Shown here piece by piece: positions 1 to 64,000 of a DNA stretch of 64,000 nt. This stretch comes from a virus (Duplodnaviria; Caudoviricetes). How positions within the stretch are numbered: the first letter of the stretch is position 1; each line of letters starts with the position of its first letter. A model generated the notes under the pieces. The model saw only the letters and a program-made list of their open reading frames with translations, was not told where the DNA came from and did not search any database. The translations under genes were made by a program, and so were the position numbers. The stretch is taken from the IMG/VR virus record IMGVR_UViG_3300035208_004396, one strand, 5' to 3'.

Positions 1-441
1 TATACTGCTAATGGATCGAGTAAAAACATGATTTATCATCCACAAGGGTTGAGAAAAGTTGATAAGGAATGGTGTAGACCAAAAAACTACATGAGTGGAG
101 ATAAAGGTGTAAATCCGGCAAGAGAGAGCAATCAGTTATCCAGAGTTATTGAAAATGAAGGGTATCCAAGGCAAGTCTTAGATTTTAAAAACCCAAATAA
201 TAATGTTATCCATCCTACGCAAAAACCAGTAGATTTATGTGAATATTTAATTTTAACATATTCAAATGAAGGTGAGGTAGTATTAGATAATTGTATGGGT
301 TCTGGGTCTACTGGTGTCGCTTGTATCAACACAAAACGAGATTTTATCGGAATTGAAAAAGATGATAATTATTTTGAAATTGCTAAAAATAGAATAATGG
401 AACAGTATAAATTAAATAAGATAGATAAAGATAAAACATAA
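1..441 (+). CDS. DNA N4-cytosine/N6-adenine methyltransferase, C-terminal part (5' end outside window)
   Basis: HPTQKP and VLDNCMGSGSTG (SAM-binding) motifs, FIGIE; frame open from base 1. Confidence 0.9.
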   Translation, partial: YTANGSSKNMIYHPQGLRKVDKEWCRPKNYMSGDKGVNPARESNQLSRVIENEGYPRQVLDFKNPNNNVIHPTQKPVDLCEYLILTYSNEGEVVLDNCMGSGSTGVACINTKRDFIGIEKDDNYFEIAKNRIMEQYKLNKIDKDKT

Positions 442-738
442 ACAAAAAATTAAAATAAAGAGACACGCCAGAAAGTTTAATTAGTATTGTTAAAAAATAT
501 TTTTCTGAATATGGAGAAAAAAGATTAGAAGCTATTAATATTAATAAATAGGAAGAGAGCTCAATTAGCGTAGTTTGGTTTAGCGCAATAGATGAATACA
601 CGGGTTGGATTGTTTTGTCATGGTACAAATCACATGGTCGAACGTCATTGGCTAGGTTTATTTCTGATAGCACAGATATTCCGCTAACGCTTGAAATAGC
701 ACAGCAGGCATTACAGCAATATAAAGATTCAGTGTGAT
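438..738 (+). pseudogene. degraded ORF with in-frame stops
   Basis: Protein-like frame (RDTPESLISIVKKYF...WIVLSWYK...) broken by TAA and TAG. Confidence 0.3.
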
Positions 739-813
739 AAGAAATCTACATAGTTATGTACTATGGTATATATGTTTAACTGTAAAAATCTTCTGTAATT
801 GTCAATTAGTCTA

Positions 814-842
814 TTGAGAAATACGAGATATTTTGGTATATT
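814..842 (+). promoter_or_regulatory. sigma70-type early promoter TTGAGA-N17-TATATT
   Basis: Same motif recurs at ~27428, 46253-46281(-), 62099, 62521 (N16); variants at ~6859 and ~12848-12876(-). Confidence 0.75.
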
Positions 843-897
843 ATTAATTAGATGGGATTTTCCATCATAACGATGCTTAATGCATCAAGGATTAAAT

Positions 898-1128
898 ATG
901 AGTGAAAAGATTAGTTCTGATGTAAAGATTATGAATCGTAAGGCTCGTGCACTTCGTCGCCGTGTTATGTCGGCAATGGTTACTCCGGTGCTTAATTGCG
1001 ATTTTAGCATTCAGAATGGGATTCTGAAATTTCAGAATAAGACCATCAAGTCTGAGGGTAAAAATAAGTATTTCTTCGGAGATGACAATACACCACATAC
1101 TCTAAAGGATTTGGTAAAGATTTTCTAA
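898..1128 (+). CDS. hypothetical protein
   Basis: AAGGA RBS before ATG 898, early promoter upstream, terminator downstream. Confidence 0.7.
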   Translation: MSEKISSDVKIMNRKARALRRRVMSAMVTPVLNCDFSIQNGILKFQNKTIKSEGKNKYFFGDDNTPHTLKDLVKIF

Positions 1129-1134
1129 ACTTTT

Positions 1135-1159
1135 ATCCCGGAAATCCCGGGATTTTTTG
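1135..1159 (+). terminator. intrinsic terminator
   Basis: ATCCCGG-AAATC-CCGGGAT followed by T tract. Confidence 0.8.
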
Positions 1160-1197
1160 TAATTTTTCCCATTTAGAAACTTAAGCGGCTTTCTTAT

Positions 1198-1356
1198 ATG
1201 AAAGACTCAGCAGAATTAGAAAATAAAAATATGAAATACGAGATTAAGAAACTTCTTACTGCTTATTTAGCAGCGGAATTTGAATCTGATTCCGATTTTT
1301 CTCAATTTTTAGATCAACTTGAACGCGTTTTAGCTTTTGTAGAAGATAAACACTAA
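1198..1356 (+). CDS. small hypothetical protein (52 aa)
   Basis: Manual translation MKDSAELENKNMKYEIKK... Confidence 0.4.
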   Translation: MKDSAELENKNMKYEIKKLLTAYLAAEFESDSDFSQFLDQLERVLAFVEDKH

Positions 1357-1373
1357 TTCATATCTTAGCTTTT

Positions 1374-1481
1374 ATGTTTATTCTATGGATAGTAACTATA
1401 ATTGTTTCCGTTATAGGAATTATTTTTATTATATGTTTATTCATTATTATTTCATTACGTGGAATAAAACGTAACTTATGA
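1374..1481 (+). CDS. small membrane peptide (35 aa)
   Basis: MFILWIVTIIVSVIGIIFIICLFIIISLRGIKRNL: one TM helix plus basic tail. Confidence 0.45.
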   Translation: MFILWIVTIIVSVIGIIFIICLFIIISLRGIKRNL

Positions 1482-1619
1482 CAGAATATTATAAACTAAT
1501 AGTAGTTTGGATAATTTGTAATTTAAATGGATTAACAATTTTATCTATATTTTACATTTTCTTTCTTAAAAAATGTTTAACCCTTTACGATATTAATTTA
1601 TTTTACTTATATTATAAGC

Positions 1620-1718
1620 ATGAACAAAATTAAGTATTATTCAATTAGACTAGGCATTATTCTCGCTGGTATTGTAATGGGATATGCTTGCTGCATTCTA
1701 ACCTGGTTTTTATCATGA
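1620..1718 (+). CDS. small membrane peptide (32 aa)
   Basis: TATATT-N6-ATG; hydrophobic C-terminal half. Confidence 0.45.
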   Translation: MNKIKYYSIRLGIILAGIVMGYACCILTWFLS

Positions 1719-1978
1719 TTATCAGTTATGGAACCAAAAACTTAGATCTTGGCAATGTCACTGGTATAACTCGGATCGTAAAAGATACTGTTTATCATAG
1801 TGGATACATTCTGGGTTTATACCGAAACTAAAACATATATGTTTGATTTAATACCTACTAGTATACGTATTTGGATTATTGGGGATTCAGCAGATCATTT
1901 AATCGATCTTAATACTAGTGTTGAACTTATTACAGATCAATTCGATTAGATTTATAAACAGATTAAAAGGAATCTAAA

Positions 1979-2152
1979 ATGAAACTTACTAATAAACAGT
2001 TGAATAGGATAGAAGATATTCACTTCCGTTATGATCTGCATTATAAACTGTGGGACTGGCTTAGCAAACATCCCGACAAAAATAAAGCAGATTACTTTTT
2101 AAAACATAAAACAGCAGATATTTTTTCAGGTCCTTATAGCTGTTATGCTTGA
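1979..2152 (+). CDS. hypothetical protein, possibly truncated
   Basis: AAGGA RBS; HYKLWDWLSKHP...SCYA-stop. Confidence 0.45.
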   Translation: MKLTNKQLNRIEDIHFRYDLHYKLWDWLSKHPDKNKADYFLKHKTADIFSGPYSCYA

Positions 2153-2197
2153 ATGTTTTACGATAAATAGATTGACTAAAAAATCTATATTAAAAAT

Positions 2198-2494
2198 ATG
2201 AAATATAAAGATTTTAAGAAAGCTCTTATGCTTGCTGGTATTAAAGATGAGAATGAGATTATTTTTCAAACTTATGATATTAATACTAATGTAAGTAAGA
2301 TTATTCCTCAAGTAGTATTGATCTCCTTCCCTGAACAAGTTGGGGAGATTTTCCATATTATTGGTTTGGGAGATTCTGATGAATTAATGTTGAATTATGA
2401 ACAGGCTGGTACAAAACCAGATTTCATTTTCGATAATGGTATTGAACCCGATTGGACACCGGCATCAAATACTATTAAAAAGGTGATAAAATGA
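2198..2494 (+). CDS. hypothetical protein
   Basis: ORF track; TATATT-N6-ATG. Confidence 0.7.
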   Translation: MKYKDFKKALMLAGIKDENEIIFQTYDINTNVSKIIPQVVLISFPEQVGEIFHIIGLGDSDELMLNYEQAGTKPDFIFDNGIEPDWTPASNTIKKVIK

Positions 2495-2724
2495 TCAACT
2501 ATGCTATTTTTAACAGAGTCAGACATGATTTGAAGCTGGAAAAGAAAAAATGTGGTCTTAAATACAAGAACCAATTTATTTCCATTTTTTGTATGCATAA
2601 CATGATTTTGGTATGGAATAAAAATGGTTTTGTATGTCCTATTTTCGTACATACTAAATTTAATACCAACGATGTTGAAAAAGTTGAAAAAATAATCAAA
2701 GAGGCGATGTTAACTTATGAATGA
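2491..2724 (+). CDS. hypothetical protein
   Basis: ATGA overlap with previous ORF. Confidence 0.6.
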   Translation: MINYAIFNRVRHDLKLEKKKCGLKYKNQFISIFCMHNMILVWNKNGFVCPIFVHTKFNTNDVEKVEKIIKEAMLTYE

Positions 2725-2832
2725 AATTAACGATATCAAGAACATTTTGATTGGTTTAGAAGCTAGAATTAAACATATAGAAGAAATTTTAGCTAAACAA
2801 GATGAAAATACTAAAAAATCTTCTGGCGATAA

Positions 2833-3918
2833 ATGAAGATATTATTAGTAGGTAGTGGCATATTTAATGCTACATTATATTCTAAACTGCATAGTAATAA
2901 TCAAATAGATGTTATTGAAAAAAGAGATCAAATAGGTGGAAATTGTTATACTTCGAATAAAGAAGGCATAACAATTCACGAATATGGCGCTCATATTTTC
3001 CATACTAGTATCGAAATAGTGTGGTCTTTTGTAAACGAATATGCCGAATTCAATAATTTTGTAAATTCTCCTGTTGCTATCAATCATGATAGTTTGTATA
3101 ATCTACCATTTAACATGAACACTTTTGCTCAGATTTTTCATGTTTATACACCTAAAGAAGTTAAAAAGATCATAAAATCCGAAATAAATGAGTCTGGTAT
3201 AGATCCAGAAAACCCTAAAGATCTCGAAGAAAAAGCAATATTGATGGTCGGAACTACTATTTATGAAAAATTAATTAAACATTATACTGAAAAACAATGG
3301 CAGACAGATTGTAAAAATCTAGATAGTTCGATAATTTCTCGCATTCCATTACGTTTTACTTACGATAATAACTATTTTAATTCTAAGTATCAAGGTATAC
3401 CTATACATGGTTATACCAATATGATTCAAAATATGTTTAGTTGTGCTTCTATTAGATTAGGAACCGATTTTTTGAAAAAACGTGATGAATATATCAGAAA
3501 TTACGATTTAATCTTCTATTCTGGTAGTTTAGATGCCTTTTTCGGATATAAACTAGGTCGTTTGCCATATAGATATCTAGATTTCAAGATTAATCGCTAT
3601 TATGAAGATAATCATCAAGGTAATGCCGTCGTAAATTATACAGATAATAGACCATATACTAGAACTATTGAGCATAAGTTTTTTAATTCTGAAAAAATGG
3701 ATCGAAATTATACTTATGTAACTACGGAAACTCCTATACTTAATGGATCCGAACCTTATTATCCGATTTCTAATGAACAGTCTAGAGCATTATATGCTAG
3801 TATGGTAAATAGTCTTCCCCGAAACGTTATACCTTGTGGTAGACTTGGTACTTATTCTTATCTTGATATGGACAAAGCCATAGAAAATGCTATGAATTTA
3901 GCCCATCAATTTATATAA
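2833..3918 (+). CDS. glf: UDP-galactopyranose mutase
   Basis: GSGIFNA FAD loop, GGNCY, YGAHIFHT, YTEKQW, YQGIP, EPYYP, GRLGTYSYLDMD. Confidence 0.97.
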   Translation: MKILLVGSGIFNATLYSKLHSNNQIDVIEKRDQIGGNCYTSNKEGITIHEYGAHIFHTSIEIVWSFVNEYAEFNNFVNSPVAINHDSLYNLPFNMNTFAQIFHVYTPKEVKKIIKSEINESGIDPENPKDLEEKAILMVGTTIYEKLIKHYTEKQWQTDCKNLDSSIISRIPLRFTYDNNYFNSKYQGIPIHGYTNMIQNMFSCASIRLGTDFLKKRDEYIRNYDLIFYSGSLDAFFGYKLGRLPYRYLDFKINRYYEDNHQGNAVVNYTDNRPYTRTIEHKFFNSEKMDRNYTYVTTETPILNGSEPYYPISNEQSRALYASMVNSLPRNVIPCGRLGTYSYLDMDKAIENAMNLAHQFI

Positions 3919-3929
3919 TAAATAAAACT

Positions 3930-5417
3930 ATGATTGACAATTCTAAAATAATAGTAGCCATGACATCATGGCCGAAAAGAATAAAAAACACAGAAAAATG
4001 TATACTTCAATTATTAAACAATACCATTAAAGCTGATAAAATTTACTTAACACTGTCCGAATTAGAATTTAATAATAGAGAATTGCCTGAGTTTTTAATC
4101 AAATTTCAAGAAAAATATAACAATTTTGAAGTTTTTTGGGTAAAAGATAATCAGAAAACATTAAAAAAGGTATTTCCCATATTAGATCTTTATAACTCGG
4201 ATGATATATTTTTAACTGTAGATGATGACATTTTATACCCCACAGATTATATCGAATCGAGATTAAAAAGCTTTTTTATTTGTAATCAACCTTTGACCGG
4301 CACAAATATATTTGATCCCTGTACTTATAATAATTGGGGTGTTAATGGCATATTTGGTGCTGGCGGTGTATTCAAAAAGAAAATGTTAAATCATTATAAA
4401 GAGTTTATAAATACAGAAGTTATAGCTTTATATAATGATGATATAATTTATACAGTATTATCATGGTTAAATGGTTATATTCCTCAAAAAGTCGATAAAT
4501 ATCCGGTTCAAGAATTGATCACTAAATACACATATAATGAAGTATTTTCAGCACATACATTGAAAATTTATCCTGAAGCAGATGTAACTATAGAAATAAT
4601 ATCCAAACGTGTTAAAGAAATAACCGGTAAAGATGTAAAAGATTCTTTTAATTATTATAATGGAAAAACTCTTAATACTATAGCATTCATAACTAATTAT
4701 AGTAACAATCAACTTTTTATTAAATTTGTGGATTATTATAAGGAAAGAAATATAAAATTCAATGCTTTTACATGTAAAGAATATGGTTATGGCCGAGATA
4801 TGTTAGAAAAAATAATACCATATTATTTAAACGAAGATAGTATAGATTTATTATGCTATATCGACGTAGATTGTTTCGTTACTGATATTCCGAATATGAT
4901 TTCGTTGATCAATTATATTAAAAATTCCGAATATGGTATTTGTGGTATGCCCGATGGTGGTGAAATATCACATCGTAATAGTAACCCTAATTATCCTAAT
5001 CTGTTTTTCGTTATTTTCGATTTAACTAAATTACGAAAAGTTTATAAAAAAGATACGATACGTGATGAAAATATAGATAAACATATAAACCCACAAGCTA
5101 TTAAAACAATTACAAAAGATTATACTAGAATTAATATTGTTAAAAATGATAAAATGACACCATTTTCAGTATTACAGGGCTATAATGAACCATATTATTC
5201 ATTTTTTGCTTATTTTTTTAATAAAGGTATAAAATTTGCTAAATTGAAAGCTGATGATGCACCTGAAGTAGATAATGATGGTGCTACTACGAAATTATAT
5301 GATTTCAATAAAAACATTATTGCTTATCATACTTGGTTTGCCAGATCTTATCAAATAGAAAATTATCACACTAATAGAATAGATAAAACTATTAACTATT
5401 GTAAGGATCTATCATAA
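3930..5417 (+). CDS. two-domain GT-A glycosyltransferase
   Basis: N domain MTSWPKR...VDDDILYP; C domain YIDVDCF (DxD), HTWFAR. Confidence 0.75.
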   Translation: MIDNSKIIVAMTSWPKRIKNTEKCILQLLNNTIKADKIYLTLSELEFNNRELPEFLIKFQEKYNNFEVFWVKDNQKTLKKVFPILDLYNSDDIFLTVDDDILYPTDYIESRLKSFFICNQPLTGTNIFDPCTYNNWGVNGIFGAGGVFKKKMLNHYKEFINTEVIALYNDDIIYTVLSWLNGYIPQKVDKYPVQELITKYTYNEVFSAHTLKIYPEADVTIEIISKRVKEITGKDVKDSFNYYNGKTLNTIAFITNYSNNQLFIKFVDYYKERNIKFNAFTCKEYGYGRDMLEKIIPYYLNEDSIDLLCYIDVDCFVTDIPNMISLINYIKNSEYGICGMPDGGEISHRNSNPNYPNLFFVIFDLTKLRKVYKKDTIRDENIDKHINPQAIKTITKDYTRINIVKNDKMTPFSVLQGYNEPYYSFFAYFFNKGIKFAKLKADDAPEVDNDGATTKLYDFNKNIIAYHTWFARSYQIENYHTNRIDKTINYCKDLS

Positions 5418-5419
5418 TA

Positions 5420-6142
5420 TCACCAGGTAGTGGTATTCCAATCATTTTTAACTTGCTTTACTCTATTAGCATATAATATTTTACCTGCTAAAATATTGTA
5501 ACCTCTGTTTAATGATAAAGCCACATTATCAGGGACAATATAGTTTATAGCATTAAAACAACCCGGTTTATTATAAGAGGGGATTCTGAAAATATATCCA
5601 TTTAATAACAGTATATTGGTATAGGCTTGATCATCTTGATTATCTGAAAAAAGTTCCGGTGTCATAAACTTTTCCCACCCATTTAGCATTTTTTTAGATA
5701 CTACACCAGCACAACCCGAGCTATATAATGACGTTTTTCCGTTAATTGTCAAGTGATCTATTCCATTTTCAGTAATACCACACATTTTATTATACTTCGA
5801 AAATTCTACTATTCTTTTTTCTAATAAATCCTTCGGCATTTTAAGCATATCATCATCCAAATAAATGATGATATCATCAGGATTTAGAAATTGCAAAATA
5901 GGAAATACTTTTTTCATAGTTTTAGAATTTTCTTTAACCCAGTTTATTTTGAACCAATCATCGATTTTATCTACTAAATCTTTAGGTAAATCGTCATTTT
6001 TACTTGGAAATTCATCACTTGACAATGTTAAATAAAAATTATCTGGCACTAAAGTCTGATTTTTTATTAAATCTACCATTTTTGACACATTTTTGATTCT
6101 TTTACGCCATGATGTCATGCAACAAACAATTTTATCGATCAT
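5420..6142 (-). CDS. GT-A glycosyltransferase, paralog of the N domain of 3930..5417
   Basis: MTSWRKR, KKVFPIL, YLDDD. Confidence 0.75.
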   Translation of the reverse strand: MIDKIVCCMTSWRKRIKNVSKMVDLIKNQTLVPDNFYLTLSSDEFPSKNDDLPKDLVDKIDDWFKINWVKENSKTMKKVFPILQFLNPDDIIIYLDDDMLKMPKDLLEKRIVEFSKYNKMCGITENGIDHLTINGKTSLYSSGCAGVVSKKMLNGWEKFMTPELFSDNQDDQAYTNILLLNGYIFRIPSYNKPGCFNAINYIVPDNVALSLNRGYNILAGKILYANRVKQVKNDWNTTTW

Positions 6143-6185
6143 ATTGTTATATATTTTCTAATTTATCGTAAGGAAGGCTAAATAG

Positions 6186-6842
6186 ATGAAGATTTTAGTT
6201 AGTGCTAGTGAAAAGGATATTAAAAGTCCTATTGTAAATGGCATTAGAGAGTATTATTATCCGGGTGAAAAAGATCCGGATAATCGTTATTATTGTGAAT
6301 TGACTGCTTTTTATTATATGGTAAAACATGAAAAAAATCAATATTTGGGCTTAGAACAATATAAAAGAACATTTAGACTTAAAACTGAAGAAACAGGTGA
6401 AATTTTGATTAAAAACGATGTTATTTGTCATAATACATTATCTAATGCTTATTATGATCATCGTACTATTTACGAAAGATTAGTTCAGGGTTTTGGTTGT
6501 GGTTCTTTGGCTAAAGAAACTGATAGAATGATTTTCACCATAAAATATCAATATCCCGAATATTATAGCGAAATGAAAGATATATTGAATTCTAGGTCTC
6601 ATTGGCAACATAATATGATCATTTCTAGTAGAGATATTTGTAATGCTTATGCGGATTGGTTATTTCCAATGTTAGATATCTTCATTAAAAAATTCGATAT
6701 TAATACTATGCCTAAAAGAGCAATAGGACATTTAGCCGAACTTTTATTATTGACATTATGGTTAGATCATCAAAAAATTAAAATTTTCGATTCTTCGGTG
6801 TTTACATTGGATAAATATAACGATTTCCGTGCTAATTTATAA
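6186..6842 (+). CDS. DUF4422 (GT111-like) glycosyltransferase
   Basis: NRYYCELTAFY, GLEQYKR, NMII, YADWLFPML, RAIGHLAE. Confidence 0.75.
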   Translation: MKILVSASEKDIKSPIVNGIREYYYPGEKDPDNRYYCELTAFYYMVKHEKNQYLGLEQYKRTFRLKTEETGEILIKNDVICHNTLSNAYYDHRTIYERLVQGFGCGSLAKETDRMIFTIKYQYPEYYSEMKDILNSRSHWQHNMIISSRDICNAYADWLFPMLDIFIKKFDINTMPKRAIGHLAELLLLTLWLDHQKIKIFDSSVFTLDKYNDFRANL

Positions 6843-6905
6843 ATTAGCAAGATAATCATTTACAGGCAAAGAAAAATAATCTATATTTAGCAAAAAGAGG
6901 TTAAA

Positions 6906-7352
6906 ATGGCAGAACTTACACTTGAAGAAGCTAGAAAGATCTATTCCGAATCAGATTCATTGAAAGATTTGATGTTAAGCAAATTCAGCAAGGAAGAACT
7001 GGAACATCATGAAGTAAGTCAAGCCGAATTCGATAAAAAATTCCTCGAACTCCTAGGGAAATGTATGAAAACTGGATTCCTTACCGAAGAAGGATTTCCT
7101 AGCACACTTCCTACTAATAGGATAGAACTCCGAAATATTGATAACGAATGGCTTTTTGATATTCAGTTTGCAGGAGAAAATAAGCATTTCTGGGCATCTT
7201 ATAATAGGATATGGCTTATTTTAGCAGATGAGTTTTCATTACAAGATGATGGGATTCAAAGACTTATGAAGAATCAGATGAAGATTAAGTTCGAATTTAC
7301 TGATGTTACACCATTATGGAAAGGTGTAGCTGCATCTTCGATTAAAATCTGA
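6906..7352 (+). CDS. hypothetical protein, MAEL paralog 1
   Basis: GAGG RBS, TTTACA-N17-TATATT promoter, paralogs downstream. Confidence 0.8.
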   Translation: MAELTLEEARKIYSESDSLKDLMLSKFSKEELEHHEVSQAEFDKKFLELLGKCMKTGFLTEEGFPSTLPTNRIELRNIDNEWLFDIQFAGENKHFWASYNRIWLILADEFSLQDDGIQRLMKNQMKIKFEFTDVTPLWKGVAASSIKI

Positions 7353-7461
7353 TTTGAATTATAGGATTAATTTTCTTTGTGAATACTAATTTATCTATTT
7401 GAGAGAAAATCCCCACTCTCTTTTTGTTGTTGGTGAGCATAAAAAAGGATAATTATAAAAA

Positions 7462-8073
7462 ATGAACAATCTGAATCTATTAGAACTAGGGTTTTTAACT
7501 GAAACTGTTGAAATATCCGGTGAATATAAGCTAAACTCAATTATGACTAATCATAATCATCTTAATGTTCATCTTCCGTTCCATGCTATTTCAGTATATG
7601 ACTGTGGGGAGCAACATTTAGCTAACTGCATAGGAACAAATTCTCATGGCCAAGCTATTATGGAATCTGGCCAGATATTAGATAACTATATAATAGTTCC
7701 CAAAGCAGTAGATCTAGCCTTATCTACAAAAATGAATAATTCGGGTGACTTCTTTTTAAATAGATCTTGGTATAATAATGATATGTCTGGCAGGGTTATC
7801 CATAAATGGAAATTACCTGCTATTCACATACTAAAATCTGATGTAAAAGTAAATGCTTATGTATTTAAAAAGTCTATATCTGTCTGGGTTATGCTACAGT
7901 CTAACCTTGAACCAGATAAAATAATAGGAATTGATCATAATGGACTTCCAATTTTAGATTCAGCTAAGAGTACAGAGTATATAGTAAATTTTGATAATAT
8001 TAATAGCAGTATACCCGAATTGATGCATAAGTTGGGAATTAATGGGAAATTTTTTGATTGCTACATAGATTAA
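7462..8073 (+). CDS. hypothetical protein with internal repeat
   Basis: IGTNSHGQAIMES and IGIDHNGLPILDS. Confidence 0.7.
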   Translation: MNNLNLLELGFLTETVEISGEYKLNSIMTNHNHLNVHLPFHAISVYDCGEQHLANCIGTNSHGQAIMESGQILDNYIIVPKAVDLALSTKMNNSGDFFLNRSWYNNDMSGRVIHKWKLPAIHILKSDVKVNAYVFKKSISVWVMLQSNLEPDKIIGIDHNGLPILDSAKSTEYIVNFDNINSSIPELMHKLGINGKFFDCYID

Positions 8074-8097
8074 AACCAGCAGATCTAGGAGTTAAAA

Positions 8098-8523
8098 ATG
8101 GCAGAATTGAATATTTCTGAAGCTAGAAAGATCTATAACTATTCGGATTCAATGAAAGAGTTGATGCTTACTAAGTTTACAAAAGAAGAACTGGAAGTAA
8201 GTCAATCCGAATTCGACAAAAAATTCATGGAACTACTTGGACTATGTACGAAAACAGTATTTTTTGCAGATAATGGAAATATAAGCAAACTTCCTACTAA
8301 TAGGATACAACTACGAAATATTGATGATAAATGGCTGTTTGATATTATGTTCACTGGAAAATACAAGCATTTTTGGGCATCTTCTGAGCGGATATGGAAT
8401 ATTTTCGAAGATGAGTACAATTTGCAATATTCTTATGTTCAACAACTTATGAAAAATTATGTTGAACGTAGGTTAGAATTAATAGATGTTAGACCAGTTC
8501 CTCAACGAGATACATTGACTTGA
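8098..8523 (+). CDS. hypothetical protein, MAEL paralog 2
   Basis: AGGAG RBS; aligns over full length to 6906..7352. Confidence 0.8.
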   Translation: MAELNISEARKIYNYSDSMKELMLTKFTKEELEVSQSEFDKKFMELLGLCTKTVFFADNGNISKLPTNRIQLRNIDDKWLFDIMFTGKYKHFWASSERIWNIFEDEYNLQYSYVQQLMKNYVERRLELIDVRPVPQRDTLT

Positions 8524-8595
8524 TTTTTTAAAGAACAGTATATATTTTATACTATAATTTTACTTATTTCGATACACTTGATAAAGGAATTAAAA

Positions 8596-8757
8596 ATGGC
8601 AGAACTTACAATTGAAGAAGCCAGTAAGATTTATGCATCAGCAGATTCATTAAAAGATTTGATGCTTACTAAGTTCAGCAAGGAAGAACTGGAACAACGA
8701 ATAAATAGGGCCGAATCAGATAAAAAATTCTCGGAAATCCTTGACTGGGAATGGTGA
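8596..8757 (+). pseudogene. truncated MAEL paralog 3 (53 aa)
   Basis: MAELTIEEASKIYASADSLKDLMLTKFSKEELE... then early stop. Confidence 0.65.
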
Positions 8758-8826
8758 AGATAAGTCTATATTAGATACTGTAATTCCACATATTTTAATA
8801 CATACTTGATAAAGGATATTAAACTA

Positions 8827-9624
8827 ATGAAAATTTTAGTTAGTGCTAGTGAAAAAGATGTTAAAAGCCCTATTGTTAGTGGCATAAGAGAGTATTATTA
8901 TCCTACTGAAAAAGATCCGGATAATCATTATTATTCAGAATTATCAACTTTACATCATATCTGGAAAGAAGTTGACGATGATATAGTTGGTCTTGAACAC
9001 TATCGTCGTTTTTTTATAGATAAAACTTATGATCCTATTCGAAATGGTTTCAACAGCTATAAAATATTAAATTCAGAGAAAATAGAACATATTTTGTCAG
9101 GATGTGATGCTATTTTAATTATACAATACGAAATGTACCCAAATATCATGTCATGTTTGTGTTCAGAAGCACATTTGCCATGCGGTGATCCTAATGATCC
9201 ACAAATAAAACAGTGGATTTTCGAATGGCTTTTGTTTATTAGAGATAAAGATCCCGATTTTGGAAACTGGGTTTTTAATACTATGTTTCATAGTCAAGCA
9301 TTTTTCGCTAATAATATGTTTATCACTAAAAAAGAGATCATTTCTAAATATTGCGAATACTTATTTCCGAAAATTGAAGAATTTGCTAAAACTAAAACTA
9401 AGCTACCATTAAGAATTTTTGGTTATTTCTCCGAATATTTAATGGGATATTGGTTTTTATATAATCATTATTCGGTAGATGCTGAATATAAGATCTGTTT
9501 TACCAAAGATTTGACTAATGTTGGTAGATTCCAGTTTACAAAGTCCGAAATTATAGATCGTCAAACCAAGATAAATAAGATGAAATATGAAAAGTTGTCC
9601 AATATGCGGAAAAAAGTGCAATGA
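8827..9624 (+). CDS. DUF4422 (GT111-like) glycosyltransferase
   Basis: NHYYSELSTL, VGLEHYRRFF, NMFI, YCEYLFP, RIFGYFSE; start moved to ATG 8827 by paralogy. Confidence 0.85.
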   Translation: MKILVSASEKDVKSPIVSGIREYYYPTEKDPDNHYYSELSTLHHIWKEVDDDIVGLEHYRRFFIDKTYDPIRNGFNSYKILNSEKIEHILSGCDAILIIQYEMYPNIMSCLCSEAHLPCGDPNDPQIKQWIFEWLLFIRDKDPDFGNWVFNTMFHSQAFFANNMFITKKEIISKYCEYLFPKIEEFAKTKTKLPLRIFGYFSEYLMGYWFLYNHYSVDAEYKICFTKDLTNVGRFQFTKSEIIDRQTKINKMKYEKLSNMRKKVQ

Positions 9625-10246
9625 TTTATTAAAACACGTATCACGAATACATAAAATAGATCCAGAGACTTTTTTCAAGACTTATGTTGAACCGTGGGAG
9701 CATGTTTGTAAAATATGCGGTAAACCGACTGAATATGATGTTAGAAGAAAAAGGTTCAAATATGTTTGTAGAGATTGTTCAAAACATAAAAAACAGGATT
9801 ATTATACTCAAAAATTAACTTGTTTAATATGTAAAAAAACTTTTACAAACTATGCTAATTTAGGTGTACATTTGAAAGAGCATCACATAAGTATGAGAGA
9901 ATATCGAGCTAAATATGAGCCACAACATTTCGAATGTCAAAGATGTCATGCTAGTTTAGATCATAAGCATAAGTTATGTAAAAAATGTAGAGATATTAAC
10001 TATTTTTTGACTTTAATGCACAAGTATTATTCTATATATTTCAAAATATATAATAGTTTTCAGTGTTATTTAAGAAAGCATCCCACCGGCGGAACAAGAT
10101 ATTACTCAGTGGTTTTGAAACATCTCAATGATGTTACTAGAAAATTATTATATTATAAGATGAAATTTAAAGAAACGAGGAATAAATGGAACTCAATTTT
10201 ACCGGTAGACTCACCGCTGTGTCGTTATCAAAAGATGAAGATTTGA
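9587..10246 (+). CDS. multi-zinc-finger protein
   Basis: CPIC..H..H, CKIC..CRDC, CLIC..H..H, CQRC..CKKC. Confidence 0.75.
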   Translation: MKSCPICGKKCNDLLKHVSRIHKIDPETFFKTYVEPWEHVCKICGKPTEYDVRRKRFKYVCRDCSKHKKQDYYTQKLTCLICKKTFTNYANLGVHLKEHHISMREYRAKYEPQHFECQRCHASLDHKHKLCKKCRDINYFLTLMHKYYSIYFKIYNSFQCYLRKHPTGGTRYYSVVLKHLNDVTRKLLYYKMKFKETRNKWNSILPVDSPLCRYQKMKI

Positions 10247-10638
10247 TAGCTGAATTCAGCATTAAGACCACAGAATCATCAAGTTTTAATCTCATTCAGG
10301 CTTTATCTGAGTATAAGATTGATGTAAATACTATAAATCCTATTCAACCAGACTGGGAAATGATGGATATTCCTTTGCGTAACTGGGATATTAATGTTGC
10401 TATGACTTTTGATACTGTAGTAATAGATGTTAAAATGGATAGTGTTAAAATCAAGTGTAAAGAACTTAAAGATGGATCTAGTGTTAAAGATTACACATTT
10501 AAATTCACAAAATCTGCAACGCCTAACGATATTAATTTCGCTTTGATCTATTTGAATCAGAGATCTGAAAATGAAGATGGCAAGAAAGAATATACTTTAT
10601 ATAGTGTAAAATTAACTGATAAAAAGGATGAAAAATAA
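10186..10638 (+). CDS. hypothetical protein
   Basis: GAGG RBS; TAATG coupling to next gene. Confidence 0.75.
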   Translation: MELNFTGRLTAVSLSKDEDLIAEFSIKTTESSSFNLIQALSEYKIDVNTINPIQPDWEMMDIPLRNWDINVAMTFDTVVIDVKMDSVKIKCKELKDGSSVKDYTFKFTKSATPNDINFALIYLNQRSENEDGKKEYTLYSVKLTDKKDEK

Positions 10639-11342
10639 TGAAGAATTTTAATTATAATGAGAAGTTTTTGCATATTTTGCGTACACTTGTACCAATTACG
10701 GATAGTGTAAAGATAAAAAAAGAAGGTGCTGATGTGGTCGTTAATAATGAGACAAATGACCGTAGTATCTCTTATTCATTAAAAACTAAACTTGAAAATT
10801 TCAATCTTCCCGAAGAAATAAACTTCTTAAGTTTTACGAAGTTCTTCGATCTTTATAACTTAACTAAAGCTGGACAAGATATTCAACCTCAAATCGGAAT
10901 AGATTCTGATAATATCCATATTCAAGTAGGGGATCGTCATGTTACCGAAAGAATGGCTAATCCCGGTGCTATCAGAGATGTAAAGTTAGTAGATCTAAAT
11001 GCCATTCCGTTTATTTCAGCATTGAAGTTGAATCTTTCCGATCTACAATACATGAAACAGTGTATTAATACAATTCATGCTAATTTCATCAGATTCCATC
11101 TTGTAAATGATAAGGTAAATGTTACGGTATATGATACTATCAATGCGACAAAGGGAGAATATACTTATGATTTAGCTAATCCTGTAAAAGAATCTCGTGA
11201 TTATGTTACTTCTACAGAATGTTTCAGTAGTTTGCCTAATTATGATTATTCTCTTTGTTTCCTAGAAAATCCTGCTATTTTAGCTAAAAAAGATAATTCG
11301 GATGGTTTTGAACTGAATATCGCTCTATCACTTACAGAATAA
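10638..11342 (+). CDS. sliding clamp (gp45-like)
   Basis: 234 aa, N-terminal ILRTLVPITDSV pattern, FLSFTKFFDL, two-domain layout like gp45. Confidence 0.6.
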   Translation: MKNFNYNEKFLHILRTLVPITDSVKIKKEGADVVVNNETNDRSISYSLKTKLENFNLPEEINFLSFTKFFDLYNLTKAGQDIQPQIGIDSDNIHIQVGDRHVTERMANPGAIRDVKLVDLNAIPFISALKLNLSDLQYMKQCINTIHANFIRFHLVNDKVNVTVYDTINATKGEYTYDLANPVKESRDYVTSTECFSSLPNYDYSLCFLENPAILAKKDNSDGFELNIALSLTE

Positions 11343-12158
11343 TTATAGGTCGTTAGCTTTAATATCGATGGTCTTCAATAAATGGAGATCATCGATTTTT
11401 GTATTATATACTTTAGTGATGATTTCAGTTATCAATGCACAATTTTCTATCTTTTTATAAAGATTAGCTTCTACTGCAAAATTGCAATTAACTGTTATTT
11501 CACGTTTAGCTTCTTCGACTAATGTATCTTCGGTTTGTAGATTTATTGAGTCCATTTTGAATCTGAGATCTCGTTCTACATTTAAAAACCAGAATTCCTT
11601 AGTGTATAAGAACGATTCGGGATTAAATTTTACACCTATTTGTTCGATTACTTGTAAAGCATCACTCATTTTATCACAACTAACCTGCACTTCAAAACCA
11701 ATGTTATATGGTACGGGATGTAGGTTTTCGAATAATAATTCCACAGTTTCATCATTTACACCTTTATTCAGTAAATAATCAGTATAGAATGTTCTGGTGT
11801 ACGTTTGAGCAGCTGCCCTATTAGGATCGAATTGCATAGAACTGATCTTATAAGTCAAGTTAGGTTGACTGACATAATAATCTTTTCCCGATTCACTTTC
11901 AACTCTCGGATCATGAGATTTTGCTCTTGGACCGAATTTTACTGGAACAATTATATCTTTTCTAGGATAGCCCTTTTCATCATACCTTAATACATGAAGA
12001 TCCCCAAAATAATTACCAAAAGCTAAGATTATACCCCTCAAAGTATCAGCAAAAAAATAGTTTTTTGGATAACCACCATTTTCAGAGTTTAATGTAGCTC
12101 TCCAATAGTTATGTTCTTCCGGATTATATCCTATATCTACCCACGATCCTTGTTCCAT
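11343..12158 (-). CDS. tail sheath stabiliser/terminator (gp15-like)
   Basis: ILAFGNYF, VPVKFGP, PVPYNIGF, LQVIEQI..FNP. Confidence 0.85.
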   Translation of the reverse strand: MEQGSWVDIGYNPEEHNYWRATLNSENGGYPKNYFFADTLRGIILAFGNYFGDLHVLRYDEKGYPRKDIIVPVKFGPRAKSHDPRVESESGKDYYVSQPNLTYKISSMQFDPNRAAAQTYTRTFYTDYLLNKGVNDETVELLFENLHPVPYNIGFEVQVSCDKMSDALQVIEQIGVKFNPESFLYTKEFWFLNVERDLRFKMDSINLQTEDTLVEEAKREITVNCNFAVEANLYKKIENCALITEIITKVYNTKIDDLHLLKTIDIKANDL

Positions 12159-12172
12159 ATAGATATGTATGA

Positions 12173-12499
12173 ATGCAATTACACAAGCATCTAAATCAAG
12201 CCGATAAAGCTAAAGTTAGAAGCACTAAAGCTTGGAAAAAACTCAAAAAAGATTTGTTGGCTAAAGATAATCTGGATTATTTGACTAAAATGAGATTAAC
12301 AGATGATTTCAACTGTCATCATTTAGATTTGAGACCTGCTAATTATGGTAAATTAGATAATTTATCTCATTTTATGCCACTAAATCGTAATTCACATGAA
12401 GTTATACATTTCTTATACAACTTATACAAAAACGATCCATACATATTGGATCGTTTGAAAGAAATCTTAGATTTGATGACTAAATTAAGCCAAAATTGA
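12173..12499 (+). CDS. HNH-like endonuclease
   Basis: W..L, CHHLD...N...LNRNSHEVIH. Confidence 0.55.
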   Translation: MQLHKHLNQADKAKVRSTKAWKKLKKDLLAKDNLDYLTKMRLTDDFNCHHLDLRPANYGKLDNLSHFMPLNRNSHEVIHFLYNLYKNDPYILDRLKEILDLMTKLSQN

Positions 12500-12805
12500 C
12501 AAAATCTGATCTTTCTTGATTGGCTTAGGCTTTTCATTCGAATTGGTCTTATAAGCGAAGGGAATCATCTTCTCAATAAAATAATTGAAAATAAAGCCAT
12601 CCTTCCCCATAAACAGGTTATCACCGGGATTACTAATATGACGGAGCTTATTTGGCGAAAGCTTTATATGCTTATTTTCATTCACTTTAGCTAGGTAGAT
12701 CTGCTTATACCCATTCTTATAAGTATAGATTTTTCCCGTGACCACGATATAATATACACCTGTGATCTTGTCCTTAACGATATCGAGCTTCTTGAATTTC
12801 ATCAT
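12485..12805 (-). CDS. hypothetical protein
   Basis: GGAAGG RBS, TTGCCG-N17-TATATT promoter. Confidence 0.7.
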   Translation of the reverse strand: MMKFKKLDIVKDKITGVYYIVVTGKIYTYKNGYKQIYLAKVNENKHIKLSPNKLRHISNPGDNLFMGKDGFIFNYFIEKMIPFAYKTNSNEKPKPIKKDQILSILA

Positions 12806-12878
12806 GAACCTTCCTGTAATTTTAATCCAGAATTGGATTATATTTATAATATAATAATTATTTTGAAATTCGGCAACC

Positions 12879-14108
12879 TTAATTAAAACCTTTTTTCACA
12901 TAATCCGATGTCATATTAAGACCATCTTTCAAATATGACACCTCATCTTTAACGCCATTAGTGACATAATCGCCGAACATTTTAGCATTATCCGAATAAC
13001 TTGCATCATCTTTATGATCGATATTCAAAGCAGAACCATTTATAGCTTTACTAATCATCATTGGCCCAGGTACAGTAGTAGTCTTCAGATTTGCTGAGAA
13101 ATCGAAATATATCGGAATGGGATAACCATTTTTATCCAATTTGAATTGACTTGACGGAGTAGCAGACCAATCCGAGATATACCACTCTAACACATTGCTA
13201 TTCTTAAATATACATGGCATATATAATCTGAAAGTAACCTGTGCTCTACGAAGTTGACTGTGAAATGCTATATCATCATCTAAACTTAGATCGCTAGCCA
13301 TATCTATAATCATCTGTTTAACTCCAGCATTAGCAGAATTAGCTTCTTTTTCGGTATTAGCATAATTTTTATCATATTTTTCGTTATCATCATGAACTAG
13401 ATACTGGGACCCATCATAAACAGACATAGGCAATGTTTTCAAAACATTGCCTTCGGCTTTAGCTAAGTTAGCTGTCTTATCTAACATATCACCTATACGA
13501 GTAGTAAAATTACCCGATGTAATCGAATCCCCTATAGAACCTAGTTCATTTTTTATCTCTTTTACACCAGATTTTGAGTTTACTAACATATCATTGAGAG
13601 GATCGAAACTCTCAAACGGTGCAGTAGCACAAGCTAGAAATCTCATAATGTAATAAGGATCGGAAGTTCCAAATTCCGAATGACCTGTATATACACGCCA
13701 TTCCAGAGTATAAGATATACGAGAAGTAGATTTAGCGATATACTGTGTATAAGCATCTGTTAAAATGGGATGAATATATTGTTTAGGATCGGCTAACCAA
13801 GCTAAAACTTCTCCCCCACCAAGTTTTTTAGTATCAAACTGTGTACTTCCGGCGATGAATTCGCCGAGAGTTTTAGCACCTTTACATTCTTCGAAATCTG
13901 TATTTAGACCTATGCTTGGAACATCATTCAATAATCCCGAAATAGTGGGTTTCTTTTTATTTACACTAGATAAGAACTTTTTATAATAAGTCGCCGAACT
14001 ATAAACATCACATAAAGATAAATTGAATAACTTATTGTTGTTTATTTTATCTAAGATCGGAGGTGTGGTATTGTCCGATACCGTTATCGTGATGGGTTTT
14101 AACGACAT
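12879..14108 (-). CDS. probable tail/baseplate structural protein (gp48-like tube fold?)
   Basis: C-terminal ISDWSATP...GYPIPIYFDFSANL pattern; late operon. Confidence 0.35.
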   Translation of the reverse strand: MSLKPITITVSDNTTPPILDKINNNKLFNLSLCDVYSSATYYKKFLSSVNKKKPTISGLLNDVPSIGLNTDFEECKGAKTLGEFIAGSTQFDTKKLGGGEVLAWLADPKQYIHPILTDAYTQYIAKSTSRISYTLEWRVYTGHSEFGTSDPYYIMRFLACATAPFESFDPLNDMLVNSKSGVKEIKNELGSIGDSITSGNFTTRIGDMLDKTANLAKAEGNVLKTLPMSVYDGSQYLVHDDNEKYDKNYANTEKEANSANAGVKQMIIDMASDLSLDDDIAFHSQLRRAQVTFRLYMPCIFKNSNVLEWYISDWSATPSSQFKLDKNGYPIPIYFDFSANLKTTTVPGPMMISKAINGSALNIDHKDDASYSDNAKMFGDYVTNGVKDEVSYLKDGLNMTSDYVKKGFN

Positions 14109-14572
14109 TATCTCAAAGAATTGTTAAAAACTATTATTGCAGCAGCTAAATCAATCAAAGAACGATCTCGTGAGTCATTGTTAGCGATAATGTTATAAGC
14201 TTTAGGACTGCACCTGTTAACATCTGCTGTATTGAAACCAGATTGTCCTACTATAGCAACTACTTGTTCACAAGCCCCACGAATAGTCTTTTCTAAATTG
14301 GAAATCTGTTCGGCAACTGTCTTATATAATGAGTTTTGATTACAAGAATTATCGAAAATAGTAGTAACAGCTGAAACAACAGAATTAGCTATCTCTACTT
14401 GAGGTTTAATCAAATCTTTCACTTTACTTGCATCAACACTCACTTTTTGTGTTGGCAATTCTATATTAGTCTCTTTCTCGGGTGTATCAACTTTTTCTTT
14501 GGGCTCTTCGGGCTTTTTCAAAATTTGATCTATTTGATTGGCTAAATCTTCATATATTTTGCTTATATTCAT
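14108..14572 (-). CDS. hypothetical late protein
   Basis: AATATATA-N5-ATG; KIYE N-terminus. Confidence 0.7.
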   Translation of the reverse strand: MNISKIYEDLANQIDQILKKPEEPKEKVDTPEKETNIELPTQKVSVDASKVKDLIKPQVEIANSVVSAVTTIFDNSCNQNSLYKTVAEQISNLEKTIRGACEQVVAIVGQSGFNTADVNRCSPKAYNIIANNDSRDRSLIDLAAAIIVFNNSLR

Positions 14573-14622
14573 ACTCTTATATATTTAGTTCGATCAAACT
14601 TCAATATCATTCGTAATTTTCA

Positions 14623-14823
14623 TTTTAACGCCTATTAAAGGCCGTAAGATAGTTTTTATGATATAGTTACTAGTTAATTAAAAATACGTCATTATACATA
14701 CGTTTATATTAAATTAAAAACATAGCTCTATTTTTAATTTTAACACCCATTTTAGACAGTATTTTAACTAAACGTATAGTCATTAAGGTATTATGCAAAT
14801 ACTGTCTTAAAAACACCTTAAAA
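14623..14823. repeat. two copies of a ~86-bp imperfect palindrome (62-bp core)
   Basis: TTTTAGACAGTATT...AATACTGTCTTAAA at 14750-14811; weaker copy at 14635-14696. Confidence 0.6.
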
Positions 14824-14925
14824 TTAAATTAACATGGTATATGATTATAATCATATTAAGCCATGAATAATATTTCTTTTGAATCAATTTCAGACATATT
14901 TCCGGAATAAAATTGAATTTCTAAT

Positions 14926-15095
14926 TGTAAACTTATTTTAACATTTCATTAAAACCTATCCGTCATTACTCTAAGTAGGTAACCAAGTGATTTTCAAGTC
15001 ATAAAAAGTCCACATATTTCTTGATTGTTACATTATAGTTGGGTAGGGAGAAGAGGAATCTTTTTTATATAGTATAAACCTATAGGAGGGGGGTA
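14926..15095 (+). repeat. ~170-bp non-coding element, copy 1
   Basis: ~85% identical by eye to 56978-57148. Confidence 0.9.
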
Positions 15096-15183
15096 TGAAG
15101 ATAGAAAAGGTTTGTCTATTCTTCAATCTTGATGTGTATGAAATATCGAAAAAGTTTATGAAAAGATGATTATATTTTGATAT

Positions 15184-15924
15184 ATGAAAATAGTAGAACC
15201 AGAGACCGAGAAGAAAGTAGATTCGAGATTTACATTATTAGATAAATCCGAATTCCCGAGTAGGGGATCATTTTATGATACCGATATTTATATTAGGAAG
15301 ATGAGTATTCAGCACATAACAGATTTGAGTGTTATGACTAAAGATACTGAAACTAATGTGATAAATCACATTTTGAACGAATGTGTACATGGTATAGATT
15401 ATCCTAAGATTTGTTTAGGTGATCGTATTTGGTTGTTATATAAGCTCAGATTTAATACATTCAAGAGTCAATTTAAGATGAAATTCGATTGTGATGTTTG
15501 TACTATGACTACCTGGTCAGGTGTTAAATTGTCTGATTTGGTGGTGTATTATTATAATCCCAACTTCGAAAAGTCAGTAAAATTGCCTAATAATGATGTA
15601 ATTACGATTAAATATCCTACAATTGGTACAGATTTGCAGATTAAAAAGAAGATGAATGATCCGAATGTAATTGGTGGTATACATTATGTTCTGATGAGTA
15701 TAGCGAGTCATATTGATACTATCAATTCGAAGAAAATAGGTTTATTCGAATCATATGAATATGTGAATAATCTCGATCCGGATACATATGAAGCATTTGT
15801 TAACTTTTTATTAACAGTAAAGTTTGGTTGTACGGGAAAAGTTAAGCATACCTGTAAATGTGGCAATACCGGTTTTTACGATTTAGATTTATCTAGTGAT
15901 TTTTTCATTCCTAAGGAGAATTAA
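15184..15924 (+). CDS. baseplate hub assembly protein (gp26-like)
   Basis: FPSRG.FY, GDRIWLLYKLR, CDVC/CKC, IKYPT. Confidence 0.7.
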   Translation: MKIVEPETEKKVDSRFTLLDKSEFPSRGSFYDTDIYIRKMSIQHITDLSVMTKDTETNVINHILNECVHGIDYPKICLGDRIWLLYKLRFNTFKSQFKMKFDCDVCTMTTWSGVKLSDLVVYYYNPNFEKSVKLPNNDVITIKYPTIGTDLQIKKKMNDPNVIGGIHYVLMSIASHIDTINSKKIGLFESYEYVNNLDPDTYEAFVNFLLTVKFGCTGKVKHTCKCGNTGFYDLDLSSDFFIPKEN

Positions 15925-16413
15925 ATGCAAGATACAGTTCAAAAGAAGATTAGTAAAATTGAATTCATTGAATTATATGAATATGCGATTAAGTCATTTA
16001 ATAATGAAGGATATAGCATAAATCAAAGTAGATTTATTGCACATCTAGTAAAAACGTATAATGGTTTGTATCGTCAATTATTGACTGAGTTGAATCCAGT
16101 TATGACAGCTAAGGGTATAGAATATGATCAAAAACGTAAGAAATTAATCGAAAAATATGCCGATCGAGATGCTAAAGGAGACATGATTTATCAGAATGGT
16201 CAACCCATAATTCAAGAAAACATCGTCGAATTCAGAAAAGAAGGTGAAAATCTTGATAAAATGTATAAAACTGAGATTGAAACATATAATAATAAGGTTA
16301 AAGAACTTGAACCTAAGAAGATGGAATTAATCGACATCAATGTAAAAGTATTATATGCTGATGATGTCGATAAGAAACTTTCTCCTCGTATCGTAGGATT
16401 ACTTTTAGGATAA
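15925..16413 (+). CDS. hypothetical protein
   Basis: AAGGAG RBS; LIEKYADRD..G. Confidence 0.75.
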   Translation: MQDTVQKKISKIEFIELYEYAIKSFNNEGYSINQSRFIAHLVKTYNGLYRQLLTELNPVMTAKGIEYDQKRKKLIEKYADRDAKGDMIYQNGQPIIQENIVEFRKEGENLDKMYKTEIETYNNKVKELEPKKMELIDINVKVLYADDVDKKLSPRIVGLLLG

Positions 16414-16417
16414 ATCT

Positions 16418-16831
16418 ATGGATATTAATGATGTTAAACATCCAAAACATTATACTAATCATCCGTCACGTATCGAAGTAATAAATGTTACTCGTTTATT
16501 GCCAGGTGATCTGAGTAATATGTTTAAATACTGTGTTAGATTCCGCGATAAAAATAAGCCTTATGAAGATCTTGAAAAAGCTATTACTTATACAGAAGAT
16601 CAAATAGATCATATCGGTATGTTATGTACAGAAAGCGCAATGATGTCAAATGCAATACCATTGATCGAAAAATTCATGCTTTATGAGGAGAGTTTATATT
16701 TGAGAAATGTGTTTTTTGATTTGTTGAAGCTCATAGAACTAAAACCCTTCGATTATTTCTTTGGAAAAGATCTGTTATTAGATATTAAAAAGAATATAAA
16801 ATCGGAACAAGAAAAATATATTTCATCGTGA
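16418..16831 (+). CDS. DUF3310 family protein
   Basis: DVKHPKHY, IEVI, N.FKY..R...K...EDLEKA. Confidence 0.8.
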   Translation: MDINDVKHPKHYTNHPSRIEVINVTRLLPGDLSNMFKYCVRFRDKNKPYEDLEKAITYTEDQIDHIGMLCTESAMMSNAIPLIEKFMLYEESLYLRNVFFDLLKLIELKPFDYFFGKDLLLDIKKNIKSEQEKYISS

Positions 16832-16876
16832 ACTAAATGAGACATTAAACGGTCTCATTTTAATATATAAGCATAT

Positions 16877-17335
16877 ATGATACCTAGCATTAATTGTGTT
16901 AATCTTATTAAAAAATGGGAAGGATTCCGAGCAAAACCATATCAAACTGTCTATAATGGAAAAAAAGATGTACCTACTATAGGTTATGGCAGTACTTTTT
17001 ATCTAGATGGTAAGAAAGTTTCTATGCAAGATCAAATGATAACAGAATCTACTGCTAGTGAGATGTTATCTGTAATAGTGAATGATTTTGCTACTCGAAT
17101 GATACCATATATTAAATCTAAATTGAATCAGAACCAATTTGATGCATTAGTATGTTTTTCTTATAATGTCGGTCTTGGTAACTTCATTAAATCTACATTG
17201 TTAAAAAAAGTTAACAATTCAGATTTTAATGGAGCTAGTTCAGAATTTTTGAAATGGAATAAGTGTCAGGGTAAAGTTGTTACGGGTTTGACTAATCGAC
17301 GAAATGATGAAAAAACTCTATTTTTGAAGGTATAA
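16877..17335 (+). CDS. endolysin, GH24 lysozyme
   Basis: EGFRAKPY, TIGYG, NQFDALVCFSYNVG, GLTNRR.DE. Confidence 0.95.
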   Translation: MIPSINCVNLIKKWEGFRAKPYQTVYNGKKDVPTIGYGSTFYLDGKKVSMQDQMITESTASEMLSVIVNDFATRMIPYIKSKLNQNQFDALVCFSYNVGLGNFIKSTLLKKVNNSDFNGASSEFLKWNKCQGKVVTGLTNRRNDEKTLFLKV

Positions 17336-17337
17336 TC

Positions 17338-18615
17338 ATGTCATTGTTCAGGGATATATTACTAGAAGCTAAAGCTATGGATATAGATGTAGCTTCTGAT
17401 CGAATTGCAGCATATTTTAATAGAAAAATGAATATGTCTTGTTCTTTCGTTAAAATCAGCTTATTTTCATCGAAAAATGGAGTTTTCAAAGGTAAATTAT
17501 ATGTTTCAGATGATCTTAAAGCGATTCGAGTTAATTGGCAGCTTGAAAACTTTGCTGGCATATCATTATGGTCTAATTATTCAGTAGATCCAAATAAACC
17601 AGATATCGATATATTAGTTAGGAACATTAATCTTACTGATGAAGATAGTTTTGTTAAGATATTACCTAGAATATATGATGCTGTTAAGTACCAAAATGAA
17701 GAAATCGAAGGTGATATAATCAAAACTAAAGGGGCTTCGACTAAAGAAGTTGATAATTCCGAGACGATTAAAGAGCTTAAACGTCTAAAAAGTGAAGATT
17801 ATTCTGATGTAAATACAGTATATGAAGATATAGAAGTTCAAGTAAAGTCAGTAGCTAAAGGTTTCAACAGCGCTTTATTGATCTGCGGAAAACAAGGTGG
17901 AACGGGTAAATCATTTACTGTTAAAAAAGCATTAAAATCGGTAGGAGCATGGCAAAATGTAGATTATACTATCATAAAGGGTACTGTTTCACCTACATCG
18001 TTATATAAGAATCTTTATGATTATTATGATCGTGTAATAGTATTTGATGACTGTGATTCGGTACTAATAGGTGGTACAGATAGTACTAACATGTTGAAAG
18101 CTGCATTAGACACTGGTAATCATAAAATAGTGTCATGGGAAAATGCTGATGCTTTTAACACTAATAATTTAACTCATGCAGAAATTGATAAATTATGGTC
18201 TAAACCAGAAAATAAAAACAAACATCCTAGTAGTTTTGAGTTCAGTGGTGGGGTTATATTCATTTCGAACTTATCAAAAGAGTACATAGGTAAAAAAGAT
18301 TCAGCCTTATTGACTAGATGTTTATATGTAAATGTTAATATTAAACCAAGTGATATGATAGAAAGAATGAGAAAAGTTTTACCAACTGTAAAGATTTATG
18401 CTGCAAGAAAGTTGAATGGGGAACCACAAGACGTTACACAACCAGAATTATTAGAGAAAGTTTTCAACTTTTTATCTAGTGATGAATTCATAAATGCTCC
18501 ACAAAACAGAGGGAAATCTATCAGTTTCAGAATTTTGAACCAGATTTATCTTCTTGCATTATCAGGAGCAAGTGAAACTACATGGCATCGACTTGCATTT
18601 AGTTATATGTCTTAA
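17338..18615 (+). CDS. AAA+ ATPase with N-terminal extension
   Basis: Walker A GKQGGTGKS, Walker B VFDDCD, FISN sensor, ALLTR. Confidence 0.85.
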   Translation: MSLFRDILLEAKAMDIDVASDRIAAYFNRKMNMSCSFVKISLFSSKNGVFKGKLYVSDDLKAIRVNWQLENFAGISLWSNYSVDPNKPDIDILVRNINLTDEDSFVKILPRIYDAVKYQNEEIEGDIIKTKGASTKEVDNSETIKELKRLKSEDYSDVNTVYEDIEVQVKSVAKGFNSALLICGKQGGTGKSFTVKKALKSVGAWQNVDYTIIKGTVSPTSLYKNLYDYYDRVIVFDDCDSVLIGGTDSTNMLKAALDTGNHKIVSWENADAFNTNNLTHAEIDKLWSKPENKNKHPSSFEFSGGVIFISNLSKEYIGKKDSALLTRCLYVNVNIKPSDMIERMRKVLPTVKIYAARKLNGEPQDVTQPELLEKVFNFLSSDEFINAPQNRGKSISFRILNQIYLLALSGASETTWHRLAFSYMS

Positions 18616-18692
18616 TGTTTCAACCACATAAAGTGGTCAATCTCAAAAATGCCGATAATATATATAAATAATATAAAGGAGAATTTACTTTT

Positions 18693-19085
18693 ATGAAAAG
18701 AGTAATGCTTAATGAAAAAGAATACGCGAAGTTACGTAGACTTCGTTTATCAGAAATGGATATTAACAAAGATAATATGAGTTCAGGCGAACCAAATGGA
18801 GAAGACCAAACTTCTGTTGGTGCAGAAGGAGACGACGATATTGAGCCAGTAAGTGAAACCGCTATGTATTTACAGAGTTTAGCTGATTATTTTGCTTCTG
18901 GAACTATTGAAGACGATACCTTTGTACCAGATTTCTTAGCTAATATAAAGGATATTGTGGGTCAATATTCTGACGAAGGTCAAATTGACTTAGATGATTT
19001 CAGGGATGACAATTGTGATCCCAATGATCCTAATTGCGATCCTGATGAATATAAGCCATTAGATCAAATGGGTGATGAGGACTAA
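18693..19085 (+). CDS. acidic late protein, possible head internal protein
   Basis: TATAAATA promoter, AAGGAG RBS, LNE/LSE motifs. Confidence 0.7.
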   Translation: MKRVMLNEKEYAKLRRLRLSEMDINKDNMSSGEPNGEDQTSVGAEGDDDIEPVSETAMYLQSLADYFASGTIEDDTFVPDFLANIKDIVGQYSDEGQIDLDDFRDDNCDPNDPNCDPDEYKPLDQMGDED

Positions 19086-19101
19086 AATTTTATAATTAAC
19101 T

Positions 19102-19130
19102 AAAAAGGACCCAATTATTGGGTCCTTTTT
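19102..19130. terminator. bidirectional terminator
   Basis: AAAAAGGACCCAAT-T-ATTGGGTCCTTTTT. Confidence 0.85.
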
Positions 19131-19381
19131 CAATCTGGATTATCTATTTTAGCACTACCTTTGAATTTAGCCGAATGCATGTAATTTTTAGAAACATACA
19201 TACCAGCACTTGTTAAAATAGGAACTATAGCACAAAATACAGAACTCATATTCGAAAAATCTGTACTTGGTAATAATAGAAACTTAATTGAAAATGCTAT
19301 AACTAAGATGTTTGTTATGCTCAATTCATTACGATCATTGAGTATTCTGAAAAAACGAAGAATTTTGAATAACTTTTTCAT
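19130..19381 (-). CDS. two-TM membrane protein, holin candidate
   Basis: Two hydrophobic segments, basic N-terminus, late promoter. Confidence 0.5.
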   Translation of the reverse strand: MKKLFKILRFFRILNDRNELSITNILVIAFSIKFLLLPSTDFSNMSSVFCAIVPILTSAGMYVSKNYMHSAKFKGSAKIDNPD

Positions 19382-19398
19382 CTCTGATATATATGAAA

Positions 19399-20043
19399 AT
19401 GAAGAAATATATTATATTTAGTGTAATTATAATTGTTTTAGTATTAGTAAGTATTAAGAATAATGAAACATATTCAGAGTATAAATCCGAATCTATTCTG
19501 AAAGAGAGAAATTATGTTTCTAAATTAGATTCGATGTATTTGGATTTAGATTCGATTACTTCGGCTTATTCGAATTTAAAACGTTTATATGAACTTAAAG
19601 ATTCAAATTATAGTGCTAAAAGTTCAAAAACACTGATACAGATCAAAACGGAATATAAGGATAGTATAAGGACAGTATATATCGAAAAATCTGATTATGA
19701 AGAAAATTTGACTATGAGTATCAAGAAATTAGAAGATAGTATCACGGTATTGAAAGAAAATGAGAAGAAACTAACTCAAATAGTTAAACACGATACGATA
19801 TATTTAGCTCAAAAAGAAGATACTAAGACTGGGATTAAGTCAAAAGATACTAGATATACCGTTTATGCTGATGGCACAATGGTATTAGATGAAAAACTTA
19901 ATTTGGCTAAAATTATCGATTTTGGTATAGATTATAGAGTTTTAGGTCCTGTTTTTATCGGTGCTAATGTTAATAAATCCGGTTTCGATCTTAAAAATGG
20001 GTATTTATTTGGTGTAAGGGCTGGTATAAAGTTCCAATTCTAA
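19399..20043 (+). CDS. membrane-anchored coiled-coil protein with C-terminal beta-strands (spanin candidate)
   Basis: N-terminal TM, coiled coil, ends GVRAGIKFQF. Confidence 0.55.
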   Translation: MKKYIIFSVIIIVLVLVSIKNNETYSEYKSESILKERNYVSKLDSMYLDLDSITSAYSNLKRLYELKDSNYSAKSSKTLIQIKTEYKDSIRTVYIEKSDYEENLTMSIKKLEDSITVLKENEKKLTQIVKHDTIYLAQKEDTKTGIKSKDTRYTVYADGTMVLDEKLNLAKIIDFGIDYRVLGPVFIGANVNKSGFDLKNGYLFGVRAGIKFQF

Positions 20044-20046
20044 AAT

Positions 20047-20346
20047 ATGTTAAATCAAAATGTAGTAGATTTAATAAAATCGGAAATGCGTTGCGAACAT
20101 TTCACTTTTTTAAGATATAAAATTCAAGAAAATAAAGCTAAATTATATTTCAATGATGATATAGAAATCTATTTCGATATGTTTGATGAATCTGTTATAG
20201 AATCTAATATAGTAATGAAACAAAACGGGAAAATTTTAGCTGCTACATATATTCGAGATTTTACATATTTCGATTATATCATTTCATTAATACATCGTGG
20301 ATTAAAGCTGTATCATAACTCCACTGTTTCCGAAGTTGATTATTAA
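20047..20346 (+). CDS. hypothetical protein
   Basis: ORF track. Confidence 0.55.
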   Translation: MLNQNVVDLIKSEMRCEHFTFLRYKIQENKAKLYFNDDIEIYFDMFDESVIESNIVMKQNGKILAATYIRDFTYFDYIISLIHRGLKLYHNSTVSEVDY

Positions 20347-23300
20347 ATTTCCAGTATAATCTGTATAATTATTCTGTAAATCAACAAACATTATATTATT
20401 ACCTGAATTATCGGCGAATAATACACCGTATAGATCATCAAATATTGGTATTGTATAATTAATACTAGAAGGAGAAATAGCCTTTTTTAAGTATGTTTTT
20501 ATTGAATTAACAGCAGGATCTGTACCAATAGCAAAAGTATTATTAGTAACTAAATATCCATTTTTCGAATAATAGCCAGTATTTTTGATATTTTCATCAA
20601 AATATCTGAAACCGTGAACATTAGAATCATATTTAAGTATAGCACTAATACTATTAAAAGTATCTAAAATATCGCCTATTTCATAGCTATAATTCTGAGA
20701 TATTGAAGTTTTTGTACCAGTTAATGTTATATTTGGAACATTTATATCAGATTTTCTAATATATGATGAAACATCGCGACCAATTAAATTAGATGTTGTA
20801 TGTAAACTAGATAAACCTAGATCACTAGATAGACCCAAATTCCCCAAACCTTGAATATTAGATTGAAAATGTCCATAATAAGTTAGTTTATAATTGTCAT
20901 CACTGATATTATATCGTTTGTCATCGAAATAATCAGAATCTGTTATATCTGATGCTATTTTATAATATAATATAGCATTGGTATCAGTATTGGAGTATAC
21001 ATTCCAGTTAGAATTTTCCCATAATAAACCAGTGTCAGTAGGTACTAAGGTATCAGTAGTAAGTCTTTCTCCACCGAACTTATCTATATCACCCCAAGCA
21101 ATAAAAGATAGAGGAACCGTAGGTATATCTTCATTGCAAGTGATTAAGTAAAGCGGATCCGTATCAGTATTCCATCTATGATAGGCAATAACACCTGGCA
21201 TAGAATAAGGTGAATACTTGATTTCTGGAAAAATAGCTGCTGTTAAAGCACATTTTTCATCTTTGATTTGATCTATCAAATATACATTTACTTTTGAAAA
21301 ATATGAATAAACTGGAGTTCTAGCACTATTTTCGAATAGTGATACATCAGAACCTCTTACATCACAAATAGCCGCTATACCACCTACTCGGTTCATTAGA
21401 TTATAATACGAATCATCTATATTATCAGGAATTGTTTGGGTTTTAGTGAAATTAGTAACATTAATCTTATCATATACTGAAACATTAACTAACTGGGAAT
21501 AAGCTTTAGGAAGAATGTTGAATTGCCCAGCTACACCTCCGATATTATAAATCGAAGGCATTTTATAATATACTACTGATTTAGCAGCTTGATCTATGAC
21601 ATCTTTATTTTCTACATTATTTAATTTTAGACCATTATCATAAAATAAACTAATTTTACTTTGATAACTGTTCATTATTTCCGATGTAGATGATAGATTG
21701 CCTAATACTAAAGTATTAAATTGTGTTATATCTTTTAATGAATCACTAACGACATATTCGGAATTTATCATCAAATTAGTAGAAGTAAAAGTAACAGTAT
21801 TATCATTCTGGTCTATAATAGTTATGTCAGTAGCATCGGCAATGTTAGCAGAACTTTTACCGAGTTTAGATATATCGTTATATCGGCATATCATATATTT
21901 GATAGCAGTTATACCACTATCATTCTTAATACATGGTGAATAGTATATTCCATTTACACTACCTAAGTTGATATTTGAGAAATTGAACGTTATAGATGAG
22001 GTTGCATAATCCGAGAACATCAATGAATCTTGTGCATTCAATGTGAAAATAGCAGTATCAGAACTATCAGTATTATCTGGCAAAGAACAATTTATTTTAA
22101 CATAATCTGAATCATAATAACAAAATGGGTAATAATAAGAATTTCCATAAGCAGAATTAAGATTATGTAGACCTAAATCGAAAACACAAGATAAACCACT
22201 TACATCTATGAACAGAGCTGTGTTTTCCATCATTGATAATTTTTGAATAACCAAGTTATTCTGATCATTAGAATTAGTATAATCTTTAACATAACCCGAA
22301 TAATCATTATCAGCGGAGAATATATCAAAAATCAAATCGTGTTTCAATTTATGTAATGGGTTTATGGCTGTAAGATAACTCATAACTTTAGATTCAGTTT
22401 GATTATCATCTACATTATAATCATCTGGATTATAAATCGATTCTAGCTTATATTCTTTATAAGAGTCTGAATGAGCGGAATTTTTGTTATAGTCTGCAAC
22501 TATAGTTGCTCCACTAACCATACCATAAGCATTTTTACCTGCTATGCCTCCTATGAACCCAACAAATGTATCATCGGCTTGAATGATATTTAAGTTTCCA
22601 GTGACATCGACTATATAACCATTATTTAATCCACAAATCGGCGAAATATAGAACGCATTTCTCAAATATGAATGCATTTTCTTATTATATAATCCGTTTT
22701 TGATCATTTTTGCAGAACCATTGCCGCCATCTGGTTCAGCAGCTTCATCTGCATGCCATTTAGTCGGATAATTACCTTTTTCATAATTGAAAACGGGATT
22801 TCCATTCAAATTATCAGCTGCTATTCTAGCACTTTTTTGAGATAAATAATCCTCGATATTATAGCCGTAATTATTCAATTGGCAATTATAATTGATCAAA
22901 TTGTTCAAAATAGTAGCATTTTCACCAGTTATATCGAAACTAGAATTTGTGGTTATGTCGGTTATTTTAGAAGATGAAATGTTTTTGCCGGTTTGGATTT
23001 TGATAGGCCAAAGATAAGCATATTCGGCAAAATAACCAGCATAAGGTATCAAATTAGACATATCGTTGATACAATAACCATTAGAATAACCTGGTATATC
23101 CAAATTAGATTGATACTTATTAGCGCTGTTCAAATCCCAGATTTTATAAACATCATTATCTTCTGTTTTATTGTTCAGAACATAGACACTTGGTACATAA
23201 CCATTTGGTTTGAATTCTCCGATATATTTCACATTTTCAATCAGACCATAATTTATGCCGACTAATCCACCATGATAACAATCTGTACTCTTATTAATCA

Positions 23301-24165
23301 GATGATCTATATTTATCCGATAAGAGTTTTGAAACTCTAAACCGGAAATGTTAAAATCTCGTACGATGCCAGAAATACCCAATACATTCACAATTCCAAA
23401 AAGATCAGATTTAGTCTGTGCTGTTACATTAGATAAAACTACATTGTTACCATCTAAAACACCTTCGAAATGATTAGTAAGTGTACCAATGCCAATATCG
23501 CTTATATCATTGCCAGGACTTTGAGTTAAAACTCCTATGATTTTGTTATTATAATCACTTGTGGCATTAACTTTGTCACGAAACCATTGCATTTCGTCTA
23601 ATGTCCGAAGCAAATAGAAGCCACCACTATTGTTTATATAAGCCGCACTGTGAGTGTTACCTGATAATTCTTCATAATATTTGGATAACACAGAAGCACT
23701 GTTAGCCGAGTAAACATATAAGGGTATAGATGTACCACTATCATCAGTTCTGAAATAGGTGATAGTGTTCAAGGTGGTGTTAGTTTTCCAAGAACTTATC
23801 TCGTTTAATGCAGAGTGAGTATAATACTTAATATACTCAGCACTTTCCATTTGTTTTGGAGTTTCATCGTTATAAGTGCCACTTGGATAAAGAAAGTTAT
23901 ATTCATCAATATAATCGCGATATAAACTCAAACTAGTAGCACTATCTTGGATTAAATCGGAATATGTGAGATCGCATGCGGATAATTTAACTGATAATAC
24001 ATTATCTATGTCTTCTAGATTTCGATATTGTGTTATATCTAAACCGGAATAATCTAATAATTTTGGAAAATGTGAGTTAACTAATGTTATGTTAAGTATG
24101 GTATCCGCATTAATATCGCCATTCATCAGTCTCATTTTGAAATCATCGAAGATTTTAGCTTCCAT
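20302..24165 (-). CDS. large virion/tail-associated protein with GLUG-like motifs
   Basis: FEGVLDGNN, GGLVGINYG, GGIAGKN, GGVAG; N/S/Y-rich. Confidence 0.6.
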   Translation of the reverse strand: MEAKIFDDFKMRLMNGDINADTILNITLVNSHFPKLLDYSGLDITQYRNLEDIDNVLSVKLSACDLTYSDLIQDSATSLSLYRDYIDEYNFLYPSGTYNDETPKQMESAEYIKYYTHSALNEISSWKTNTTLNTITYFRTDDSGTSIPLYVYSANSASVLSKYYEELSGNTHSAAYINNSGGFYLLRTLDEMQWFRDKVNATSDYNNKIIGVLTQSPGNDISDIGIGTLTNHFEGVLDGNNVVLSNVTAQTKSDLFGIVNVLGISGIVRDFNISGLEFQNSYRINIDHLINKSTDCYHGGLVGINYGLIENVKYIGEFKPNGYVPSVYVLNNKTEDNDVYKIWDLNSANKYQSNLDIPGYSNGYCINDMSNLIPYAGYFAEYAYLWPIKIQTGKNISSSKITDITTNSSFDITGENATILNNLINYNCQLNNYGYNIEDYLSQKSARIAADNLNGNPVFNYEKGNYPTKWHADEAAEPDGGNGSAKMIKNGLYNKKMHSYLRNAFYISPICGLNNGYIVDVTGNLNIIQADDTFVGFIGGIAGKNAYGMVSGATIVADYNKNSAHSDSYKEYKLESIYNPDDYNVDDNQTESKVMSYLTAINPLHKLKHDLIFDIFSADNDYSGYVKDYTNSNDQNNLVIQKLSMMENTALFIDVSGLSCVFDLGLHNLNSAYGNSYYYPFCYYDSDYVKINCSLPDNTDSSDTAIFTLNAQDSLMFSDYATSSITFNFSNINLGSVNGIYYSPCIKNDSGITAIKYMICRYNDISKLGKSSANIADATDITIIDQNDNTVTFTSTNLMINSEYVVSDSLKDITQFNTLVLGNLSSTSEIMNSYQSKISLFYDNGLKLNNVENKDVIDQAAKSVVYYKMPSIYNIGGVAGQFNILPKAYSQLVNVSVYDKINVTNFTKTQTIPDNIDDSYYNLMNRVGGIAAICDVRGSDVSLFENSARTPVYSYFSKVNVYLIDQIKDEKCALTAAIFPEIKYSPYSMPGVIAYHRWNTDTDPLYLITCNEDIPTVPLSFIAWGDIDKFGGERLTTDTLVPTDTGLLWENSNWNVYSNTDTNAILYYKIASDITDSDYFDDKRYNISDDNYKLTYYGHFQSNIQGLGNLGLSSDLGLSSLHTTSNLIGRDVSSYIRKSDINVPNITLTGTKTSISQNYSYEIGDILDTFNSISAILKYDSNVHGFRYFDENIKNTGYYSKNGYLVTNNTFAIGTDPAVNSIKTYLKKAISPSSINYTIPIFDDLYGVLFADNSGNNIMFVDLQNNYTDYTGNLIINFGNSGVMIQL

Positions 24166-24166
24166 T

Positions 24167-25516
24167 TTACCATTTCCTTAAAGTAGGAGTAATTTCAGTT
24201 TGTATATTTATGATAGGTTTTAATGGTTTAAATGATATACTTACAGAATTCAAATTAGCTCCTATAGCAGGTAAATTAGTCTTTGTGCTTATTAAGCCTT
24301 CGGTTTGATTTATATGCGAAATAGTTGGATCAGCTAAATCTGGCCAGAAATTCATCCAATCCGTAATAGTTTTATTCGATCCATTTGTAAAAGATCTAAC
24401 ACATATATCATTTACATAAGTATCATCTACTTTTATATGAGGATCGAGATGATATTTGCTTTTCATCGAAGTAGCACATGAAATTATACCTAACATCAAT
24501 TCTCCGCTGCCAAGCCGTACTATAGGTTCGGCACCTAAAGGAATAGTCATTCTCATACTTCTATAACCAGTGTATTGACCAGCTCTACCATAAGTATTAT
24601 TATTTCTTATAGGTTGAAAATCGCTATTTAAGAAAGAATAGTCGAAATTATGATTGATTACTATACCATCTGATATAGCAACAGCTACAATTTCATCTCC
24701 GTCATCGAAATTTTCATCTTTTTTCATCCTGTGTTCGATAATTCTTTTGTTTTTGACTATACTGGGATAGAAAAATACGGGATTGTTACTACGATATTTG
24801 CTTCTCTCTTCTGTTGTAAGTATGTTGTCATATTCATCGGTAGCAAATTCCAGATATTCCCAAAAAGGATTCCAGCCATTTAATCCATTCCAAGTATATA
24901 ATCCGAATGTTCCTCTTAATAAATCATCCATTTTACCATGCTTAGTAGTATGGGAACAACCCAAGTTATATATGGTTTTACCTACACCGGAAATTGTATC
25001 TGCTATTCCAGCTATGATAAAACCTCCCATAGTTTTACCGATACCAGACAAAATTCCAATAACATTGCCACTTTTAATCGAATCTGCTAAACCTAGAACC
25101 GAAGAATAATATGATTTACAGATGTTATATATTTCAACACTACCATAACCAGCTGGACCCAAATAAACAGATATTTTTTCCTTTAAGCTGGTTTCTATTT
25201 GATCATAATCAGATTGACTAAGTCTATTTACAGATTTACTTAATATCAAAGAAAGGGAATCATGCGTTATCTTTTTATATGTGCACCAGTTTTTAAGATC
25301 CTCTACCCAGAAATATGTTTCGGTTACTCCTGCTTCACCAGGAGTTAAAAGTGTATGTGTATTCTTATAATTTATCAAGTTTTCTTTACAATCCGAATCA
25401 TCTGTTGTACTAGATTTATTCGATAAAACAGTAGAATTTCTATTAATAGTTTGCCATTTAGAAAAATCATTAATATTTTCATGAGATAAAACGTTTACTT
25501 TAGATAAATCTGCCAT
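24167..25516 (-). CDS. probable structural protein
   Basis: Late operon; Gly-rich hydrophobic segment. Confidence 0.6.
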   Translation of the reverse strand: MADLSKVNVLSHENINDFSKWQTINRNSTVLSNKSSTTDDSDCKENLINYKNTHTLLTPGEAGVTETYFWVEDLKNWCTYKKITHDSLSLILSKSVNRLSQSDYDQIETSLKEKISVYLGPAGYGSVEIYNICKSYYSSVLGLADSIKSGNVIGILSGIGKTMGGFIIAGIADTISGVGKTIYNLGCSHTTKHGKMDDLLRGTFGLYTWNGLNGWNPFWEYLEFATDEYDNILTTEERSKYRSNNPVFFYPSIVKNKRIIEHRMKKDENFDDGDEIVAVAISDGIVINHNFDYSFLNSDFQPIRNNNTYGRAGQYTGYRSMRMTIPLGAEPIVRLGSGELMLGIISCATSMKSKYHLDPHIKVDDTYVNDICVRSFTNGSNKTITDWMNFWPDLADPTISHINQTEGLISTKTNLPAIGANLNSVSISFKPLKPIINIQTEITPTLRKW

Positions 25517-26134
25517 TTATTCAATCTCCAATAGGCCATTCATATTCCAATTTATGTTGAATTTTTCAGTGAAAACTAGTTTATTTTCCAAATTATACAG
25601 TATAAATGGCACAGAATTAGTTGTTAATACCATATATTCTGGTATAACTTCAAAATATTGTATAGTAGTTTCACCTGTTTTTTCTTTCTTTTTATCTTCG
25701 TTATTAAGAGTGATATTGATTGAACATTCAATTACATCTCGATAAGGATAAACATGCAAGACTGTACTACTCAATCTATGTTCATCAATGTTATTAAAGA
25801 TGTATTTCTCGTGATCATAATGTAAATCGGAATCCGATGTTTCCCCTATATACCAGTTTTTGAATATGCCATTATTAGTACTAGCACAGGGAATATCGAA
25901 AAATTTCTCGTAGCTATCTAATGTATAATCGGATTCCGGAGCATTAATTTCTATTACAACATCGGATATTTTCTTCATCTTAGACGAATTTAGTTCTTTA
26001 TTAAATCCAAAAGTAGTTTGTAAATCTTCGACATTATCAGGTGTACCGAGATACAATTCTAAATCCTGATACCATGTTTTATCATTAGATAGTACTAAAT
26101 AGTCTTTGAAAGCATTCGAGACGGAAGTTTTCAT
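25517..26134 (-). CDS. probable structural protein
   Basis: AATATATA-N7-ATG; N- and C-termini resemble those of 20302..24165. Confidence 0.6.
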   Translation of the reverse strand: MKTSVSNAFKDYLVLSNDKTWYQDLELYLGTPDNVEDLQTTFGFNKELNSSKMKKISDVVIEINAPESDYTLDSYEKFFDIPCASTNNGIFKNWYIGETSDSDLHYDHEKYIFNNIDEHRLSSTVLHVYPYRDVIECSINITLNNEDKKKEKTGETTIQYFEVIPEYMVLTTNSVPFILYNLENKLVFTEKFNINWNMNGLLEIE

Positions 26135-26171
26135 ATAGTTTTATATATTTAATTCAAATAGAGAATTTGGT

Positions 26172-26762
26172 ATGGCCGAGTATTATGTTGAACCTAAAGA
26201 ATTAAAAAGATTATTGACTGAATATAATCGATATAATATAACAGATGATCTGAAATGGTCTAGTTGTACATTAGCACGACATGATCAAGCTTTAGCTAAG
26301 GGAAAGACTACGGTTAAAGATTGTGATGCCTTCAAGATATATCTATCCGAATCTAAAAAATGGAAAGATGATATTAGAGATAAACTAGATTTAGGTTTGA
26401 TGACAAAAACAGAATATCAAGAACAATTTAATGCCATAAAAGTACCATTATATAAAGCTATACAAGATATAACATATAGACGATTATGCCAATTAGGAGT
26501 ATATCGAACCTTTGATACTGAGGAAGCATCAGATGTTATATCAAATGTGATAGTTTATATTTTGACTTATGTAAACAGATTTAACGTTTTATCTACTAAA
26601 TCCCCGTTTGCTTATATAACCGAAATGGCCAACAATGCTTATAAACTCGAAGTAAATAAAAAAAAGAAACGTGAAAATATGGAAGTACGAGGAATGGATT
26701 TCCTAGAAAACGTTAATAACTCACATAAAGTTTGTACACAGAATTATTCGGATAAAAACTAA
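26172..26762 (+). CDS. late transcription sigma factor (gp55-like)
   Basis: YYVEPKEL N-terminus; YVNRFN...SPFAYITEMANNAY. Confidence 0.85.
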   Translation: MAEYYVEPKELKRLLTEYNRYNITDDLKWSSCTLARHDQALAKGKTTVKDCDAFKIYLSESKKWKDDIRDKLDLGLMTKTEYQEQFNAIKVPLYKAIQDITYRRLCQLGVYRTFDTEEASDVISNVIVYILTYVNRFNVLSTKSPFAYITEMANNAYKLEVNKKKKRENMEVRGMDFLENVNNSHKVCTQNYSDKN

Positions 26763-26780
26763 AAACAAGGAAAACATATT

Positions 26781-27098
26781 ATGAAAATGCAAGAAAATCT
26801 AATTTTAATCACGTTCGAACAGGAAAAGACTATAAAAGGTATTTATGTACCTAAGAAACAGACCAATAATGGTTTTGTTATCGGTACAGTATTGAAGGTA
26901 GGACCTGGTCGTTTGAATCCTTATACGGGTATTAGGATTCCTAATGAATGTGGAATCGGTGATAAAGTTCTCGTGAATATAGGTTCTTGTGTAGAGCTTC
27001 AGGTTTCTGACGACGAAAATAAAGATGCACATTGTTATGTAATCGATGGCAAAGAGGTTTTAGCTATAATAGAAGAAGGAGAAGACATTGTTGTATAA
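26781..27098 (+). CDS. groES: co-chaperonin GroES
   Basis: KTIKGIYVP mobile loop, GTVLKVGPG, GDKVL, EVLAII. Confidence 0.85.
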   Translation: MKMQENLILITFEQEKTIKGIYVPKKQTNNGFVIGTVLKVGPGRLNPYTGIRIPNECGIGDKVLVNIGSCVELQVSDDENKDAHCYVIDGKEVLAIIEEGEDIVV

Positions 27099-27387
27099 GT
27101 ATAAACTACCTATTATTATAACTATAATGTTATTGCTATATTTAATAATAGGTTGTGGATTGGGAATATTCGGACAATTACCGCACGATATAGTTTGTAA
27201 ATTTATTTTTACATATTTGAAATATATTATCTTTATCTCAGGTGGATTTTTGATAGTATATCTGCCGATTATGTATAGTATATATAAAAAGTCATTATTA
27301 GAAAGGCAAAAATCAGAAATGCTTATCAAGAATGCCGAAAAAGAAGAACGAGATAAGAAAATTTTAAAAAACATATTGAAAGAATGA
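27088..27387 (+). CDS. membrane protein
   Basis: Two TM helices. Confidence 0.55.
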   Translation: MLYKYKLPIIITIMLLLYLIIGCGLGIFGQLPHDIVCKFIFTYLKYIIFISGGFLIVYLPIMYSIYKKSLLERQKSEMLIKNAEKEERDKKILKNILKE

Positions 27388-27393
27388 AAATTC

Positions 27394-27423
27394 AATCGAG
27401 AATTAAAAATTCTCGATTTTTTA
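27394..27423 (+). terminator. intrinsic terminator
   Basis: AATCGAGAATT-AA-AAATTCTCGATT-TTTT. Confidence 0.7.
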
Positions 27424-27427
27424 GTAT

Positions 27428-27456
27428 TGAGAATGATCTAAAAATTCATTATATTT
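27428..27456 (+). promoter_or_regulatory. sigma70-type promoter TTGAGA-N17-TATATT
   Basis: Exact consensus; heads the operon containing IF-1. Confidence 0.75.
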
Positions 27457-27481
27457 AATAAAAACACAAGGATTTGTTAAA

Positions 27482-27724
27482 ATGATTGATGAAGACGATC
27501 TGGATCATTCCGAATTTCGATATATTGCTATAGAATTAGTTTTATCTGTTCTCGAAGATATGGAAAAGAATACTTCAGAATATGTTAAGATTTACAAGAA
27601 TAAAACATATGCCGAGGATGATCTAGAGCAAATTAAAAAAAGAATTACTAAAATCAAGAAACGACTAATTAGAGTATTAAAACTACAACGTAATGAAAAT
27701 TTTATTAAATTCATGTATAAATAA
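27482..27724 (+). CDS. hypothetical protein
   Basis: AAGGA RBS. Confidence 0.65.
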   Translation: MIDEDDLDHSEFRYIAIELVLSVLEDMEKNTSEYVKIYKNKTYAEDDLEQIKKRITKIKKRLIRVLKLQRNENFIKFMYK

Positions 27725-27747
27725 TCCAATAATTCCAAGGAAGTAAG

Positions 27748-28263
27748 ATGAAAGTTAAAGATTTTGAAGTAGGCAGCAAGATTGATGGTTGGTATATTAT
27801 CGAAGTATCCGATAAATATATCATGGCTAGTAAAAACCTAGATATTCAACCATTTAAGTTCGAAAAAGTATTCTTTGGTGGCAAATATAAAGCTATTCAT
27901 GGAGATATAGTGATACTTTCGGACAAAATTGAACCTAAAGATGAAGAAATTCCATTAGAAGATATTACGATAGGTGCTGATGTTACTTATGTTGATACTT
28001 ATCGCAAGGGGTTTCTTTCTTATGACCGTTTTCTCAAATTATCTGATGATTATATAAAAAAGATCGATAATACATCAGATCCTATGCATAAACTAAAATT
28101 GGAAGAAGAATTTCTCAATTTGAAATATAATTATTATACTAATGCTAGGAATGAATCTATACCATATTCAGATTCGTATAAATATGCTGAATCGAATCTA
28201 AATAATGTTACCAATGAATTATTCAACATCCGAGATTCTATTCTCGATTTGGAGGAAAAATGA
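27748..28263 (+). CDS. hypothetical protein
   Basis: AAGGA RBS. Confidence 0.7.
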   Translation: MKVKDFEVGSKIDGWYIIEVSDKYIMASKNLDIQPFKFEKVFFGGKYKAIHGDIVILSDKIEPKDEEIPLEDITIGADVTYVDTYRKGFLSYDRFLKLSDDYIKKIDNTSDPMHKLKLEEEFLNLKYNYYTNARNESIPYSDSYKYAESNLNNVTNELFNIRDSILDLEEK

Positions 28264-28616
28264 CTGAACAAACAGACAAAATGGCAGAAATAAAAAGCAC
28301 TATTAAAGAGAAAATTGAACAGATTGGCTATCAATATGGATTATCTGGTCTGGTTGATTTTGACGATGAATTGATAAAATGGTACACGAGTTATCGTAAA
28401 ACAGATAAACCCAGTATTGAAAGACCCGTTAGTGTTAAAAAACCCATTATTCAAGCTGAAAATACAGATAATAATGAACTGGCAACGACCATTATAGAAG
28501 GTCTTGAACGTGAAGATGTTGTAAAAGGCATCAAAACTGAAACTATTAATGAAAATAGGGAAGGAGATACTACTCCGTCAAATGAAACAGAAGAAACCGC
28601 ATCACAGTTAATATAA
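28260..28616 (+). CDS. hypothetical protein
   Basis: GGAGG RBS, ATGA overlap. Confidence 0.7.
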   Translation: MTEQTDKMAEIKSTIKEKIEQIGYQYGLSGLVDFDDELIKWYTSYRKTDKPSIERPVSVKKPIIQAENTDNNELATTIIEGLEREDVVKGIKTETINENREGDTTPSNETEETASQLI

Positions 28617-28837
28617 TGAAAAACGATCGCCTTATTTTCGACGCTGAAATAATCGAATGTCTAGGTGGCATTCGATTTAAACTCAAACTTGATAACGATC
28701 ACGAAGTTATCGCTACTATTTCTGGCAAGTTACGGAAATGTTTTATCCGTTTAGTACCTGCGGATAGAGTTCAAGTTGAATTATGTCCTTATGATCTTGA
28801 TAAAGGGCGCATTGTATATAGATATAATCGAAGATGA
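28616..28837 (+). CDS. infA: translation initiation factor IF-1
   Basis: F.LKLDN.HEV.A.ISGK.R...IR....DRV.VE..PYDL.KGRI.YR. Confidence 0.95.
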   Translation: MKNDRLIFDAEIIECLGGIRFKLKLDNDHEVIATISGKLRKCFIRLVPADRVQVELCPYDLDKGRIVYRYNRR

Positions 28838-29703
28838 ATGTTTTTTTCCCAATAGATCTTACCGAATTACCTACTAGAGGTTTATACTATCCTAAAACCG
28901 GATTAGAACTAAAACCTCTTGATTTTGGTTCAGCGAAGCTATTATGTGCTAAATCTAAAGAGAATTCGGATTTACTATTATCCAAGATCTTAGAATTAAA
29001 CAGTAATAGCAAAATAAAGATTACTTCTTTATTTAGAGCCGATTTTGATTATTTGCTATTATGGGAAAGAAGTAACTCTTTTCAAAATTCAAATTTGACT
29101 TATGATCTAAAATGTGGTCATTGTAATCATACATTCGAATATCAACTTCCATTGAATAAGTTACAATTTAATTACGCATCAAACAAAAAGCCTAAGGAAA
29201 TTGTAAAGATAGATGGTTATGATTTGGAGTTTCATTATCCGAAATTTGAAGATATTATAATCAATACTAACAATAGAAAAGTGGATTTAATACGTAATAC
29301 ATCAAATGTGGATAAGGTGATACCTAATTTGATGGATCTAGATTTCGACATATTCACTGACATTTATAATGAAGCTAAAGAATGGGATATAGGTGTAAAA
29401 ACATTTTATTCTGCAATTTGTCCAAATCCAAATTGCAGACATACTATCTATTTCGACATAAATTTGAACTCCTTTAATATATTTCCTCAATTAAACATAA
29501 TAGATTTGATTAAAAGTCAAATTCAAATTGCGAAATATGCTAACTTCAAAATCGAAGATACTGTGCCTATGAATGAATTCATGATAGTACAAAATGTTGT
29601 AAAAGATATGGCCGAACAAGAAAATAATGAACTCAAAAAGAGTCAAAAAGATAGTCATCATAGTTTCAGTATGGGTAATTTCGTAAACAAATTCAGAAAA
29701 TGA
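28834..29703 (+). CDS. baseplate hub assembly protein (second gp26-like, possible gp51-like C-terminus)
   Basis: LPTRGLYY, DFDYLLLWER, CGHC, CPNPNC. Confidence 0.65.
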   Translation: MNVFFPIDLTELPTRGLYYPKTGLELKPLDFGSAKLLCAKSKENSDLLLSKILELNSNSKIKITSLFRADFDYLLLWERSNSFQNSNLTYDLKCGHCNHTFEYQLPLNKLQFNYASNKKPKEIVKIDGYDLEFHYPKFEDIIINTNNRKVDLIRNTSNVDKVIPNLMDLDFDIFTDIYNEAKEWDIGVKTFYSAICPNPNCRHTIYFDINLNSFNIFPQLNIIDLIKSQIQIAKYANFKIEDTVPMNEFMIVQNVVKDMAEQENNELKKSQKDSHHSFSMGNFVNKFRK

Positions 29704-30050
29704 TCTGGAAAATAGAGAAAAAAGATATTAAAAGCTTATTCGAAAAAACTCCTATATTATATCTCGAATATAATATAAAACCATTCTTCGATCAACCTAA
29801 ATCCATACATTTTCCATACGAAATGGTATATAATAGTTATAATACATTAGATTTCGTAACTGAACTAGCAGTTTATGCTTTCATACATGAATTAGCTCAT
29901 TATGATCAAACATTAAATAAGATTAAAGGTTCGAAGTTAGAATTAGAAATTGATGCTTGGTCTAGAAGTTTTAAAATTGGACAAAAATTAGGATTTTTTA
30001 ACTTGAATTTGATAAATAAGATAAATTCTGAAAATATTAAATTATGTTAA
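29700..30050 (+). CDS. HExxH zincin-like protein
   Basis: FIHELAH...EIDAW. Confidence 0.55.
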   Translation: MIWKIEKKDIKSLFEKTPILYLEYNIKPFFDQPKSIHFPYEMVYNSYNTLDFVTELAVYAFIHELAHYDQTLNKIKGSKLELEIDAWSRSFKIGQKLGFFNLNLINKINSENIKLC

Positions 30051-30259
30051 ACGATATTAAAACTCAACTTTTAGATCATAATTATACAAATTTTAATAAT
30101 TTTTTTTATGATACTTATAAAAACTATATAATCCATATTGATGAAAATATAGAAGTTTATAATTTCAATGGAGAATTTCTATTCGAAAATGATATATCGG
30201 ATGTATTATCTAATGAATTTACATATCATCGCTTTTTTAATAAAATAGGTATAATATGA
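30044..30259 (+). CDS. hypothetical protein
   Basis: ORF track, coupled. Confidence 0.5.
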   Translation: MLNDIKTQLLDHNYTNFNNFFYDTYKNYIIHIDENIEVYNFNGEFLFENDISDVLSNEFTYHRFFNKIGII

Positions 30260-30480
30260 AAATAAAAGTTGAATTTCTATTATATTCTAAGTTTTTTGGA
30301 TTCAAATATCACGAAATTCACCACATATTATTCGAAAAAAACATAGAAGAAGCTAATTATATGATACGAAATTATCTAAATTGTATCACAAAATCTGTAT
30401 TTTTCGAAGTAAGGATAGATGAAAAACTAATTTATACCGGCAAAATTTTGAAAAATAATGTAGATATTAAACGAGTTTGA
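30256..30480 (+). CDS. hypothetical protein
   Basis: ORF track, ATGA overlap. Confidence 0.5.
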   Translation: MKIKVEFLLYSKFFGFKYHEIHHILFEKNIEEANYMIRNYLNCITKSVFFEVRIDEKLIYTGKILKNNVDIKRV

Positions 30481-30579
30481 AGAAAATGGATCATTTCTTC
30501 TTATTTATACACCAATAATGGGTATAAAATTTATAATAGATCCAATAAAAATGCCACTTTTTAGGGCAAAGGAAAAAAT

Positions 30580-31002
30580 ATGAATATTGATTCTGTTTTA
30601 GATGAATGCTATGATATGATGGGTAAACCTATCTATGATGGTAAATACGCAATTAATTTACCGGTGGATATTTATACTACCAATGATCAAATGGTTATCG
30701 AAATTGCTGCTGTTGGTAAGACAAAAGATCAAATCCACATCAAAAACTTCAATTCTGAATATGTTGATCTATATAATTGTTTGCATATTAATATCGATAA
30801 ATCGAATATATTGAATGATAATAGAAGCTATGTCTATCATAAGATTAAACAAGATAATATCGATTTTAATGTATATGTTCCATTTACTTTCGATATTTCT
30901 AAAGAAAACACCACAGTTTCATTGAAAAATGGTCTGGTAACTATTATTTTCAAAAAGAAAACTCCCGATCAACTTAAAGAACAAGAATACTCAATTAATT
31001 AA
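30580..31002 (+). CDS. small heat shock protein (Hsp20)
   Basis: PVDIY...IEIAAVG..KDQIHI...LKNGLVTI. Confidence 0.8.
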   Translation: MNIDSVLDECYDMMGKPIYDGKYAINLPVDIYTTNDQMVIEIAAVGKTKDQIHIKNFNSEYVDLYNCLHINIDKSNILNDNRSYVYHKIKQDNIDFNVYVPFTFDISKENTTVSLKNGLVTIIFKKKTPDQLKEQEYSIN

Positions 31003-31020
31003 ATAAGAATTTAATTATTA

Positions 31021-31052
31021 AAAAGAGAGACACTATAATAGTGTCTCTTTTT
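31021..31052 (+). terminator. intrinsic terminator
   Basis: AGAGACACTAT-A-ATAGTGTCTCT-TTTT. Confidence 0.8.
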
Positions 31053-31072
31053 AGTTGTAGATAAATATAACT

Positions 31073-32572
31073 ATGAGCATATTAGCTGAATTAAATTCTG
31101 GTTTTACACCTACAGTTTGGAATAGAAAAACTGTTGCTGATGGAGATTATCTCCAAAACATGACGATTGGCCCCATTTTCAGCGGTGAACAATTCTTAGC
31201 TAATCAAATAGATTTAGTAAAAACGAGTGGGGATTATTCGTTTTCATATTTACAGGATAGCGCAGCTAACTTGAATAGCGCTTATATTTATTCTACATCT
31301 CACCTGGGAAATTTAACTATCTCTGGGAGTTATAATGGTATAACATCTAATTTTAATTACGATGGAACTACTAATGTTACTGCTGGATTAACTGACATAT
31401 TTACCAAAATATCAGATGATATATTCTCAAGAATAACTTATAAAGTCGTAGATGATACTGCTGCTATTTTAACTGATAAGAACACTACATTGATCTATTT
31501 GATAGCTCAATCTGGTGCTAGTCCGGATTCATATTACGAATATATTTACGATGCTAATACTAGTGCTGCTAAAATGATAGGAGATACTTCGTTAGCTCTA
31601 TCTGGTTATGCTACCAAAACAGAATTATCAACGGAAACTGATTCTAGAATCAGTGAGGATTCAGCTATATCTGCTAATTTGAGCACTGTTTCTAGCATAG
31701 TTTCGGCTAATAGTGCTAATTGGAATACTGCATATACATGGGTACAGACTAATAGTGCACAGGCTCTTATAAGCTTAGATGTGTATAATCTTAATTATAA
31801 TTCGGAAACTTATAATTATTCTACCGGTTATAGAACATCTCTAATTAATTATTCTGGTGCTCATTCTTTAAGTGCTGGTGGTAGTAATTTACAATTTATA
31901 GGGTATTTAACTGGTACAAATTTATCTAGTTCTTGGGTTAATTTGGGTATGTTGATGCCTAGGGCTACACCAAACATGTCAGCTGATCAAGTTTATGTAT
32001 GTCTTAAAAATAATACGGATATTGAAAATTATAATTGGTTATCGATAAACACTCTTTCTTTTGCAAATGGTACTAATTTATTAGGGGGCTTTAGTTATAG
32101 CGGATCATATACCGGAAGTACCGGTACTACTGGAATAAATCAATATAATCAAGTTATCAAATTACCATGTCTAACAGAAGTTTTTTCACAAACTAAAACA
32201 ACCGCTAGCACTAATTATACTTTAACTGAAGAAGGGTGGTATGATATCGATGGTACATTATACATTAAGGGTAAAACTGGATCTATAACAGATCTTACTT
32301 TCTCCTATGATATGACTCAGTTAATAACTTCTACCTATACACTTACTTCGGATTTAACTAATGAAATTTTTTCACATGAAGGTATTGATGAAAAAATACC
32401 ATTTCATGCTAAATTATTTGCTATTACTGGTGAATCCGGTAGTTTAGTAATAAATCCTAATTCGGTAAGTGCTTGGTTTAGTTCTGCTAGTTCTGCTGCT
32501 AATTTCAATTCTACTGGAACTAGCACTTATGCTATAGCTAATTACATTATAACCAGAAGAAATTATGCTTAA
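31073..32572 (+). CDS. tail fibre-like structural protein
   Basis: S/T/A-rich; IYLI...YYEYIY...MIGDTSLALSGYATK; late promoter. Confidence 0.6.
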   Translation: MSILAELNSGFTPTVWNRKTVADGDYLQNMTIGPIFSGEQFLANQIDLVKTSGDYSFSYLQDSAANLNSAYIYSTSHLGNLTISGSYNGITSNFNYDGTTNVTAGLTDIFTKISDDIFSRITYKVVDDTAAILTDKNTTLIYLIAQSGASPDSYYEYIYDANTSAAKMIGDTSLALSGYATKTELSTETDSRISEDSAISANLSTVSSIVSANSANWNTAYTWVQTNSAQALISLDVYNLNYNSETYNYSTGYRTSLINYSGAHSLSAGGSNLQFIGYLTGTNLSSSWVNLGMLMPRATPNMSADQVYVCLKNNTDIENYNWLSINTLSFANGTNLLGGFSYSGSYTGSTGTTGINQYNQVIKLPCLTEVFSQTKTTASTNYTLTEEGWYDIDGTLYIKGKTGSITDLTFSYDMTQLITSTYTLTSDLTNEIFSHEGIDEKIPFHAKLFAITGESGSLVINPNSVSAWFSSASSAANFNSTGTSTYAIANYIITRRNYA

Positions 32573-33034
32573 TTGGAGGTTAATATGAAAATTTCAAATG
32601 TATCATTTACTGATATTAGATTAAAAGCGATGGGAAATAGATATTATGAGATAGCCGAACCTTTGTCTATAGTAATAAATACGGACAAAGATATCTTGGT
32701 TTATCATTTCGATGCCGGTTTTGTTACTAATTTCCGAAGTGGCGGAGCAATAGTAGATAGTTTCATAGATCAAATAGGAGATGAAGCTCATCAAATATGT
32801 TGGCTTATACACGATTCGAATTATACTCCATGTGATATGTTGAATATGGCACATCCGTTATCCAAGTCAGATAGTGATAAATTGTTAAGAGCAATGTTGA
32901 GAAAAGCAGGGGAAAGTTCATTTAAGGTTGATATGGTGTATTATTCAGTTAAGATATTTGGTAAGTCTGCTTACTATGATGATGACTCATTAACGGAAAA
33001 AAACTCAAAATTATTCAAATTTAAGAAAAATTAG
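32573..33034 (+). CDS. DUF1353 family protein
   Basis: GFVTNF, IHD, SDKLL, YYSVKIFG; start may be ATG 32585. Confidence 0.7.
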   Translation: MEVNMKISNVSFTDIRLKAMGNRYYEIAEPLSIVINTDKDILVYHFDAGFVTNFRSGGAIVDSFIDQIGDEAHQICWLIHDSNYTPCDMLNMAHPLSKSDSDKLLRAMLRKAGESSFKVDMVYYSVKIFGKSAYYDDDSLTEKNSKLFKFKKN

Positions 33035-33116
33035 TAGAAAATCTCGACAATCTATTAACGTTTTGCAACATTTTATTAACAGATGTTGATATATAATATT
33101 AAGTCAAGGAGAAAAC

Positions 33117-34163
33117 ATGGAAGATGAATTAAAAAAGAAACTTCTAGGAATTGGCTTAAAGGAAGAAGACTTGGCCGAAGTTACTGTCGCGTTTGATACA
33201 GCTGTAGAGTCCATGGTGAATGAGCGCTTAGTTGAAGAGAAGGCGAAGATTGATGCTTCATATAAAACCAAGGCTGATGACTTTTGTGAGAAGAAAATTG
33301 CCCAAGAATTAGAGTTTGAAAAAGCCGATCTTCAGAAAATTTCCGAAGAATGGTTACAGAAGAAAGCTAATACTTTAGCAAAGAAAGCTCAGATGTTGGT
33401 CGATAAAGAAGTCGATCGGATTGAAGAGAATACTTCTCAATATATCGATAAGTATTTTAATGAAGCATTCCAAGAAAAGTTTGGTGCTGAATTAGCTAAT
33501 ATCGAGGAGTCGGTTATTTCTTCAGTCGATCAGTATTTGGATCTCGTAATTGCTGAAAAAGTTGGTCCTCAAATGATTGAGAGTGCCGCTATGAATGAAA
33601 CTTTTGCTCCAATTATTCAGGGTATTCAGAATCTGTTCGAAACACAATATGTACCATTGAATAATTCAGGTACCGCTAAATTGGAAGGTGCTAAAAAAGA
33701 GATCTCAAGTTTAGAGGAATCGCTTAAAGAACAAGTAAAAGCAAATATGAAATTAGCCGTGGAAAATGAAAAGTTCCAAAAGAATGTGTTAATTTCGGAA
33801 AAATGTTCTGAATTATCAGCTGGCAACCGTGTTAAATTGAAGAAATTCTTCGAAAATAAGCCTTTTGCCACAGTAAAGTCTGATATTGAAGAGTATTGTT
33901 TAACGTTGGAGAAAGAAAGTTCTGAAAAAGCTAATCTGATTGCAGAGAAAGCTGAATTAGAACGTAGACTTCAAATGCGTAAACCTACACCGGAACCTCG
34001 TCATGAGCCGGTTAAAACTATGTCAGAAAGAGTAATTTCAACAGATGTTACTAGACACATTCATACTGAGCCAAAACTCGAAGAGAATGTAAGTAACAGA
34101 TTTAGAGCTCAAAAGGAAAGCTTAGACGAAGCTTTACTTAAAAGAGCAGCTTCATTGTTATAA
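33117..34163 (+). CDS. prohead core scaffold (gp22-like)
   Basis: Acidic coiled coil, FDTAVE, VDQYLDLV; directly upstream of the MCP. Confidence 0.85.
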   Translation: MEDELKKKLLGIGLKEEDLAEVTVAFDTAVESMVNERLVEEKAKIDASYKTKADDFCEKKIAQELEFEKADLQKISEEWLQKKANTLAKKAQMLVDKEVDRIEENTSQYIDKYFNEAFQEKFGAELANIEESVISSVDQYLDLVIAEKVGPQMIESAAMNETFAPIIQGIQNLFETQYVPLNNSGTAKLEGAKKEISSLEESLKEQVKANMKLAVENEKFQKNVLISEKCSELSAGNRVKLKKFFENKPFATVKSDIEEYCLTLEKESSEKANLIAEKAELERRLQMRKPTPEPRHEPVKTMSERVISTDVTRHIHTEPKLEENVSNRFRAQKESLDEALLKRAASLL

Positions 34164-34181
34164 AATATAAGGAGTAAAACA

Positions 34182-35468
34182 ATGCTTATACTTAATAAAA
34201 ATCATGCTGGTCAGTCAGATAAGCTAAAGCTTTCCGGCATTACAGATCCGATCATTCGTGAAAATACACGCCAATTGATCGAAAACATTCAAGGTTATCA
34301 AACTAAATCGAAATTGAACGAAGATTTTGGTATTGGTTTGAATCCGCCTACTGGTTTGAATCAAGGTATTCCTACTGGTGGAATTGGCCATGGTGCTTAT
34401 GCTCCAGTAACTTGGGCAGTTGCTCGAAGGGCTTTCCCCGATCTTATCTCTAACGTATTGGTTGGTAACCACGTTATGAAGACACCGGCAGAACAGATTT
34501 TCGCACTTCGTAACATTTATTTAACTAATGATAAGACGAAGATGGTTGAAGCTGCATGGCGTGCCGTTGGTAAGTTCTCTGGTTTTACTGGTTCTCAACC
34601 CGGTCGTGAAGGTCCAGTTGATTCTGGTACTGCCGCTGCTGGTACGGAGAATCCTGAACACTGGAAACTTGGCGGCGATCCTGCTAAGTTCGAAAAGATG
34701 CCAGAACTTGGTATCAACATGATTTCTCAGGTCGTTGTGGCCCAGAAACGTCAGGTTGGTGCTTCTATCAGTACTGATGCTCTTGAGGATTTGAATTCCC
34801 AACATAGTATTGATGGTTTACAACATCTCACTCGTTTGTTACAATATGAGTTAAGTGCGGAAATGGATCGTGAAACTATTTCTCATTGTAAAGCTCATTG
34901 TATTCCTCAGATTATCAATAAGTCCGATACGACTTTAGCTGATAACACGGGATGGGTCGGTAGAAGTTCTATGGAACGTTTCTCTTGGATCAGAACTTTG
35001 ATCATGAGAAAGGCTAACGAAATTGGTACTGCTACTCGTATTAGTGCTGCTAACGTAATGGTGGTTTCACCTGATGTTGCTACAGTATTACAAGCTGGTA
35101 ACAGCCAATATTTCACTGCTTTCAACGGAACGGTTGATGCTTTGAAAACCACGGCAGAAATTGGTACCTTAAATGGTAACATTCGGTGCTTCGTGGATAG
35201 ATATCAGGGTGGTGAACATGCCAATGGCACAGAAGATACCGGAGAAGTTCTTCTAGCTTATAAGGGTAGTGCAAACGATGACGCTGGTGTTATCTTCTGT
35301 CCTTATATCATGGACGTTGTGCAAACTGCTACTGATCCTAACGACTTCTCACCTAGGGTTGCTGTAAAGGCTCGTTATGCTTATGCAGATAACATTCTCG
35401 GTTCAGAAAACTATTATCGGTTATTGAAGTTCAACAAGATCTTCGATGACGCTAACCTTGTGTTCTAA
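34182..35468 (+). CDS. major capsid protein (gp23-like)
   Basis: LIEN, ARRAFP, IFALR, EMDRE, YKG...DAGVIFCPY, DPNDFSPR...RYA. Confidence 0.95.
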   Translation: MLILNKNHAGQSDKLKLSGITDPIIRENTRQLIENIQGYQTKSKLNEDFGIGLNPPTGLNQGIPTGGIGHGAYAPVTWAVARRAFPDLISNVLVGNHVMKTPAEQIFALRNIYLTNDKTKMVEAAWRAVGKFSGFTGSQPGREGPVDSGTAAAGTENPEHWKLGGDPAKFEKMPELGINMISQVVVAQKRQVGASISTDALEDLNSQHSIDGLQHLTRLLQYELSAEMDRETISHCKAHCIPQIINKSDTTLADNTGWVGRSSMERFSWIRTLIMRKANEIGTATRISAANVMVVSPDVATVLQAGNSQYFTAFNGTVDALKTTAEIGTLNGNIRCFVDRYQGGEHANGTEDTGEVLLAYKGSANDDAGVIFCPYIMDVVQTATDPNDFSPRVAVKARYAYADNILGSENYYRLLKFNKIFDDANLVF

Positions 35469-35483
35469 TAAGGAGACTTACAC

Positions 35484-35816
35484 ATGATTAAAACTACTAT
35501 TTATCATCAAGGAAACGACACTGATTTCGGTGACGTTTTCACCCCGGATTCTTCAGTTGGTTGCGGTCGTATTCAATTCCAAGAAGGTAAAAATTGGTTG
35601 AATGTTGCTACCGTGATTTCACCGAAGTTCCCTGAAACTGATTGGGATAAGTCCGTAAGTGGCACTTCTGCTACTATTGATACTCTATCTGCATATTACT
35701 TATCTAAGGATTATGCTGGAGCCAATAGTGCTAATGTTACTCTTGGAACCTTCTTCCAGAGTTCTGATAAGGGCGATTATCAGATTAATGCTTCGGCTTT
35801 CATACCGCAAGCTTAA
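35484..35816 (+). CDS. probable capsid decoration protein
   Basis: Strong AAGGAG RBS, co-transcribed with the MCP up to a terminator. Confidence 0.5.
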   Translation: MIKTTIYHQGNDTDFGDVFTPDSSVGCGRIQFQEGKNWLNVATVISPKFPETDWDKSVSGTSATIDTLSAYYLSKDYAGANSANVTLGTFFQSSDKGDYQINASAFIPQA

Positions 35817-35832
35817 TTCTAGCTTAAATTCA

Positions 35833-35864
35833 AAAAAAACCGATCTAAATAAGATCGGTTTTTT
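35833..35864. terminator. bidirectional terminator
   Basis: AAAAAAACCGATCT-AAATA-AGATCGGTTTTTT. Confidence 0.85.
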
Positions 35865-35920
35865 GTAGATAGTAGATAACTAATTTGAATGGAAAGAACA
35901 AAATCTATCTTTTATACATC

Positions 35921-36229
35921 TCAATGGCTATAATCTTTAGCAAAACTTCTAAAATATTCTACACTTGGTATTTTTAATACTGTTCCTGGCATAAACTGAT
36001 GTTGTATATCCATGATGTTATTATAACTACATAACATCCACCAGTATTTGTCATCTTGATATACGCGATAAGACAATAAATCTGGTCTTCCTTCTTCAGT
36101 TTCTCTTATCGAAACATAACCATAGTTTACATCATAATCCCATTCTGGAACACTGCCAAGATCATATTCACTTACACCGTTTACTACGTTTTGCTGATAA
36201 AATGAAGTTCTATCATATATCGATTTCAT
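35921..36229 (-). CDS. baseplate wedge gp53-like (LysM-like)
   Basis: GRPDLLSYRVYQDDKYWWML..YNNI.D...G..LKIP. Confidence 0.85.
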   Translation of the reverse strand: MKSIYDRTSFYQQNVVNGVSEYDLGSVPEWDYDVNYGYVSIRETEEGRPDLLSYRVYQDDKYWWMLCSYNNIMDIQHQFMPGTVLKIPSVEYFRSFAKDYSH

Positions 36230-37035
36230 CTATATTTCCTCGTTTCGATTACTATATCGGATAATGGTGTAACTGTATATGGTATATTATCAGGATTAGT
36301 ATAAAATGATATATCTGTAAATTCGTAATAATTAGTTCCCGATTTAGCACTATAATTACAAGTATAAAGACTAAGTCCAGTTTGAGTATTCTTGTATAAT
36401 GTATTAGCATCAAAAGTAATATTTACCGATATTTGATTAACTTTTTTACAAACCGGAATATAATTCAATACCAAATATCCAGAAGATAGACTAGAAGTGT
36501 TATTCAAATAATGACAATTTCTATTATTTAACAAGACATAAAGTGGAATATCAGATCCGTTAAGACTACTATCGAATGTTACTTCAGCATTGAATTTTAT
36601 GTTTAAAGCATTGTGTAAATCTAAAGTTTTCTCAGTATTGCTAGTCTTATCTCGAACATAATAACTTTCTCCAATATAAGTATCAAATGGAATATATCCA
36701 CTATCACCAGAATATAATTCTTGATAAACACCATTACCTGATAGATCAGCTATATTTGGTACAAAATAGGTCGAAATAGTTGGATAACACCCTAAAGTTT
36801 TGTAACCATCAATATATTCAATAATACCACCCATATTTCGTTCATCTATTTGTAATGACATATCAGGTGTTATGGAATATTTAGAAATAACATCTGTATA
36901 ATTATCAAGTTTAGTACCTTTATATAATAATGTATGATTCGGCATAGCACTACATAATGCAAGATCAGTTGATAATAAATCATCAAACTGTGTTTGAAAT
37001 GTGGAATAACTTAAACTATCACTAGGATTCATCAT
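36226..37035 (-). CDS. probable structural protein
   Basis: Late operon with gp53. Confidence 0.6.
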   Translation of the reverse strand: MMNPSDSLSYSTFQTQFDDLLSTDLALCSAMPNHTLLYKGTKLDNYTDVISKYSITPDMSLQIDERNMGGIIEYIDGYKTLGCYPTISTYFVPNIADLSGNGVYQELYSGDSGYIPFDTYIGESYYVRDKTSNTEKTLDLHNALNIKFNAEVTFDSSLNGSDIPLYVLLNNRNCHYLNNTSSLSSGYLVLNYIPVCKKVNQISVNITFDANTLYKNTQTGLSLYTCNYSAKSGTNYYEFTDISFYTNPDNIPYTVTPLSDIVIETRKYR

Positions 37036-38057
37036 TAAACCTCTCCAAATAATGAAATCATAAGATTTTGATTTTTAATCCAGAATGCATCTCTAGTACG
37101 GTTAGAATAATCTATTCCAATCGGATTATATTGTACTGCTAAACCAGAATTTTTGGAAATTTTATTCTTTAAATCATCGTATGTAACAGCACTTCTAGAC
37201 ATATTAGTCATGTTTTTAGGATCATTCTCGACATTACAAATCTCATCGCCCGTGATGGGTACTTCGTATAAGTCCGATTTTAATCTTAAATTTATACCAG
37301 CAGATAAATCTGACTTAGCTAAATAAAACCCAACATTTAACATTCTACCAGCAAAACTACCACTATTTTCGGTACAGATTCCACCGGAATTAGCAAAATC
37401 ACCATAATTATATTCAGGTCTTATATCGAAACGTTGAACTAATTGACCATTGCAGTATAAACCTAAAATGGGTGTGAAATATTCATAACTATTCCATTGT
37501 TGCCAAGGATTAACATGCTGATCTAAATTACTATCAGCATAATCTTGCATATATATGTTTATGCTGCCTTCGATAAATACTCCTGTTACGGTCATATAAT
37601 CTGGAATATTTACACCTTTTAATGGAATTCCTACACTATTTCTATAAGTATTTTGATCATCAACTGTATAATTACCTATGGGGTCATCAGTATAACATTG
37701 ATAGTTTCCTATACCGGAACACGCAATTGGGTTTGAGTTTATTTGGTGTTTCATATTCAGGAATGTCATATTCTGGCCATCATAATATATGCATTGATAG
37801 TTTAATGGTGTTGAATTTGGAATAGACGAAGCAAAACCAGATGAATTAATAGAGAAAGTCATATAATTTTCGTGATCCGTGAAAATTATATCATTTAATG
37901 CTGAACTTGGATATAAACTTAAGATGTTAGATTCGATATTTTCATCATTTTTAGTTAACATCTGATCTATTTTATTAAAATAATCACTATCAAAAATCGA
38001 ACCTCTATTCAACGAAGTGGGATTGCCTTTTTTACCAAATTCAGATAATTCGATCAT
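37035..38057 (-). CDS. probable structural protein
   Basis: TATAAATA-N6-ATG. Confidence 0.6.
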   Translation of the reverse strand: MIELSEFGKKGNPTSLNRGSIFDSDYFNKIDQMLTKNDENIESNILSLYPSSALNDIIFTDHENYMTFSINSSGFASSIPNSTPLNYQCIYYDGQNMTFLNMKHQINSNPIACSGIGNYQCYTDDPIGNYTVDDQNTYRNSVGIPLKGVNIPDYMTVTGVFIEGSINIYMQDYADSNLDQHVNPWQQWNSYEYFTPILGLYCNGQLVQRFDIRPEYNYGDFANSGGICTENSGSFAGRMLNVGFYLAKSDLSAGINLRLKSDLYEVPITGDEICNVENDPKNMTNMSRSAVTYDDLKNKISKNSGLAVQYNPIGIDYSNRTRDAFWIKNQNLMISLFGEV

Positions 38058-38080
38058 ATTTAGTATTTATATTGTAATAC

Positions 38081-38860
38081 ATGAATTACTTAATAGTATT
38101 GACAAAATGTTATAATGTAAAAGATTTCATGACATTTTACGATTATCACATTAGATTATTTGATAAGATTATAGTGTATGATAACGAATCAAGTGTTAAA
38201 ATACCGGTAAAATCCGAAAAGATAATTGGTTTTCCAGATCAATATTCTTTATATAATGAAATTATGAAAAATTTCCCATTTAAAAATGACGATTTAGTAT
38301 GTTTTCTTGATGATGATGAGTATTTATATACAGATTTTGATAAAAATGGGTTTAATGATGCCGTTTACGGCGTTTTAGATCGGTATGGAGCAAATATTTT
38401 ACATATACCCGAGATACTTATCAGTACTAAAGTTTTGCTCTCTAAACGCCATGAAACGCTGCCCATTACTTCGAGATATATCAGATTGGATAAAGGTAAT
38501 ACATGTAAGTGTATTATTCGTTATAAAAAAACACATTATGATTTTAATTTCAAAAATATTATGATATCTGACACAATAGGTCATATACCGAGTATAAATG
38601 GAGTTAAATATAGTGTTGGTATGTCTACATTTCCCGATATATCTTATAGCAGTTATGCTAAAGTGGATTTAGATGCAAAGATAAGGTTATATCATTATCA
38701 CATTAAATCGGAAGCGGATTGGTTGATTAAATTGAACAGGGGTAGTGCTGCTACCAAGATACCTTGGTATAGTAATGATATAAGAATGAATTATGCTTTT
38801 TCTGGATATGATACTATTGATAATAGTGTCTATTATAAAGTTAAAGAAAATCTATATTGA
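38081..38860 (+). CDS. glycosyltransferase (GT2/GT92-like)
   Basis: YH...FD.I.VYDNES, FLDDDEY, K, LYHY. Confidence 0.75.
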   Translation: MNYLIVLTKCYNVKDFMTFYDYHIRLFDKIIVYDNESSVKIPVKSEKIIGFPDQYSLYNEIMKNFPFKNDDLVCFLDDDEYLYTDFDKNGFNDAVYGVLDRYGANILHIPEILISTKVLLSKRHETLPITSRYIRLDKGNTCKCIIRYKKTHYDFNFKNIMISDTIGHIPSINGVKYSVGMSTFPDISYSSYAKVDLDAKIRLYHYHIKSEADWLIKLNRGSAATKIPWYSNDIRMNYAFSGYDTIDNSVYYKVKENLY

Positions 38861-39792
38861 ATAATATGAAAGTTGAAAAGATAGATTATACAAAGTTTTC
38901 ATTGCTTAAACCCGTAGAAGATACATGTATGATTCAGTCCGATACAGATTCTATGTATATGAGTGCGGATGAATTATACCAAAAGACACCTGATATGGAC
39001 GATATGAAGTTCTTATTAGGTATAGATAAGATGTTTGGCGATTTTTGGAACAATTTTTTAACTAATAAAGCTAAATCAGAAGGGGTCGAAGATCTTATTA
39101 AATTCAGTAGAGAGAGCTTATTTGGGTCATTTTTGTCTATTAAAAAGAAGATGTATATAGGTACCAAGGTAGTAGAAGATGATCAAATCTATGGTTATGA
39201 TCATTGGAAACCCAAGATTAGTGGTATTTCGTTGCATAAGTCAGCTATGCCCAAATTCTGTAAAACTAAAGGTGATCCCTTGATTTTTAACATTTTGACT
39301 AAACATAATAAAGCAGAAACCGATTCCGAAATGGTGAATATTTTTAACGAATATAAGAAACAGAAAATAGAAGATATAAGTTCAAATGGCTCAATAGGTG
39401 ATTATAAGAAATATGTTCCTGAAAGAATGAAAACTTATTTATCTGAGCCAATTTTGTCTAATTTTATGAAAGGTTGGTCAATTAATGCAAAAATGGCATT
39501 CAGTTATAATTGGATTCTTGAAAAATTCAATTTACCTTTGACACCTATTAGTAGTGGAGAAAAATTCAATTATATCTTCGTTAAGCCTACAAATCAGTTT
39601 GGTATAGAATCTATAGCTTATGTTGATGAATGGCCAGAACAATTTTCGAAATTTTTTGAGATTGATTATGAAATGTCTTTTAGAAAGTTCTTTTTACCTA
39701 TTTTCGATCAGGTTTATAATATAATCCATTGGAAAAATGATGACGAAATTATACCGTTGAAATGGTCAAGTTTGGATTTTTTGCACGGTTGA
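38857..39792 (+). CDS. family B DNA polymerase, C-terminal subunit only (split gp43)
   Basis: Motif C SDTDS, KKKMY, KISGI, SGEK..YI, IDYE; no exo, motif A or motif B. Confidence 0.85.
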   Translation: MNNMKVEKIDYTKFSLLKPVEDTCMIQSDTDSMYMSADELYQKTPDMDDMKFLLGIDKMFGDFWNNFLTNKAKSEGVEDLIKFSRESLFGSFLSIKKKMYIGTKVVEDDQIYGYDHWKPKISGISLHKSAMPKFCKTKGDPLIFNILTKHNKAETDSEMVNIFNEYKKQKIEDISSNGSIGDYKKYVPERMKTYLSEPILSNFMKGWSINAKMAFSYNWILEKFNLPLTPISSGEKFNYIFVKPTNQFGIESIAYVDEWPEQFSKFFEIDYEMSFRKFFLPIFDQVYNIIHWKNDDEIIPLKWSSLDFLHG

Positions 39793-40121
39793 TATATAAG
39801 ATTATGATAAAACAATTGTTAAAACTTTATTGTGCCAGACGTGTTATAACGGGTGGTTCTATTGCATATATGTTTGAAAGTATTAAAGATTGGTCCCCTC
39901 TATTAGATAAACTTCGTAAAGAATTCTTAAAGAATCCAAATACATATTTGAAAGAGATTTCGGAATTTTTATCGAATGTGCCTGATAAATCTTTCATCGA
40001 TTTGAATGATTGTCCGAAAGAGGATTATCTCGAACACAACAAAATTTTCGTATTACATGTTACAGAATATAGAAATATGCTTTATTCATTACAAACCGTG
40101 ATGCAAAAAATGGCAAAATGA
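39762..40121 (+). CDS. hypothetical protein
   Basis: ORF track. Confidence 0.55.
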   Translation: MVKFGFFARLIYKIMIKQLLKLYCARRVITGGSIAYMFESIKDWSPLLDKLRKEFLKNPNTYLKEISEFLSNVPDKSFIDLNDCPKEDYLEHNKIFVLHVTEYRNMLYSLQTVMQKMAK

Positions 40122-40312
40122 ATAATTTCGAACGACAAAAAAAATTCATGCTCGATCAAATAGAATACATGAATCGTATAAAATGGTTCAAAGGAATCGA
40201 AATTAATTCGGATCCAACAGAGTCGTTCTTAATAGATTGGGTTAAAAAAGGTGGAGCAGAAGAGTTTAGAAAAAAATGGGAAAAAGAAAATGGTTCTTTA
40301 AATGACATTTAA
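40118..40312 (+). CDS. small hypothetical protein
   Basis: KW...DP....IDW...A..FR..W pattern. Confidence 0.6.
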   Translation: MNNFERQKKFMLDQIEYMNRIKWFKGIEINSDPTESFLIDWVKKGGAEEFRKKWEKENGSLNDI

Positions 40313-41788
40313 CTTATTTAAGCCATTACTTACACAAGTTAAAACTATAGAATAAGTATTTCCCTTAGCATAAAGATGTTGTATACGAGTAATTATATAA
40401 TTACCATCGTTGACTTTATCTTGATTCGATGAATTAGTTTCGAAATATATCTGTATACAATCCCCAAGATTTAATGTATTGCTAGGATTATCTAAATAAG
40501 CTTTATCCTGTTTATTAACAGTATATGAAATCTGAATGAAATTAGCAAAAAATGACAAATAATTTAATTGGTTTATATTTGGAGACACATCATAATGATC
40601 ATGATGATCTGGCCAATGTATTACTCCTTCCTGCCTAGAATAACTCGGATAAATACCTTTATTATTCAAAATATTATCATTTTTACATTGTGGACAAAGC
40701 CAGTGCCCATTTTTAATCAAATTTAGATCTTTATTCGGTAATGTATACTCACATTTATCGCATTTAATTTCATTTTTATCAAAATTCTTAAAAGATGAAT
40801 ATTTAGCCGGACCTATATCATTAGATGTACTAGTAAATGATCTTTTATTCATCAATAAATTTATACCCGAAACAATATCTTTAACATTAACACTATCATT
40901 AATTTCGAATTCTGTAGTATTTAACGTTTCCGTTGTATCTAATATAGTAGTTGTAACATTATAACCATACTTATTACGAATCAAACCAGTGTTATTGCCC
41001 ATATTAACAGAATCATATACAATATAAGTAGCTTTATTCCATTCTTTATTCTTTTGAGCTAAAGTTTGTTTATAAGCTTGATTTATAAATGTAAAAGTCG
41101 GATTTCTTGTACTCATTTTTAGCAAGGTATCAGCTTTCACATCACCATTTATAGTAGTATACACTATTAAAGAATCTGAATTGCTTATAAACGAATGTTC
41201 TAAAACTTTTTCTATGAAATTTTTATAAGAGTTATTGGCATTAAGCCATAATTGTCTATCATTGGTTGATATATCGTTTCTATAAAAAGTCAAGCCCAAA
41301 CTGTTATATAATTGTTCCAACACTTCTATTGAAGTTTCCTGATGATATGAGATATAACGAACATAATTGTTAAACATTTCAGTATTAACTAAAGAACAGA
41401 TGATTTGGTAATGATAATCACCTATACCATTAGAAATATCAGTTTGAATGCTTAAAATGGTCAATTTAGTTTCAATAGAAATGGGTGGTTTTGTATCCGA
41501 ATTTGCCGATCCGATGAATAATTTAGCATAAATAATATCCCCTATTTTCAAAGGTCTTAAATAAGAGTATTTGCCCGAATCTTCTAAGGTTAATATAACT
41601 TTTGGCAAACTAGATAACAGGTTTTCATCAAATTCAACTTTTATTATATCATCTAAATTGAATCTAGCTCCAGAAGAATCGGGATTATATAATCTTAGAT
41701 CTAGATCTACAGTAGAAGCTAGGTTCGGATTAATTTCCCGATTCGAATATAATGCTTCTTCTGTATTTTCAGAATTGAAATTGCCCAT
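40298..41788 (-). CDS. baseplate hub (gp27-like) with zinc-ribbon insert
   Basis: DENLLSSLP...L.D; LNLGD.I...GNYIITRIQH; CDKC..CPQC. Confidence 0.55.
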   Translation of the reverse strand: MGNFNSENTEEALYSNREINPNLASTVDLDLRLYNPDSSGARFNLDDIIKVEFDENLLSSLPKVILTLEDSGKYSYLRPLKIGDIIYAKLFIGSANSDTKPPISIETKLTILSIQTDISNGIGDYHYQIICSLVNTEMFNNYVRYISYHQETSIEVLEQLYNSLGLTFYRNDISTNDRQLWLNANNSYKNFIEKVLEHSFISNSDSLIVYTTINGDVKADTLLKMSTRNPTFTFINQAYKQTLAQKNKEWNKATYIVYDSVNMGNNTGLIRNKYGYNVTTTILDTTETLNTTEFEINDSVNVKDIVSGINLLMNKRSFTSTSNDIGPAKYSSFKNFDKNEIKCDKCEYTLPNKDLNLIKNGHWLCPQCKNDNILNNKGIYPSYSRQEGVIHWPDHHDHYDVSPNINQLNYLSFFANFIQISYTVNKQDKAYLDNPSNTLNLGDCIQIYFETNSSNQDKVNDGNYIITRIQHLYAKGNTYSIVLTCVSNGLNKLNVI

Positions 41789-42699
41789 TATGCTAATGTT
41801 ATCTTGAAACTATAATCGCCTTTATTCCAAGACCCTATTTTTAAGGAATTACATATTCGATATGCTTCTCCTACACTGTTAGGTGCAGAAAACATTCTAT
41901 AATCACTATCGTTTAATAATAACAACCAGGATAAATAATTTAATTTTGAATAAGCATACAGATGACATGATGCTAAAGTCACTTTTAGATCTTTATACCT
42001 AGAATAAACTTCCATAGCTTCATTAGATATGCTAATTGAAGGTTTAGATAAATTCTGCAAATATGAAAAAACTTGATATAAACCTTTATTATCCGTGTTA
42101 TTCTTAATAATTTCGATATATTCATCTGTAAGTTCATCTGTTATTTCATCTATTCCAAGTTGTTTGAACAATGAAAGCATTAAAGATTTACTCATCATTT
42201 TAAATCTATTGTCTTGACCATCACCGAATTTTCCACCTTTACCTTTGACTTCTATTTTTTGATTGGTATCTAAATCTACTAAATCCCCTTTGTCTTTACA
42301 AAAACCTAAATTTACAAATAATGATGCGAAAAGAAATTCACCTCTACCTATTGCAGGTCTATTAGTTGTTACTCTTAAAGCATCAGTGATATATTCGGGT
42401 TTAAGATAACCATCTAGACTGGATTGTTTCAACAGTGATGATAATTTAGCAGGACCATATTCCATAGGTTTAAAATGAGTTTTATATAATTTTTCAAAGA
42501 ATTTATCTGGAAAACCTATCAAATCTTTCTCAATTATCTGAGCATGATCTGTAATAACATTATGTTTACCAGATTTAGTTTCTGTCCATAACTTTGCTAA
42601 TTTTGCTTCTATATTGTCCAAATTTATCTCATTTTTTATCCTTTGCAAGATATCATCGTTAACTTGAACTTCTTTACCATTTACGGATACATTTGGCAT
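41788..42699 (-). CDS. PD-(D/E)xK nuclease-fold protein
   Basis: GRGE...GDL......IEVK. Confidence 0.5.
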   Translation of the reverse strand: MPNVSVNGKEVQVNDDILQRIKNEINLDNIEAKLAKLWTETKSGKHNVITDHAQIIEKDLIGFPDKFFEKLYKTHFKPMEYGPAKLSSLLKQSSLDGYLKPEYITDALRVTTNRPAIGRGEFLFASLFVNLGFCKDKGDLVDLDTNQKIEVKGKGGKFGDGQDNRFKMMSKSLMLSLFKQLGIDEITDELTDEYIEIIKNNTDNKGLYQVFSYLQNLSKPSISISNEAMEVYSRYKDLKVTLASCHLYAYSKLNYLSWLLLLNDSDYRMFSAPNSVGEAYRICNSLKIGSWNKGDYSFKITLA

Positions 42700-42700
42700 A

Positions 42701-42712
42701 TCATATATATGA
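42701..42712. promoter_or_regulatory. palindromic bidirectional late promoter TCATATATATGA
   Basis: CATATATA on both strands, 4 and 5 nt from divergent ATGs. Confidence 0.7.
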
Positions 42713-42714
42713 AT

Positions 42715-45357
42715 ATGGCGAACAGTACAAATTCATCTAATTTAGATTATACTAAGTTGACTCATTCTCAAATAGTAAACGATTTCATTCAACGAGTAAA
42801 AAATGATTCTAGATTTGCCAAATTATCTAATGCTTCGATATTCGTATTATTAACCGAAGCTGTTGCTGGTGTATTTGATATGTCAAATTATTATATTCAA
42901 CGTACTGCCGAAGAAAATTTCATAGACACTGCAAGATTAACTAGTTCTATAATAAAATGGTGTCATAATCTTTCATATCAACCTAGAAGACCTATACCGG
43001 CTCATGCTAATATAGCAGTTCAATTAAAAGGTCCACTACCTATTACTTGTAGTATAGGTGATGTTATTTGGTTCAATACTAATGATATAAACTTCACATA
43101 TTCGGATCATAATTACATATTCCAGAATTCTTATTCTTATACCTTAACTGCTAGTGATATTTCTAATGGTAAAAGTTCTACATGGTCTAAATTAATCAAA
43201 TATGCAATACCTAGTAAAATAAAAGATGGTTATATAGACTTAAATGGGGCAAAAGCATATAAAACAGGTGATCTTGAAGATGTTAAAGTGATTCAAGGTA
43301 CAAGAAAAACTACTACTATTAAAGCTAAAGATTATGTCCATAAAATGAGAAAACAATATCAAAAATATGATATTAACGATCTTAATTTCTCAGATTACAT
43401 TGGCGAACGGGATCCTTTTGCTATCAAAAATGATGTTATTTATCCGGCAAACGGGATTTGTAGAATCGGCTTAAGCAAAGATGTAAATAATCCTTATGAA
43501 AGAACTTTTAATATCGAATTAACTGATATTTATCTTAATTCTTCAGCATTAGCTTATAACGATTCGAATACTACACCAGAAAATCCACTTGATATTTGTA
43601 AGGTTTATTCTAATCAAGATAAAACTGTTAGAATTGAATTCGGTGATGGTGCTATTGCTTCTAACGGGTTCAATAATATAGAAGAAATATTAACAATTTC
43701 TTATTTGAGCACAGATGGTTATGTTGCAAATAAGTCGGGTTCAACAGGAGATCTGATAAAAACATCAAATAAGTTCTATTCTATCGGTACTAACATAACG
43801 AATGTAACTAATAATATTTCGTTTATTTTACAATCTGATATAGCAGGCGGATCTGATTTTGAAAGTGATGAAAAGATGAAAAGAAATGCTAAAATAGCAT
43901 TTTCAAGTCAAAATTCTCTTATTTCATTGCAGGATTATCAATCATTCTTGATGACACTTTCGGATCCTATTAATGTTCAACATGCTTCTGTTGTAAGCGA
44001 ATATAAAACAGAATCTAGCATTACTGGAGAACATCACGAGTTACAAAACGTTTTGCTTTATTCTATTACGAATTCATTTTACAGAAATTCTAAACCTTTG
44101 AATATATTCGATGATCAATATGATACTACGGCATATAGCAATTTAATGCTTTATGACAATAGAACCGAGTATCTCGATCATATTTTAGACACGTATCGCT
44201 TATATAAAGCACCTTATCAGTTCTATTTGACTCAATATGGTGATAATACGAGTTCGTTCAGGTCAAAATTACAGGATATCCAAGGACGAATCAAATATAA
44301 AACAGAAACTAGTTCTAGGTTATATAGTATAATTCCAATAGTTCATTACTTCGATATTGTAGGAAATATAAAAGTTAATAAAACGGCTGATATCGGAACA
44401 ATAAAAAATAACTTGGAAACAGAGATTACTGAATACTTTGACAAAAATGTAACATTTAACACAGAAGTTTATAAAGCCGATCTATCATCTAAAATTCTAA
44501 ATATTGATAATGTTGCAACAGCCACAATAGATATAAAACCATCTAATTTGCTAAAATCACCAGATGTAACTTATAATTTCATATATGGTACTAATTTCGA
44601 ATTGAAGTTAGTTAATTCAACATTAGAAAATAATTACAATATCTTATTACTAGATATAAACACATCTAATGGATCAATTATCAGTGCTGATTTATTAGCT
44701 AATAAAAGATTGAGTATCACCATTTATTATACTAATTCTGCTGGTGTACTGGCGAGTTATAATCTAAATATCATTCCTAAATCGGTAACTGAGTATAATG
44801 GAATAGTAACTATTGTTACACCTAACAATTTCGAAATAGATGGAACTATTAGTTCGGAAAATGAAATGGAATTGTTAGTTGCCGAAGAAGATGATTTAGC
44901 TAGTCTTAGTGCATTATCTCGGGATAGTGTTTATTCTACAGGTACTAACACTATACTAGGATCAGATGTATTAAAGGCTTTGACTAATTATCTTTCTAGC
45001 TTAGATACTAAAGTTACAGCTGATCGAGCAATACCATTGCCATATTATCTTTATGCTTATCCTAAATATGGTCATGCTGAAGAATATAAAAAATTATCTA
45101 ACTCGGATTATAATGTAGCAAAATTCTTATATGAAGGGCTAGATAATATAATAAAATCATTGAATATAACATTAGAATCAACTAATTTAACTAGTTCTAA
45201 TTGGATTATAGTAAATATGATGGTGAAAGATCTATATATGATATTGGCAGCAAGTTTAGCCGATAGCGTATTAGATGAAAATAATAACGTTGTAAATTAT
45301 TCTTTACCTAACGAAATACCAGTTTTCAGATTGAATCAACTTACTTATTCATATTAA
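42715..45357 (+). CDS. baseplate wedge gp6-like
   Basis: LDYTKL, EENFIDTA..SSI...LSYQP, IEFGDG, GGSDFES, QN..IS..DY; start moved to ATG 42715. Confidence 0.85.
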   Translation: MANSTNSSNLDYTKLTHSQIVNDFIQRVKNDSRFAKLSNASIFVLLTEAVAGVFDMSNYYIQRTAEENFIDTARLTSSIIKWCHNLSYQPRRPIPAHANIAVQLKGPLPITCSIGDVIWFNTNDINFTYSDHNYIFQNSYSYTLTASDISNGKSSTWSKLIKYAIPSKIKDGYIDLNGAKAYKTGDLEDVKVIQGTRKTTTIKAKDYVHKMRKQYQKYDINDLNFSDYIGERDPFAIKNDVIYPANGICRIGLSKDVNNPYERTFNIELTDIYLNSSALAYNDSNTTPENPLDICKVYSNQDKTVRIEFGDGAIASNGFNNIEEILTISYLSTDGYVANKSGSTGDLIKTSNKFYSIGTNITNVTNNISFILQSDIAGGSDFESDEKMKRNAKIAFSSQNSLISLQDYQSFLMTLSDPINVQHASVVSEYKTESSITGEHHELQNVLLYSITNSFYRNSKPLNIFDDQYDTTAYSNLMLYDNRTEYLDHILDTYRLYKAPYQFYLTQYGDNTSSFRSKLQDIQGRIKYKTETSSRLYSIIPIVHYFDIVGNIKVNKTADIGTIKNNLETEITEYFDKNVTFNTEVYKADLSSKILNIDNVATATIDIKPSNLLKSPDVTYNFIYGTNFELKLVNSTLENNYNILLLDINTSNGSIISADLLANKRLSITIYYTNSAGVLASYNLNIIPKSVTEYNGIVTIVTPNNFEIDGTISSENEMELLVAEEDDLASLSALSRDSVYSTGTNTILGSDVLKALTNYLSSLDTKVTADRAIPLPYYLYAYPKYGHAEEYKKLSNSDYNVAKFLYEGLDNIIKSLNITLESTNLTSSNWIIVNMMVKDLYMILAASLADSVLDENNNVVNYSLPNEIPVFRLNQLTYSY

Positions 45358-46243
45358 TATCGACATATTCATCAAGATACTTAATATAAAGATCTAAAAT
45401 ATGCTGGAAATCTTCCCCATTTTTGGCATAATATCCCATAGCTCGGTCGTGGCCTCCACCTTCACCTACCTTAGTACTAATAAAGCTAAGAGGGATATCT
45501 TTACTTCGAATAGAGATCTTCAACTTACTTGGCCACACCATGATTAAATATTTTGGATTGAAATCTCGTTGAATATAATAAGATATCTCGGCAAGATGAT
45601 CGACTTCAATGATAAGCATCCCGTTTTTAAGATTTTGAATCGCTAATTTATCATATTCATCTGCCAGAGATTTAGCATAATTAGCTAGAAAATCTTCATC
45701 ATTTTTGTCTAATTTCAAACCAAATGCGAATTTCCAAATGAATTCATTGAAACCAAGATACCAATAAATAGCATTTAACTGGAAAGAAAGCTTATTTTTA
45801 AGAACCCAACGATCATAATCATCAGTAACATCAACTATTTGTTCGAGATAATCTATTTTGAAATACTTTTTATAAAAATCATAAGCTAGTTTAGCACCAC
45901 TTCTGCTTTCATCAATAAATACATTTTCTTTAATATTCAGACATTTTTTTGCTGTTGTATGATGATCCAAAACCAAAACTGGTTTACCTAAATCTTGAAA
46001 ATCTTTTACACTGGTAGTCTTATTAGGACAGAAATCGGTAAAAATAATGCAATCATAATTGGCAATATTATTCCTCGCATAATCCAAAGATTCTTGTTCT
46101 TTTTTATTATAATTGATCATTCGAACATTAATTATGTTATATACTTGTTTAAGAACAATAGCCGAAACGGCTCCATCTAGATCTATGTGAGTAAAATTGA
46201 GAACTTTCAAATCACGATTCAAGAAATAGGTATAATTTTCCAT
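45341..46243 (-). CDS. DHH family phosphoesterase
   Basis: THIDLDG, FTD, LDHH, GGGH. Confidence 0.9.
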   Translation of the reverse strand: MENYTYFLNRDLKVLNFTHIDLDGAVSAIVLKQVYNIINVRMINYNKKEQESLDYARNNIANYDCIIFTDFCPNKTTSVKDFQDLGKPVLVLDHHTTAKKCLNIKENVFIDESRSGAKLAYDFYKKYFKIDYLEQIVDVTDDYDRWVLKNKLSFQLNAIYWYLGFNEFIWKFAFGLKLDKNDEDFLANYAKSLADEYDKLAIQNLKNGMLIIEVDHLAEISYYIQRDFNPKYLIMVWPSKLKISIRSKDIPLSFISTKVGEGGGHDRAMGYYAKNGEDFQHILDLYIKYLDEYVDINMNK

Positions 46244-46283
46244 ATATTATATAATATACTAAATTATTCAAGTTTTCTCAAAT

Positions 46284-46310
46284 AAAAAACCCAGTTAAAA
46301 CTGGGTTTTC
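46284..46310 (-). terminator. intrinsic terminator after uvsX
   Basis: AAAACCCAGTT-AA-AACTGGGTTTT. Confidence 0.75.
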
Positions 46311-46313
46311 ATT

Positions 46314-47507
46314 TTAATTTTCCGGAACTTCTTTTTCTACTTCTATAGGTTCTGGTGTAGATGTATCTTGTTTCTTAGCTTCACGTCTAGCTTTTCTCGC
46401 AGCCCGTTCAGCCTTTTCAGCTTCACTGGCAATATTTTCATCTTCCAGTGTAGGTTCAGCTTTAACAACGTCTCTAGCCAAAGCATCGACATCATTATGA
46501 TAATTGTATTTACACTTGATGAAATCTGAAAATTTAGTATTAGTAAGCAAAGGTTTAACGAATTCTTCTGAGTAAGTTTCTTCTTCCTTGAAAGTTTTCG
46601 TTATTTCACCAGTAGTCTTATCCAAATCGATATCTACTCGATAATATGAACCCGGCTTATCTTTATTAACTACTCCGCTTTCTACTAAGTCATCTAGAAG
46701 GCCAAACCATCTATCAACACCGCGATCTACCATTATTCGGTACTTAACTTTACTGTTTTCGACCGCTTCACGTCCTTTCTTGATCACGGCATTACAGATT
46801 TTGCCCAATACTGTCTTAGTTTCATCATCCTTTACTTTAGCAGCACTATTTACCAAAACGATAGCATCTGAATTGAAATAGAGTTTTGATCCACCCGGAA
46901 TGTTTTTGGGGTCACCATACATTTGCAACGAAGCATAAGTGTGATTGATTACTAATACTGTAAAACCACAAGCATGCATGATGTTAGCTAACTCATTTTT
47001 GAATTTGCTTGTAGAACCCATATCGACTGTACTTGAGCCCTCTTCAGCTTTAGCCATCACCTGGGTCGATACAAGATCGCCCCAAGAATCAAGAAGAACG
47101 AACACATTTTCACGATCCTTCTTCTCTACATCTTTGGCGATATTGGTGAAAATCTCTTTAAGATCGGATATGATTTGAGTATCAAAAATACCTACGTCAT
47201 CCATATTTATCCCCAAAGCATTAGCTATTTTATAATCGAAAGCTCGTTCAGTATCAATTACGAAGCAATCCATTCCCGTACGAAATGCTTCTGCTAGGAA
47301 ATGTAACCCGATGATGGATTTGCCCATCGTACTATCAGCAGCAATTTCGCTGATAGCTCCTCTTTTAATGCCACTATTCATAATTCTACCCGAGAATAGA
47401 ATATCTATAGCTGGAATTGTGGATGAAATGAATGTATCTGGCTTCTTAATAGAGATCATGTCAGCCAGCTTCTTATTACGCATGATGCTCTTAACTAAAT
47501 TAGACAT
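46314..47507 (-). CDS. uvsX: RecA-like recombinase UvsX
   Basis: ADSTMGKS P-loop, IDTERA, LLDS, INH.Y, PGG..LYF. Confidence 0.9.
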   Translation of the reverse strand: MSNLVKSIMRNKKLADMISIKKPDTFISSTIPAIDILFSGRIMNSGIKRGAISEIAADSTMGKSIIGLHFLAEAFRTGMDCFVIDTERAFDYKIANALGINMDDVGIFDTQIISDLKEIFTNIAKDVEKKDRENVFVLLDSWGDLVSTQVMAKAEEGSSTVDMGSTSKFKNELANIMHACGFTVLVINHTYASLQMYGDPKNIPGGSKLYFNSDAIVLVNSAAKVKDDETKTVLGKICNAVIKKGREAVENSKVKYRIMVDRGVDRWFGLLDDLVESGVVNKDKPGSYYRVDIDLDKTTGEITKTFKEEETYSEEFVKPLLTNTKFSDFIKCKYNYHNDVDALARDVVKAEPTLEDENIASEAEKAERAARKARREAKKQDTSTPEPIEVEKEVPEN

Positions 47508-47634
47508 ATTTTACCTTTTTTAATAATAGATTCTTTGAAAATCTGAATCTAGAACGTGATTATATTTGAATATAGTTATATATTTTACTTATTTTCGTTG
47601 AAAATGACCATTTTAGTCACTTCATATATACAAT

Positions 47635-47790
47635 ATGAACGAAGAATTTTCTAATGGTGTAGTTAATACTGGTTTATCGACTGGAGTACCAACTGGCGGT
47701 ATAGGTAAGGGAGCTACGTGTCATCCCGTACCACATTTTCGTGATTTTTATAAGCGAAAGAAGAAAAAGGTAAAAAATGAAAATAAATAA
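47635..47790 (+). CDS. 51-aa late peptide resembling the mature MCP N-terminal arm
   Basis: MNEEFSNGVVNTGLSTGVPTGGIGKGATCHPVPHFRDFYKRKKKKVKNENK; CATATATA-N4-ATG. Confidence 0.75.
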   Translation: MNEEFSNGVVNTGLSTGVPTGGIGKGATCHPVPHFRDFYKRKKKKVKNENK

Positions 47791-48586
47791 CATTTATATT
47801 GATTTAGAAGGTGTTTTAGCTGATTTTTTATGTCAAGCCCATACTTACAATATGGTTAACAGCAAAGGTATAGCAGACTGGAATTCTATACGTGTTGCCG
47901 GTGCTTCATTTTGGCCTACTATGCCCTGGACAAAAAATGGAAAAAGCCTTTTTGATATTTTAGTTCATTTTTGCATAGAAAACAACATCAATTTATGCAT
48001 ATTAGCTATTGCTAATGATGATAGCATGAAATCTGGGAAAACAGATTGGATTAAGAACAATTTGCACATTAACTTGTTAAACGTTCATTTCGTTAAAACT
48101 GGTTTTGATAAATCTAGATTTGCCAATCCTTCTTCCGTATTAATAGATGATTTTTATAAAAATGTTGCTTATTTCAGAGCTAGACAAGGTTATGCGATAT
48201 TATATAAAAATAATCCAGATGACATTATAGTTCAACTCAATAATCTAGTTGCAGGAATAATTCCGGAAAAATATATCGCGGAAGCTATACATGACAAAAA
48301 AGTGATCCGAGATGGTAAAAAAGAGGTTAAAAAAGTAACCGATAGAAAAGGTTATCGTGTAGAATATGATAAAGTTACTAATCTACCTAAAGAAGTAAAA
48401 ATAACTACTAAAGAGAAATTAGCTAGGAAACAGGGTCAAAAAAGTGGCAGTTTGAAACGTTATGGTCAAATTAATGTTATGCAACAGAGACGAGAACGTT
48501 CATTTAAGATACGAGATATGCAAGGTCTGGCACATTACTCTGATAATCATGGTAAAATTATATTACCCAAATTAAAGGACGATTAA
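47777..48586 (+). CDS. HAD 5'(3')-deoxyribonucleotidase-like domain fused to a basic domain
   Basis: IYIDLEGVLADF, K..W, LIDD...N; C-terminal KKVIRDGKK...GYRV. Confidence 0.7.
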   Translation: MKINNIYIDLEGVLADFLCQAHTYNMVNSKGIADWNSIRVAGASFWPTMPWTKNGKSLFDILVHFCIENNINLCILAIANDDSMKSGKTDWIKNNLHINLLNVHFVKTGFDKSRFANPSSVLIDDFYKNVAYFRARQGYAILYKNNPDDIIVQLNNLVAGIIPEKYIAEAIHDKKVIRDGKKEVKKVTDRKGYRVEYDKVTNLPKEVKITTKEKLARKQGQKSGSLKRYGQINVMQQRRERSFKIRDMQGLAHYSDNHGKIILPKLKDD

Positions 48587-48589
48587 ATC

Positions 48590-49165
48590 ATGGCCGGTTT
48601 GACTAATTTTTTCAACATGAAATATAAATCTAATGCTAAATTTCTAGTTTATATAAAAATTGGCACCGGTGATAGATTGTTATTAACTACAGTAAAAGAT
48701 GTTACACTTCCTAAACTAACATTAGGTACATTAGAACTAAAATATGGTAATGTTAATGAAACTGTAATGATTCCGAAATATGGTACTGAAGATTTACAAT
48801 TAGACATCATGGAAGATAGTCATTTTTCTATATATTCTATGATAGTTGCATTAAAACATGAAAATTATGCCCCGTATGATTATGTTAATGCAGGTTATAT
48901 TGGTAGGGATGATGTTAATATAGAAGTTGATGAATTGTCTATGGATAATTCTAGAATTCTTATTAAACATATATTTAATAATTGTAAATTATCAAATAAT
49001 GATGCCTTAGTTTTGGATTATCAGAATACCGGCCCTACATTTTATAATATTTCCTTTGCATATCAAAAATATGTAATTCAATACACAACGGATAATACTA
49101 TGATAAACGATCCATCTTTTCAAAAAAGTATAGTGGATGCTAAACCTATACTAAGTAAATCATGA
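48590..49165 (+). CDS. tail tube-like protein (gp19/gp54 fold)
   Basis: KDVTLPK.......YG, I.ED, H.F.NC, LDY, F.ISFAY. Confidence 0.6.
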   Translation: MAGLTNFFNMKYKSNAKFLVYIKIGTGDRLLLTTVKDVTLPKLTLGTLELKYGNVNETVMIPKYGTEDLQLDIMEDSHFSIYSMIVALKHENYAPYDYVNAGYIGRDDVNIEVDELSMDNSRILIKHIFNNCKLSNNDALVLDYQNTGPTFYNISFAYQKYVIQYTTDNTMINDPSFQKSIVDAKPILSKS

Positions 49166-49608
49166 ATGATTTTTTCCCCGCAACATTGATTACAAATGGT
49201 CATTTTTATGGATTTCAATACAATCCAGCTAATATAGTGCCGAATTATGATGCTTTTCCTCTGATTTATTGTGTTGGGCCATCTTTGACCAATATAAACA
49301 ATATTCGTGGTTTGAATTTACATCATATTCCTAGAACTCAAAGATTTGAATTTTTAAAGAAAATGGAAAAGGAGTACAATTTCACGAATAAATCTCGTTG
49401 TGTTTTGACAGATGACCAATTAAATAGATTATTACCAGGTGTTATAGTAGCAATACGTGAATATAGTAGAAAAAGAATGTGTCAAGTATTCGAAATTTAT
49501 AATAAATCTATGCCCAAATTCATATATTCGGATGGAAATATAAGGCAATGTATTCCCGATCGCGAAGTTATAGATTATTTTGCTAAAAGCAATAATGCTC
49601 ACGTATGA
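49162..49608 (+). CDS. DNA end protector (gp2-like)
   Basis: FYGFQY, YDAFPLI, GLNLHHIP, IREY. Confidence 0.75.
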   Translation: MNDFFPATLITNGHFYGFQYNPANIVPNYDAFPLIYCVGPSLTNINNIRGLNLHHIPRTQRFEFLKKMEKEYNFTNKSRCVLTDDQLNRLLPGVIVAIREYSRKRMCQVFEIYNKSMPKFIYSDGNIRQCIPDREVIDYFAKSNNAHV

Positions 49609-50132
49609 GTGAGAATCTTTCCTAATTCAGAATTGATTTTCTTTACCGAATATAACATAGAAGTAGTTTTAGCATTAGATAGCGCATTTTGTAATCTCAT
49701 ATCACCATTGGCACTCTTAATCCAACTAGAAGTAGAAAAATAAGATAATTTATACCGTAACCATTCTCTAAGTTTAGCCATTAATAGATCCAAATTAGAT
49801 ATCGAATCTTCTTCTTCTGATGTTTCTGGTTCTCTGATTAAATTCCCATTTTTGTCAATCAAACCTAGTTTATAAGCTTTAGTTTGAGTTGGTATAGTCA
49901 TTAAAGACTTTATGAATATGAAAACTAATATATTATCAATCTCTCTACTATGAGTCATCATATTCAATCTTTTATTAGGATCGTTAAGCTTCTCGGAAAT
50001 TAGATTTAAATCCGCATGATATGAACAGTAAAGATTACAATTATTATACAATTTCTGAATGAACTTCAGTCCGCTAAGTTCTGAATCGACTAAACTATTC
50101 AATTTTTCAAAAACGAACTGATCTGTATCCAT
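49599..50132 (-). CDS. conserved T4-like hypothetical protein
   Basis: FIKSL..P..TKAYKLGLIDKNG. Confidence 0.7.
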   Translation of the reverse strand: MDTDQFVFEKLNSLVDSELSGLKFIQKLYNNCNLYCSYHADLNLISEKLNDPNKRLNMMTHSREIDNILVFIFIKSLMTIPTQTKAYKLGLIDKNGNLIREPETSEEEDSISNLDLLMAKLREWLRYKLSYFSTSSWIKSANGDMRLQNALSNAKTTSMLYSVKKINSELGKILTHT

Positions 50133-50133
50133 A

Positions 50134-50559
50134 TTACTTGAAATTTTTCATTAAACTTATTTCGTGATCGTATTCGGTAATGGCATCAGTAAAAAGCTTA
50201 TTGATACTAGAATTATCCTTATATTCATCTTGAACCATCAATGTTTTATCTCTGAAATTAGATAAATCTGATAAAACGGAATTCTTATCGAATTTAGTTA
50301 ATGTTGGCATATCTATATCACCAAAATCGAATTTTGTTTTACCAATACCAACTTCAGTAATAGTATCAGGAAATTCTCTTAACATATTATAAATCTTATT
50401 CAAATGTATGTGTTGTGCATCAGTTTCACAAGTCCAATGCCAAACATTCACCTTAACTGAAAATAATAACGTTTCGATACAATAATCAAACAAATCACGG
50501 TATTCTTCGTTAGCTTCTTCTTTAAGATATTCTGTAAAATCGGTTAATTTTTTATCCAT
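50134..50559 (-). CDS. ferritin/Dps-like four-helix protein
   Basis: VWHW.....QH..L..IY......D...E; GAGG RBS; TATAAATA at 50577-50584. Confidence 0.6.
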   Translation of the reverse strand: MDKKLTDFTEYLKEEANEEYRDLFDYCIETLLFSVKVNVWHWTCETDAQHIHLNKIYNMLREFPDTITEVGIGKTKFDFGDIDMPTLTKFDKNSVLSDLSNFRDKTLMVQDEYKDNSSINKLFTDAITEYDHEISLMKNFK

Positions 50560-50596
50560 TTTTAAGCCTCTAATGTTATTTATAAGATTTGATCTC

Positions 50597-50634
50597 AAGA
50601 AAACCGCTATGTCTTTAGCTTATGGGTGATTCAC
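50597..50634 (+). mobile_element. possible relic IS200/IS605 (TnpB) right end
   Basis: GAAAACCGCTATGTCTTTAGCTTATGGGTGATTCAC resembles the CTTTAG hairpin + TTCAC end. Confidence 0.35.
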
Positions 50635-50640
50635 TATGTT

Positions 50641-52104
50641 TCATAACATCACATCATATTCGTTTATTTCGAACGAATTATCTTTATAATACTTCTTTCT
50701 TTCGGCATATTGCTTCAAAATTTTATTCTTATGTATAGTACCATTCTTATTTTTATAAGACAAGTCATCAATAATATCGAATACAACCACTTTTTCTTTA
50801 GTCTCCGTTCTTCTTAAGACTCGACCAATACTTTGCAACACTTCAATTTTAGATTTACTATTAGAATACATGATGAGACAATTAAGCTTCTTTATGTTAA
50901 CACCTGTACTCATTGTCTTATAAGTAGCTAAAATAATACAACCTTCGGAATTTTCAATCGAAGTTCTGATGTTTTCACGATCTTTAACACGAACAGCCCC
51001 GGTTACAACATTGATATTGAATTCAGGGAAATTCGATTCAATATAAGATTTAGTCATTTTAAGATGTTCGAGATGATGAAAAAGTATCAATGTGTTATAT
51101 TCTTTCTTGATTCGGCCGAGAATAAAACCTAATCCTTTCACATTACGATTGGGATATTCTTCGCACATTTTAACTTCTTCGGGATAAGATCTATCTATAT
51201 TTTGCTTTATGAAATCTAAAGGATATTTGAAGAATAAAGCCCCGATTTTCAAATCGGCTAAGATTTTAGCATCTTGTAATGTTTTAGTATCGATTTTATA
51301 AATTACAGGTCCAAGAGCACCCATAATCATAGTACATTCGGACTTATCTTTTGGCATAGTACCAGTAGTGCCGATTCGATATGAAGCATTTACACATAAT
51401 TCCGCTATACTTTTCAACACTTTAGCTTTACTATTATGACATTCATCTATAAACAAGGCATCATATTTTCTAAAAAATTCTACATCTTTATCCATCAGAG
51501 ATTGCCATGTAGAAATCAACAATGGTTTATCATAAGTTGGTTTCTTCCCAGCATACAATATTTCCAAAAATTCATCACTGCCGTAAGACTTAAAATCACT
51601 TCTCATCTGTTCAACAAGTGTAGTATTTGGCACAATAAGTAAACATTTCTTCACATTCTCACTTAATAATATTCTAATCATTTGATAAAGTATCAAGGAT
51701 TTACCTGATCCAGTTGCACATTCCAATACACCATTTCTATGAATTAATGCCGATTTCAAAGCATCTACTTGATAATCTCGCAGTTTCAAATTAGAAAAAC
51801 TAACTAATTTAGCATCTAATTCGGTAGTATTTATCGTGTTATCTGGCAAAAAACCAGTCAATTTCAATTCAATTTCGTTAGTCGAACAAAACTCTTTTAA
51901 TTTATATAATAGACCATAAGGTATCGTATGATTTTTCTTGTTGAAAAATCGAATTTTACCATCCCAAATATGATTCTTATATTTCGGATTAAATAGATAT
52001 CCTTTTGCATAAACTGAAAAATATGAGTATAAATGTGTATACATAACTGGATCATCACTATTAATCGTGATTGTACTATAATCTTCGAAATATGCTTCTA
52101 TCAT
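50641..52104 (-). CDS. uvsW: RNA-DNA/DNA helicase UvsW
   Basis: WDGKIR, RDYQ, ATGSGKS, DECH, STGVNI, QSIGRVLR; start moved to MIEAYF. Confidence 0.95.
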   Translation of the reverse strand: MIEAYFEDYSTITINSDDPVMYTHLYSYFSVYAKGYLFNPKYKNHIWDGKIRFFNKKNHTIPYGLLYKLKEFCSTNEIELKLTGFLPDNTINTTELDAKLVSFSNLKLRDYQVDALKSALIHRNGVLECATGSGKSLILYQMIRILLSENVKKCLLIVPNTTLVEQMRSDFKSYGSDEFLEILYAGKKPTYDKPLLISTWQSLMDKDVEFFRKYDALFIDECHNSKAKVLKSIAELCVNASYRIGTTGTMPKDKSECTMIMGALGPVIYKIDTKTLQDAKILADLKIGALFFKYPLDFIKQNIDRSYPEEVKMCEEYPNRNVKGLGFILGRIKKEYNTLILFHHLEHLKMTKSYIESNFPEFNINVVTGAVRVKDRENIRTSIENSEGCIILATYKTMSTGVNIKKLNCLIMYSNSKSKIEVLQSIGRVLRRTETKEKVVVFDIIDDLSYKNKNGTIHKNKILKQYAERKKYYKDNSFEINEYDVML

Positions 52105-52132
52105 GATTAGAATATAGTAAATAAATATGTTT

Positions 52133-52744
52133 ATGAGTATCGAATCTCCATTTTTGCCATTAAGCAATAGTTCTAATTTCCAGACTGTTATAGGTATGTC
52201 TGCTTATGTTAATAACTCTACTTTATCAAATTATGCTACTATTTCGAGCTTATCAAGTATAAATTCGGATATATCAACTTTAAATTCTAATTTGAACACA
52301 ACTAACTCAAATTTATCCAACTTGAGTTCTAGTTTATCAGGATATCAATTGACTGAAAATATGATATCCTATCTCACTAGCGGAAGTTTATCATCATTAA
52401 ATTCAAATGTTTCGAGTTTAAATTCAAATTTATCCAACTTGAGTTCTAGTTTATCTGCCTATCAAGAAAAAGGATCATATTTATCGGCTAGCGAAAGTAT
52501 TAATCTATTATATAAAGATAATCTCAGTGCTGGTCCAGGCATAAATATAACAACTTTAGAGGATAAAACTCAAATAAATGTTCCTTCTGCTAATCTATAC
52601 CTATTAGGTCTAAAAGCATCGGCTACATCAACTGCTTCCCTATTAACTAATCCAGTCGGTGTATATTTCGATGTATTGACTGGATCTAGCGGAACTTTAT
52701 CAGCTAGTTTCATAGACAACCATTTATATTTCTTAGTTTCATAA
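52133..52744 (+). CDS. Ser/Asn/Leu coiled-coil fibre protein
   Basis: Internal duplication NSNLSNLSSSLS.YQ; AGPGINI; late promoter. Confidence 0.6.
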   Translation: MSIESPFLPLSNSSNFQTVIGMSAYVNNSTLSNYATISSLSSINSDISTLNSNLNTTNSNLSNLSSSLSGYQLTENMISYLTSGSLSSLNSNVSSLNSNLSNLSSSLSAYQEKGSYLSASESINLLYKDNLSAGPGINITTLEDKTQINVPSANLYLLGLKASATSTASLLTNPVGVYFDVLTGSSGTLSASFIDNHLYFLVS

Positions 52745-52769
52745 AAAAACCGGATTAAATCCGGTTTTT
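52743..52769. terminator. bidirectional terminator
   Basis: AAAAAAACCGGATT-A-AATCCGGTTTTT. Confidence 0.8.
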
Positions 52770-52777
52770 CTTTTATT

Positions 52778-53677
52778 TTATTTCTTCAAACACTTTTTAA
52801 TATCAGCCTTTTTAGCATCTATTTTGTCACGAAGTTTCTTTTTAATTAAACTTTCGAACATTTTATCGAGTTCCCATAGACGATTATTATAAATCTTAGA
52901 CACTATTGAATCTGTTTTTTCATTTAATAATTGGCCTTCACCTTTATAAAAATCTAAACATTCCTGTTTGCTCTTATCTTTTTCGGGTTCACTTTCAGCG
53001 GTTTTTTCCTCGGGCTTAGAACCTTCTGCTGGTGCAGATCCTGCTGGTGTAGATCCTTCTGCAGGAGTACCTTCGACCGGGGCAGATTCTTCTTTAGGTG
53101 TGGATCCTTCAGGAGCCGATTCTTCGGATGGTGTAGATCCTTCTGCAGGAGTTACCTCTGTAGATGTTTCTTCACTAGACGGAGCTGATTCTGTACCGGT
53201 AGTTCCTTTATCCGGTGTTTCTTCCGTCGGATTTTCTTCAGTTGGAGTTTCAGACGGAGCAGCATTTTTCTTGATGTCAGAAACATCATTTTGAAGATTT
53301 GCTATTGCATTAGCAATGCTTACTAATGCATCAGAAATAGCAGTTTGATCTGTAGAATCACCTGATTCTGTTGCATCTGGTGTCGAAGCAGGATCAACTG
53401 TAGCTGGATTTTCTGGATCTGTTTCGGTAACAGGGGCATTAGGATTAGCTAGATTGGGATCTTCACTTGGATCTACACTAGGATCAGCCATTGGTTCTGC
53501 ATTAGGAGCAGTAGCAGTACTAGGATCTGCTGAAACCGGAGTATTAGGATCTGGCAATTGTGTATTATCATTGAAATCCTGTGATTTTTTTACATTATTA
53601 TCATCATCTAGAAAGCTTTCTTTTAGCTTGTTATTAATTTTTTCCTTAATGGAATCCGGATTAAACTTTTTTTTCAT
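52778..53677 (-). CDS. low-complexity acidic Pro/Ser/Thr protein, possible head core protein
   Basis: EGSTP repeats, LKE motif, late promoter. Confidence 0.7.
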   Translation of the reverse strand: MKKKFNPDSIKEKINNKLKESFLDDDNNVKKSQDFNDNTQLPDPNTPVSADPSTATAPNAEPMADPSVDPSEDPNLANPNAPVTETDPENPATVDPASTPDATESGDSTDQTAISDALVSIANAIANLQNDVSDIKKNAAPSETPTEENPTEETPDKGTTGTESAPSSEETSTEVTPAEGSTPSEESAPEGSTPKEESAPVEGTPAEGSTPAGSAPAEGSKPEEKTAESEPEKDKSKQECLDFYKGEGQLLNEKTDSIVSKIYNNRLWELDKMFESLIKKKLRDKIDAKKADIKKCLKK

Positions 53678-53718
53678 GACTTATACCTTTTATTAGTTAT
53701 ATATTTAAGTATATCGAA

Positions 53719-54129
53719 TCATTTGAAAAACTCTTCGAAAGCTTCAGAAGAGTATAAAGTTGAAAATGCATCATCTAAGTCTATAACTTGAGTAAATTTT
53801 TCTTTTTCTGAAGAAATTACATCTTTGAATTTATCAAACAGTTCTTTAATTTCTTTTTTGTCTATGGTTTTAGATTCTTTTAATATCTTTACGATCTCAT
53901 TTGGTGAATAAACAGAAGCAATGTGCTTAACATCATTATTATCGATCTTTCTTAAAAATTTCTTAATTTCTTTCATAACATTTTTAAGTTTAGAACTTGC
54001 TTTGATCTCTTCTTCTTTTTTACCATCAAGCATCATTTTAGCAACAAAAACATAGAAAAATGGGTTTTTATCTTCTGAAGCTTGAATATATTTGCTTTTT
54101 TCATCTAAAAACTGTGTTAATTCAGACAT
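53719..54129 (-). CDS. hypothetical protein
   Basis: GAGGT RBS before MSELTQFLDE. Confidence 0.65.
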   Translation of the reverse strand: MSELTQFLDEKSKYIQASEDKNPFFYVFVAKMMLDGKKEEEIKASSKLKNVMKEIKKFLRKIDNNDVKHIASVYSPNEIVKILKESKTIDKKEIKELFDKFKDVISSEKEKFTQVIDLDDAFSTLYSSEAFEEFFK

Positions 54130-54149
54130 GTTTACCTCTTTTATCATAT

Positions 54150-54602
54150 TTATTTAACGAACTTGATTTTGTTTTTATTTATCAAATATTTCAAGTAACT
54201 ATATAAGTGTTTACAATATGTAGTTACTTGTCCTGGATTATTAACTCGATTAGGTATTCTCATATTAGCAGATGGTTTAGAGAAAAAATTGTTATTTTTA
54301 ATCAATGGATAAGCCACATTATATCTGAATGCATTACAATCACAACGTAATTCACATTTGCAATTAGTATCATAAGGTTTATTTTTATCGTTTCTATAAA
54401 TTTGAATTGTAGTTTTATAGTTTTTATCGCCTTTTTCAGATTTAACTTCACCCCTACATAACATCTGTAGACCATAATCTACTTCGTTGGAACTTACAAC
54501 TGGTAAATCAGTATTAGAATGTGGAAAAACCTTATCGAAGGAGTTTCTCATATCCAAAAGACTAGTTTTTTCCAACAAATATATCCGTCTGAATGCACCC
54601 AT
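54150..54602 (-). CDS. SWIM zinc-finger protein
   Basis: CDC..F.Y ... CKH; start moved to MGAFRR. Confidence 0.7.
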   Translation of the reverse strand: MGAFRRIYLLEKTSLLDMRNSFDKVFPHSNTDLPVVSSNEVDYGLQMLCRGEVKSEKGDKNYKTTIQIYRNDKNKPYDTNCKCELRCDCNAFRYNVAYPLIKNNNFFSKPSANMRIPNRVNNPGQVTTYCKHLYSYLKYLINKNKIKFVK

Positions 54603-54603
54603 A

Positions 54604-56745
54604 TTAATAACCTTCCAGTTTATAAGTTTCAGTATTAGAATAACAAGATTTAACTGATTTTGGACATTTTCGATTGAAAATGAACGATAATGAAACCAAT
54701 CTCTTGCCATTTTTAGCTATTTTTAAGAAATTTGCAATCTTATTCATATTTTCTCTATCTAAAGTCAAAATATAATGAGTATAACCTTCATAAATATCAG
54801 TACCTTTAATGTTTATTTTTACACATCTATAATAATTTCGGTTAACAGTACCGACTACAGTATGATTTTCTACTTCCCGATTATCCATCTCAAATATAAA
54901 TGGAAAATCACTTTTCGAGGCAGAATAAATTAAATTTTTAGTATTTAATGTCGGATTTTCAATTATACTTGACCCAGATAAGGCTTCTAATTTCGTAGCT
55001 TGAGCGAAATACGGAATAAACAACTTGTTTCCTGATAATTTCAAATTAGAATAATCCATATAAAACGTTTGTCTTAAATAATAATCCGCCTCACTAGTGA
55101 TCAAAGAATGAGCTATTATGTTCATGGTCAATGTAGCTGAAATTACAAACTCGAAATTACTCAATACACGTGTAGCCGGAATAATAGATCGAATCAACTT
55201 AATCAAAGGTTCTGCAATTTGATTCAATTTTACCAATCTAGCAGTTTGAGCACTAGTTAAACCCAGACTAATATGAGATGATAACTCATAATTAGTAGGA
55301 TCTATCATATCTTCGGTATAAAAATGAGAATGTGTCGCTTTATCAATCCATAATGGATAAACATTTACTAAGAAACCTAATGTATTAAACAATATATAAA
55401 TAGCCGTGTTTGTACCTTTATATTTGTTTATCACAGCTAATTTAGAATATACCGATCTCAACATACTTACCGGATCATAATTCAATGTATCATTTTCATC
55501 TTTGAAAAAATCTATCACATTATTCAGTGTATCTAAATCTAAATCTAAGTCAGGGCAATAAGTTTTAGCAAAATTAGACAATAATTGATCTTCGATTAAG
55601 CTAGCATCATTAAAATCTCCTATTCGTTTAATTTTCTCCAATATACCTATCTTACATGATTCATTTAGATTCAACGACGTATATTCTGTGTTAAAAAAAT
55701 ACTCGAGATATTCTTTAAAATCATTAAATTTTAGATCGGCTAAGTATTTTGGAACTGGAATATATAAATCTCGGATATTTTCACATTTTTTAACGAATGG
55801 CCCAAGCTGATTATAGGCTATAGTATAATTTTTGATTAAATCATCATATTCATTATCACCTATTTTAAGGTATACTGAAGCAAAAACAGTTCCACTTGTG
55901 TCTATGCCATCTAATTTTCGATAAGCTACATCATCTTCTATTTCAACATCACCGATTATATAACCCGCACTATCTTGTAATAATTCGAAAACATAAGTGA
56001 CATCGAACAACTCGGTTAATTCAGACCAATACTCATTTTTTGTAACATTGGGATTAAATGCTTCTAATTTACAATTTCCGGTGATTTGATATCCTAGACA
56101 TAGATTTTCAGGATAAATATCTCTGAAATTTAATACTAAATGTTGTAAACTTTTTATAAACTCGGTTAAAGTGATCGGTACAAATATAAATTCTTTGAAA
56201 TTTGAAAAAGTAAACTTATTACCATTTACATCAAATAAGGCTAAACTTAAGTTGATATCTGATATTTCTGTAAAACCTTGGGGATTTGCCGTAAAAAGAC
56301 AACTCAAAGTGTAAATATCACCATTCTGAATCAACTTCAAATTTGAAATATAATCGTTTATTTTCGAATTATTGTTAAAAAATGTTATATTTTCAGATGA
56401 AATTCCAATACTATCATAGATATCTAATTTTATTTCCCACGCTTTGATATAAACTAATTCGGTCTGTGTATAAGAACCATGTAGACCTTTGAACGAGAGA
56501 TATGAGGTCTTATCTGCCAAAAGATCGGGTTTCTTAGTATCGATCAAAATATTACGAATAGTATAAGCAATTCTGTATTTCGTACCACCATTGAACAGGA
56601 TAGTATCTTCATTGATATCATTGCTGTCAGAATCAAAACCCCAGTTATCAGCAGGAGTATTCGGTATAGGATCTAAAGGTTTAGAAATATCACTACTAAA
56701 CCATCTCAGATCCGAAAGGTCATATATTTTAGACTCTTTTATCAT
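54604..56745 (-). CDS. baseplate wedge (gp7/P2 gpI-like)
   Basis: INKYKGTNTAIYILFNTLG; IIPA. Confidence 0.6.
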   Translation of the reverse strand: MIKESKIYDLSDLRWFSSDISKPLDPIPNTPADNWGFDSDSNDINEDTILFNGGTKYRIAYTIRNILIDTKKPDLLADKTSYLSFKGLHGSYTQTELVYIKAWEIKLDIYDSIGISSENITFFNNNSKINDYISNLKLIQNGDIYTLSCLFTANPQGFTEISDINLSLALFDVNGNKFTFSNFKEFIFVPITLTEFIKSLQHLVLNFRDIYPENLCLGYQITGNCKLEAFNPNVTKNEYWSELTELFDVTYVFELLQDSAGYIIGDVEIEDDVAYRKLDGIDTSGTVFASVYLKIGDNEYDDLIKNYTIAYNQLGPFVKKCENIRDLYIPVPKYLADLKFNDFKEYLEYFFNTEYTSLNLNESCKIGILEKIKRIGDFNDASLIEDQLLSNFAKTYCPDLDLDLDTLNNVIDFFKDENDTLNYDPVSMLRSVYSKLAVINKYKGTNTAIYILFNTLGFLVNVYPLWIDKATHSHFYTEDMIDPTNYELSSHISLGLTSAQTARLVKLNQIAEPLIKLIRSIIPATRVLSNFEFVISATLTMNIIAHSLITSEADYYLRQTFYMDYSNLKLSGNKLFIPYFAQATKLEALSGSSIIENPTLNTKNLIYSASKSDFPFIFEMDNREVENHTVVGTVNRNYYRCVKINIKGTDIYEGYTHYILTLDRENMNKIANFLKIAKNGKRLVSLSFIFNRKCPKSVKSCYSNTETYKLEGY

Positions 56746-56786
56746 ATTTGTATTTATCTAACTCAGTAATGATTCGATATACATTA

Positions 56787-56870
56787 TTTTAACGCCGTTT
56801 TAAGCTCTTTTTATCTTAAATATTGATAGTTATATTATTTTAATTAAAAAAGCTCTTAAACAGGAGTTTC
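56787..56870. repeat. 62-bp-core imperfect palindrome, copy 3
   Basis: TTTAAGCTCTTTTT...AAAAAGCTCTTAAA at 56799-56860. Confidence 0.6.
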
Positions 56871-56977
56871 TGTGCAATTAAACTAGCATATAACATTATC
56901 CCTTAATGTTTAATAATTATGAGTATGTTATAAACAATAAAAAAATAGGTTATCTGTCATTAATCTCGAATTTTTAA

Positions 56978-57148
56978 TGTAAACTTATTTCAACATTTCA
57001 ACAAAATGGATCCTTCTTTACTCTAAGTAGGGAACCAAGTGATTTTTATCATCTAAAAAGTCCACATATTTCTCGATAGATACATTATAGTTGGGTAGGG
57101 AGAGGTGGAATCTTTTTTTATATAGTATAAAACCTATAGGAGGGGGTA
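56978..57148 (+). repeat. ~170-bp non-coding element, copy 2
   Basis: Direct repeat of 14926-15095. Confidence 0.9.
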
Positions 57149-57157
57149 GAACTATGG

Positions 57158-57218
57158 AAAATGTAAAGATATTGAGAATCTAAAATGTAAAGATATTAAG
57201 AATTTAAAATGTAAAGAT
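57158..57218 (+). repeat. 24-bp tandem repeat, ~2.5 copies
   Basis: AAAATGTAAAGATATTRAGAATYT. Confidence 0.85.
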
Positions 57219-57238
57219 GTGGCTATTATAGATATATC

Positions 57239-57460
57239 ATGAGTTGTCCTAATTGTGATAAGTTGAAGAATGGAGTTAAATTAGTTAAAGGTTTACATAT
57301 ATTGACAGCATCTAAATCAGCATGTTGTCCGATTAAAGCAGTTATAACTTATTTTGATTCGAGAATAGTAACATATCTCGATAAAAACAATCAAACTCAT
57401 TCTAAACCAATAGAAGAATTCGTTAAATCTTCATGGGAAGACCGGTTCTTTAACATTTAA
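57239..57460 (+). CDS. small Cys-containing protein
   Basis: TATAGATA-N4-ATG; CPNC, CC. Confidence 0.6.
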   Translation: MSCPNCDKLKNGVKLVKGLHILTASKSACCPIKAVITYFDSRIVTYLDKNNQTHSKPIEEFVKSSWEDRFFNI

Positions 57461-57540
57461 TGCACTTTTAAGACATTTTTTATGAAAATATGTGAAAACA
57501 TTAATGTTATACAGAAAAAGGCCTTAAACAGGCCTTTATG
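57455..57540. repeat. 62-bp-core imperfect palindrome, copy 4
   Basis: TTTAAGACATTTTT...AAAAAGGCCTTAAA at 57467-57528. Confidence 0.6.
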
Positions 57541-57555
57541 ATTAAAATAAGACTA

Positions 57556-57966
57556 TTAATACATGATTTGTTTTTTATAGTCTATGTATGATTTCAATAA
57601 GCTCACATTAGATTTTAATGTCAACATTGTGTCTTTAAAATAGCATTGATAAGATTCTTGAATATTTTTATTCCGGATTAGTTCTATAAATTTGGGATCG
57701 CCATTAATTCTCATCTCTATTTCTTTAGCAGTAGACCATACCATAGAGTCATTGAACTTATATTTCGGTAATAAATGATAAGTTAAGTCTGCAATATCAC
57801 ATTCTAAGTTCTTTATTAAGTTTGTTTGTTTCTGTAAAATATTACACCATTTGTTTATTCGTTTAGATAAAGTGAATGAATATTCTATTCGGGGTAATTC
57901 ATCTTCTGGTATAGTAGTATCTATTGCTGCTACTTGCTTTATTTTTTCAAATTCTTCTTCGGTCAT
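57556..57966 (-). CDS. uvsY: recombination mediator UvsY-like
   Basis: 136 aa, D..I, KW, EIE..I.GD, IDYKK C-terminus. Confidence 0.65.
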   Translation of the reverse strand: MTEEEFEKIKQVAAIDTTIPEDELPRIEYSFTLSKRINKWCNILQKQTNLIKNLECDIADLTYHLLPKYKFNDSMVWSTAKEIEMRINGDPKFIELIRNKNIQESYQCYFKDTMLTLKSNVSLLKSYIDYKKQIMY

Positions 57967-58270
57967 GATGATTCCTTAGTGTTATTTGTCGTTTTTCTTG
58001 ATTTGTGAAATTAGGATCGCCATATTTAGCTAATTTCGTAGATCTTGACTTATTTATGGTATCGAGTCCAGCACATCTCTTAGAACAATACAATCTATAA
58101 CCTTTAACATAGTTTATATAACGTGTAGGTTTGCCACACATTTTACATAGGCCTTGTTTACCTTTGAAGTCTAGATAATAAGATTCGCTGTTATAACCGT
58201 GTTTATAAAGGTGTCTAAGCAACGAATTAACATCATTAAAGGTCTTTTTGCAAAAATTACATTCTATCAT
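57947..58270 (-). CDS. zinc-finger protein with KYG repeat, no nuclease domain
   Basis: CNFC..H...H, CKMCG, YCSKRC, KYGDPNF. Confidence 0.65.
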   Translation of the reverse strand: MIECNFCKKTFNDVNSLLRHLYKHGYNSESYYLDFKGKQGLCKMCGKPTRYINYVKGYRLYCSKRCAGLDTINKSRSTKLAKYGDPNFTNQEKRQITLRNHHDRRRI

Positions 58271-58312
58271 TTAGCTAGTCCTTATATAAATATACAAAAT
58301 AGGAGTGAAACA

Positions 58313-61219
58313 ATGTCGAAGTATTCTACACCAGACGTGTACTTCAACGAAATCGATCATACAGTTCGTAATAATACCACTGTTGGCGATGGACGAGGTG
58401 CTATTGTCTTTAATGCTGACAAAGGTTATGTAAATCAACGAATTTTAACTACGGGTTATTCTAATTTCAAAACTCAATTTGGTACGCCGACTAACAGTTC
58501 TAATTATGGTCATTTTGCTGCAGAACAATTCTTTGCTAACGGTTCTACACAACTTCTTGGAGTTCGTGCTACTATGGGCGATGAAAGATATGCTTTCATT
58601 CAATACCCCTATAACAGTGCTGGTATAGCTAATACTAATCTGGATTCTACAACTCAAGAATTAGAATATGTAGATTATGAAGGTGAACATAACTTAGTAT
58701 TACTAAATGCTTTTAAGGGAGATTTGAGTACTTATACTGCAGATAACTGGCATTATATTGATAATACAGCAACATTCTTTATGTATTCATACGGGAAAGT
58801 TTCCGATTTTGCTGATTTATATAATGATGGCGCTGATGAAGTCAGAATAGTATATCGTGATTCTAAAAATGCTGAAATTACTGCTAATTCGGGTACATTT
58901 TATAAGATTCCTACTAGTGATAAACTCACAAATTATAACAGATTTGCTCTGAATCAAGCCGGTATAAATTCTTCGCCATTAACTGCTGATGCAACAGGAT
59001 CTTCGGCATATTATCATTTTGATTCTAGTGATAGCATAAATGATACTTCTGCTACTTATTATAAGACTTATTTACATCTTGATGCTGGATATTCGTTGAA
59101 TTCTACTGATATTGATGCTCAATATTATCTCAATTCTGGTGTTTTAACTGGAACTTCTGCTGAATTGACAACGTTATTAAACAATGAATCCATTTTAGGT
59201 TTAACAAGTGCAGATTCTGCATATTCGGCTAATGCTTCGAAATTAGTAGTTGCGGATTGGGATGAAAATCTAGAATTGAAGACCTATTATGTTAATAAAT
59301 CATCTTTTACTTCTCCAAATGTTAGTGGCATAGAATATCGTGAATACTCTCATGGTGATAAAGATTTTGCTCTGTGTATCAATGCTATTTCTAGTATTAG
59401 ATGTGATAATATGACTGGTTCTGATAGTTTTGCTATTTTAGAAGATCTAGCGGATCAATATGGTTTAGCAGTTACGGATATTAACAATTCATCATATTGC
59501 AATTTGAAATATACTGATGCTAAGTCACAAGAGGAAGTAAATTTATTGGTTTATAATGATGGCTTATCTGAAGGATTCGGGGCTTATTCTAGTACACCAA
59601 ATCTATTCATCTTATACCAAGATCAAAATAACTCAAATAAAACTAAAGGTGAAGCCATTTATTATCATAAAGATCCTAAAAATGTTATTTTACCTTGGCA
59701 GATTAGTAAAAATAATGTCCCGGAACTCATTGCACAAAGCACATTAGAGATGTTCAGCGATAGCACGGGAATCTGGTCAGATGGTTATACTCCTACTAGC
59801 ATAGATGAAGAACCGGGCAATGGTGACGTTGAAAGTTATACAGATAAATCTAAGAACTTGGTCATAGCTGCATTAGCTCCAGGGGATTACTTGAATAGAA
59901 TTGGTATTTCAATAATAACACCGGATTGCGAAGATATACCGGCATTGAATGGACCTAATACATTCGATTGGAAATATCTTTTCGATGATGAAGACAAGGT
60001 CGATAATGGTGCAGATAACTTGACTTATAAGAAAGTCTATAAGTTGAATGTTTATGTTCGGAATATAGATCAAGATGAATCTATATGGGGTACTGGTTTA
60101 ACTAGTTTGAATTATGACCCTACCGAATCATTCTATGTGTCTAATGATCCTACGGCAAAAGATTTACAAGGTAATAGCTTATATGTTACTGATGTGATTA
60201 ATGGTCATTCTAACTATATCTACGTTTCTAAGAAATCAGTAGAAACATCTTTCGTATCAAATATAGGGGGTGTTACTACTTATGATATGCCATCCCAAAC
60301 TTATTCTATTTATAGTCTTAGTGGTGGTAAGAATTCTAAATTGAATGATATTAAGCAGAAAACGGCAGCATTACAGCTTTTCGAGGACAACGAGAAGTCT
60401 GATTTCGATATTATATTTAATGTTGAACCGATTGAAAGTTTTACGGGTAAACAAAAATATAAAGCGATGCAAGATAAGATTGCTAATATTGCTATTACAC
60501 GTGGAAAAGATATCGGGTTCATTCAGACCACATCGAAAGCGGCGAAAACTGGTTCATTGATGGTAAGTGAAAGTAAGAATTTCAAATATACTAATGGTTC
60601 TTACGTTGCTGGTTATGGCGGATATGATAAGTCATATAACAGTGACATCAGTGCATGGATTAATATCCCTAAGTCGGTGGCCGGTGCTTGTGCTGAATGT
60701 TTTTGTCAGATTTATTCATATCCCTGGATGGCACCTGCGGGAACAGAACGCGGTGTAATAGCATATTCAGATGGTACTACACCTAAATTGAGTAAATTGG
60801 ATATGGGTAAGTTATATAATCAAAACATCAATACTTCTCGTACTTTCCCAGCTTATGGCGAAACTTTATTCACTCAGAAAACTATGTTGAAGAAAGATTC
60901 CGCACTGAACAGAATAGATGTTAGATCGCTGGTGAATACAATAGAAAAGAACTTATATATATTGCTTTTGCCGTTCATTTACAAGAAAAATACTGCCACT
61001 ACAAGAAGTTCTATGAAATCTACAGTCGAAGATTTATTAGGTAGAATTAAGGCTGGAGAAGGTATAACTTCATATTCAGTAACAGTTAAATCTGATTCTA
61101 ATGATCCGCATTTGGTTTATGTAAACTTGACTATCATTCCGGCCGAATCTATTGAATTCATCGAAGTCAATATCACGTTGGAAAGAGATCAGGGAATAAC
61201 ATTCGCGGAAGCTGCTTAA
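58313..61219 (+). CDS. tail sheath protein (gp18-like), 968 aa
   Basis: P.VYF.EID, FGTP, APG, PWMAPAG..RG, ALNRIDVR, SIEFI; AGGAG RBS and TATAAATA promoter. Confidence 0.95.
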   Translation: MSKYSTPDVYFNEIDHTVRNNTTVGDGRGAIVFNADKGYVNQRILTTGYSNFKTQFGTPTNSSNYGHFAAEQFFANGSTQLLGVRATMGDERYAFIQYPYNSAGIANTNLDSTTQELEYVDYEGEHNLVLLNAFKGDLSTYTADNWHYIDNTATFFMYSYGKVSDFADLYNDGADEVRIVYRDSKNAEITANSGTFYKIPTSDKLTNYNRFALNQAGINSSPLTADATGSSAYYHFDSSDSINDTSATYYKTYLHLDAGYSLNSTDIDAQYYLNSGVLTGTSAELTTLLNNESILGLTSADSAYSANASKLVVADWDENLELKTYYVNKSSFTSPNVSGIEYREYSHGDKDFALCINAISSIRCDNMTGSDSFAILEDLADQYGLAVTDINNSSYCNLKYTDAKSQEEVNLLVYNDGLSEGFGAYSSTPNLFILYQDQNNSNKTKGEAIYYHKDPKNVILPWQISKNNVPELIAQSTLEMFSDSTGIWSDGYTPTSIDEEPGNGDVESYTDKSKNLVIAALAPGDYLNRIGISIITPDCEDIPALNGPNTFDWKYLFDDEDKVDNGADNLTYKKVYKLNVYVRNIDQDESIWGTGLTSLNYDPTESFYVSNDPTAKDLQGNSLYVTDVINGHSNYIYVSKKSVETSFVSNIGGVTTYDMPSQTYSIYSLSGGKNSKLNDIKQKTAALQLFEDNEKSDFDIIFNVEPIESFTGKQKYKAMQDKIANIAITRGKDIGFIQTTSKAAKTGSLMVSESKNFKYTNGSYVAGYGGYDKSYNSDISAWINIPKSVAGACAECFCQIYSYPWMAPAGTERGVIAYSDGTTPKLSKLDMGKLYNQNINTSRTFPAYGETLFTQKTMLKKDSALNRIDVRSLVNTIEKNLYILLLPFIYKKNTATTRSSMKSTVEDLLGRIKAGEGITSYSVTVKSDSNDPHLVYVNLTIIPAESIEFIEVNITLERDQGITFAEAA

Positions 61220-61223
61220 AAAT

Positions 61224-61282
61224 AAAAAGGATCCTTTAAGGATCCTTTTTTATTAAAAAAAACCCTATAAAGGGTTTTTTTA
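61224..61282. terminator. two tandem bidirectional terminators
   Basis: AAAAAGGATCCTTTAAGGATCCTTTTTT and AAAAAAAACCCTATAAAGGGTTTTTTT. Confidence 0.85.
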
Positions 61283-61284
61283 GT

Positions 61285-62073
61285 TCACTTATTTAATCGC
61301 TGTTTTTCGTCATCTTTTACACCTTTTATGAATGATTCTTTAGATTTAAGCCATTCTTTATTCAATGGAGATTTATATAACGGAATATTGATATTTTTAA
61401 TATTATAATCTAGATACATCGATCTAATTTCATCGATTAAACTATCGCTCATAGATGAAATCTCTAATTTTGCTATTTTCTCGTTGGAATTTTCCGATTT
61501 TACTAAACTTTCTTCATAAAGACTCTTATAATCCATACTGAAGTCTATTTTATCATCGCCATAACGTAAAACACTCTTGAAATCTTCTACATTTAATCCA
61601 TAATATATTGATTTAGGTGAATAATTTGCTAAATAATCTCGCATAATTTTTGAAAATTGTGCTATATCCATCTTATCATGAGAGTTATTTTCCGACCATT
61701 CTTCGAATTCTTTAAAATATCTTTCGTATAAGTATTGTATCTTATTTAACATGGACTTAATCCAACTATCTTTTACAGGAGCTATTTCACTTCCTATACA
61801 TTTCAAACTCGGTATAACTGTCATTTTATCTGAAATAGTGAATGCAAATTCCTTGTCATTAAGTCTTTTAGAAAGATCAGTATTGATATTTTTTGTGAAA
61901 AACCAAATAGGTTTAGTTTTATAACCGAATAATGTTTTCGCACTTAATTTAGCTTCATCATATTTACGTCCGAAACGAGCTTCTCTATCAGCTTCGGCTT
62001 TTTTGAAATATTGTTGATAATTATGAGAATAACCACCATAATTAGTATTATAATATTCTAAGAATCTTTCCAT
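61285..62073 (-). CDS. hypothetical late protein
   Basis: CATATATA-N5-ATG; MERFLE N-terminus. Confidence 0.7.
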   Translation of the reverse strand: MERFLEYYNTNYGGYSHNYQQYFKKAEADREARFGRKYDEAKLSAKTLFGYKTKPIWFFTKNINTDLSKRLNDKEFAFTISDKMTVIPSLKCIGSEIAPVKDSWIKSMLNKIQYLYERYFKEFEEWSENNSHDKMDIAQFSKIMRDYLANYSPKSIYYGLNVEDFKSVLRYGDDKIDFSMDYKSLYEESLVKSENSNEKIAKLEISSMSDSLIDEIRSMYLDYNIKNINIPLYKSPLNKEWLKSKESFIKGVKDDEKQRLNK

Positions 62074-62098
62074 ACTAATATATATGTGAAAATAACTA

Positions 62099-62127
62099 TT
62101 GAGAAAGATTTAATAATTTCTTATATT
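62099..62127 (+). promoter_or_regulatory. sigma70-type promoter TTGAGA-N17-TATATT
   Basis: Exact consensus, followed by non-coding DNA. Confidence 0.75.
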
Positions 62128-62133
62128 ATGATC

Positions 62134-62515
62134 ATTGGAACTGAGATTCCAATCGGCTAATTGACAATTCGGAACATTTTCAATCTTTTTAGAATTAAAC
62201 TGTAGGCTCAGAAACAGCCATCAGCTAAAGAGTGGCAAAGGTTCCTCCTAGTATAACGGGGACGGTGAAAACTTAGCAAAAGCCCGTTTAAGTCATGTTA
62301 ATTAATAGGACATGATGACATATGCTGGAGGATAATCAATCGATTTGTTACGTACATTCAAACTAGTTAAAAAACTGTGAAATAATACCAAGGCTAATGA
62401 GTGCTAAGTCTGGTCTAAGGTGAAATTTCACAGCCAGAAGATCTCCGGGTTTGATATGTATAGTATACATTCGGGTAAGTTAATTGCTCGAGCCTTTGGA
62501 GTAAAATTACATTTT
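62134..62515 (+). ncRNA. unidentified highly structured ncRNA
   Basis: At least 8 nested helices with G-U pairs and a loop-loop pairing; no ORF. Confidence 0.7.
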
Positions 62516-62607
62516 TTCTATTGAGATTCATCTAATTTTTTCTATATTTCAATTTGTTAAAGATTCAAATCTTAACTGTTAATTGAAATTTTGGTTTTAT
62601 TTTTTAT

Positions 62608-62691
62608 GCCCAGGTGGTGGAATTGGTAGACACTAGGGACTTAAAATCCCTTGGTCGTAAGATCGTGAGGGTTCGATTCCCTCTTTGGGCA
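62608..62691 (+). tRNA. tRNA-Leu(TAA)
   Basis: Cloverleaf, AGGGA-CTTAAAA-TCCCT, long variable arm, GTTCGA. Confidence 0.92.
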
Positions 62692-62769
62692 CTATAAGGC
62701 GTGGTTTAGCTGCTACGTCTTAGAAATGGAAAACGTTTGAGCTAACAAACGTTTTAGTTTCCATTAGCT

Positions 62770-62843
62770 ATATTATTCGTATAATTCTGGCAGTACAATC
62801 GCCTATCGGCAGATTGGTATGGGTTCGAATCCCATATAATATA
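62770..62843 (+). tRNA. atypical/degenerate tRNA, nominal anticodon ATC
   Basis: Perfect acceptor, D and T stems; two mismatches in the anticodon stem. Confidence 0.55.
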
Positions 62844-63013
62844 TCTTTTAGTTGAAATAAAATAGAGATTAAAAATCCTTGCCATAAACTTCCTAGATCT
62901 ATAAGGCAAAAGATAAAACGATACGTGAATGAATGTGTAATAAGCATAATCTAGTATATTCACATTATATTGTTTAATCCCCCCGTCAAGTTTTACTGGG
63001 TTCTTGACATTTT

Positions 63014-63088
63014 GGCCGAGTAACCGAATTTGGCATAGGTACTTGTTTCAAACACAAGATTTTGTGGGTTCGATTCCCGCCTTGGCCA
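63014..63088 (+). tRNA. tRNA-Leu(CAA) with short variable loop
   Basis: CTTGT-TTCAAAC-ACAAG; A73. Confidence 0.85.
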
Positions 63089-63092
63089 CTAT

Positions 63093-63164
63093 GCCGTTAT
63101 ATGTCAATGGTTAGACGAAAGGACTTTTAATCCTTGGATCCGAGTTCGAGTCTCGGTAACGGCA
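63093..63164 (+). tRNA. tRNA-Lys(TTT)
   Basis: AAGGA-CTTTTAA-TCCTT; full cloverleaf. Confidence 0.92.
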
Positions 63165-63432
63165 CTAATTTTCAGGAAAAAAGATAAAAAACCTCGACTG
63201 GATGTAAGTAAAGAGGGGTTTGACCTTTTCAGATTTTAGACGTAAAATCGATAACAAAAGGTTCTTTTTATACTTAATATAATTTAAGATCTCGATTAAG
63301 TTGAAATAAAATAGAGATTACCACCTAAATTTTCTTAGAAGTTTAGGAAAGGCTGAGTGGTTGAGCACTGACCGAGTACCACTGAAATAATAAAAAATGC
63401 AGTTCGGTCATCATTTTATAGGATTGATAACT

Positions 63433-63690
63433 ATTATGGATAAAACAATGAATAAAAATGAATTTGATGAATTATTCAAGGTTCCTGCTAATATGGATTC
63501 AGATTCATATGAGGACTGGATAAGGAAAAAGTGCATCGATCTTCGAAACGGTATTGACTTTATGATTGAGAATATTGAATATTTGGAGGGTGATGCTGGC
63601 GAATTTCCGTCCGAAAGAGAATCTGTATACGATAAATGTTATTCTAGATATCAGGAGTTATTCGATAATTCAACCGAAAATGTAGATTGA
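63433..63690 (+). CDS. hypothetical protein
   Basis: Acidic ORF; true start uncertain (AGGA upstream of MDKTM). Confidence 0.55.
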   Translation: MMDKTMNKNEFDELFKVPANMDSDSYEDWIRKKCIDLRNGIDFMIENIEYLEGDAGEFPSERESVYDKCYSRYQELFDNSTENVD

Positions 63691-63902
63691 CTATGAAATA
63701 CAATGGCATAGAACTAGTCGATGTAAGTCAGAAGGAATCTATTACAAATGATGATCCCATAGAAATGATCTGTTGGAATGATGGAGATATTCCAGTCAGG
63801 TGTATAGTTTATGCAATAGTTCCGGGAAGTAGATATCCTGTTATTACTGATTGTAATAGATGCATAGTATTTCAACATTGTGCATATAATAACGTTTTTT
63901 AA
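63687..63902 (+). CDS. hypothetical protein
   Basis: ORF track. Confidence 0.55.
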   Translation: MTMKYNGIELVDVSQKESITNDDPIEMICWNDGDIPVRCIVYAIVPGSRYPVITDCNRCIVFQHCAYNNVF

Positions 63903-63970
63903 AGTTACAGGTAAAAAGAATCACTCCACTATAATATGTCGGTTTCTTGAGAAGGTTCTTCCGACATTTA

Positions 63971-64000
63971 GGCCAGGTAGCCGAATTTGGTATAGGCGTG
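63971..64000 (+). tRNA. 5' part of a Leu-type tRNA cut by the window end
   Basis: GGCCAGG-TA-GCCGAATTTGGTATAGGC matches the D arm of the 63014 tRNA. Confidence 0.7.

Follow-up and report, generated by a model that had tools for sequence, protein, structure and literature searches.

T4-type late boxes fused to start codons: a predicted class of leaderless messages in a phage encoding a gp55-like protein

The window, meaning the whole 64-kb stretch of DNA that was analysed, comes from an uncultured T4-like phage and contains 19 gene starts (refined calls, both strands) at which the ATG lies 4–7 nt downstream of a short A/T-rich box. The box was defined as ATA[ACGT]ATA (ATANATA) and the spacer, N4 to N7, as the nucleotides between the end of the box and the ATG. 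Late-type genes served by these fused boxes are the gp3-like gene, the endolysin gene, the gp6-like gene, and a divergent pair encoding holin-like and membrane-anchored products. The 19 sites, three pairs of them bidirectional, are the following.

3918–3932 (+): ATAAATA, N5, ATG 3930 of a 495-aa GT2-like protein, 11 nt downstream of the glf gene
6140–6154 (-): ATATATA, N5, ATG 6142 of a 240-aa protein; heads a divergent unit
12156–12175 (both strands): bidirectional pair 12158(-)/12173(+), 14 nt between ATGs
12164–12170 (-): box ATACATA of that pair, N5, ATG 12158 of the gp3-like gene
12159–12165 (+): box ATAGATA of that pair, N7, ATG 12173 of a 108-aa ORF
14570–14584 (-): ATATATA, N5, ATG 14572 of a 154-aa protein; heads unit 12879–14572
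16863–16879 (+): ATATATA, N7, ATG 16877 of the endolysin gene, immediately after a hairpin plus T-run
19379–19401 (both strands): bidirectional pair 19381(-)/19399(+), 17 nt between ATGs, overlapping palindromic ATATATA boxes at 19387–19394
19381 (-): N6, ATG of an 83-aa holin-like protein with two hydrophobic segments
19399 (+): N5, ATG of a 214-aa protein with an N-terminal membrane anchor
26132–26148 (-): ATATATA, N7, ATG 26134; heads unit 20302–26134 (205, 449 and 1287 aa), divergent from the gp55-like gene
31061–31075 (+): ATAAATA, N5, ATG 31073 of a 499-aa protein, not gp20-like, after a 9-bp hairpin plus T-run
38055–38070 (-): TATAAATA, N6, ATG 38057 of a 340-aa protein; heads a unit whose last gene is gp25-like
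39792–39806 (+): ATATATA, N5, ATG 39804 of a 105-aa ORF that begins at the stop codon of the DNA-polymerase C-part gene
42697–42717 (both strands): bidirectional pair 42699(-)/42715(+), 15 nt between ATGs, overlapping ATATATA boxes at 42703–42710
42699 (-): N4, ATG of a 303-aa protein
42715 (+): N5, ATG of the gp6-like baseplate wedge protein, 880 aa
47624–47637 (+): ATATATA, N4, ATG 47635 of a putative 51-aa ORF; heads the unit with the tube and gp2 genes
52121–52135 (+): ATAAATA, N5, ATG 52133 of a 203-aa protein, divergent from UvsW (likely true start 52104, minus strand)
56743–56757 (-): ATAAATA, N5, ATG 56745 of a 713-aa protein
57228–57241 (+): ATAGATA, N4, ATG 57239 of a putative 73-aa ORF
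62071–62085 (-): ATATATA, N5, ATG 62073 of a 262-aa protein; the palindromic box also faces a plus-strand ncRNA and tRNA cluster

An earlier sequence-only reading had listed 18 of these starts, and each of the 18 carries ATA[ACGT]ATA ending 4–7 nt before the ATG; the start at 39804 was absent from that list and was added here. Its count of ten 5-nt spacers was exact (3930, 6142-, 12158-, 14572-, 19399, 31073, 42715, 52133, 56745- and 62073-). The box reads ATATATA at 11 sites, ATAAATA at five, ATAGATA at two and ATACATA at one. All 19 box-fused genes start with ATG, as compared with TTG or GTG in 11 of the 66 other genes, and none has a Shine-Dalgarno (SD)-like tetramer at -4 to -18, as against 32 of the other 66 (p = 3e-5), so that the reported lack of SD sequences at these starts was borne out. 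Seventeen of the 19 head transcription units and none is a start/stop-coupled internal gene; the two same-strand unit heads preceded by a gap of more than 40 nt both lie downstream of hairpin plus T-run terminators. Structure within the first 40 nt was not lower in box-fused genes than in other genes. Four of the 19 are short ORFs (51–108 aa) with no orthologue in the loci of relatives, and no PHROGs match was found for them (47635 lay outside the scan).

The sequence-only reading had proposed a comparison with shuffled sequence, and in it motif and spacing together stood far above background: shuffles of the 40 nt upstream of every gene yielded 1.08 ± 1.05 sites (maximum 7 in 2000). With unbiased gene calls, taken as the first ATG, GTG or TTG of the longest non-overlapping ORFs (n = 86), a box was present at 4–7 nt in 15 of 86 gene starts versus 10 of 2542 other ATGs (Fisher p = 4e-17), and among the ten, 19399, 42715, 52133 and 39804 are alternative start codons in the frame of a called gene. 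Over the whole window the box is under-represented, with 137 copies observed versus 220 ± 16 in dinucleotide shuffles. Intergenic DNA makes up 7.8% of the window, yet holds 37 of the 137 copies, and within genes ATA[AT]ATA is avoided on the sense strand (22 versus 46 in synonymous-codon shuffles, z = -4.6). The box is nevertheless short and degenerate, and with about 90 copies lying inside genes it may not define a promoter by itself.

The same layout was found in relatives, represented by 80 IMG/VR loci (L001–L080) on contigs of up to 415 kb with gp23-type MCPs 44–51% identical; they belong to uncultured giant T4-like phages of gut and rumen, which may be related to the Jug phages (PMC12880540). 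In these loci TATAAATA lies exactly 4 nt before the ATG at 68 of 655 starts, only 2–3 times at N5, N6 or N7, and never at N3. Terminator-like hairpins lie within 60 nt upstream of 42% of the relatives' box-fused starts, versus 1–12% in other classes. Box-fused orthologues were found for the gp3-like (5 of 8), 303-aa (3 of 3) and gp6-like (4 of 11) genes, and the alignment of their N-termini indicates that the start codons are right. The relatives use a canonical (T/C)ATAAATA box at a strict N4, whereas the window phage has a relaxed box with a modal N5 and a spread of 4–7 nt. Chance production of the pattern by AT-rich DNA with compact intergenic regions, in a genome that is 30% G+C and 92% coding, is hardly credible: besides the under-representation of the box overall and within genes, it is contradicted by the contrast between gene starts and other ATGs, by shuffles that give about one site rather than 19, and by a register that is sharp in the window and sharper still in the relatives.

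The distance from box to ATG is bimodal in the window. The box lies either 4–7 nt upstream without an SD sequence or 20–35 nt upstream with one, and no credible case was found at 8–19 nt. Four SD-led genes illustrate the second arrangement.

33089–33119 (+): ATATATA, 21-nt leader with AAGGAG, scaffold gene 33117; the MCP gene is next in its unit
58286–58315 (+): ATAAATA, 20-nt leader with TAGGAG, sheath gene, true start 58313
18664–18695 (+): ATAAATA, 22-nt AAGGAG leader, 130-aa gene
53675–53704 (-): ATATATA, 20-nt AAGGT leader, 299-aa gene 52778–53677

High-copy genes had been said to keep the common box with an SD leader, and the scaffold/MCP unit and the sheath gene do so. About two thirds of the candidate late promoters in the window are fused to an ATG. 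In the relatives, where a late box is likewise either ATG-fused or followed by an SD leader, the fused share is about a quarter (92 boxes fused versus 245 not). The wider proposal of a two-tier code, with SD leaders for abundant proteins and leaderless starts for low-copy ones, is partly supported, most of the leaderless genes having no assigned function or copy number: the MCP, scaffold, sheath and tube genes have strong SD sites, and no box-fused orthologue was found among the 13–69 examined for each of MCP, scaffold, sheath and baseplate hub, in contrast with the gp3-like, gp6-like and 303-aa orthologues, which are often fused.

Candidates for the machinery that would read the box are encoded in the window.

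26172–26762 (+): gp55-like late sigma factor, 196 aa (phrog_234 at 2.4e-6)
10638–11342 (+): gp45-like sliding clamp, 234 aa (phrog_223 at 2.4e-8)

The gp55 assignment comes from weak though consistent profile matches. A profile of 15 homologues ranked T4 gp55 (7d7c_F) first among PDB entries at E = 0.002, with SigW region 2 next, and 13 of the 15 homologues matched phrog_234 (best 4e-11). Genes for gp55-like proteins were also found in three relatives. In T4, gp55 acts together with gp33 and the gp45 clamp at late promoters, which consist of the box TATAAATA at -13 to -6 with no conservation at -35 (PMC2988020). As in T4, proteins resembling gp55 and gp45 are encoded, the A/T box would occupy the -10 position and matches 6–7 of the 8 T4 positions, and no conserved -35 column was found within 20 nt upstream of the box at the 19 sites. 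On either strand the box precedes genes for virion and lysis proteins, among them the endolysin, scaffold/MCP, sheath, gp3-like and gp6-like genes, and it heads the tube-gene unit; it stands about 20 nt upstream of abundant virion genes, followed by an SD sequence, as it does in T4. These features support the view that the box behaves like a T4-type late promoter. Unlike in T4, the first T is not conserved (the base preceding the ATANATA core shows no preference across the 19 sites, and the full consensus TATAAATA occurs at one of them, 38057 on the minus strand), position 5 is more often T than A, and the scanned ORFs of the window, itself a portion of a genome of 149 kb or more, gave no gp33-like match.

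The major difference is in the placement of the box. In a T4 control covering bases 70–120 kb, the box lies 12–35 nt before 15 annotated ATGs and at 4–7 nt before none; an SD leader always intervenes there between late box and ATG, whereas 19 starts in the window are fused without one. With the T4 box at -13 to -6, N5 spacing places +1 on the A of the ATG. The sequence-only reading had anticipated a start on or near this base from T4 geometry, an expectation that appears sound for the modal spacing. The N4 register of the relatives falls one base below it, so the distance to the start evidently varies within the group. We infer that ATA(A/T)ATA is a -10-type box without a -35 element, probably read by the host RNA polymerase core carrying the gp55-like sigma, with the gp45-like clamp assisting. 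A start 6 nt after the box, as in T4, would put +1 no more than 2 nt from the A of the AUG; given the 4–7 nt spread, some messages would carry a 1–2 nt leader or use a shifted start site. Since 19 genes follow a late-type box by 4–7 nt and have no ribosome-binding site, their messages most likely begin on the AUG. The mRNAs of fused units would then have neither leader nor SD sequence and would enter the leaderless pathway, in which the ribosome binds a 5'-terminal AUG. We therefore consider it likely that ATA(A/T)ATA is the T4-type late promoter of this phage, with fused units yielding leaderless mRNAs and the remaining units mRNAs with SD leaders. The leaderless reading is an unproven prediction that the geometry supports well.

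The mutual exclusion of box and SD sequence would also be expected if the box were a substitute ribosome-binding element, an AU-rich translation signal (unstructured or S1-binding) on leadered polycistronic mRNAs transcribed from promoters further upstream, and the 30% G+C content of the genome is compatible with such an element. The positions of the sites make this quite improbable. Against a translation signal stand the concentration of sites at unit heads (17 of 19) and their absence from start/stop-coupled internal genes. In the three divergent pairs the boxes overlap and only 14–17 nt separate the ATGs, so that any upstream promoter would sit inside the opposing gene; no further box was found upstream of these pairs, and the opposing genes hold no box or early-type promoter that could be found. 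The identical box also stands 20–35 nt before SD-led late genes in a T4-like arrangement, and in the relatives it often adjoins a terminator.

The boxes could instead be late promoters whose messages are translated from starts further downstream with ordinary leaders, leaving the box-proximal ATGs unused. In four of the 19 genes a later start codon in the same frame comes with an SD-like tetramer: 25517–26134 at codon 27, 31073 at codon 30 (an ATG with GGAG), 37035–38057 at codon 16, and 57239 at codon 22. We judge this very improbable, because the other 15 have no such alternative, alignments of the gp3-like and gp6-like proteins with orthologues, SD-led ones included, run from the first residues, and an in-register ATG 4–7 nt after the box at 19 sites exceeds chance.

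A phage translation factor had been suggested to tune these starts, and its gene lies in a unit of a different promoter class, which unlike the late box has a -35 element.

27427–27455 (+): early-type promoter TTGAGA-N17-TATATT, followed by a 26-nt leader with an SD sequence; heads the unit containing the IF-1 gene
28616–28837 (+): phage IF-1, 73 aa, start/stop-coupled within unit 27482–30480

The identification of IF-1 was confirmed over its full length. The product matches Pfam PF01176 (single S1-like OB domain) at 1.4e-18 over residues 9–69 and solved IF-1 structures at E values of 4e-19 to 1e-15. An intact IF-1 gene under an early-type promoter would be expressed before the late messages, an IF-1 gene is likewise present in the two near-complete relatives that show the box-fused layout, and in vitro both IF1 and IF2 promote the translation of leaderless messages (PMC9031893). 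A specific role in enabling or tuning translation of the leaderless late messages, which could add to the main explanation, is nonetheless unlikely: the link is a co-occurrence in three related genomes, IF-1 is also present in unrelated Prevotella Lak phages and Bacteroides phages and belongs to the core genes of the T4-like Jug phages of the gut (PMC12880540), and because IF1 works in canonical initiation as well, no specificity for leaderless messages is implied.

Leaderless mRNAs are known from lambda cI transcribed from PRM and are common in Actinobacteria, Deinococcus and archaea (PMC9031893). The fused units resemble them in their predicted 5'-terminal AUG, strict use of ATG, absence of an SD sequence, and -10-type box at a fixed short distance. 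Mapped messages of other large phages had leaders, in contrast to those predicted here: the phiKZ transcriptome contained zero leaderless transcripts (PMC8244752), and mapped AR9 UTRs were 26–491 nt (PMC5312081). The Jug-phage paper (PMC12880540) mentions neither promoters nor leaderless messages, and no paper describing late boxes fused to start codons was found in the literature. The known phage cases are single regulatory genes, whereas the predicted T4-type late promoters would yield leaderless messages from an entire set of late units for structural and lysis proteins, under a putative phage sigma. Because the most abundant virion proteins have the same box followed by a 20–21 nt SD leader, the distance from box to ATG would select between two modes of translation initiation.

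The window is 30% G+C and 92% coding. Among its products are a gp23-type major capsid protein (MCP), scaffold, tail sheath, gp6-like baseplate wedge and gp3-like sheath stabiliser, together with tail tube, gp2-like end protector, baseplate hub and endolysin; UvsX, UvsW, GroES, a gp45-like clamp, a gp55-like candidate late sigma and a full-length initiation factor IF-1 are also encoded. The capsid gene lies at

34182-35468, MCP (gp23-type), major capsid protein

The MCP is less than 30% identical to that of any cultured phage, and megablast matched positions 30000-50000 to no cultured phage; the window is therefore assigned to an uncultured, distant T4-like myovirus. A single-protein MCP scan of IMG/VR returned nothing, and the same scan of JGI metagenomes returned only a 1.2-kb fragment, 99% identical. 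One window protein has a 99%-identical copy on a 149-kb contig, and the closest relative, a 129,831-bp contig, has an MCP 85% identical and a gp55-like protein ∼54-60% identical. Host hints disagree: the best named relative of the UDP-galactopyranose mutase gene (glf) is from Lachnospira, and MCP relatives were binned with Paludibacteraceae. The 31073-32572 gene (499 aa, Thr/Ser-rich) lies three genes 5' of the MCP gene, at about the position of the T4 portal gene (gp20); its assignment as portal, assumed from that position, was rejected for lack of similarity to T4 gp20. A family-B DNA polymerase is represented at 38857-39792 by its C-terminal part alone (PHROG profile positions 565-844 of 856). 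Two gaps without ORFs separate divergent genes (14573-15183, 611 nt; 56746-57238, 493 nt), and neither gave an Rfam match at gathering thresholds.

A sequence-only reading had listed 18 gene starts preceded by a motif resembling the T4 late promoter. That motif, ATA[ACGT]ATA (the box), ends 4-7 nt 5' of the ATG at 18/18 of these starts, and the 5-nt spacer claimed for ten was counted at ten. In blind gene calls, which took the first ATG, GTG, or TTG of the longest non-overlapping ORFs, a box at this distance preceded 15/86 called starts vs 10/2542 other ATGs (p 4e-17). Four of these ten (19399, 42715, 52133, and 39804) lie in frame with called genes as alternative starts, and 39804 is a new site absent from the original list. 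After refinement, 19 starts have a box 4-7 nt before the ATG and no Shine-Dalgarno sequence (SD), and are termed box-fused (N4, three; N5, eleven; N6, two; N7, three). Longest-ORF calls place several starts wrongly: the likely true starts are 58313 for sheath, 52104(-) for UvsW and 54602(-) for a 150-aa gene, the last backed by orthologue N-termini and GGAAGG, and for the box-fused genes at 39804, 42715, 19399, and 52133 the ATG adjoining the box.

AT-richness might be thought to generate such a pattern. The enrichment check proposed with the original list was run, and when the 40 nt ahead of each gene were shuffled, 1.08 ± 1.05 sites arose vs the 19 observed. The 137 boxes in the window are fewer than in dinucleotide shuffles (220 ± 16), and 37 of them fall in the intergenic 7.8%. 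Within genes, ATA[AT]ATA is depleted on the sense strand (22 vs 46 in synonymous-codon shuffles, z -4.6); avoidance is strongest for ATATATA and much weaker for two control AT-rich heptamers. Shuffle counts, intergenic concentration and avoidance inside genes together rule out AT-richness as the cause. The claim that these genes lack an SD also held, with an SD at 0/19 fused genes vs 32/66 others (p 3e-5). All 19 start with ATG, and only 4/19 have a downstream in-frame start with an SD-like tetramer. The first 40 nt of fused genes did not differ from those of other genes in MFE, unpaired probability or structural z-score.

The box is placed as a promoter would be. If a strand switch or a gap of >40 nt is taken to mark a new transcription unit, 17/19 fused genes are unit heads and the remaining two lie 11 nt past a same-strand gene; none of the start/stop-coupled internal genes of the window has a box. 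Both same-strand heads with a preceding gap of >40 nt (16877 and 31073) follow a hairpin and T-run. In the divergent pairs 12158-/12173, 19381-/19399, and 42699-/42715, the ATGs are 14-17 nt apart and the boxes overlap and are partly palindromic, so that a message with a leader could arise only from within the gene on the other strand; a search of the opposing genes of the three pairs turned up no box and no early-type promoter. Box-to-ATG distance is bimodal, at 4-7 nt without an SD or 20-35 nt with one, the latter class comprising scaffold/MCP, sheath (corrected start 58313), 18693, 53677-, 27748, and 12805-. The only two boxes at 8-19 nt are intragenic copies, both at 9 nt. Genes served by the box include those for the gp3-like and gp6-like proteins, the endolysin, and a divergent pair encoding two-segment holin-like and membrane-anchored products. 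These features make a strong case that the box is a promoter.

Boxes were also seen beside other features of the window. The box at 62078-62085 is palindromic; on one side it faces the 262-aa gene at 62073(-) and on the other a + strand ncRNA/tRNA cluster (62099-62700), which itself has two TTGAGA-N16/17-TATATT promoters (62099 and 62521) and encodes tRNAs Leu-TAA, Leu-CAA, and Lys-TTT, with another called by Rfam only (62770-62843). The genes at 3930 and 6142(-), which flank the mutase region, both have box-fused starts. Within 2833-6142, the UDP-galactopyranose mutase gene (Pfam GLF, 2e-62) precedes a gene for a 495-aa protein with an N-terminal half resembling GT2 glycosyltransferases (Atlas score 0.95, taken as a lead only); glf and this neighbour point to a putative phage galactofuranose pathway.

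In the textbook case of T4 late transcription, messages are regarded as SD-led. The T4 late promoter is an 8-bp TATA box about one helical turn 5' of the start, with its first base at -13 and no conserved -35 (PMC2988020). A box at -13 to -6 with a 5-nt spacer sets +1 on the A of the ATG, and the 20 nt 5' of the box have no conserved column across the 19 fused sites. A host-type promoter is the other candidate. Sigma-70 -10 hexamers require a final T. The box ends in A, is without a TTGAGA -35 and fits the relatives' canonical TATAAATA, and its reading as a sigma-70 -10 was rejected. A separate class, TTGAGA-N16/17-TATATT, heads early-type units at 814, 27427, 46281(-), 62099, and 62521. The T4-type reading is consistent with the gp55-like gene at 26172-26762(+). 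A profile of 15 homologues retrieved T4 gp55 as best among all PDB sequences (E 0.002), with ECF sigma region 2 ranking after it, and 13/15 homologues matched the late-sigma PHROG; no match to the protein was found in Pfam or by tblastn against cultured phages. As a profile-based assignment, the putative gp55 identity holds up beyond the initial PHROG match.

Some ATGs adjoin a host-type -10 instead. TATATT stands 6-7 nt before the ATGs of UvsW at 52104(-), 38081(+), 15184(+), and 2198(+), that is, at 4/85 gene starts vs 15/2539 other ATGs, and at the DHH phosphoesterase gene, 46243(-), a complete TTGAGA-N17-TATATT ends just 9 nt before the ATG. ATGs that adjoin TATATT may form a second class of starts, with almost no leader.

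In T4 (bases 70-120 kb), ATAAATA stands 12-35 nt (mode 27-28) before 15/59 annotated starts, with an SD at every one; unlike in the window, none of the annotated starts has a box at 4-7 nt. Relatives were collected as 80 IMG/VR loci by MCP alignment (MCP 44-51% identical, contigs up to 415 kb). Among these uncultured phages, 68/655 gene starts have the canonical box at a spacing of exactly 4 nt from the ATG. N3 is absent, only 2-3 starts have N5, N6 or N7, and ATGs that are not starts have no spacing peak. The majority of the remaining boxes stand before SD leaders of ∼15-35 nt. A terminator-like hairpin lies ≤60 nt upstream in 42% of fused starts vs 1-12% in other classes. Orthologues are fused for the gp3-like protein (5/8) and a 303-aa protein (3/3); for the gp6-like protein, 4/11 are fused and the other 7 have a box and an SD. 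Because gp3-like and gp6-like N-termini align from their first residues, these start codons are rightly placed. No orthologue is fused for MCP (0/69), scaffold (0/62), sheath (0/13), or hub (0/22).

The window differs from its relatives in three respects. Its box is relaxed (ATATATA at 11/19, with no preference at the first position of the T4 box); its spacer has a mode of 5 nt and a range of 4-7, whereas relatives have a strict 4 nt after TATAAATA, one base below the prediction from the T4 box-to-start distance; and fused starts make up about two thirds of its candidate late promoters (19 vs ∼6-9 leadered) but about a quarter in relatives (92 vs 245). Lineages may differ in how far from the box the gp55-type polymerase starts.

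Messages of the fused genes are thus predicted to be leaderless, a prediction well supported by the geometry. Full-text literature searches found no paper linking leaderless messages to gp55 or T4-type late promoters; the mapped transcriptomes of phiKZ (PMC8244752) and AR9 (PMC5312081) have leaders. The proposed two-tier code, with SD-led abundant proteins and leaderless low-copy ones, is partly supported. Its abundant tier stood, with strong SDs on MCP, scaffold, sheath, and tube, all four clearly abundant, and the orthologue fusion pattern agrees with it. Fused genes with identifiable products encode low-copy or enzymatic proteins, but most fused genes lack a known function, which limits the second tier.

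Tuning of leaderless translation by the phage IF-1 had also been proposed. The IF-1 gene (28616-28837(+)) is intact and lies in a start/stop-coupled unit, and both near-complete relatives encode IF-1. That unit (27427-30480) consists of nine small, tightly coupled genes, including a T4_baseplate-domain gene (28834-29703), and is headed by TTGAGA-N17-TATATT at 27427; from this early-type promoter, IF-1 is probably made early. Leaderless translation is stimulated in vitro by IF1 and IF2, whereas high concentrations of IF3 inhibit it (PMC9031893). IF-1 is also found in unrelated Prevotella Lak phages and Bacteroides phages, and belongs to the core genes of T4-like Jug gut phages (PMC12880540), so its link to leaderless messages is a plausible guess only. 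The cultured, IF-1-bearing Bacteroides phage DAC16 was rejected as a T4-like comparison, since all its genes are on one strand, a layout that does not look T4-like.

An extended scheme, which we consider unlikely as a whole, is that in T4-like phages beyond the model group the box-to-ATG distance would be a built-in switch between SD-led abundant virion proteins and leaderless low-copy virion, lysis and accessory proteins, with early reprogramming of host initiation, including by phage IF-1, making leaderless late translation efficient. If many late messages in uncultured T4-like phages do start on the AUG, the choice of initiation pathway would partly set late gene dosage. The start site of the gp55-type polymerase could then be read from sequence alone, by the box-to-ATG register (N5 in the window, N4 in relatives). 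Gene finders built around an SD would place these starts wrongly, and phage-encoded initiation factors would gain a concrete, testable job.

Follow-up and report, generated by a model that had tools for sequence, protein, structure and literature searches.

The assembly of T4-like phage heads is a textbook system, and several of its components resemble the small gene described here. In T4, the N-terminal region of the major capsid protein lies inside the unexpanded prohead, where it probably contacts the scaffolding core, and it becomes the external arm and N-fist once the head has expanded (PMC9546572). The internal proteins IPI, IPII and IPIII are small, basic and expressed late; they are targeted by short N-terminal propeptides ending in a hydrophobic-x-Glu motif, cut after the Glu by the protease gp21, and packed with the DNA (PMC9026906). 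The vertex protein gp24 is a full-length paralogue of the capsid protein gp23, whose short propeptide is likewise removed by cleavage behind a Glu and whose N-terminal region contacts neighbouring capsomers. To our knowledge, a copy of some 30 residues of the capsid arm following the cut site is not known for the T4 internal proteins, and the literature we searched held no description of a separate protein carrying the N-terminal arm of the phage’s own capsid protein.

The closest known analogue, as we treat it here, is a cyanophage protein cluster, Sullivan’s T4-GC 426, which is found in 283 cyanophage records (e.g., PSSM4_163, Syn33_189 and CYXG_00152 of phage S-SSM4). Its members are labelled “hypothetical protein” in GenBank and “major head protein” in RefSeq (NC_020875.1, 137860–138726; NC_006884.2, 157936–158475; NC_015285.1, 151110–151667), and supplementary file 3 of Sullivan 2010 (PMC3037559) enters YES for it in the column “Existence of Proteomic Data?”. 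In the literature searched, there was no published function for T4-GC 426 and no mention of an arm copy.

The DNA analysed here is a 64,000-nucleotide stretch (hereafter, the window; G+C content 30.6%) of a very divergent T4-like phage. It had no match in the phage DNA collection, and its major capsid protein of the gp23 family (P0001, 428 aa; 34182–35468, + strand; Pfam PF07068 (Gp23), E = 7e-56) is only about 30% identical to that of the closest GenBank phages, which are cyanophages. The gene of interest, ORF51 (P0002; 47635–47790, + strand), lies 13.3 kb downstream of the capsid gene and encodes 51 amino acids; it is the unannotated gene put forward by the initial annotation, with exactly the same coordinates and sequence. 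Its codons 1–29 (47635–47721, + strand) read M-N-E, then EF..G..TGL..GVP.GGIGKGATC, and correspond to capsid residues 45–73. The template of the similarity, capsid residues 45–76 (34314–34409, + strand), comprises an LNE-DF motif (putative prohead-protease site) and the N-terminal arm. The tail sequence of ORF51, YKRKKKKVKNENK, includes an aromatic and polybasic tract (FRDFYKRKKKKVKNENK; 47737–47790, + strand), and the part after the Glu is basic (net charge +7, pI 10.1), like the internal proteins of T4.

The initial annotation had aligned ORF51 with the capsid segment at and after the predicted LNE site, while allowing that the resemblance might be insignificant against a Gly-rich background. 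Three kinds of comparison uphold the alignment. With BLASTP, 16 of 28 residues are identical to capsid residues 45–72 (pairwise E = 1e-7); with six-frame tblastn, the capsid match is the only significant non-self hit of ORF51 in the 64-kb window (E = 5.8e-6; next hit 1.8); and the Smith–Waterman score of the pair is 77, against 27 ± 4.3 for shuffles of ORF51 (maximum 61; 0/5000 reach 77). Shuffles of the Gly-rich capsid segment 40–100 never reach this score either. The similarity is thus not an effect of composition, because no shuffle attains the observed value. Moreover, the match begins at L-N-E-D-F, a motif that conforms to the hydrophobic-x-Glu specificity known for the prohead protease of T4 and that is nearly invariant, as L(N/T)E-DF, in 51 related capsid proteins; we infer that it is the actual cut site of capsid maturation. 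A profile alignment, unreliable in this stretch, places capsid residues 45–76 on residues 57–97 (approximately) of T4 gp23. ORF51 and its orthologue (P0011, see below) also match the capsid arms of other lineages. No match of ORF51 to PF07068 was found, the model starting at capsid residue 73, past the copied arm. Like gp24, ORF51 would be a capsid-gene duplicate, and its arm segment is consistent with descent from the capsid gene; unlike gp24, which retains the whole HK97-type fold, it retains the arm only and, devoid of an HK97-type body, cannot be a subunit of the shell. A complex prediction for ORF51 and two capsid proteins devoid of the arm (residues 78–428) returned a score of 0.00, which is evidence neither way.

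ORF51 is conserved, and so is the basic tail that the initial annotation had described after the arm-like part. The 51-aa product is gene-called on at least 7 metagenome contigs, and an exhaustive HMMER search recovered a 59-aa orthologue, P0011, which is 64% identical to ORF51 and keeps the tail as RFQDFYKKKKEK. P0011 is encoded at a syntenic position on the 130-kb contig of a relative (L007), whose capsid protein is 85% identical to that of the window; it was also the sole relative found by a word-based protein search. The same exhaustive search returned P0010 (784 aa, repetitive), which we regard as a low-complexity artefact. In codon alignment, ORF51 and P0011 are 63% identical, compared to 42–50% for the three downstream genes, with pN = 0.24 and pS = 0.78, silent sites being saturated. 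Among strain variants of ORF51, there are about 11 silent changes and about 3–4 replacements, of which 7 silent changes and no replacement fall in arm codons 1–29. These substitution patterns confirm that ORF51 is a real gene under purifying selection. As for database families, ORF51, P0131 and the arm-bearing protein of G403 (see below) had no match in Pfam, PHROGs, the ESM Atlas or GenBank phages (tblastn), and P0011 matched no PHROGs or Pfam family; ORF51 shares no sequence similarity with the T4 internal proteins either (PHROGs, Pfam). Scans of viral and metagenome contigs with patterns taken from the ORF51 alignment were likewise without match.

Beyond these two close lineages, which are the only ones with a 51–59-aa form, arm-bearing genes exist in other uncultured T4-like phages. 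The MAG with the next-closest capsid protein (G001; 54% identical) encodes, directly upstream of a nucleotidase-like gene, a 243-aa protein with a 117-aa acidic leader ending in M-N-E, followed by DFGMGV..TG..GVP.GG, a Pro-rich linker and a Lys/Arg tail; it was the sole match in an order-level search of 401 genomes. Degenerate-pattern scans and whole-record searches further uncovered a second, small arm-bearing ORF in seven IMG/VR records of 55–424 kb (G402, G403, G404, G405, G407, G408 and G410), the proteins being 67–219 aa long, and such an ORF was present in 3/3 complete viral records searched. The common layout consists of an acidic leader of about 0–115 aa (charge –4 to –18), a hydrophobic-x-Glu motif, an arm copy of some 30 aa, often a Cys, aromatic residues, a poly-Lys/Arg tract and an optional C-terminal extension. 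Residues preceding the arm are V-N-E, L-D-E, L-V-E or M-N-E across the family. Four records (G402, G403, G405 and G410) have acidic leaders of 15–19 aa ending in LDE or LVE, which resemble those of the T4 internal proteins, and two (G001 and G408) have leaders of 99–117 aa, while ORF51 has only M-N-E before the arm and P0011 has MTT-N-E. The part after the Glu is basic (pI 9.3–11.5) in 6 of the 9 records listed. ORF51 is the smallest, minimal member of a hitherto undescribed family found in uncultured gut-type T4-like phages, including genomes of 185–424 kb. Two records show variations around the arm gene: in G407 (L117:2434–2748), the arm gene is immediately preceded by a 104-aa ORF that looks like a tandem duplicate of the leader domain of its product, and in G408 (L108:3253–3408), a separate 51-aa ORF corresponds to the C-terminal acidic part, which is fused in G407.

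The conservation in relatives on which the initial annotation had staked its proposal therefore consists of the 59-aa orthologue and of an arm copy kept in at least 8 lineages with different neighbours. This bears on one alternative, namely that ORF51 is a functionless remnant of a partial duplication of the capsid gene or an upstream ORF that helps the next gene to start. Such a reading would account for the 14-nt overlap (ATGAAAATAAATAA; 47777–47790, + strand) by which ORF51 runs into the start of the next gene, an overlap also kept in L007 once the start of that gene is set at position 10167, and for the purine-rich tail DNA, which doubles as the ribosome-binding region of the next gene; the restriction of the 51–59-aa form to two close lineages also speaks for it. 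The overlap suggests translational coupling, and the tail DNA may be partly constrained as a ribosome-binding region. Yet there is a strong deficit of replacements although silent divergence has reached saturation, and the arm copy is retained in lineages whose neighbouring genes differ. Largely refuted by the pN/pS values, a remnant or accessory ORF appears extremely improbable. A frameshift fusion of ORF51 with the next gene was also considered and dropped, as the overlap context is not common to G405 and others.

The initial annotation had also credited ORF51 with its own late promoter, which holds only in part. The canonical T4 late promoter TATAAATA does not occur upstream of ORF51 and is not enriched in the window, and there is no Shine–Dalgarno sequence upstream of the ORF51 start. 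What does occur, 4 nt before the ATG, is an ATATATA motif (47624–47630, + strand), invariant in all strain variants, which is a candidate promoter or leaderless start signal. The same arrangement is found in 7 of the 56 other ATG-start genes of the window, against 0.16–0.53 expected; these seven genes start at 6142, 14572, 16877, 19381, 26134, 42699 and 62073, with ATATATA 3–9 nt before the ATG and no Shine–Dalgarno sequence. This distribution suggests that ATATATA is a promoter yielding leaderless or near-leaderless mRNAs; other genes of the window have AGGAG sites. With respect to gene calling, the listed starts of the genes at 42643–45357 (TTG at 42643) and 39762–40121 (ATG at 39762) are probably incorrect; at 42715 and 39804, respectively, ATATATA is followed by an ATG in the same frame, and a start at 42715 would abolish the overlap with a divergent gene. 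Among relatives, four lineages (L007, G402, G403 and G410) have TATAAATA upstream of their arm gene, and two of these (G403 and G410) also have it upstream of the capsid gene. The L007 orthologue is preceded by TATAAATA, then GAGG, then the ATG, and retains TCATATAT (compare the region of the ATATATA motif of ORF51). The presence of TATAAATA in these relatives fits late expression of the arm genes, without being proof of it.

ORF51 has a UvsX gene, transcribed divergently, on one side and three consecutive genes on the other. The first of these (47777–48586, + strand, 269 aa; phrog_2643, E = 5e-18) encodes a protein with an N-terminal domain resembling 5′-3′ deoxyribonucleotidases and a basic C-terminal half, and its orthologue follows the counterpart of ORF51 in L007 and G001. 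In this putative product, the HAD-type D-M-D-G motif of relatives is replaced by D-L-E-G, the second Asp having become Glu, while the C-terminal half is a conserved Lys/Arg-rich region. The second gene (48590–49165, + strand, 191 aa; phrog_45, E = 1e-6) is tail-tube-like, and the third (49162–49608, + strand, 148 aa; phrog_429, E = 2.5e-16; PF26869 precomputed on relatives) encodes a gp2-like DNA end protector, a gene that the arm gene directly abuts in G405. Next comes a gene on the opposite strand (49599–50132, – strand; phrog_18642/2086), which is a neighbour of the arm gene conserved in distant relatives, lying 2–3 genes from it in G402, G403 and G405. Gene order across these genomes ties the arm gene to head genes. 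When the neighbouring genes (UvsX, nucleotidase-like, gp2-like) were used as anchors in viral contigs, they returned one non-syntenic locus, L006, or nothing, and the nucleotidase anchor in metagenomes returned 80 loci sharing only the common nucleotidase domain, none of them with the arm motif. The otherwise syntenic block of L007 carries an inserted IS605 OrfB/TnpB (Cas12f-like) gene (L007:14145–15368). Regarding the protease that would act on the hydrophobic-x-Glu motif, a search of the window for homologues of the prohead protease had no match, and a Peptidase_S77 of the T4 gp21 type is present in 5/5 relatives searched. The position of the protease gene in T4, between the large ORF (31073–32572 in the window) and the scaffold gene, is occupied here by a gene for a 153-aa DUF1353/phrog_1158 protein (32573–33034).

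A comparable arrangement exists in cultured cyanophages. We searched three GenBank Kyanoviridae phage records with the N-terminus of their own capsid protein, and cyanophage S-SSM4 had a second match, CYXG_00152, its T4-GC 426 member. This protein starts with MNVNE, then agrees with its capsid arm at 23 of 31 residues and continues with DFRKK and a Lys-rich region. Similarly, the P-SSM4 protein starts with MNE-E (MNE-EM), is identical at 18 of 26 residues to the LNE-T (LNE-TL) arm of its own capsid protein, and continues with PVxRFR and a K-rich stretch. No second copy of the phage’s own capsid arm was found in the two other GenBank Kyanoviridae records, Ochrobactrum phage OC and phage C48C1. 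Like ORF51, T4-GC 426 proteins begin at or within a few residues of the hydrophobic-x-Glu motif of the capsid protein (in ORF51, MNE-EF for the LNE-DF of the capsid), and copy about 25–30 residues of their own capsid arm (18/26, 16/24 and 23/31 identical). They depart from the capsid sequence right after “PV”, where x-F-R and a Lys-rich stretch follow; a “PV-x-x-F-R/Q” junction leading to a Lys-rich stretch is visible in both ORF51 and T4-GC 426, with an hhalign probability of 31.6% over 17 columns and no significant BLASTP match. Unlike ORF51, which ends at residue 51, they are 180–288 aa long, with a conserved C-terminal domain (residues ~73–197 in S-SSM4, the tblastn core), and their genes adjoin the gp61 primase gene rather than gp2. 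We therefore treat T4-GC 426 as an analogue of ORF51 and not as the same family, and the flag for virion proteomic data transfers to ORF51 by analogy only, because homology between the two is not demonstrable. The RefSeq label “major head protein” is apparently due to the short arm copy, and it is misleading because T4-GC 426 proteins are devoid of the capsid fold.

Co-evolution of the arm copy with the gp23 arm had been proposed by the initial annotation as a check. The outcome is positive: mean identity between arm copy and capsid arm is 0.67 for cognate pairs vs. 0.56 for non-cognate pairs. The observed cognate value is reached by 6 of 40320 permutations, a figure that we attribute to three records with identical capsid arms, and by 1 of 120 when five distinct lineages are used. 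Residues peculiar to a lineage are common to the copy and its cognate arm, i.e., GGIG(H/K)GA in the clade of the window, GGPGKGV.P in G408 and TGADQ...K-AV in G405, with one exception, G001, whose copy does not resemble its own capsid arm any more than it resembles those of other phages. Between copy and own capsid arm, pS is 0.46–1.0 (0.6–1.0 in 7/8 lineages) and pN 0.11–0.44; thus, in G405, 25/30 residues but only 6/25 codons are identical, and in G408, 24/30 residues but only 8/24 codons. The DNA of ORF51 is 0.61 identical to its own capsid gene vs. 0.56 to that of the relative, hence not clearly closer to its own. Recent gene conversion between the capsid gene and ORF51 was rejected on these two grounds, saturated silent sites and the lack of a clear preference for the own capsid gene, while old conversion events between capsid gene and arm copy are possible. 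That the copy stays close to its cognate arm in spite of saturated silent sites points to selection and not to recent gene conversion. Selection at the protein level now holds the arm copy close to the cognate capsid arm.

Co-variation of this kind is what would be expected if the peptide bound the capsid protein itself, as in one use suggested by the initial annotation, the filling of arm-binding grooves left empty at the portal or the vertices. The peptide would occupy arm or N-fist sites that have no capsid arm and serve as a small cement or plug, its basic tail touching DNA or acidic surfaces. The T4 arm and N-fist do contact extensively within and between capsomers (PMC9546572), and six-frame tblastn detected no gp24-like gene, i.e., no second full capsid paralogue, in the window. 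However, the leader-plus-cut-site layouts of relatives suit internal, processed proteins better, long and varied C-terminal extensions (up to ~150 aa) suit a snug plug poorly, and the mature arm and N-fist of T4 are external, away from the DNA. We thus consider such a plug or cement unlikely.

Tracking the cognate capsid arm is also what a decoy, a further suggestion of the initial annotation, would need: the free arm peptide would titrate a host sensor of the capsid protein, be it of the Lit/Gol, CapRel or Thoeris type. Defences that sense the capsid are known, Lit for example being activated by a peptide of T4 gp23 (PMC11312562). Nonetheless, the gene is kept in every complete genome searched and in very divergent phages, unlike patchy anti-defence genes, and neither late expression with head genes nor a tail of DNA-binding type would be necessary to a decoy. 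ORF51 also lacks the Gol peptide, which in T4 lies just after the region copied here. A decoy function appears very improbable.

Taken together, the acidic leaders ending in hydrophobic-x-Glu, the presence of a prohead protease in relatives and the proteomic flag of T4-GC 426 suggest a basic protein that is processed and associated with the head, in the manner of the T4 internal proteins, which fits the tethering of DNA, another suggestion of the initial annotation, better than a decoy. More specifically, ORF51 may encode a head protein, expressed late, whose recruitment, and in leader-bearing relatives probably also its cleavage, resembles that of the capsid protein, with a basic tail that binds DNA, a proposal we hold to be about evenly balanced between right and wrong. 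This family of small proteins would go back to a duplication of the 5′ part of the capsid gene, beginning at the maturation site. The N-terminal region of the T4 capsid protein being inside the prohead, the copied segment would therefore dock to the same partner, be it the scaffold or the inner shell, and so bring the small protein to it while the prohead assembles. In leader-bearing members, a T4-type prohead protease would then cleave behind the Glu, just as happens with the capsid protein and the T4 internal proteins, and the basic tail would bind the packaged DNA following degradation of the scaffold. ORF51 and its closest orthologue would have lost the leader and start directly with the cut-site motif. 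The steps that we infer are the cleavage behind the Glu, the entry into the head, the binding of DNA through the tail and the identity of the docking partner.

Several observations stand against this head-protein reading. Unlike the T4 internal proteins, ORF51 is devoid of a leader, so that a T4-style targeting propeptide is absent and a cut after M-N-E would remove only three residues, while the orthologue P0011 has T-N-E, with a poor P3 residue. Furthermore, the mature T4 capsid arm is on the outer surface (PMC9546572); the arm copy could likewise have its role on the exterior of the head, a location that suits a DNA-binding tail less well. On the same side stand the lack of a prohead protease homologue in the window, the exception of G001, the possible share of the ribosome-binding region in the conservation of the tail DNA, and a proteomic flag that transfers by analogy only. 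A role in the timing of assembly or maturation would dispense with a place in the virion: the peptide would compete for whatever recognises the cut site (prohead protease, scaffold or portal), thereby timing cleavage or limiting off-pathway polymerisation. In favour of such a regulator, the similarity begins exactly at hydrophobic-x-Glu in every lineage, the copy co-varies with the capsid arm and the arm genes appear to be late. It leaves the conserved aromatic and poly-K tract unexplained, however, and the very few cleavage determinants of T4 gp21 (PMC9026906) make a 30-residue mimic seem excessive, while the T4-GC 426 cluster is flagged with virion proteomic data. Regulation of this sort seems quite unlikely to us. 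All in all, the best-supported reading is that the ORF51 family comprises processed basic head proteins of T4-like phages with a previously unrecognised copy of the capsid arm.

A broader generalisation, which we regard as possible but put forward tentatively as the less likely outcome, is that in far-T4-like phages, whether jumbo phages of gut and rumen or cyanophages of the sea, the cut site plus the arm copy forms a self-matching address label, which co-evolves with the capsid protein because both dock to the same prohead partner, and through which every head receives a basic cargo that binds DNA and in some cases has additional domains. This principle would be distinct from the capsid targeting sequence of T4 and, if the address label is true, would be usable for loading cargo into capsids. 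The T4-GC 426 cluster, which is mislabelled and found in 283 cyanophage records, gains a testable function, and cultured cyanophages make the question of the arm copy directly testable. For the T4-like phages as a whole, an arm-bearing gene that is under selection in very divergent members and that tracks its cognate capsid protein suggests that the arm is a binding module with a partner.

Follow-up and report, generated by a model that had tools for sequence, protein, structure and literature searches.

A phage noncoding RNA whose conserved core resembles the GTPase-associated centre of 23S rRNA

INTRODUCTION

What kind of RNA lies between a promoter and a tRNA array in the genome of a T4-like marine phage, and does it stand alone? 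A preliminary description of the window (the whole 64,000-nt stretch of phage DNA analysed here, IMG/VR record IMGVR_UViG_3300035208_004396) had proposed a large, ornate noncoding RNA at this place. That interpretation is partly supported: the RNA is structured, bears a promoter and falls outside Rfam, but it is not an orphan, since the helices described form the insert of a large family, whose rRNA-like core had been overlooked. We are almost certain that positions 62191-62519 (+) hold a noncoding RNA of ~330 nt that is a divergent member of a family mimicking the GTPase-associated centre (GAC) of 23S rRNA; the conserved, defining part of the RNA is a predicted copy of that centre, comprising the end of H42, H43 and H44. 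The more general idea, that the RNA serves as a trans-acting imitation of the GAC, we consider quite likely. The family is widespread in phages and absent from Rfam 15, and we did not find it described: the full-text literature, in a coverage that leaves out most subscription journals, returned no account of a phage GAC-mimic RNA, its closest content being on ribosomal proteins encoded by phages (PMC6375957) and on other types of phage RNA decoy. What the window contributes to the family is a copy that is divergent and AT-rich and whose changes are compensatory, a unit bounded by promoters, and a natural deletion in a close relative.

RESULTS

A promoter-bounded unit ahead of a tRNA array

The window phage is T4-like, encoding a gp23 capsid protein, a T4-type scaffold protein, UvsW and a tail sheath; when IMG/VR relatives were sought by neighbouring proteins, only 53%-identical sheath relatives were found, without synteny. 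A promoter of its own had been claimed for the RNA, and this was borne out by a motif class, TTGAGA-N16-18-TATATT, that occurs five times in the window (at 814, 27427, 46253 on the minus strand, 62099 and 62521) against an expectation of 0.21, and that is probably the early, host-sigma-70 type promoter of the phage. The copy at 62099-62127 (+), here P1, has a 17-nt spacer and is present also in a sister phage (L003); the window RNA would be transcribed from this sigma-70-type promoter, with a predicted start near 62134. There follows a 5' leader of ~55 nt (62134-62190, +) with a 7-bp hairpin (62134-62140 / 62147-62153), conserved in the sister phage although the mimic is not; as a structured element this leader has a stability not above chance (z = +0.67). 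Just past the mimic is P2 (62521-62548, +), a near twin of P1 (repeat D5) of the same motif class, standing ahead of the tRNA array. The unit is thus ordered P1, leader, mimic, P2, tRNA array, and by its position P2 is the predicted 3' limit of the RNA's own transcription unit and the predicted driver of the tRNA array. The U run at the end of the mimic, in the 3' strand of its outer helix, may also help termination.

The placement upstream of a tRNA cluster was likewise confirmed, both Rfam and ARAGORN reporting tRNAs downstream, and tRNA-Leu begins 86 nt past the RNA on the same strand. Within this tRNA region, 62770-62843 (+) was scored as a tRNA by Rfam (38.9 bits) and was not reported by ARAGORN, and may be an aberrant tRNA or a tRNA-like RNA; a further tRNA, starting at about 63970, is cut off by the end of the window. 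A 25-nt repeat, TTWAGTTGAAATAAAATAGAGATTA, occurs here in two copies 96% identical (62847-62871 and 63296-63320, +), one ~4 nt past the tRNA-like RNA and the other ~130 nt past tRNA-Lys; its role may be that of a promoter or of a processing signal.

No Rfam 15 family matches the window RNA, whether the whole window was searched at gathering score or positions 62000-64000 at E up to 10, where tRNAs were the only matches. The strong match that would have removed the novelty of the RNA was not seen, and the statement that it is without the hallmarks of tmRNA, RNase P and group I/II introns stands (no Rfam match, and no tmRNA by ARAGORN). It had also been set apart from GOLLD and ROOL, correctly in that neither gave a match at gathering score or at E up to 10; identity with ROOL (RF03087) or GOLLD (RF01998) was rejected, the same search finding a true ROOL at 337 bits in another phage contig (L093). 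A ribosomal protein leader was rejected too: there was no match to any Rfam leader, and the RNA has its promoter and tRNA genes downstream, with no ribosomal protein gene nearby. By blastn, the phage GenBank collection contained no match to the window RNA.

Both ends of the RNA resemble one domain of 23S rRNA

Comparison with E. coli 23S rRNA by blastn aligned window positions 62201-62231 with 1058-1088, at 26 identities of 31 (E = 1.6e-4). The rest of the window RNA matched E. coli 23S rRNA at noise level only, and outside 62201-62231 there was no similarity to 48 other 23S loci either. A 23S rRNA gene or fragment (RF02541) was rejected as an identity for the RNA, because the rRNA likeness is not collinear beyond a 58-nt domain and no LSU match appeared at E up to 10. 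What we find instead is a GAC-like core in two pieces, 62191-62233 and 62499-62519, as predicted from comparison with rRNA and with the family introduced below, and lying partly outside the helices of the preliminary description.

The 5' piece opens with one strand of an outer closing helix (62191-62198, +), placed by covariance model (CM) alignment as the equivalent of the end of H42 (23S 1048-1055). The H43 mimic follows (62200-62224, +; 23S 1057-1081), identified by blastn, by an exact 21-nt match to one genuine archaeal 23S variant and by CM alignment, and after it the junction CUAAAGAGU (62225-62233, +; 23S 1082-1090, including A1088), identified by blastn, rRNA comparison and CM alignment. 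Together, 62200-62233 contain an rRNA-type H43 loop (UYAGAARCA, with A1067) and the UAAAGAGU junction. In the H43 mimic A1067 (62210) is retained, as is the U1060.U1078 mismatch, and A1061, C1066 and A1071 are also present; the last two occur in genuine 23S rRNAs. Patterns of this H43 variant retrieved only genuine 23S rRNAs, apparently mostly archaeal, from JGI metagenomes, and in exact and near-exact form retrieved nothing from IMG/VR and nothing from species genomes.

The 3' piece comprises the H44 mimic with the 3' junction (62499-62512, +; 23S 1091-1104), which the CM aligned to family GGCGUAAUAGCACAC with high posterior probability, and the other strand of the outer helix, the U-rich UUUUUUCU (62512-62519, +), also from the CM alignment, in which six of the eight outer-helix pairs of the window copy (62191-62198 / 62512-62519) are standard and two are U.U. 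Positions 62495-62512 read UUUG-GAGUAAAAUU-ACAU, an H44 hairpin that retains A1095; in it we recognize G1091, A1092, the loop GUAAAA (A1095 being 62503), U1099 and U1100 ahead of the ACAU. Between the two pieces lies a variable insert of ~265 nt (62234-62498, +). On this alignment the two ends of the RNA together rebuild, as a predicted structure, the minimal uL11-binding domain of 23S rRNA (E. coli 1051-1108): the ends would meet through the outer helix, with the 265-nt structured insert placed between 1090 and 1091. The mimicry of this minimal uL11/thiostrepton domain is near-exact in sequence and in predicted secondary structure, and we infer that the RNA folds into the GAC tertiary domain off the ribosome and acts in trans.

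Pairs that differ from the family consensus in the window copy are all still paired: 1057-1081 as C-G, 1055-1104 as A-U, 1092-1099 as A-U and 1091-1100 as G.U. The base of the H43 stem is thereby compensatory (A1057-U1081 to C-G), and in H44 C1092-G1099 has become A-U and G1091-C1100 has become G.U. Compensatory changes in every altered pair point to selection for the fold in the window copy. A1071 accompanies U1100 here, and genuine 23S rRNAs with A1071 nearly all have U1100; a G.U at 1091-1100 together with A1071 fits the known 1071.(1091-1100) base triple. The tertiary docking of the window copy may nonetheless be weaker or altered, because C1072 is retained although its rRNA triple partner 1092-1099 is now A-U, and because U1097A and C1082 are present.

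A large phage family with the same split core

IMG/VR was searched with a pattern for the H43 half in which C at 1092 was forbidden so as to leave out true rRNA; it returned 94 phage contigs, many of them 100-370 kb long. In the family the H44 hairpin reads GCGUAAYAGC (with A1095), UUUG standing before it and ACAC after it. Most distinct family members end in UUUGGCGUAAUAGCACAC, which corresponds to H44 followed by the 3' strand of the H42 end, and in most the core is split by an insert of 62-333 nt at 1090/1091, the insertion site being the same in the distinct phage members examined (59 with the H44 end). From 5' to 3', the family order is outer helix, 23S 1055-1090, self-closed insert, UUUG, 23S 1091-1104 and outer helix.

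Covariation was assessed on an alignment of 32 members (A2), made with MAFFT and not fitted to any structure. In A2, 93.9% of cells are paired, compared with 31-51% when the partners are slid, and 14 pairs have substitutions in both partners. Covariation extends to each of the eight pairs in the outer helix and each of the four that close the insert. In the outer helix it is free, the sequence of H42 not being retained. Against this variation, UAAAGAG of the junction is invariant in the 32 members, and the loops that hold A1067 and A1095 are invariant across the family. A covariance model built from the 32 A2 members, with the window left out (R1), matches window 62191-62522 at full length (model positions 1-165 of 165; 52.5 bits, E about 6e-15), which puts the window copy at the bottom among complete members, the others scoring about 50-127 bits. 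The window sequence is not peculiar to one assembly, being identical in two independent Logan assemblies (L005 and L006).

R1 also suggested a second copy at window 34109-34281 (16.9 bits), which we rejected because it is coding, reaching from the last part of the scaffold gene into the beginning of the gp23 capsid gene. Two close R1 matches each were seen in L143 (4455-4552 and 4628-4799) and L136 (1792-1953 and 2061-2177), which may represent the mimic in tandem or in split form. With Rfam, 15 family loci yielded only tRNAs and one separate ROOL; under relaxed thresholds the sole relevant match on family loci was of bacterial LSU model positions 1084-1153 to L075 64-131.

The insert carries the previously described helices

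All the secondary structure that had been described before falls within or at the edges of the insert, which contains the closing helix CAAAGGTTC (62236-62244) / GAGCCTTTG (62490-62498), the two domains and the 3' hairpin. The closing helix is where it had been placed, both multi-helix domains and the 3' hairpin likewise, and every one of them is reproduced by the MFE and the centroid folds. An RNA on the + strand had been proposed, and folding energy agrees: 62200-62520 beats dinucleotide shuffles on the + strand only (z = -3.38, 0 of 100 shuffles as good; z = -1.16 for the - strand), and the insert 62234-62498 alone gives z = -4.57 (0 of 200 as good). Two further details did not survive. An 8-bp loop-loop pairing (62271/62402) overlaps the AGGCT/AGTCT stem, and at least one such 8-mer pair arises in 38% of shuffles; the repetition of GGTGAAA is not supported beyond chance.

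In the window the insert is closed by 9 bp in the MFE fold, as compared with 3 bp in the family register of the CM alignment. The family-conserved UUUG is the 3' end of the insert here (62495-62498); single-stranded in the family, it is absorbed into the 9-bp closing helix in the window MFE fold. The window insert is without similarity to the insert of any other member: its sole homologues are the identical copies in L005 and L006, and no diverged homologue was found. When the inserts of 81 family members were compared with E. coli 23S rRNA, one marginal match resulted, and for the window insert a reading as a 'miniature rRNA' was rejected, the matches to 23S rRNA around 1230 and 1640 being noise (E = 0.45-1.2). 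The inserts are hypervariable by these comparisons, the two domains of the preliminary description being, as predicted here, the variable insert of a large family. The insert would be a module that stabilises the RNA or has an accessory role. In about a third of the A2 members a motif, CACCCCG-GNRA/UAAC-CGGUAAGG, stands just before the closing helix, and at the matching place the window insert has GGGUAAG only. The inserts may fall into subfamilies.

Carriers, neighbours and a natural deletion

Most family loci are within tRNA arrays, where the RNA often starts 14-25 nt past a tRNA and the next tRNA comes 144-460 nt later. Cultured carriers include Pseudomonas phages pf16 (between tRNA-Asn and tRNA-Pro), Astolliot, Milchi and UNO-G1W1, Aeromonas phage 4_4572, Xanthomonas jumbo phages XacN1 and XaC1, and Paenibacillus phage Pd_22F; in such genomes the element is unannotated or mis-annotated as 'hypothetical protein'. 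The complete genomes of pf16 and XacN1 have exactly one copy each, and neither has a gene for uL11, which was detected in 14 of 14 control genomes. Across 69 distinct loci no conserved protein neighbour of the RNA was found.

Two loci are of interest for their surroundings. The XacN1 mimic (L151, 2496-2732) is not in a tRNA array and comes after a gene annotated as 2'-5' RNA ligase, a neighbourhood that suggests an RNA-repair context. In L093, one tRNA array holds both a GAC mimic (2254-2473, minus strand) and, ~150 nt downstream of it, the ROOL mentioned above (1503-2100, minus strand), so ROOL and the GAC mimic can co-occur as separate genes.

The sister phage L003, whose neighbouring protein is 79% identical to that of the window, retains P1, the leader, the 5' flank up to ...AAUUAAACUG, the 3' end AAAAUU...UUUUUC and P2. 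Some 295 nt between these flanks are missing, and a weak, small, terminator-like hairpin with a U run is left at 5845-5878 (-); R1 detected no copy of the mimic in 12.8 kb of L003. We read this as loss of the element by internal deletion, which indicates that it can be lost and is dispensable at least in some hosts.

DISCUSSION

Proposed function

As a free-standing molecule, the RNA would present the surface at which the 50S subunit makes contact with uL11, RelA and the translational GTPases, and it is probably a decoy or sponge of uL11 or of other GAC ligands. Only the 58-nt domain is copied and the H42-like helix covaries freely, which argues for contacts with uL11 or factors rather than with uL10. 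With no recurrent protein neighbour and no uL11 gene in pf16 or XacN1, the partner should be a universal host component. Our preferred mechanism, which we rate as close to an even prospect, is that the RNA acts as a sponge for host uL11, one of the exchangeable ribosomal proteins. With uL11 soaked up, fewer ribosomes would carry it and uL11-dependent signalling would be blunted, above all RelA activation and (p)ppGpp synthesis during infection. Since most uL11 is ribosome-bound, such a sponge would have to be present in many copies or bind with high affinity. Pseudo-ToxI (PMC3475682) and the RNA anti-CRISPRs (PMC10651486) are precedents for decoy RNAs of phages.

Other functions could be built on the same core. 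The RNA might be a decoy for agents that attack the GAC, either thiopeptides or toxins that modify or cut H43/H44 (ADP-ribosyltransferases of the Tre23 type), so that the ribosomes are spared; we regard this as unlikely, although the invariance of the A1067 and A1095 loops would suit it, and so would the location in tRNA arrays, which in phages have been argued to counter tRNA-targeting defences. Tre23 ADP-ribosylates 23S nucleotides 1095-1098 of H44 and blocks EF-G, making the GAC a proven toxin target (PMC8661411), and RNA decoys are known from phages (PMC3475682, PMC10651486). Such a decoy would, however, have tens of thousands of ribosomes to out-compete, and with carriers spanning phages of Pseudomonas, Aeromonas, Xanthomonas and Paenibacillus as well as marine phages, the toxin would need an equal spread. 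We know of no anti-phage defence that targets the GAC. A trap or platform for factors, with or without uL11, is a still less probable role: the RNA would bind EF-G, IF2, RF3, RelA with deacylated tRNA, or a phage protein, and would retune translation or sequester a factor. Conservation of the entire domain, including the factor-contacting A1067 and A1095 loops and not just the uL11-contacting stem, speaks for it, as does the encoding by phages of the stalk protein bL12 and other translation parts (PMC6375957). The absence of a conserved phage protein adjoining the RNA speaks against it. So does the weak binding of GTPases by isolated GAC RNA without the sarcin-ricin loop.

The remaining readings make less of the likeness to rRNA. 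Were the function in the 265-nt two-domain insert, perhaps as a ribozyme or ligand binder, the GAC-like ends would be a stable scaffold. The insert folds far beyond shuffles, most members found have inserts, and some insert motifs recur between members (e.g. CACCCCGGAAACGGUAAGG), but inserts are hypervariable, that of the window matches no other, and what is conserved family-wide is the rRNA-like core; we find this reading improbable. An action only in cis, as a terminator, insulator or processing signal of the tRNA operon between P1 and P2, would account for the U run of the RNA 3' strand directly before P2 and for the small hairpin and U run that occupy the same place in the sister phage. 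We think it very improbable, because a terminator needs no copy of the GAC with invariant loops, because other phages have the RNA between tRNAs with neither promoters nor terminators, and because the XacN1 copy is away from tRNAs. Least credible of all is that host 23S rRNA was captured and persists as a neutral relic, or that the element is an artefact of assembly. A 32-nt rRNA-like stretch in the window RNA might suggest as much, yet the likeness is limited to 1055-1104 and self-closed by a covarying helix; the covariation contradicts this reading, and compensatory changes, the insert site shared by the 59 members with the H44 end, identical sequence in independent assemblies and one copy per complete genome also stand against it.

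Returning to the sponge and its wider setting, we would tentatively suppose that large phages of many hosts reprogramme the host from off the ribosome, either by stripping uL11 to act against RelA and (p)ppGpp or by absorbing GAC toxins. If so, RNA-based host takeover or counter-defence would gain a new class, of which the window copy would be a co-evolved, AT-rich variant. Phages would then encode a working imitation of an rRNA domain, beyond tRNAs and a few ribosomal proteins, and the means by which large phages manipulate translation or the stringent response would become concretely testable. The likely ligands are easy to assay, and the cultured carriers pf16, 4_4572 and XacN1 make genetics possible.

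Comparison with known systems

The closest model is the GAC itself. Like it, the window RNA has an H43 stem-loop with A1067 and U1060.U1078, the UAAAGAGU junction with A1088, an H44 hairpin with A1095 and the long-range G1087-C1102 pair, and its A1071 goes together with U1100, as in natural rRNA variants. Unlike it, the window RNA is a free-standing phage gene and not a piece of a 2.9-kb rRNA; a covarying helix of its own closes it in place of H42, and it is split between 1090 and 1091 by the 265-nt insert and then UUUG. At the level of single positions, 1101 is A instead of U, and in the window copy 1092-1099 is A-U and the H44 loop is GUAAAA.

ROOL and GOLLD share with the GAC-mimic family a phage-borne state, an association with tRNA clusters and the lack of a known function. 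The architecture of the GAC mimic differs from theirs, and it has an identifiable cellular model, the GAC; if the reading given here is right, this would be an abundant RNA family for which, unlike ROOL and GOLLD, likely ligands are known, namely uL11, thiostrepton, translational GTPases and RelA. Pseudo-ToxI (PMC3475682) and the RNA anti-CRISPRs (PMC10651486) are likewise phage noncoding RNAs that imitate host RNA, an analogy of function only: they imitate antitoxin or CRISPR RNAs and have a demonstrated target, whereas here the model is ribosomal RNA and the target a putative one. Finally, the autoregulatory leaders of ribosomal protein operons (for example the L10 leader, RF00557, or, in the mRNA of the L11 operon, the L1 site) are also off-ribosome RNAs that imitate the rRNA site of a ribosomal protein. 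Those leaders are cis-acting 5' UTRs in cellular genomes and loose mimics, whereas the phage RNA is a stand-alone gene in tRNA arrays, with the site copied almost letter for letter.
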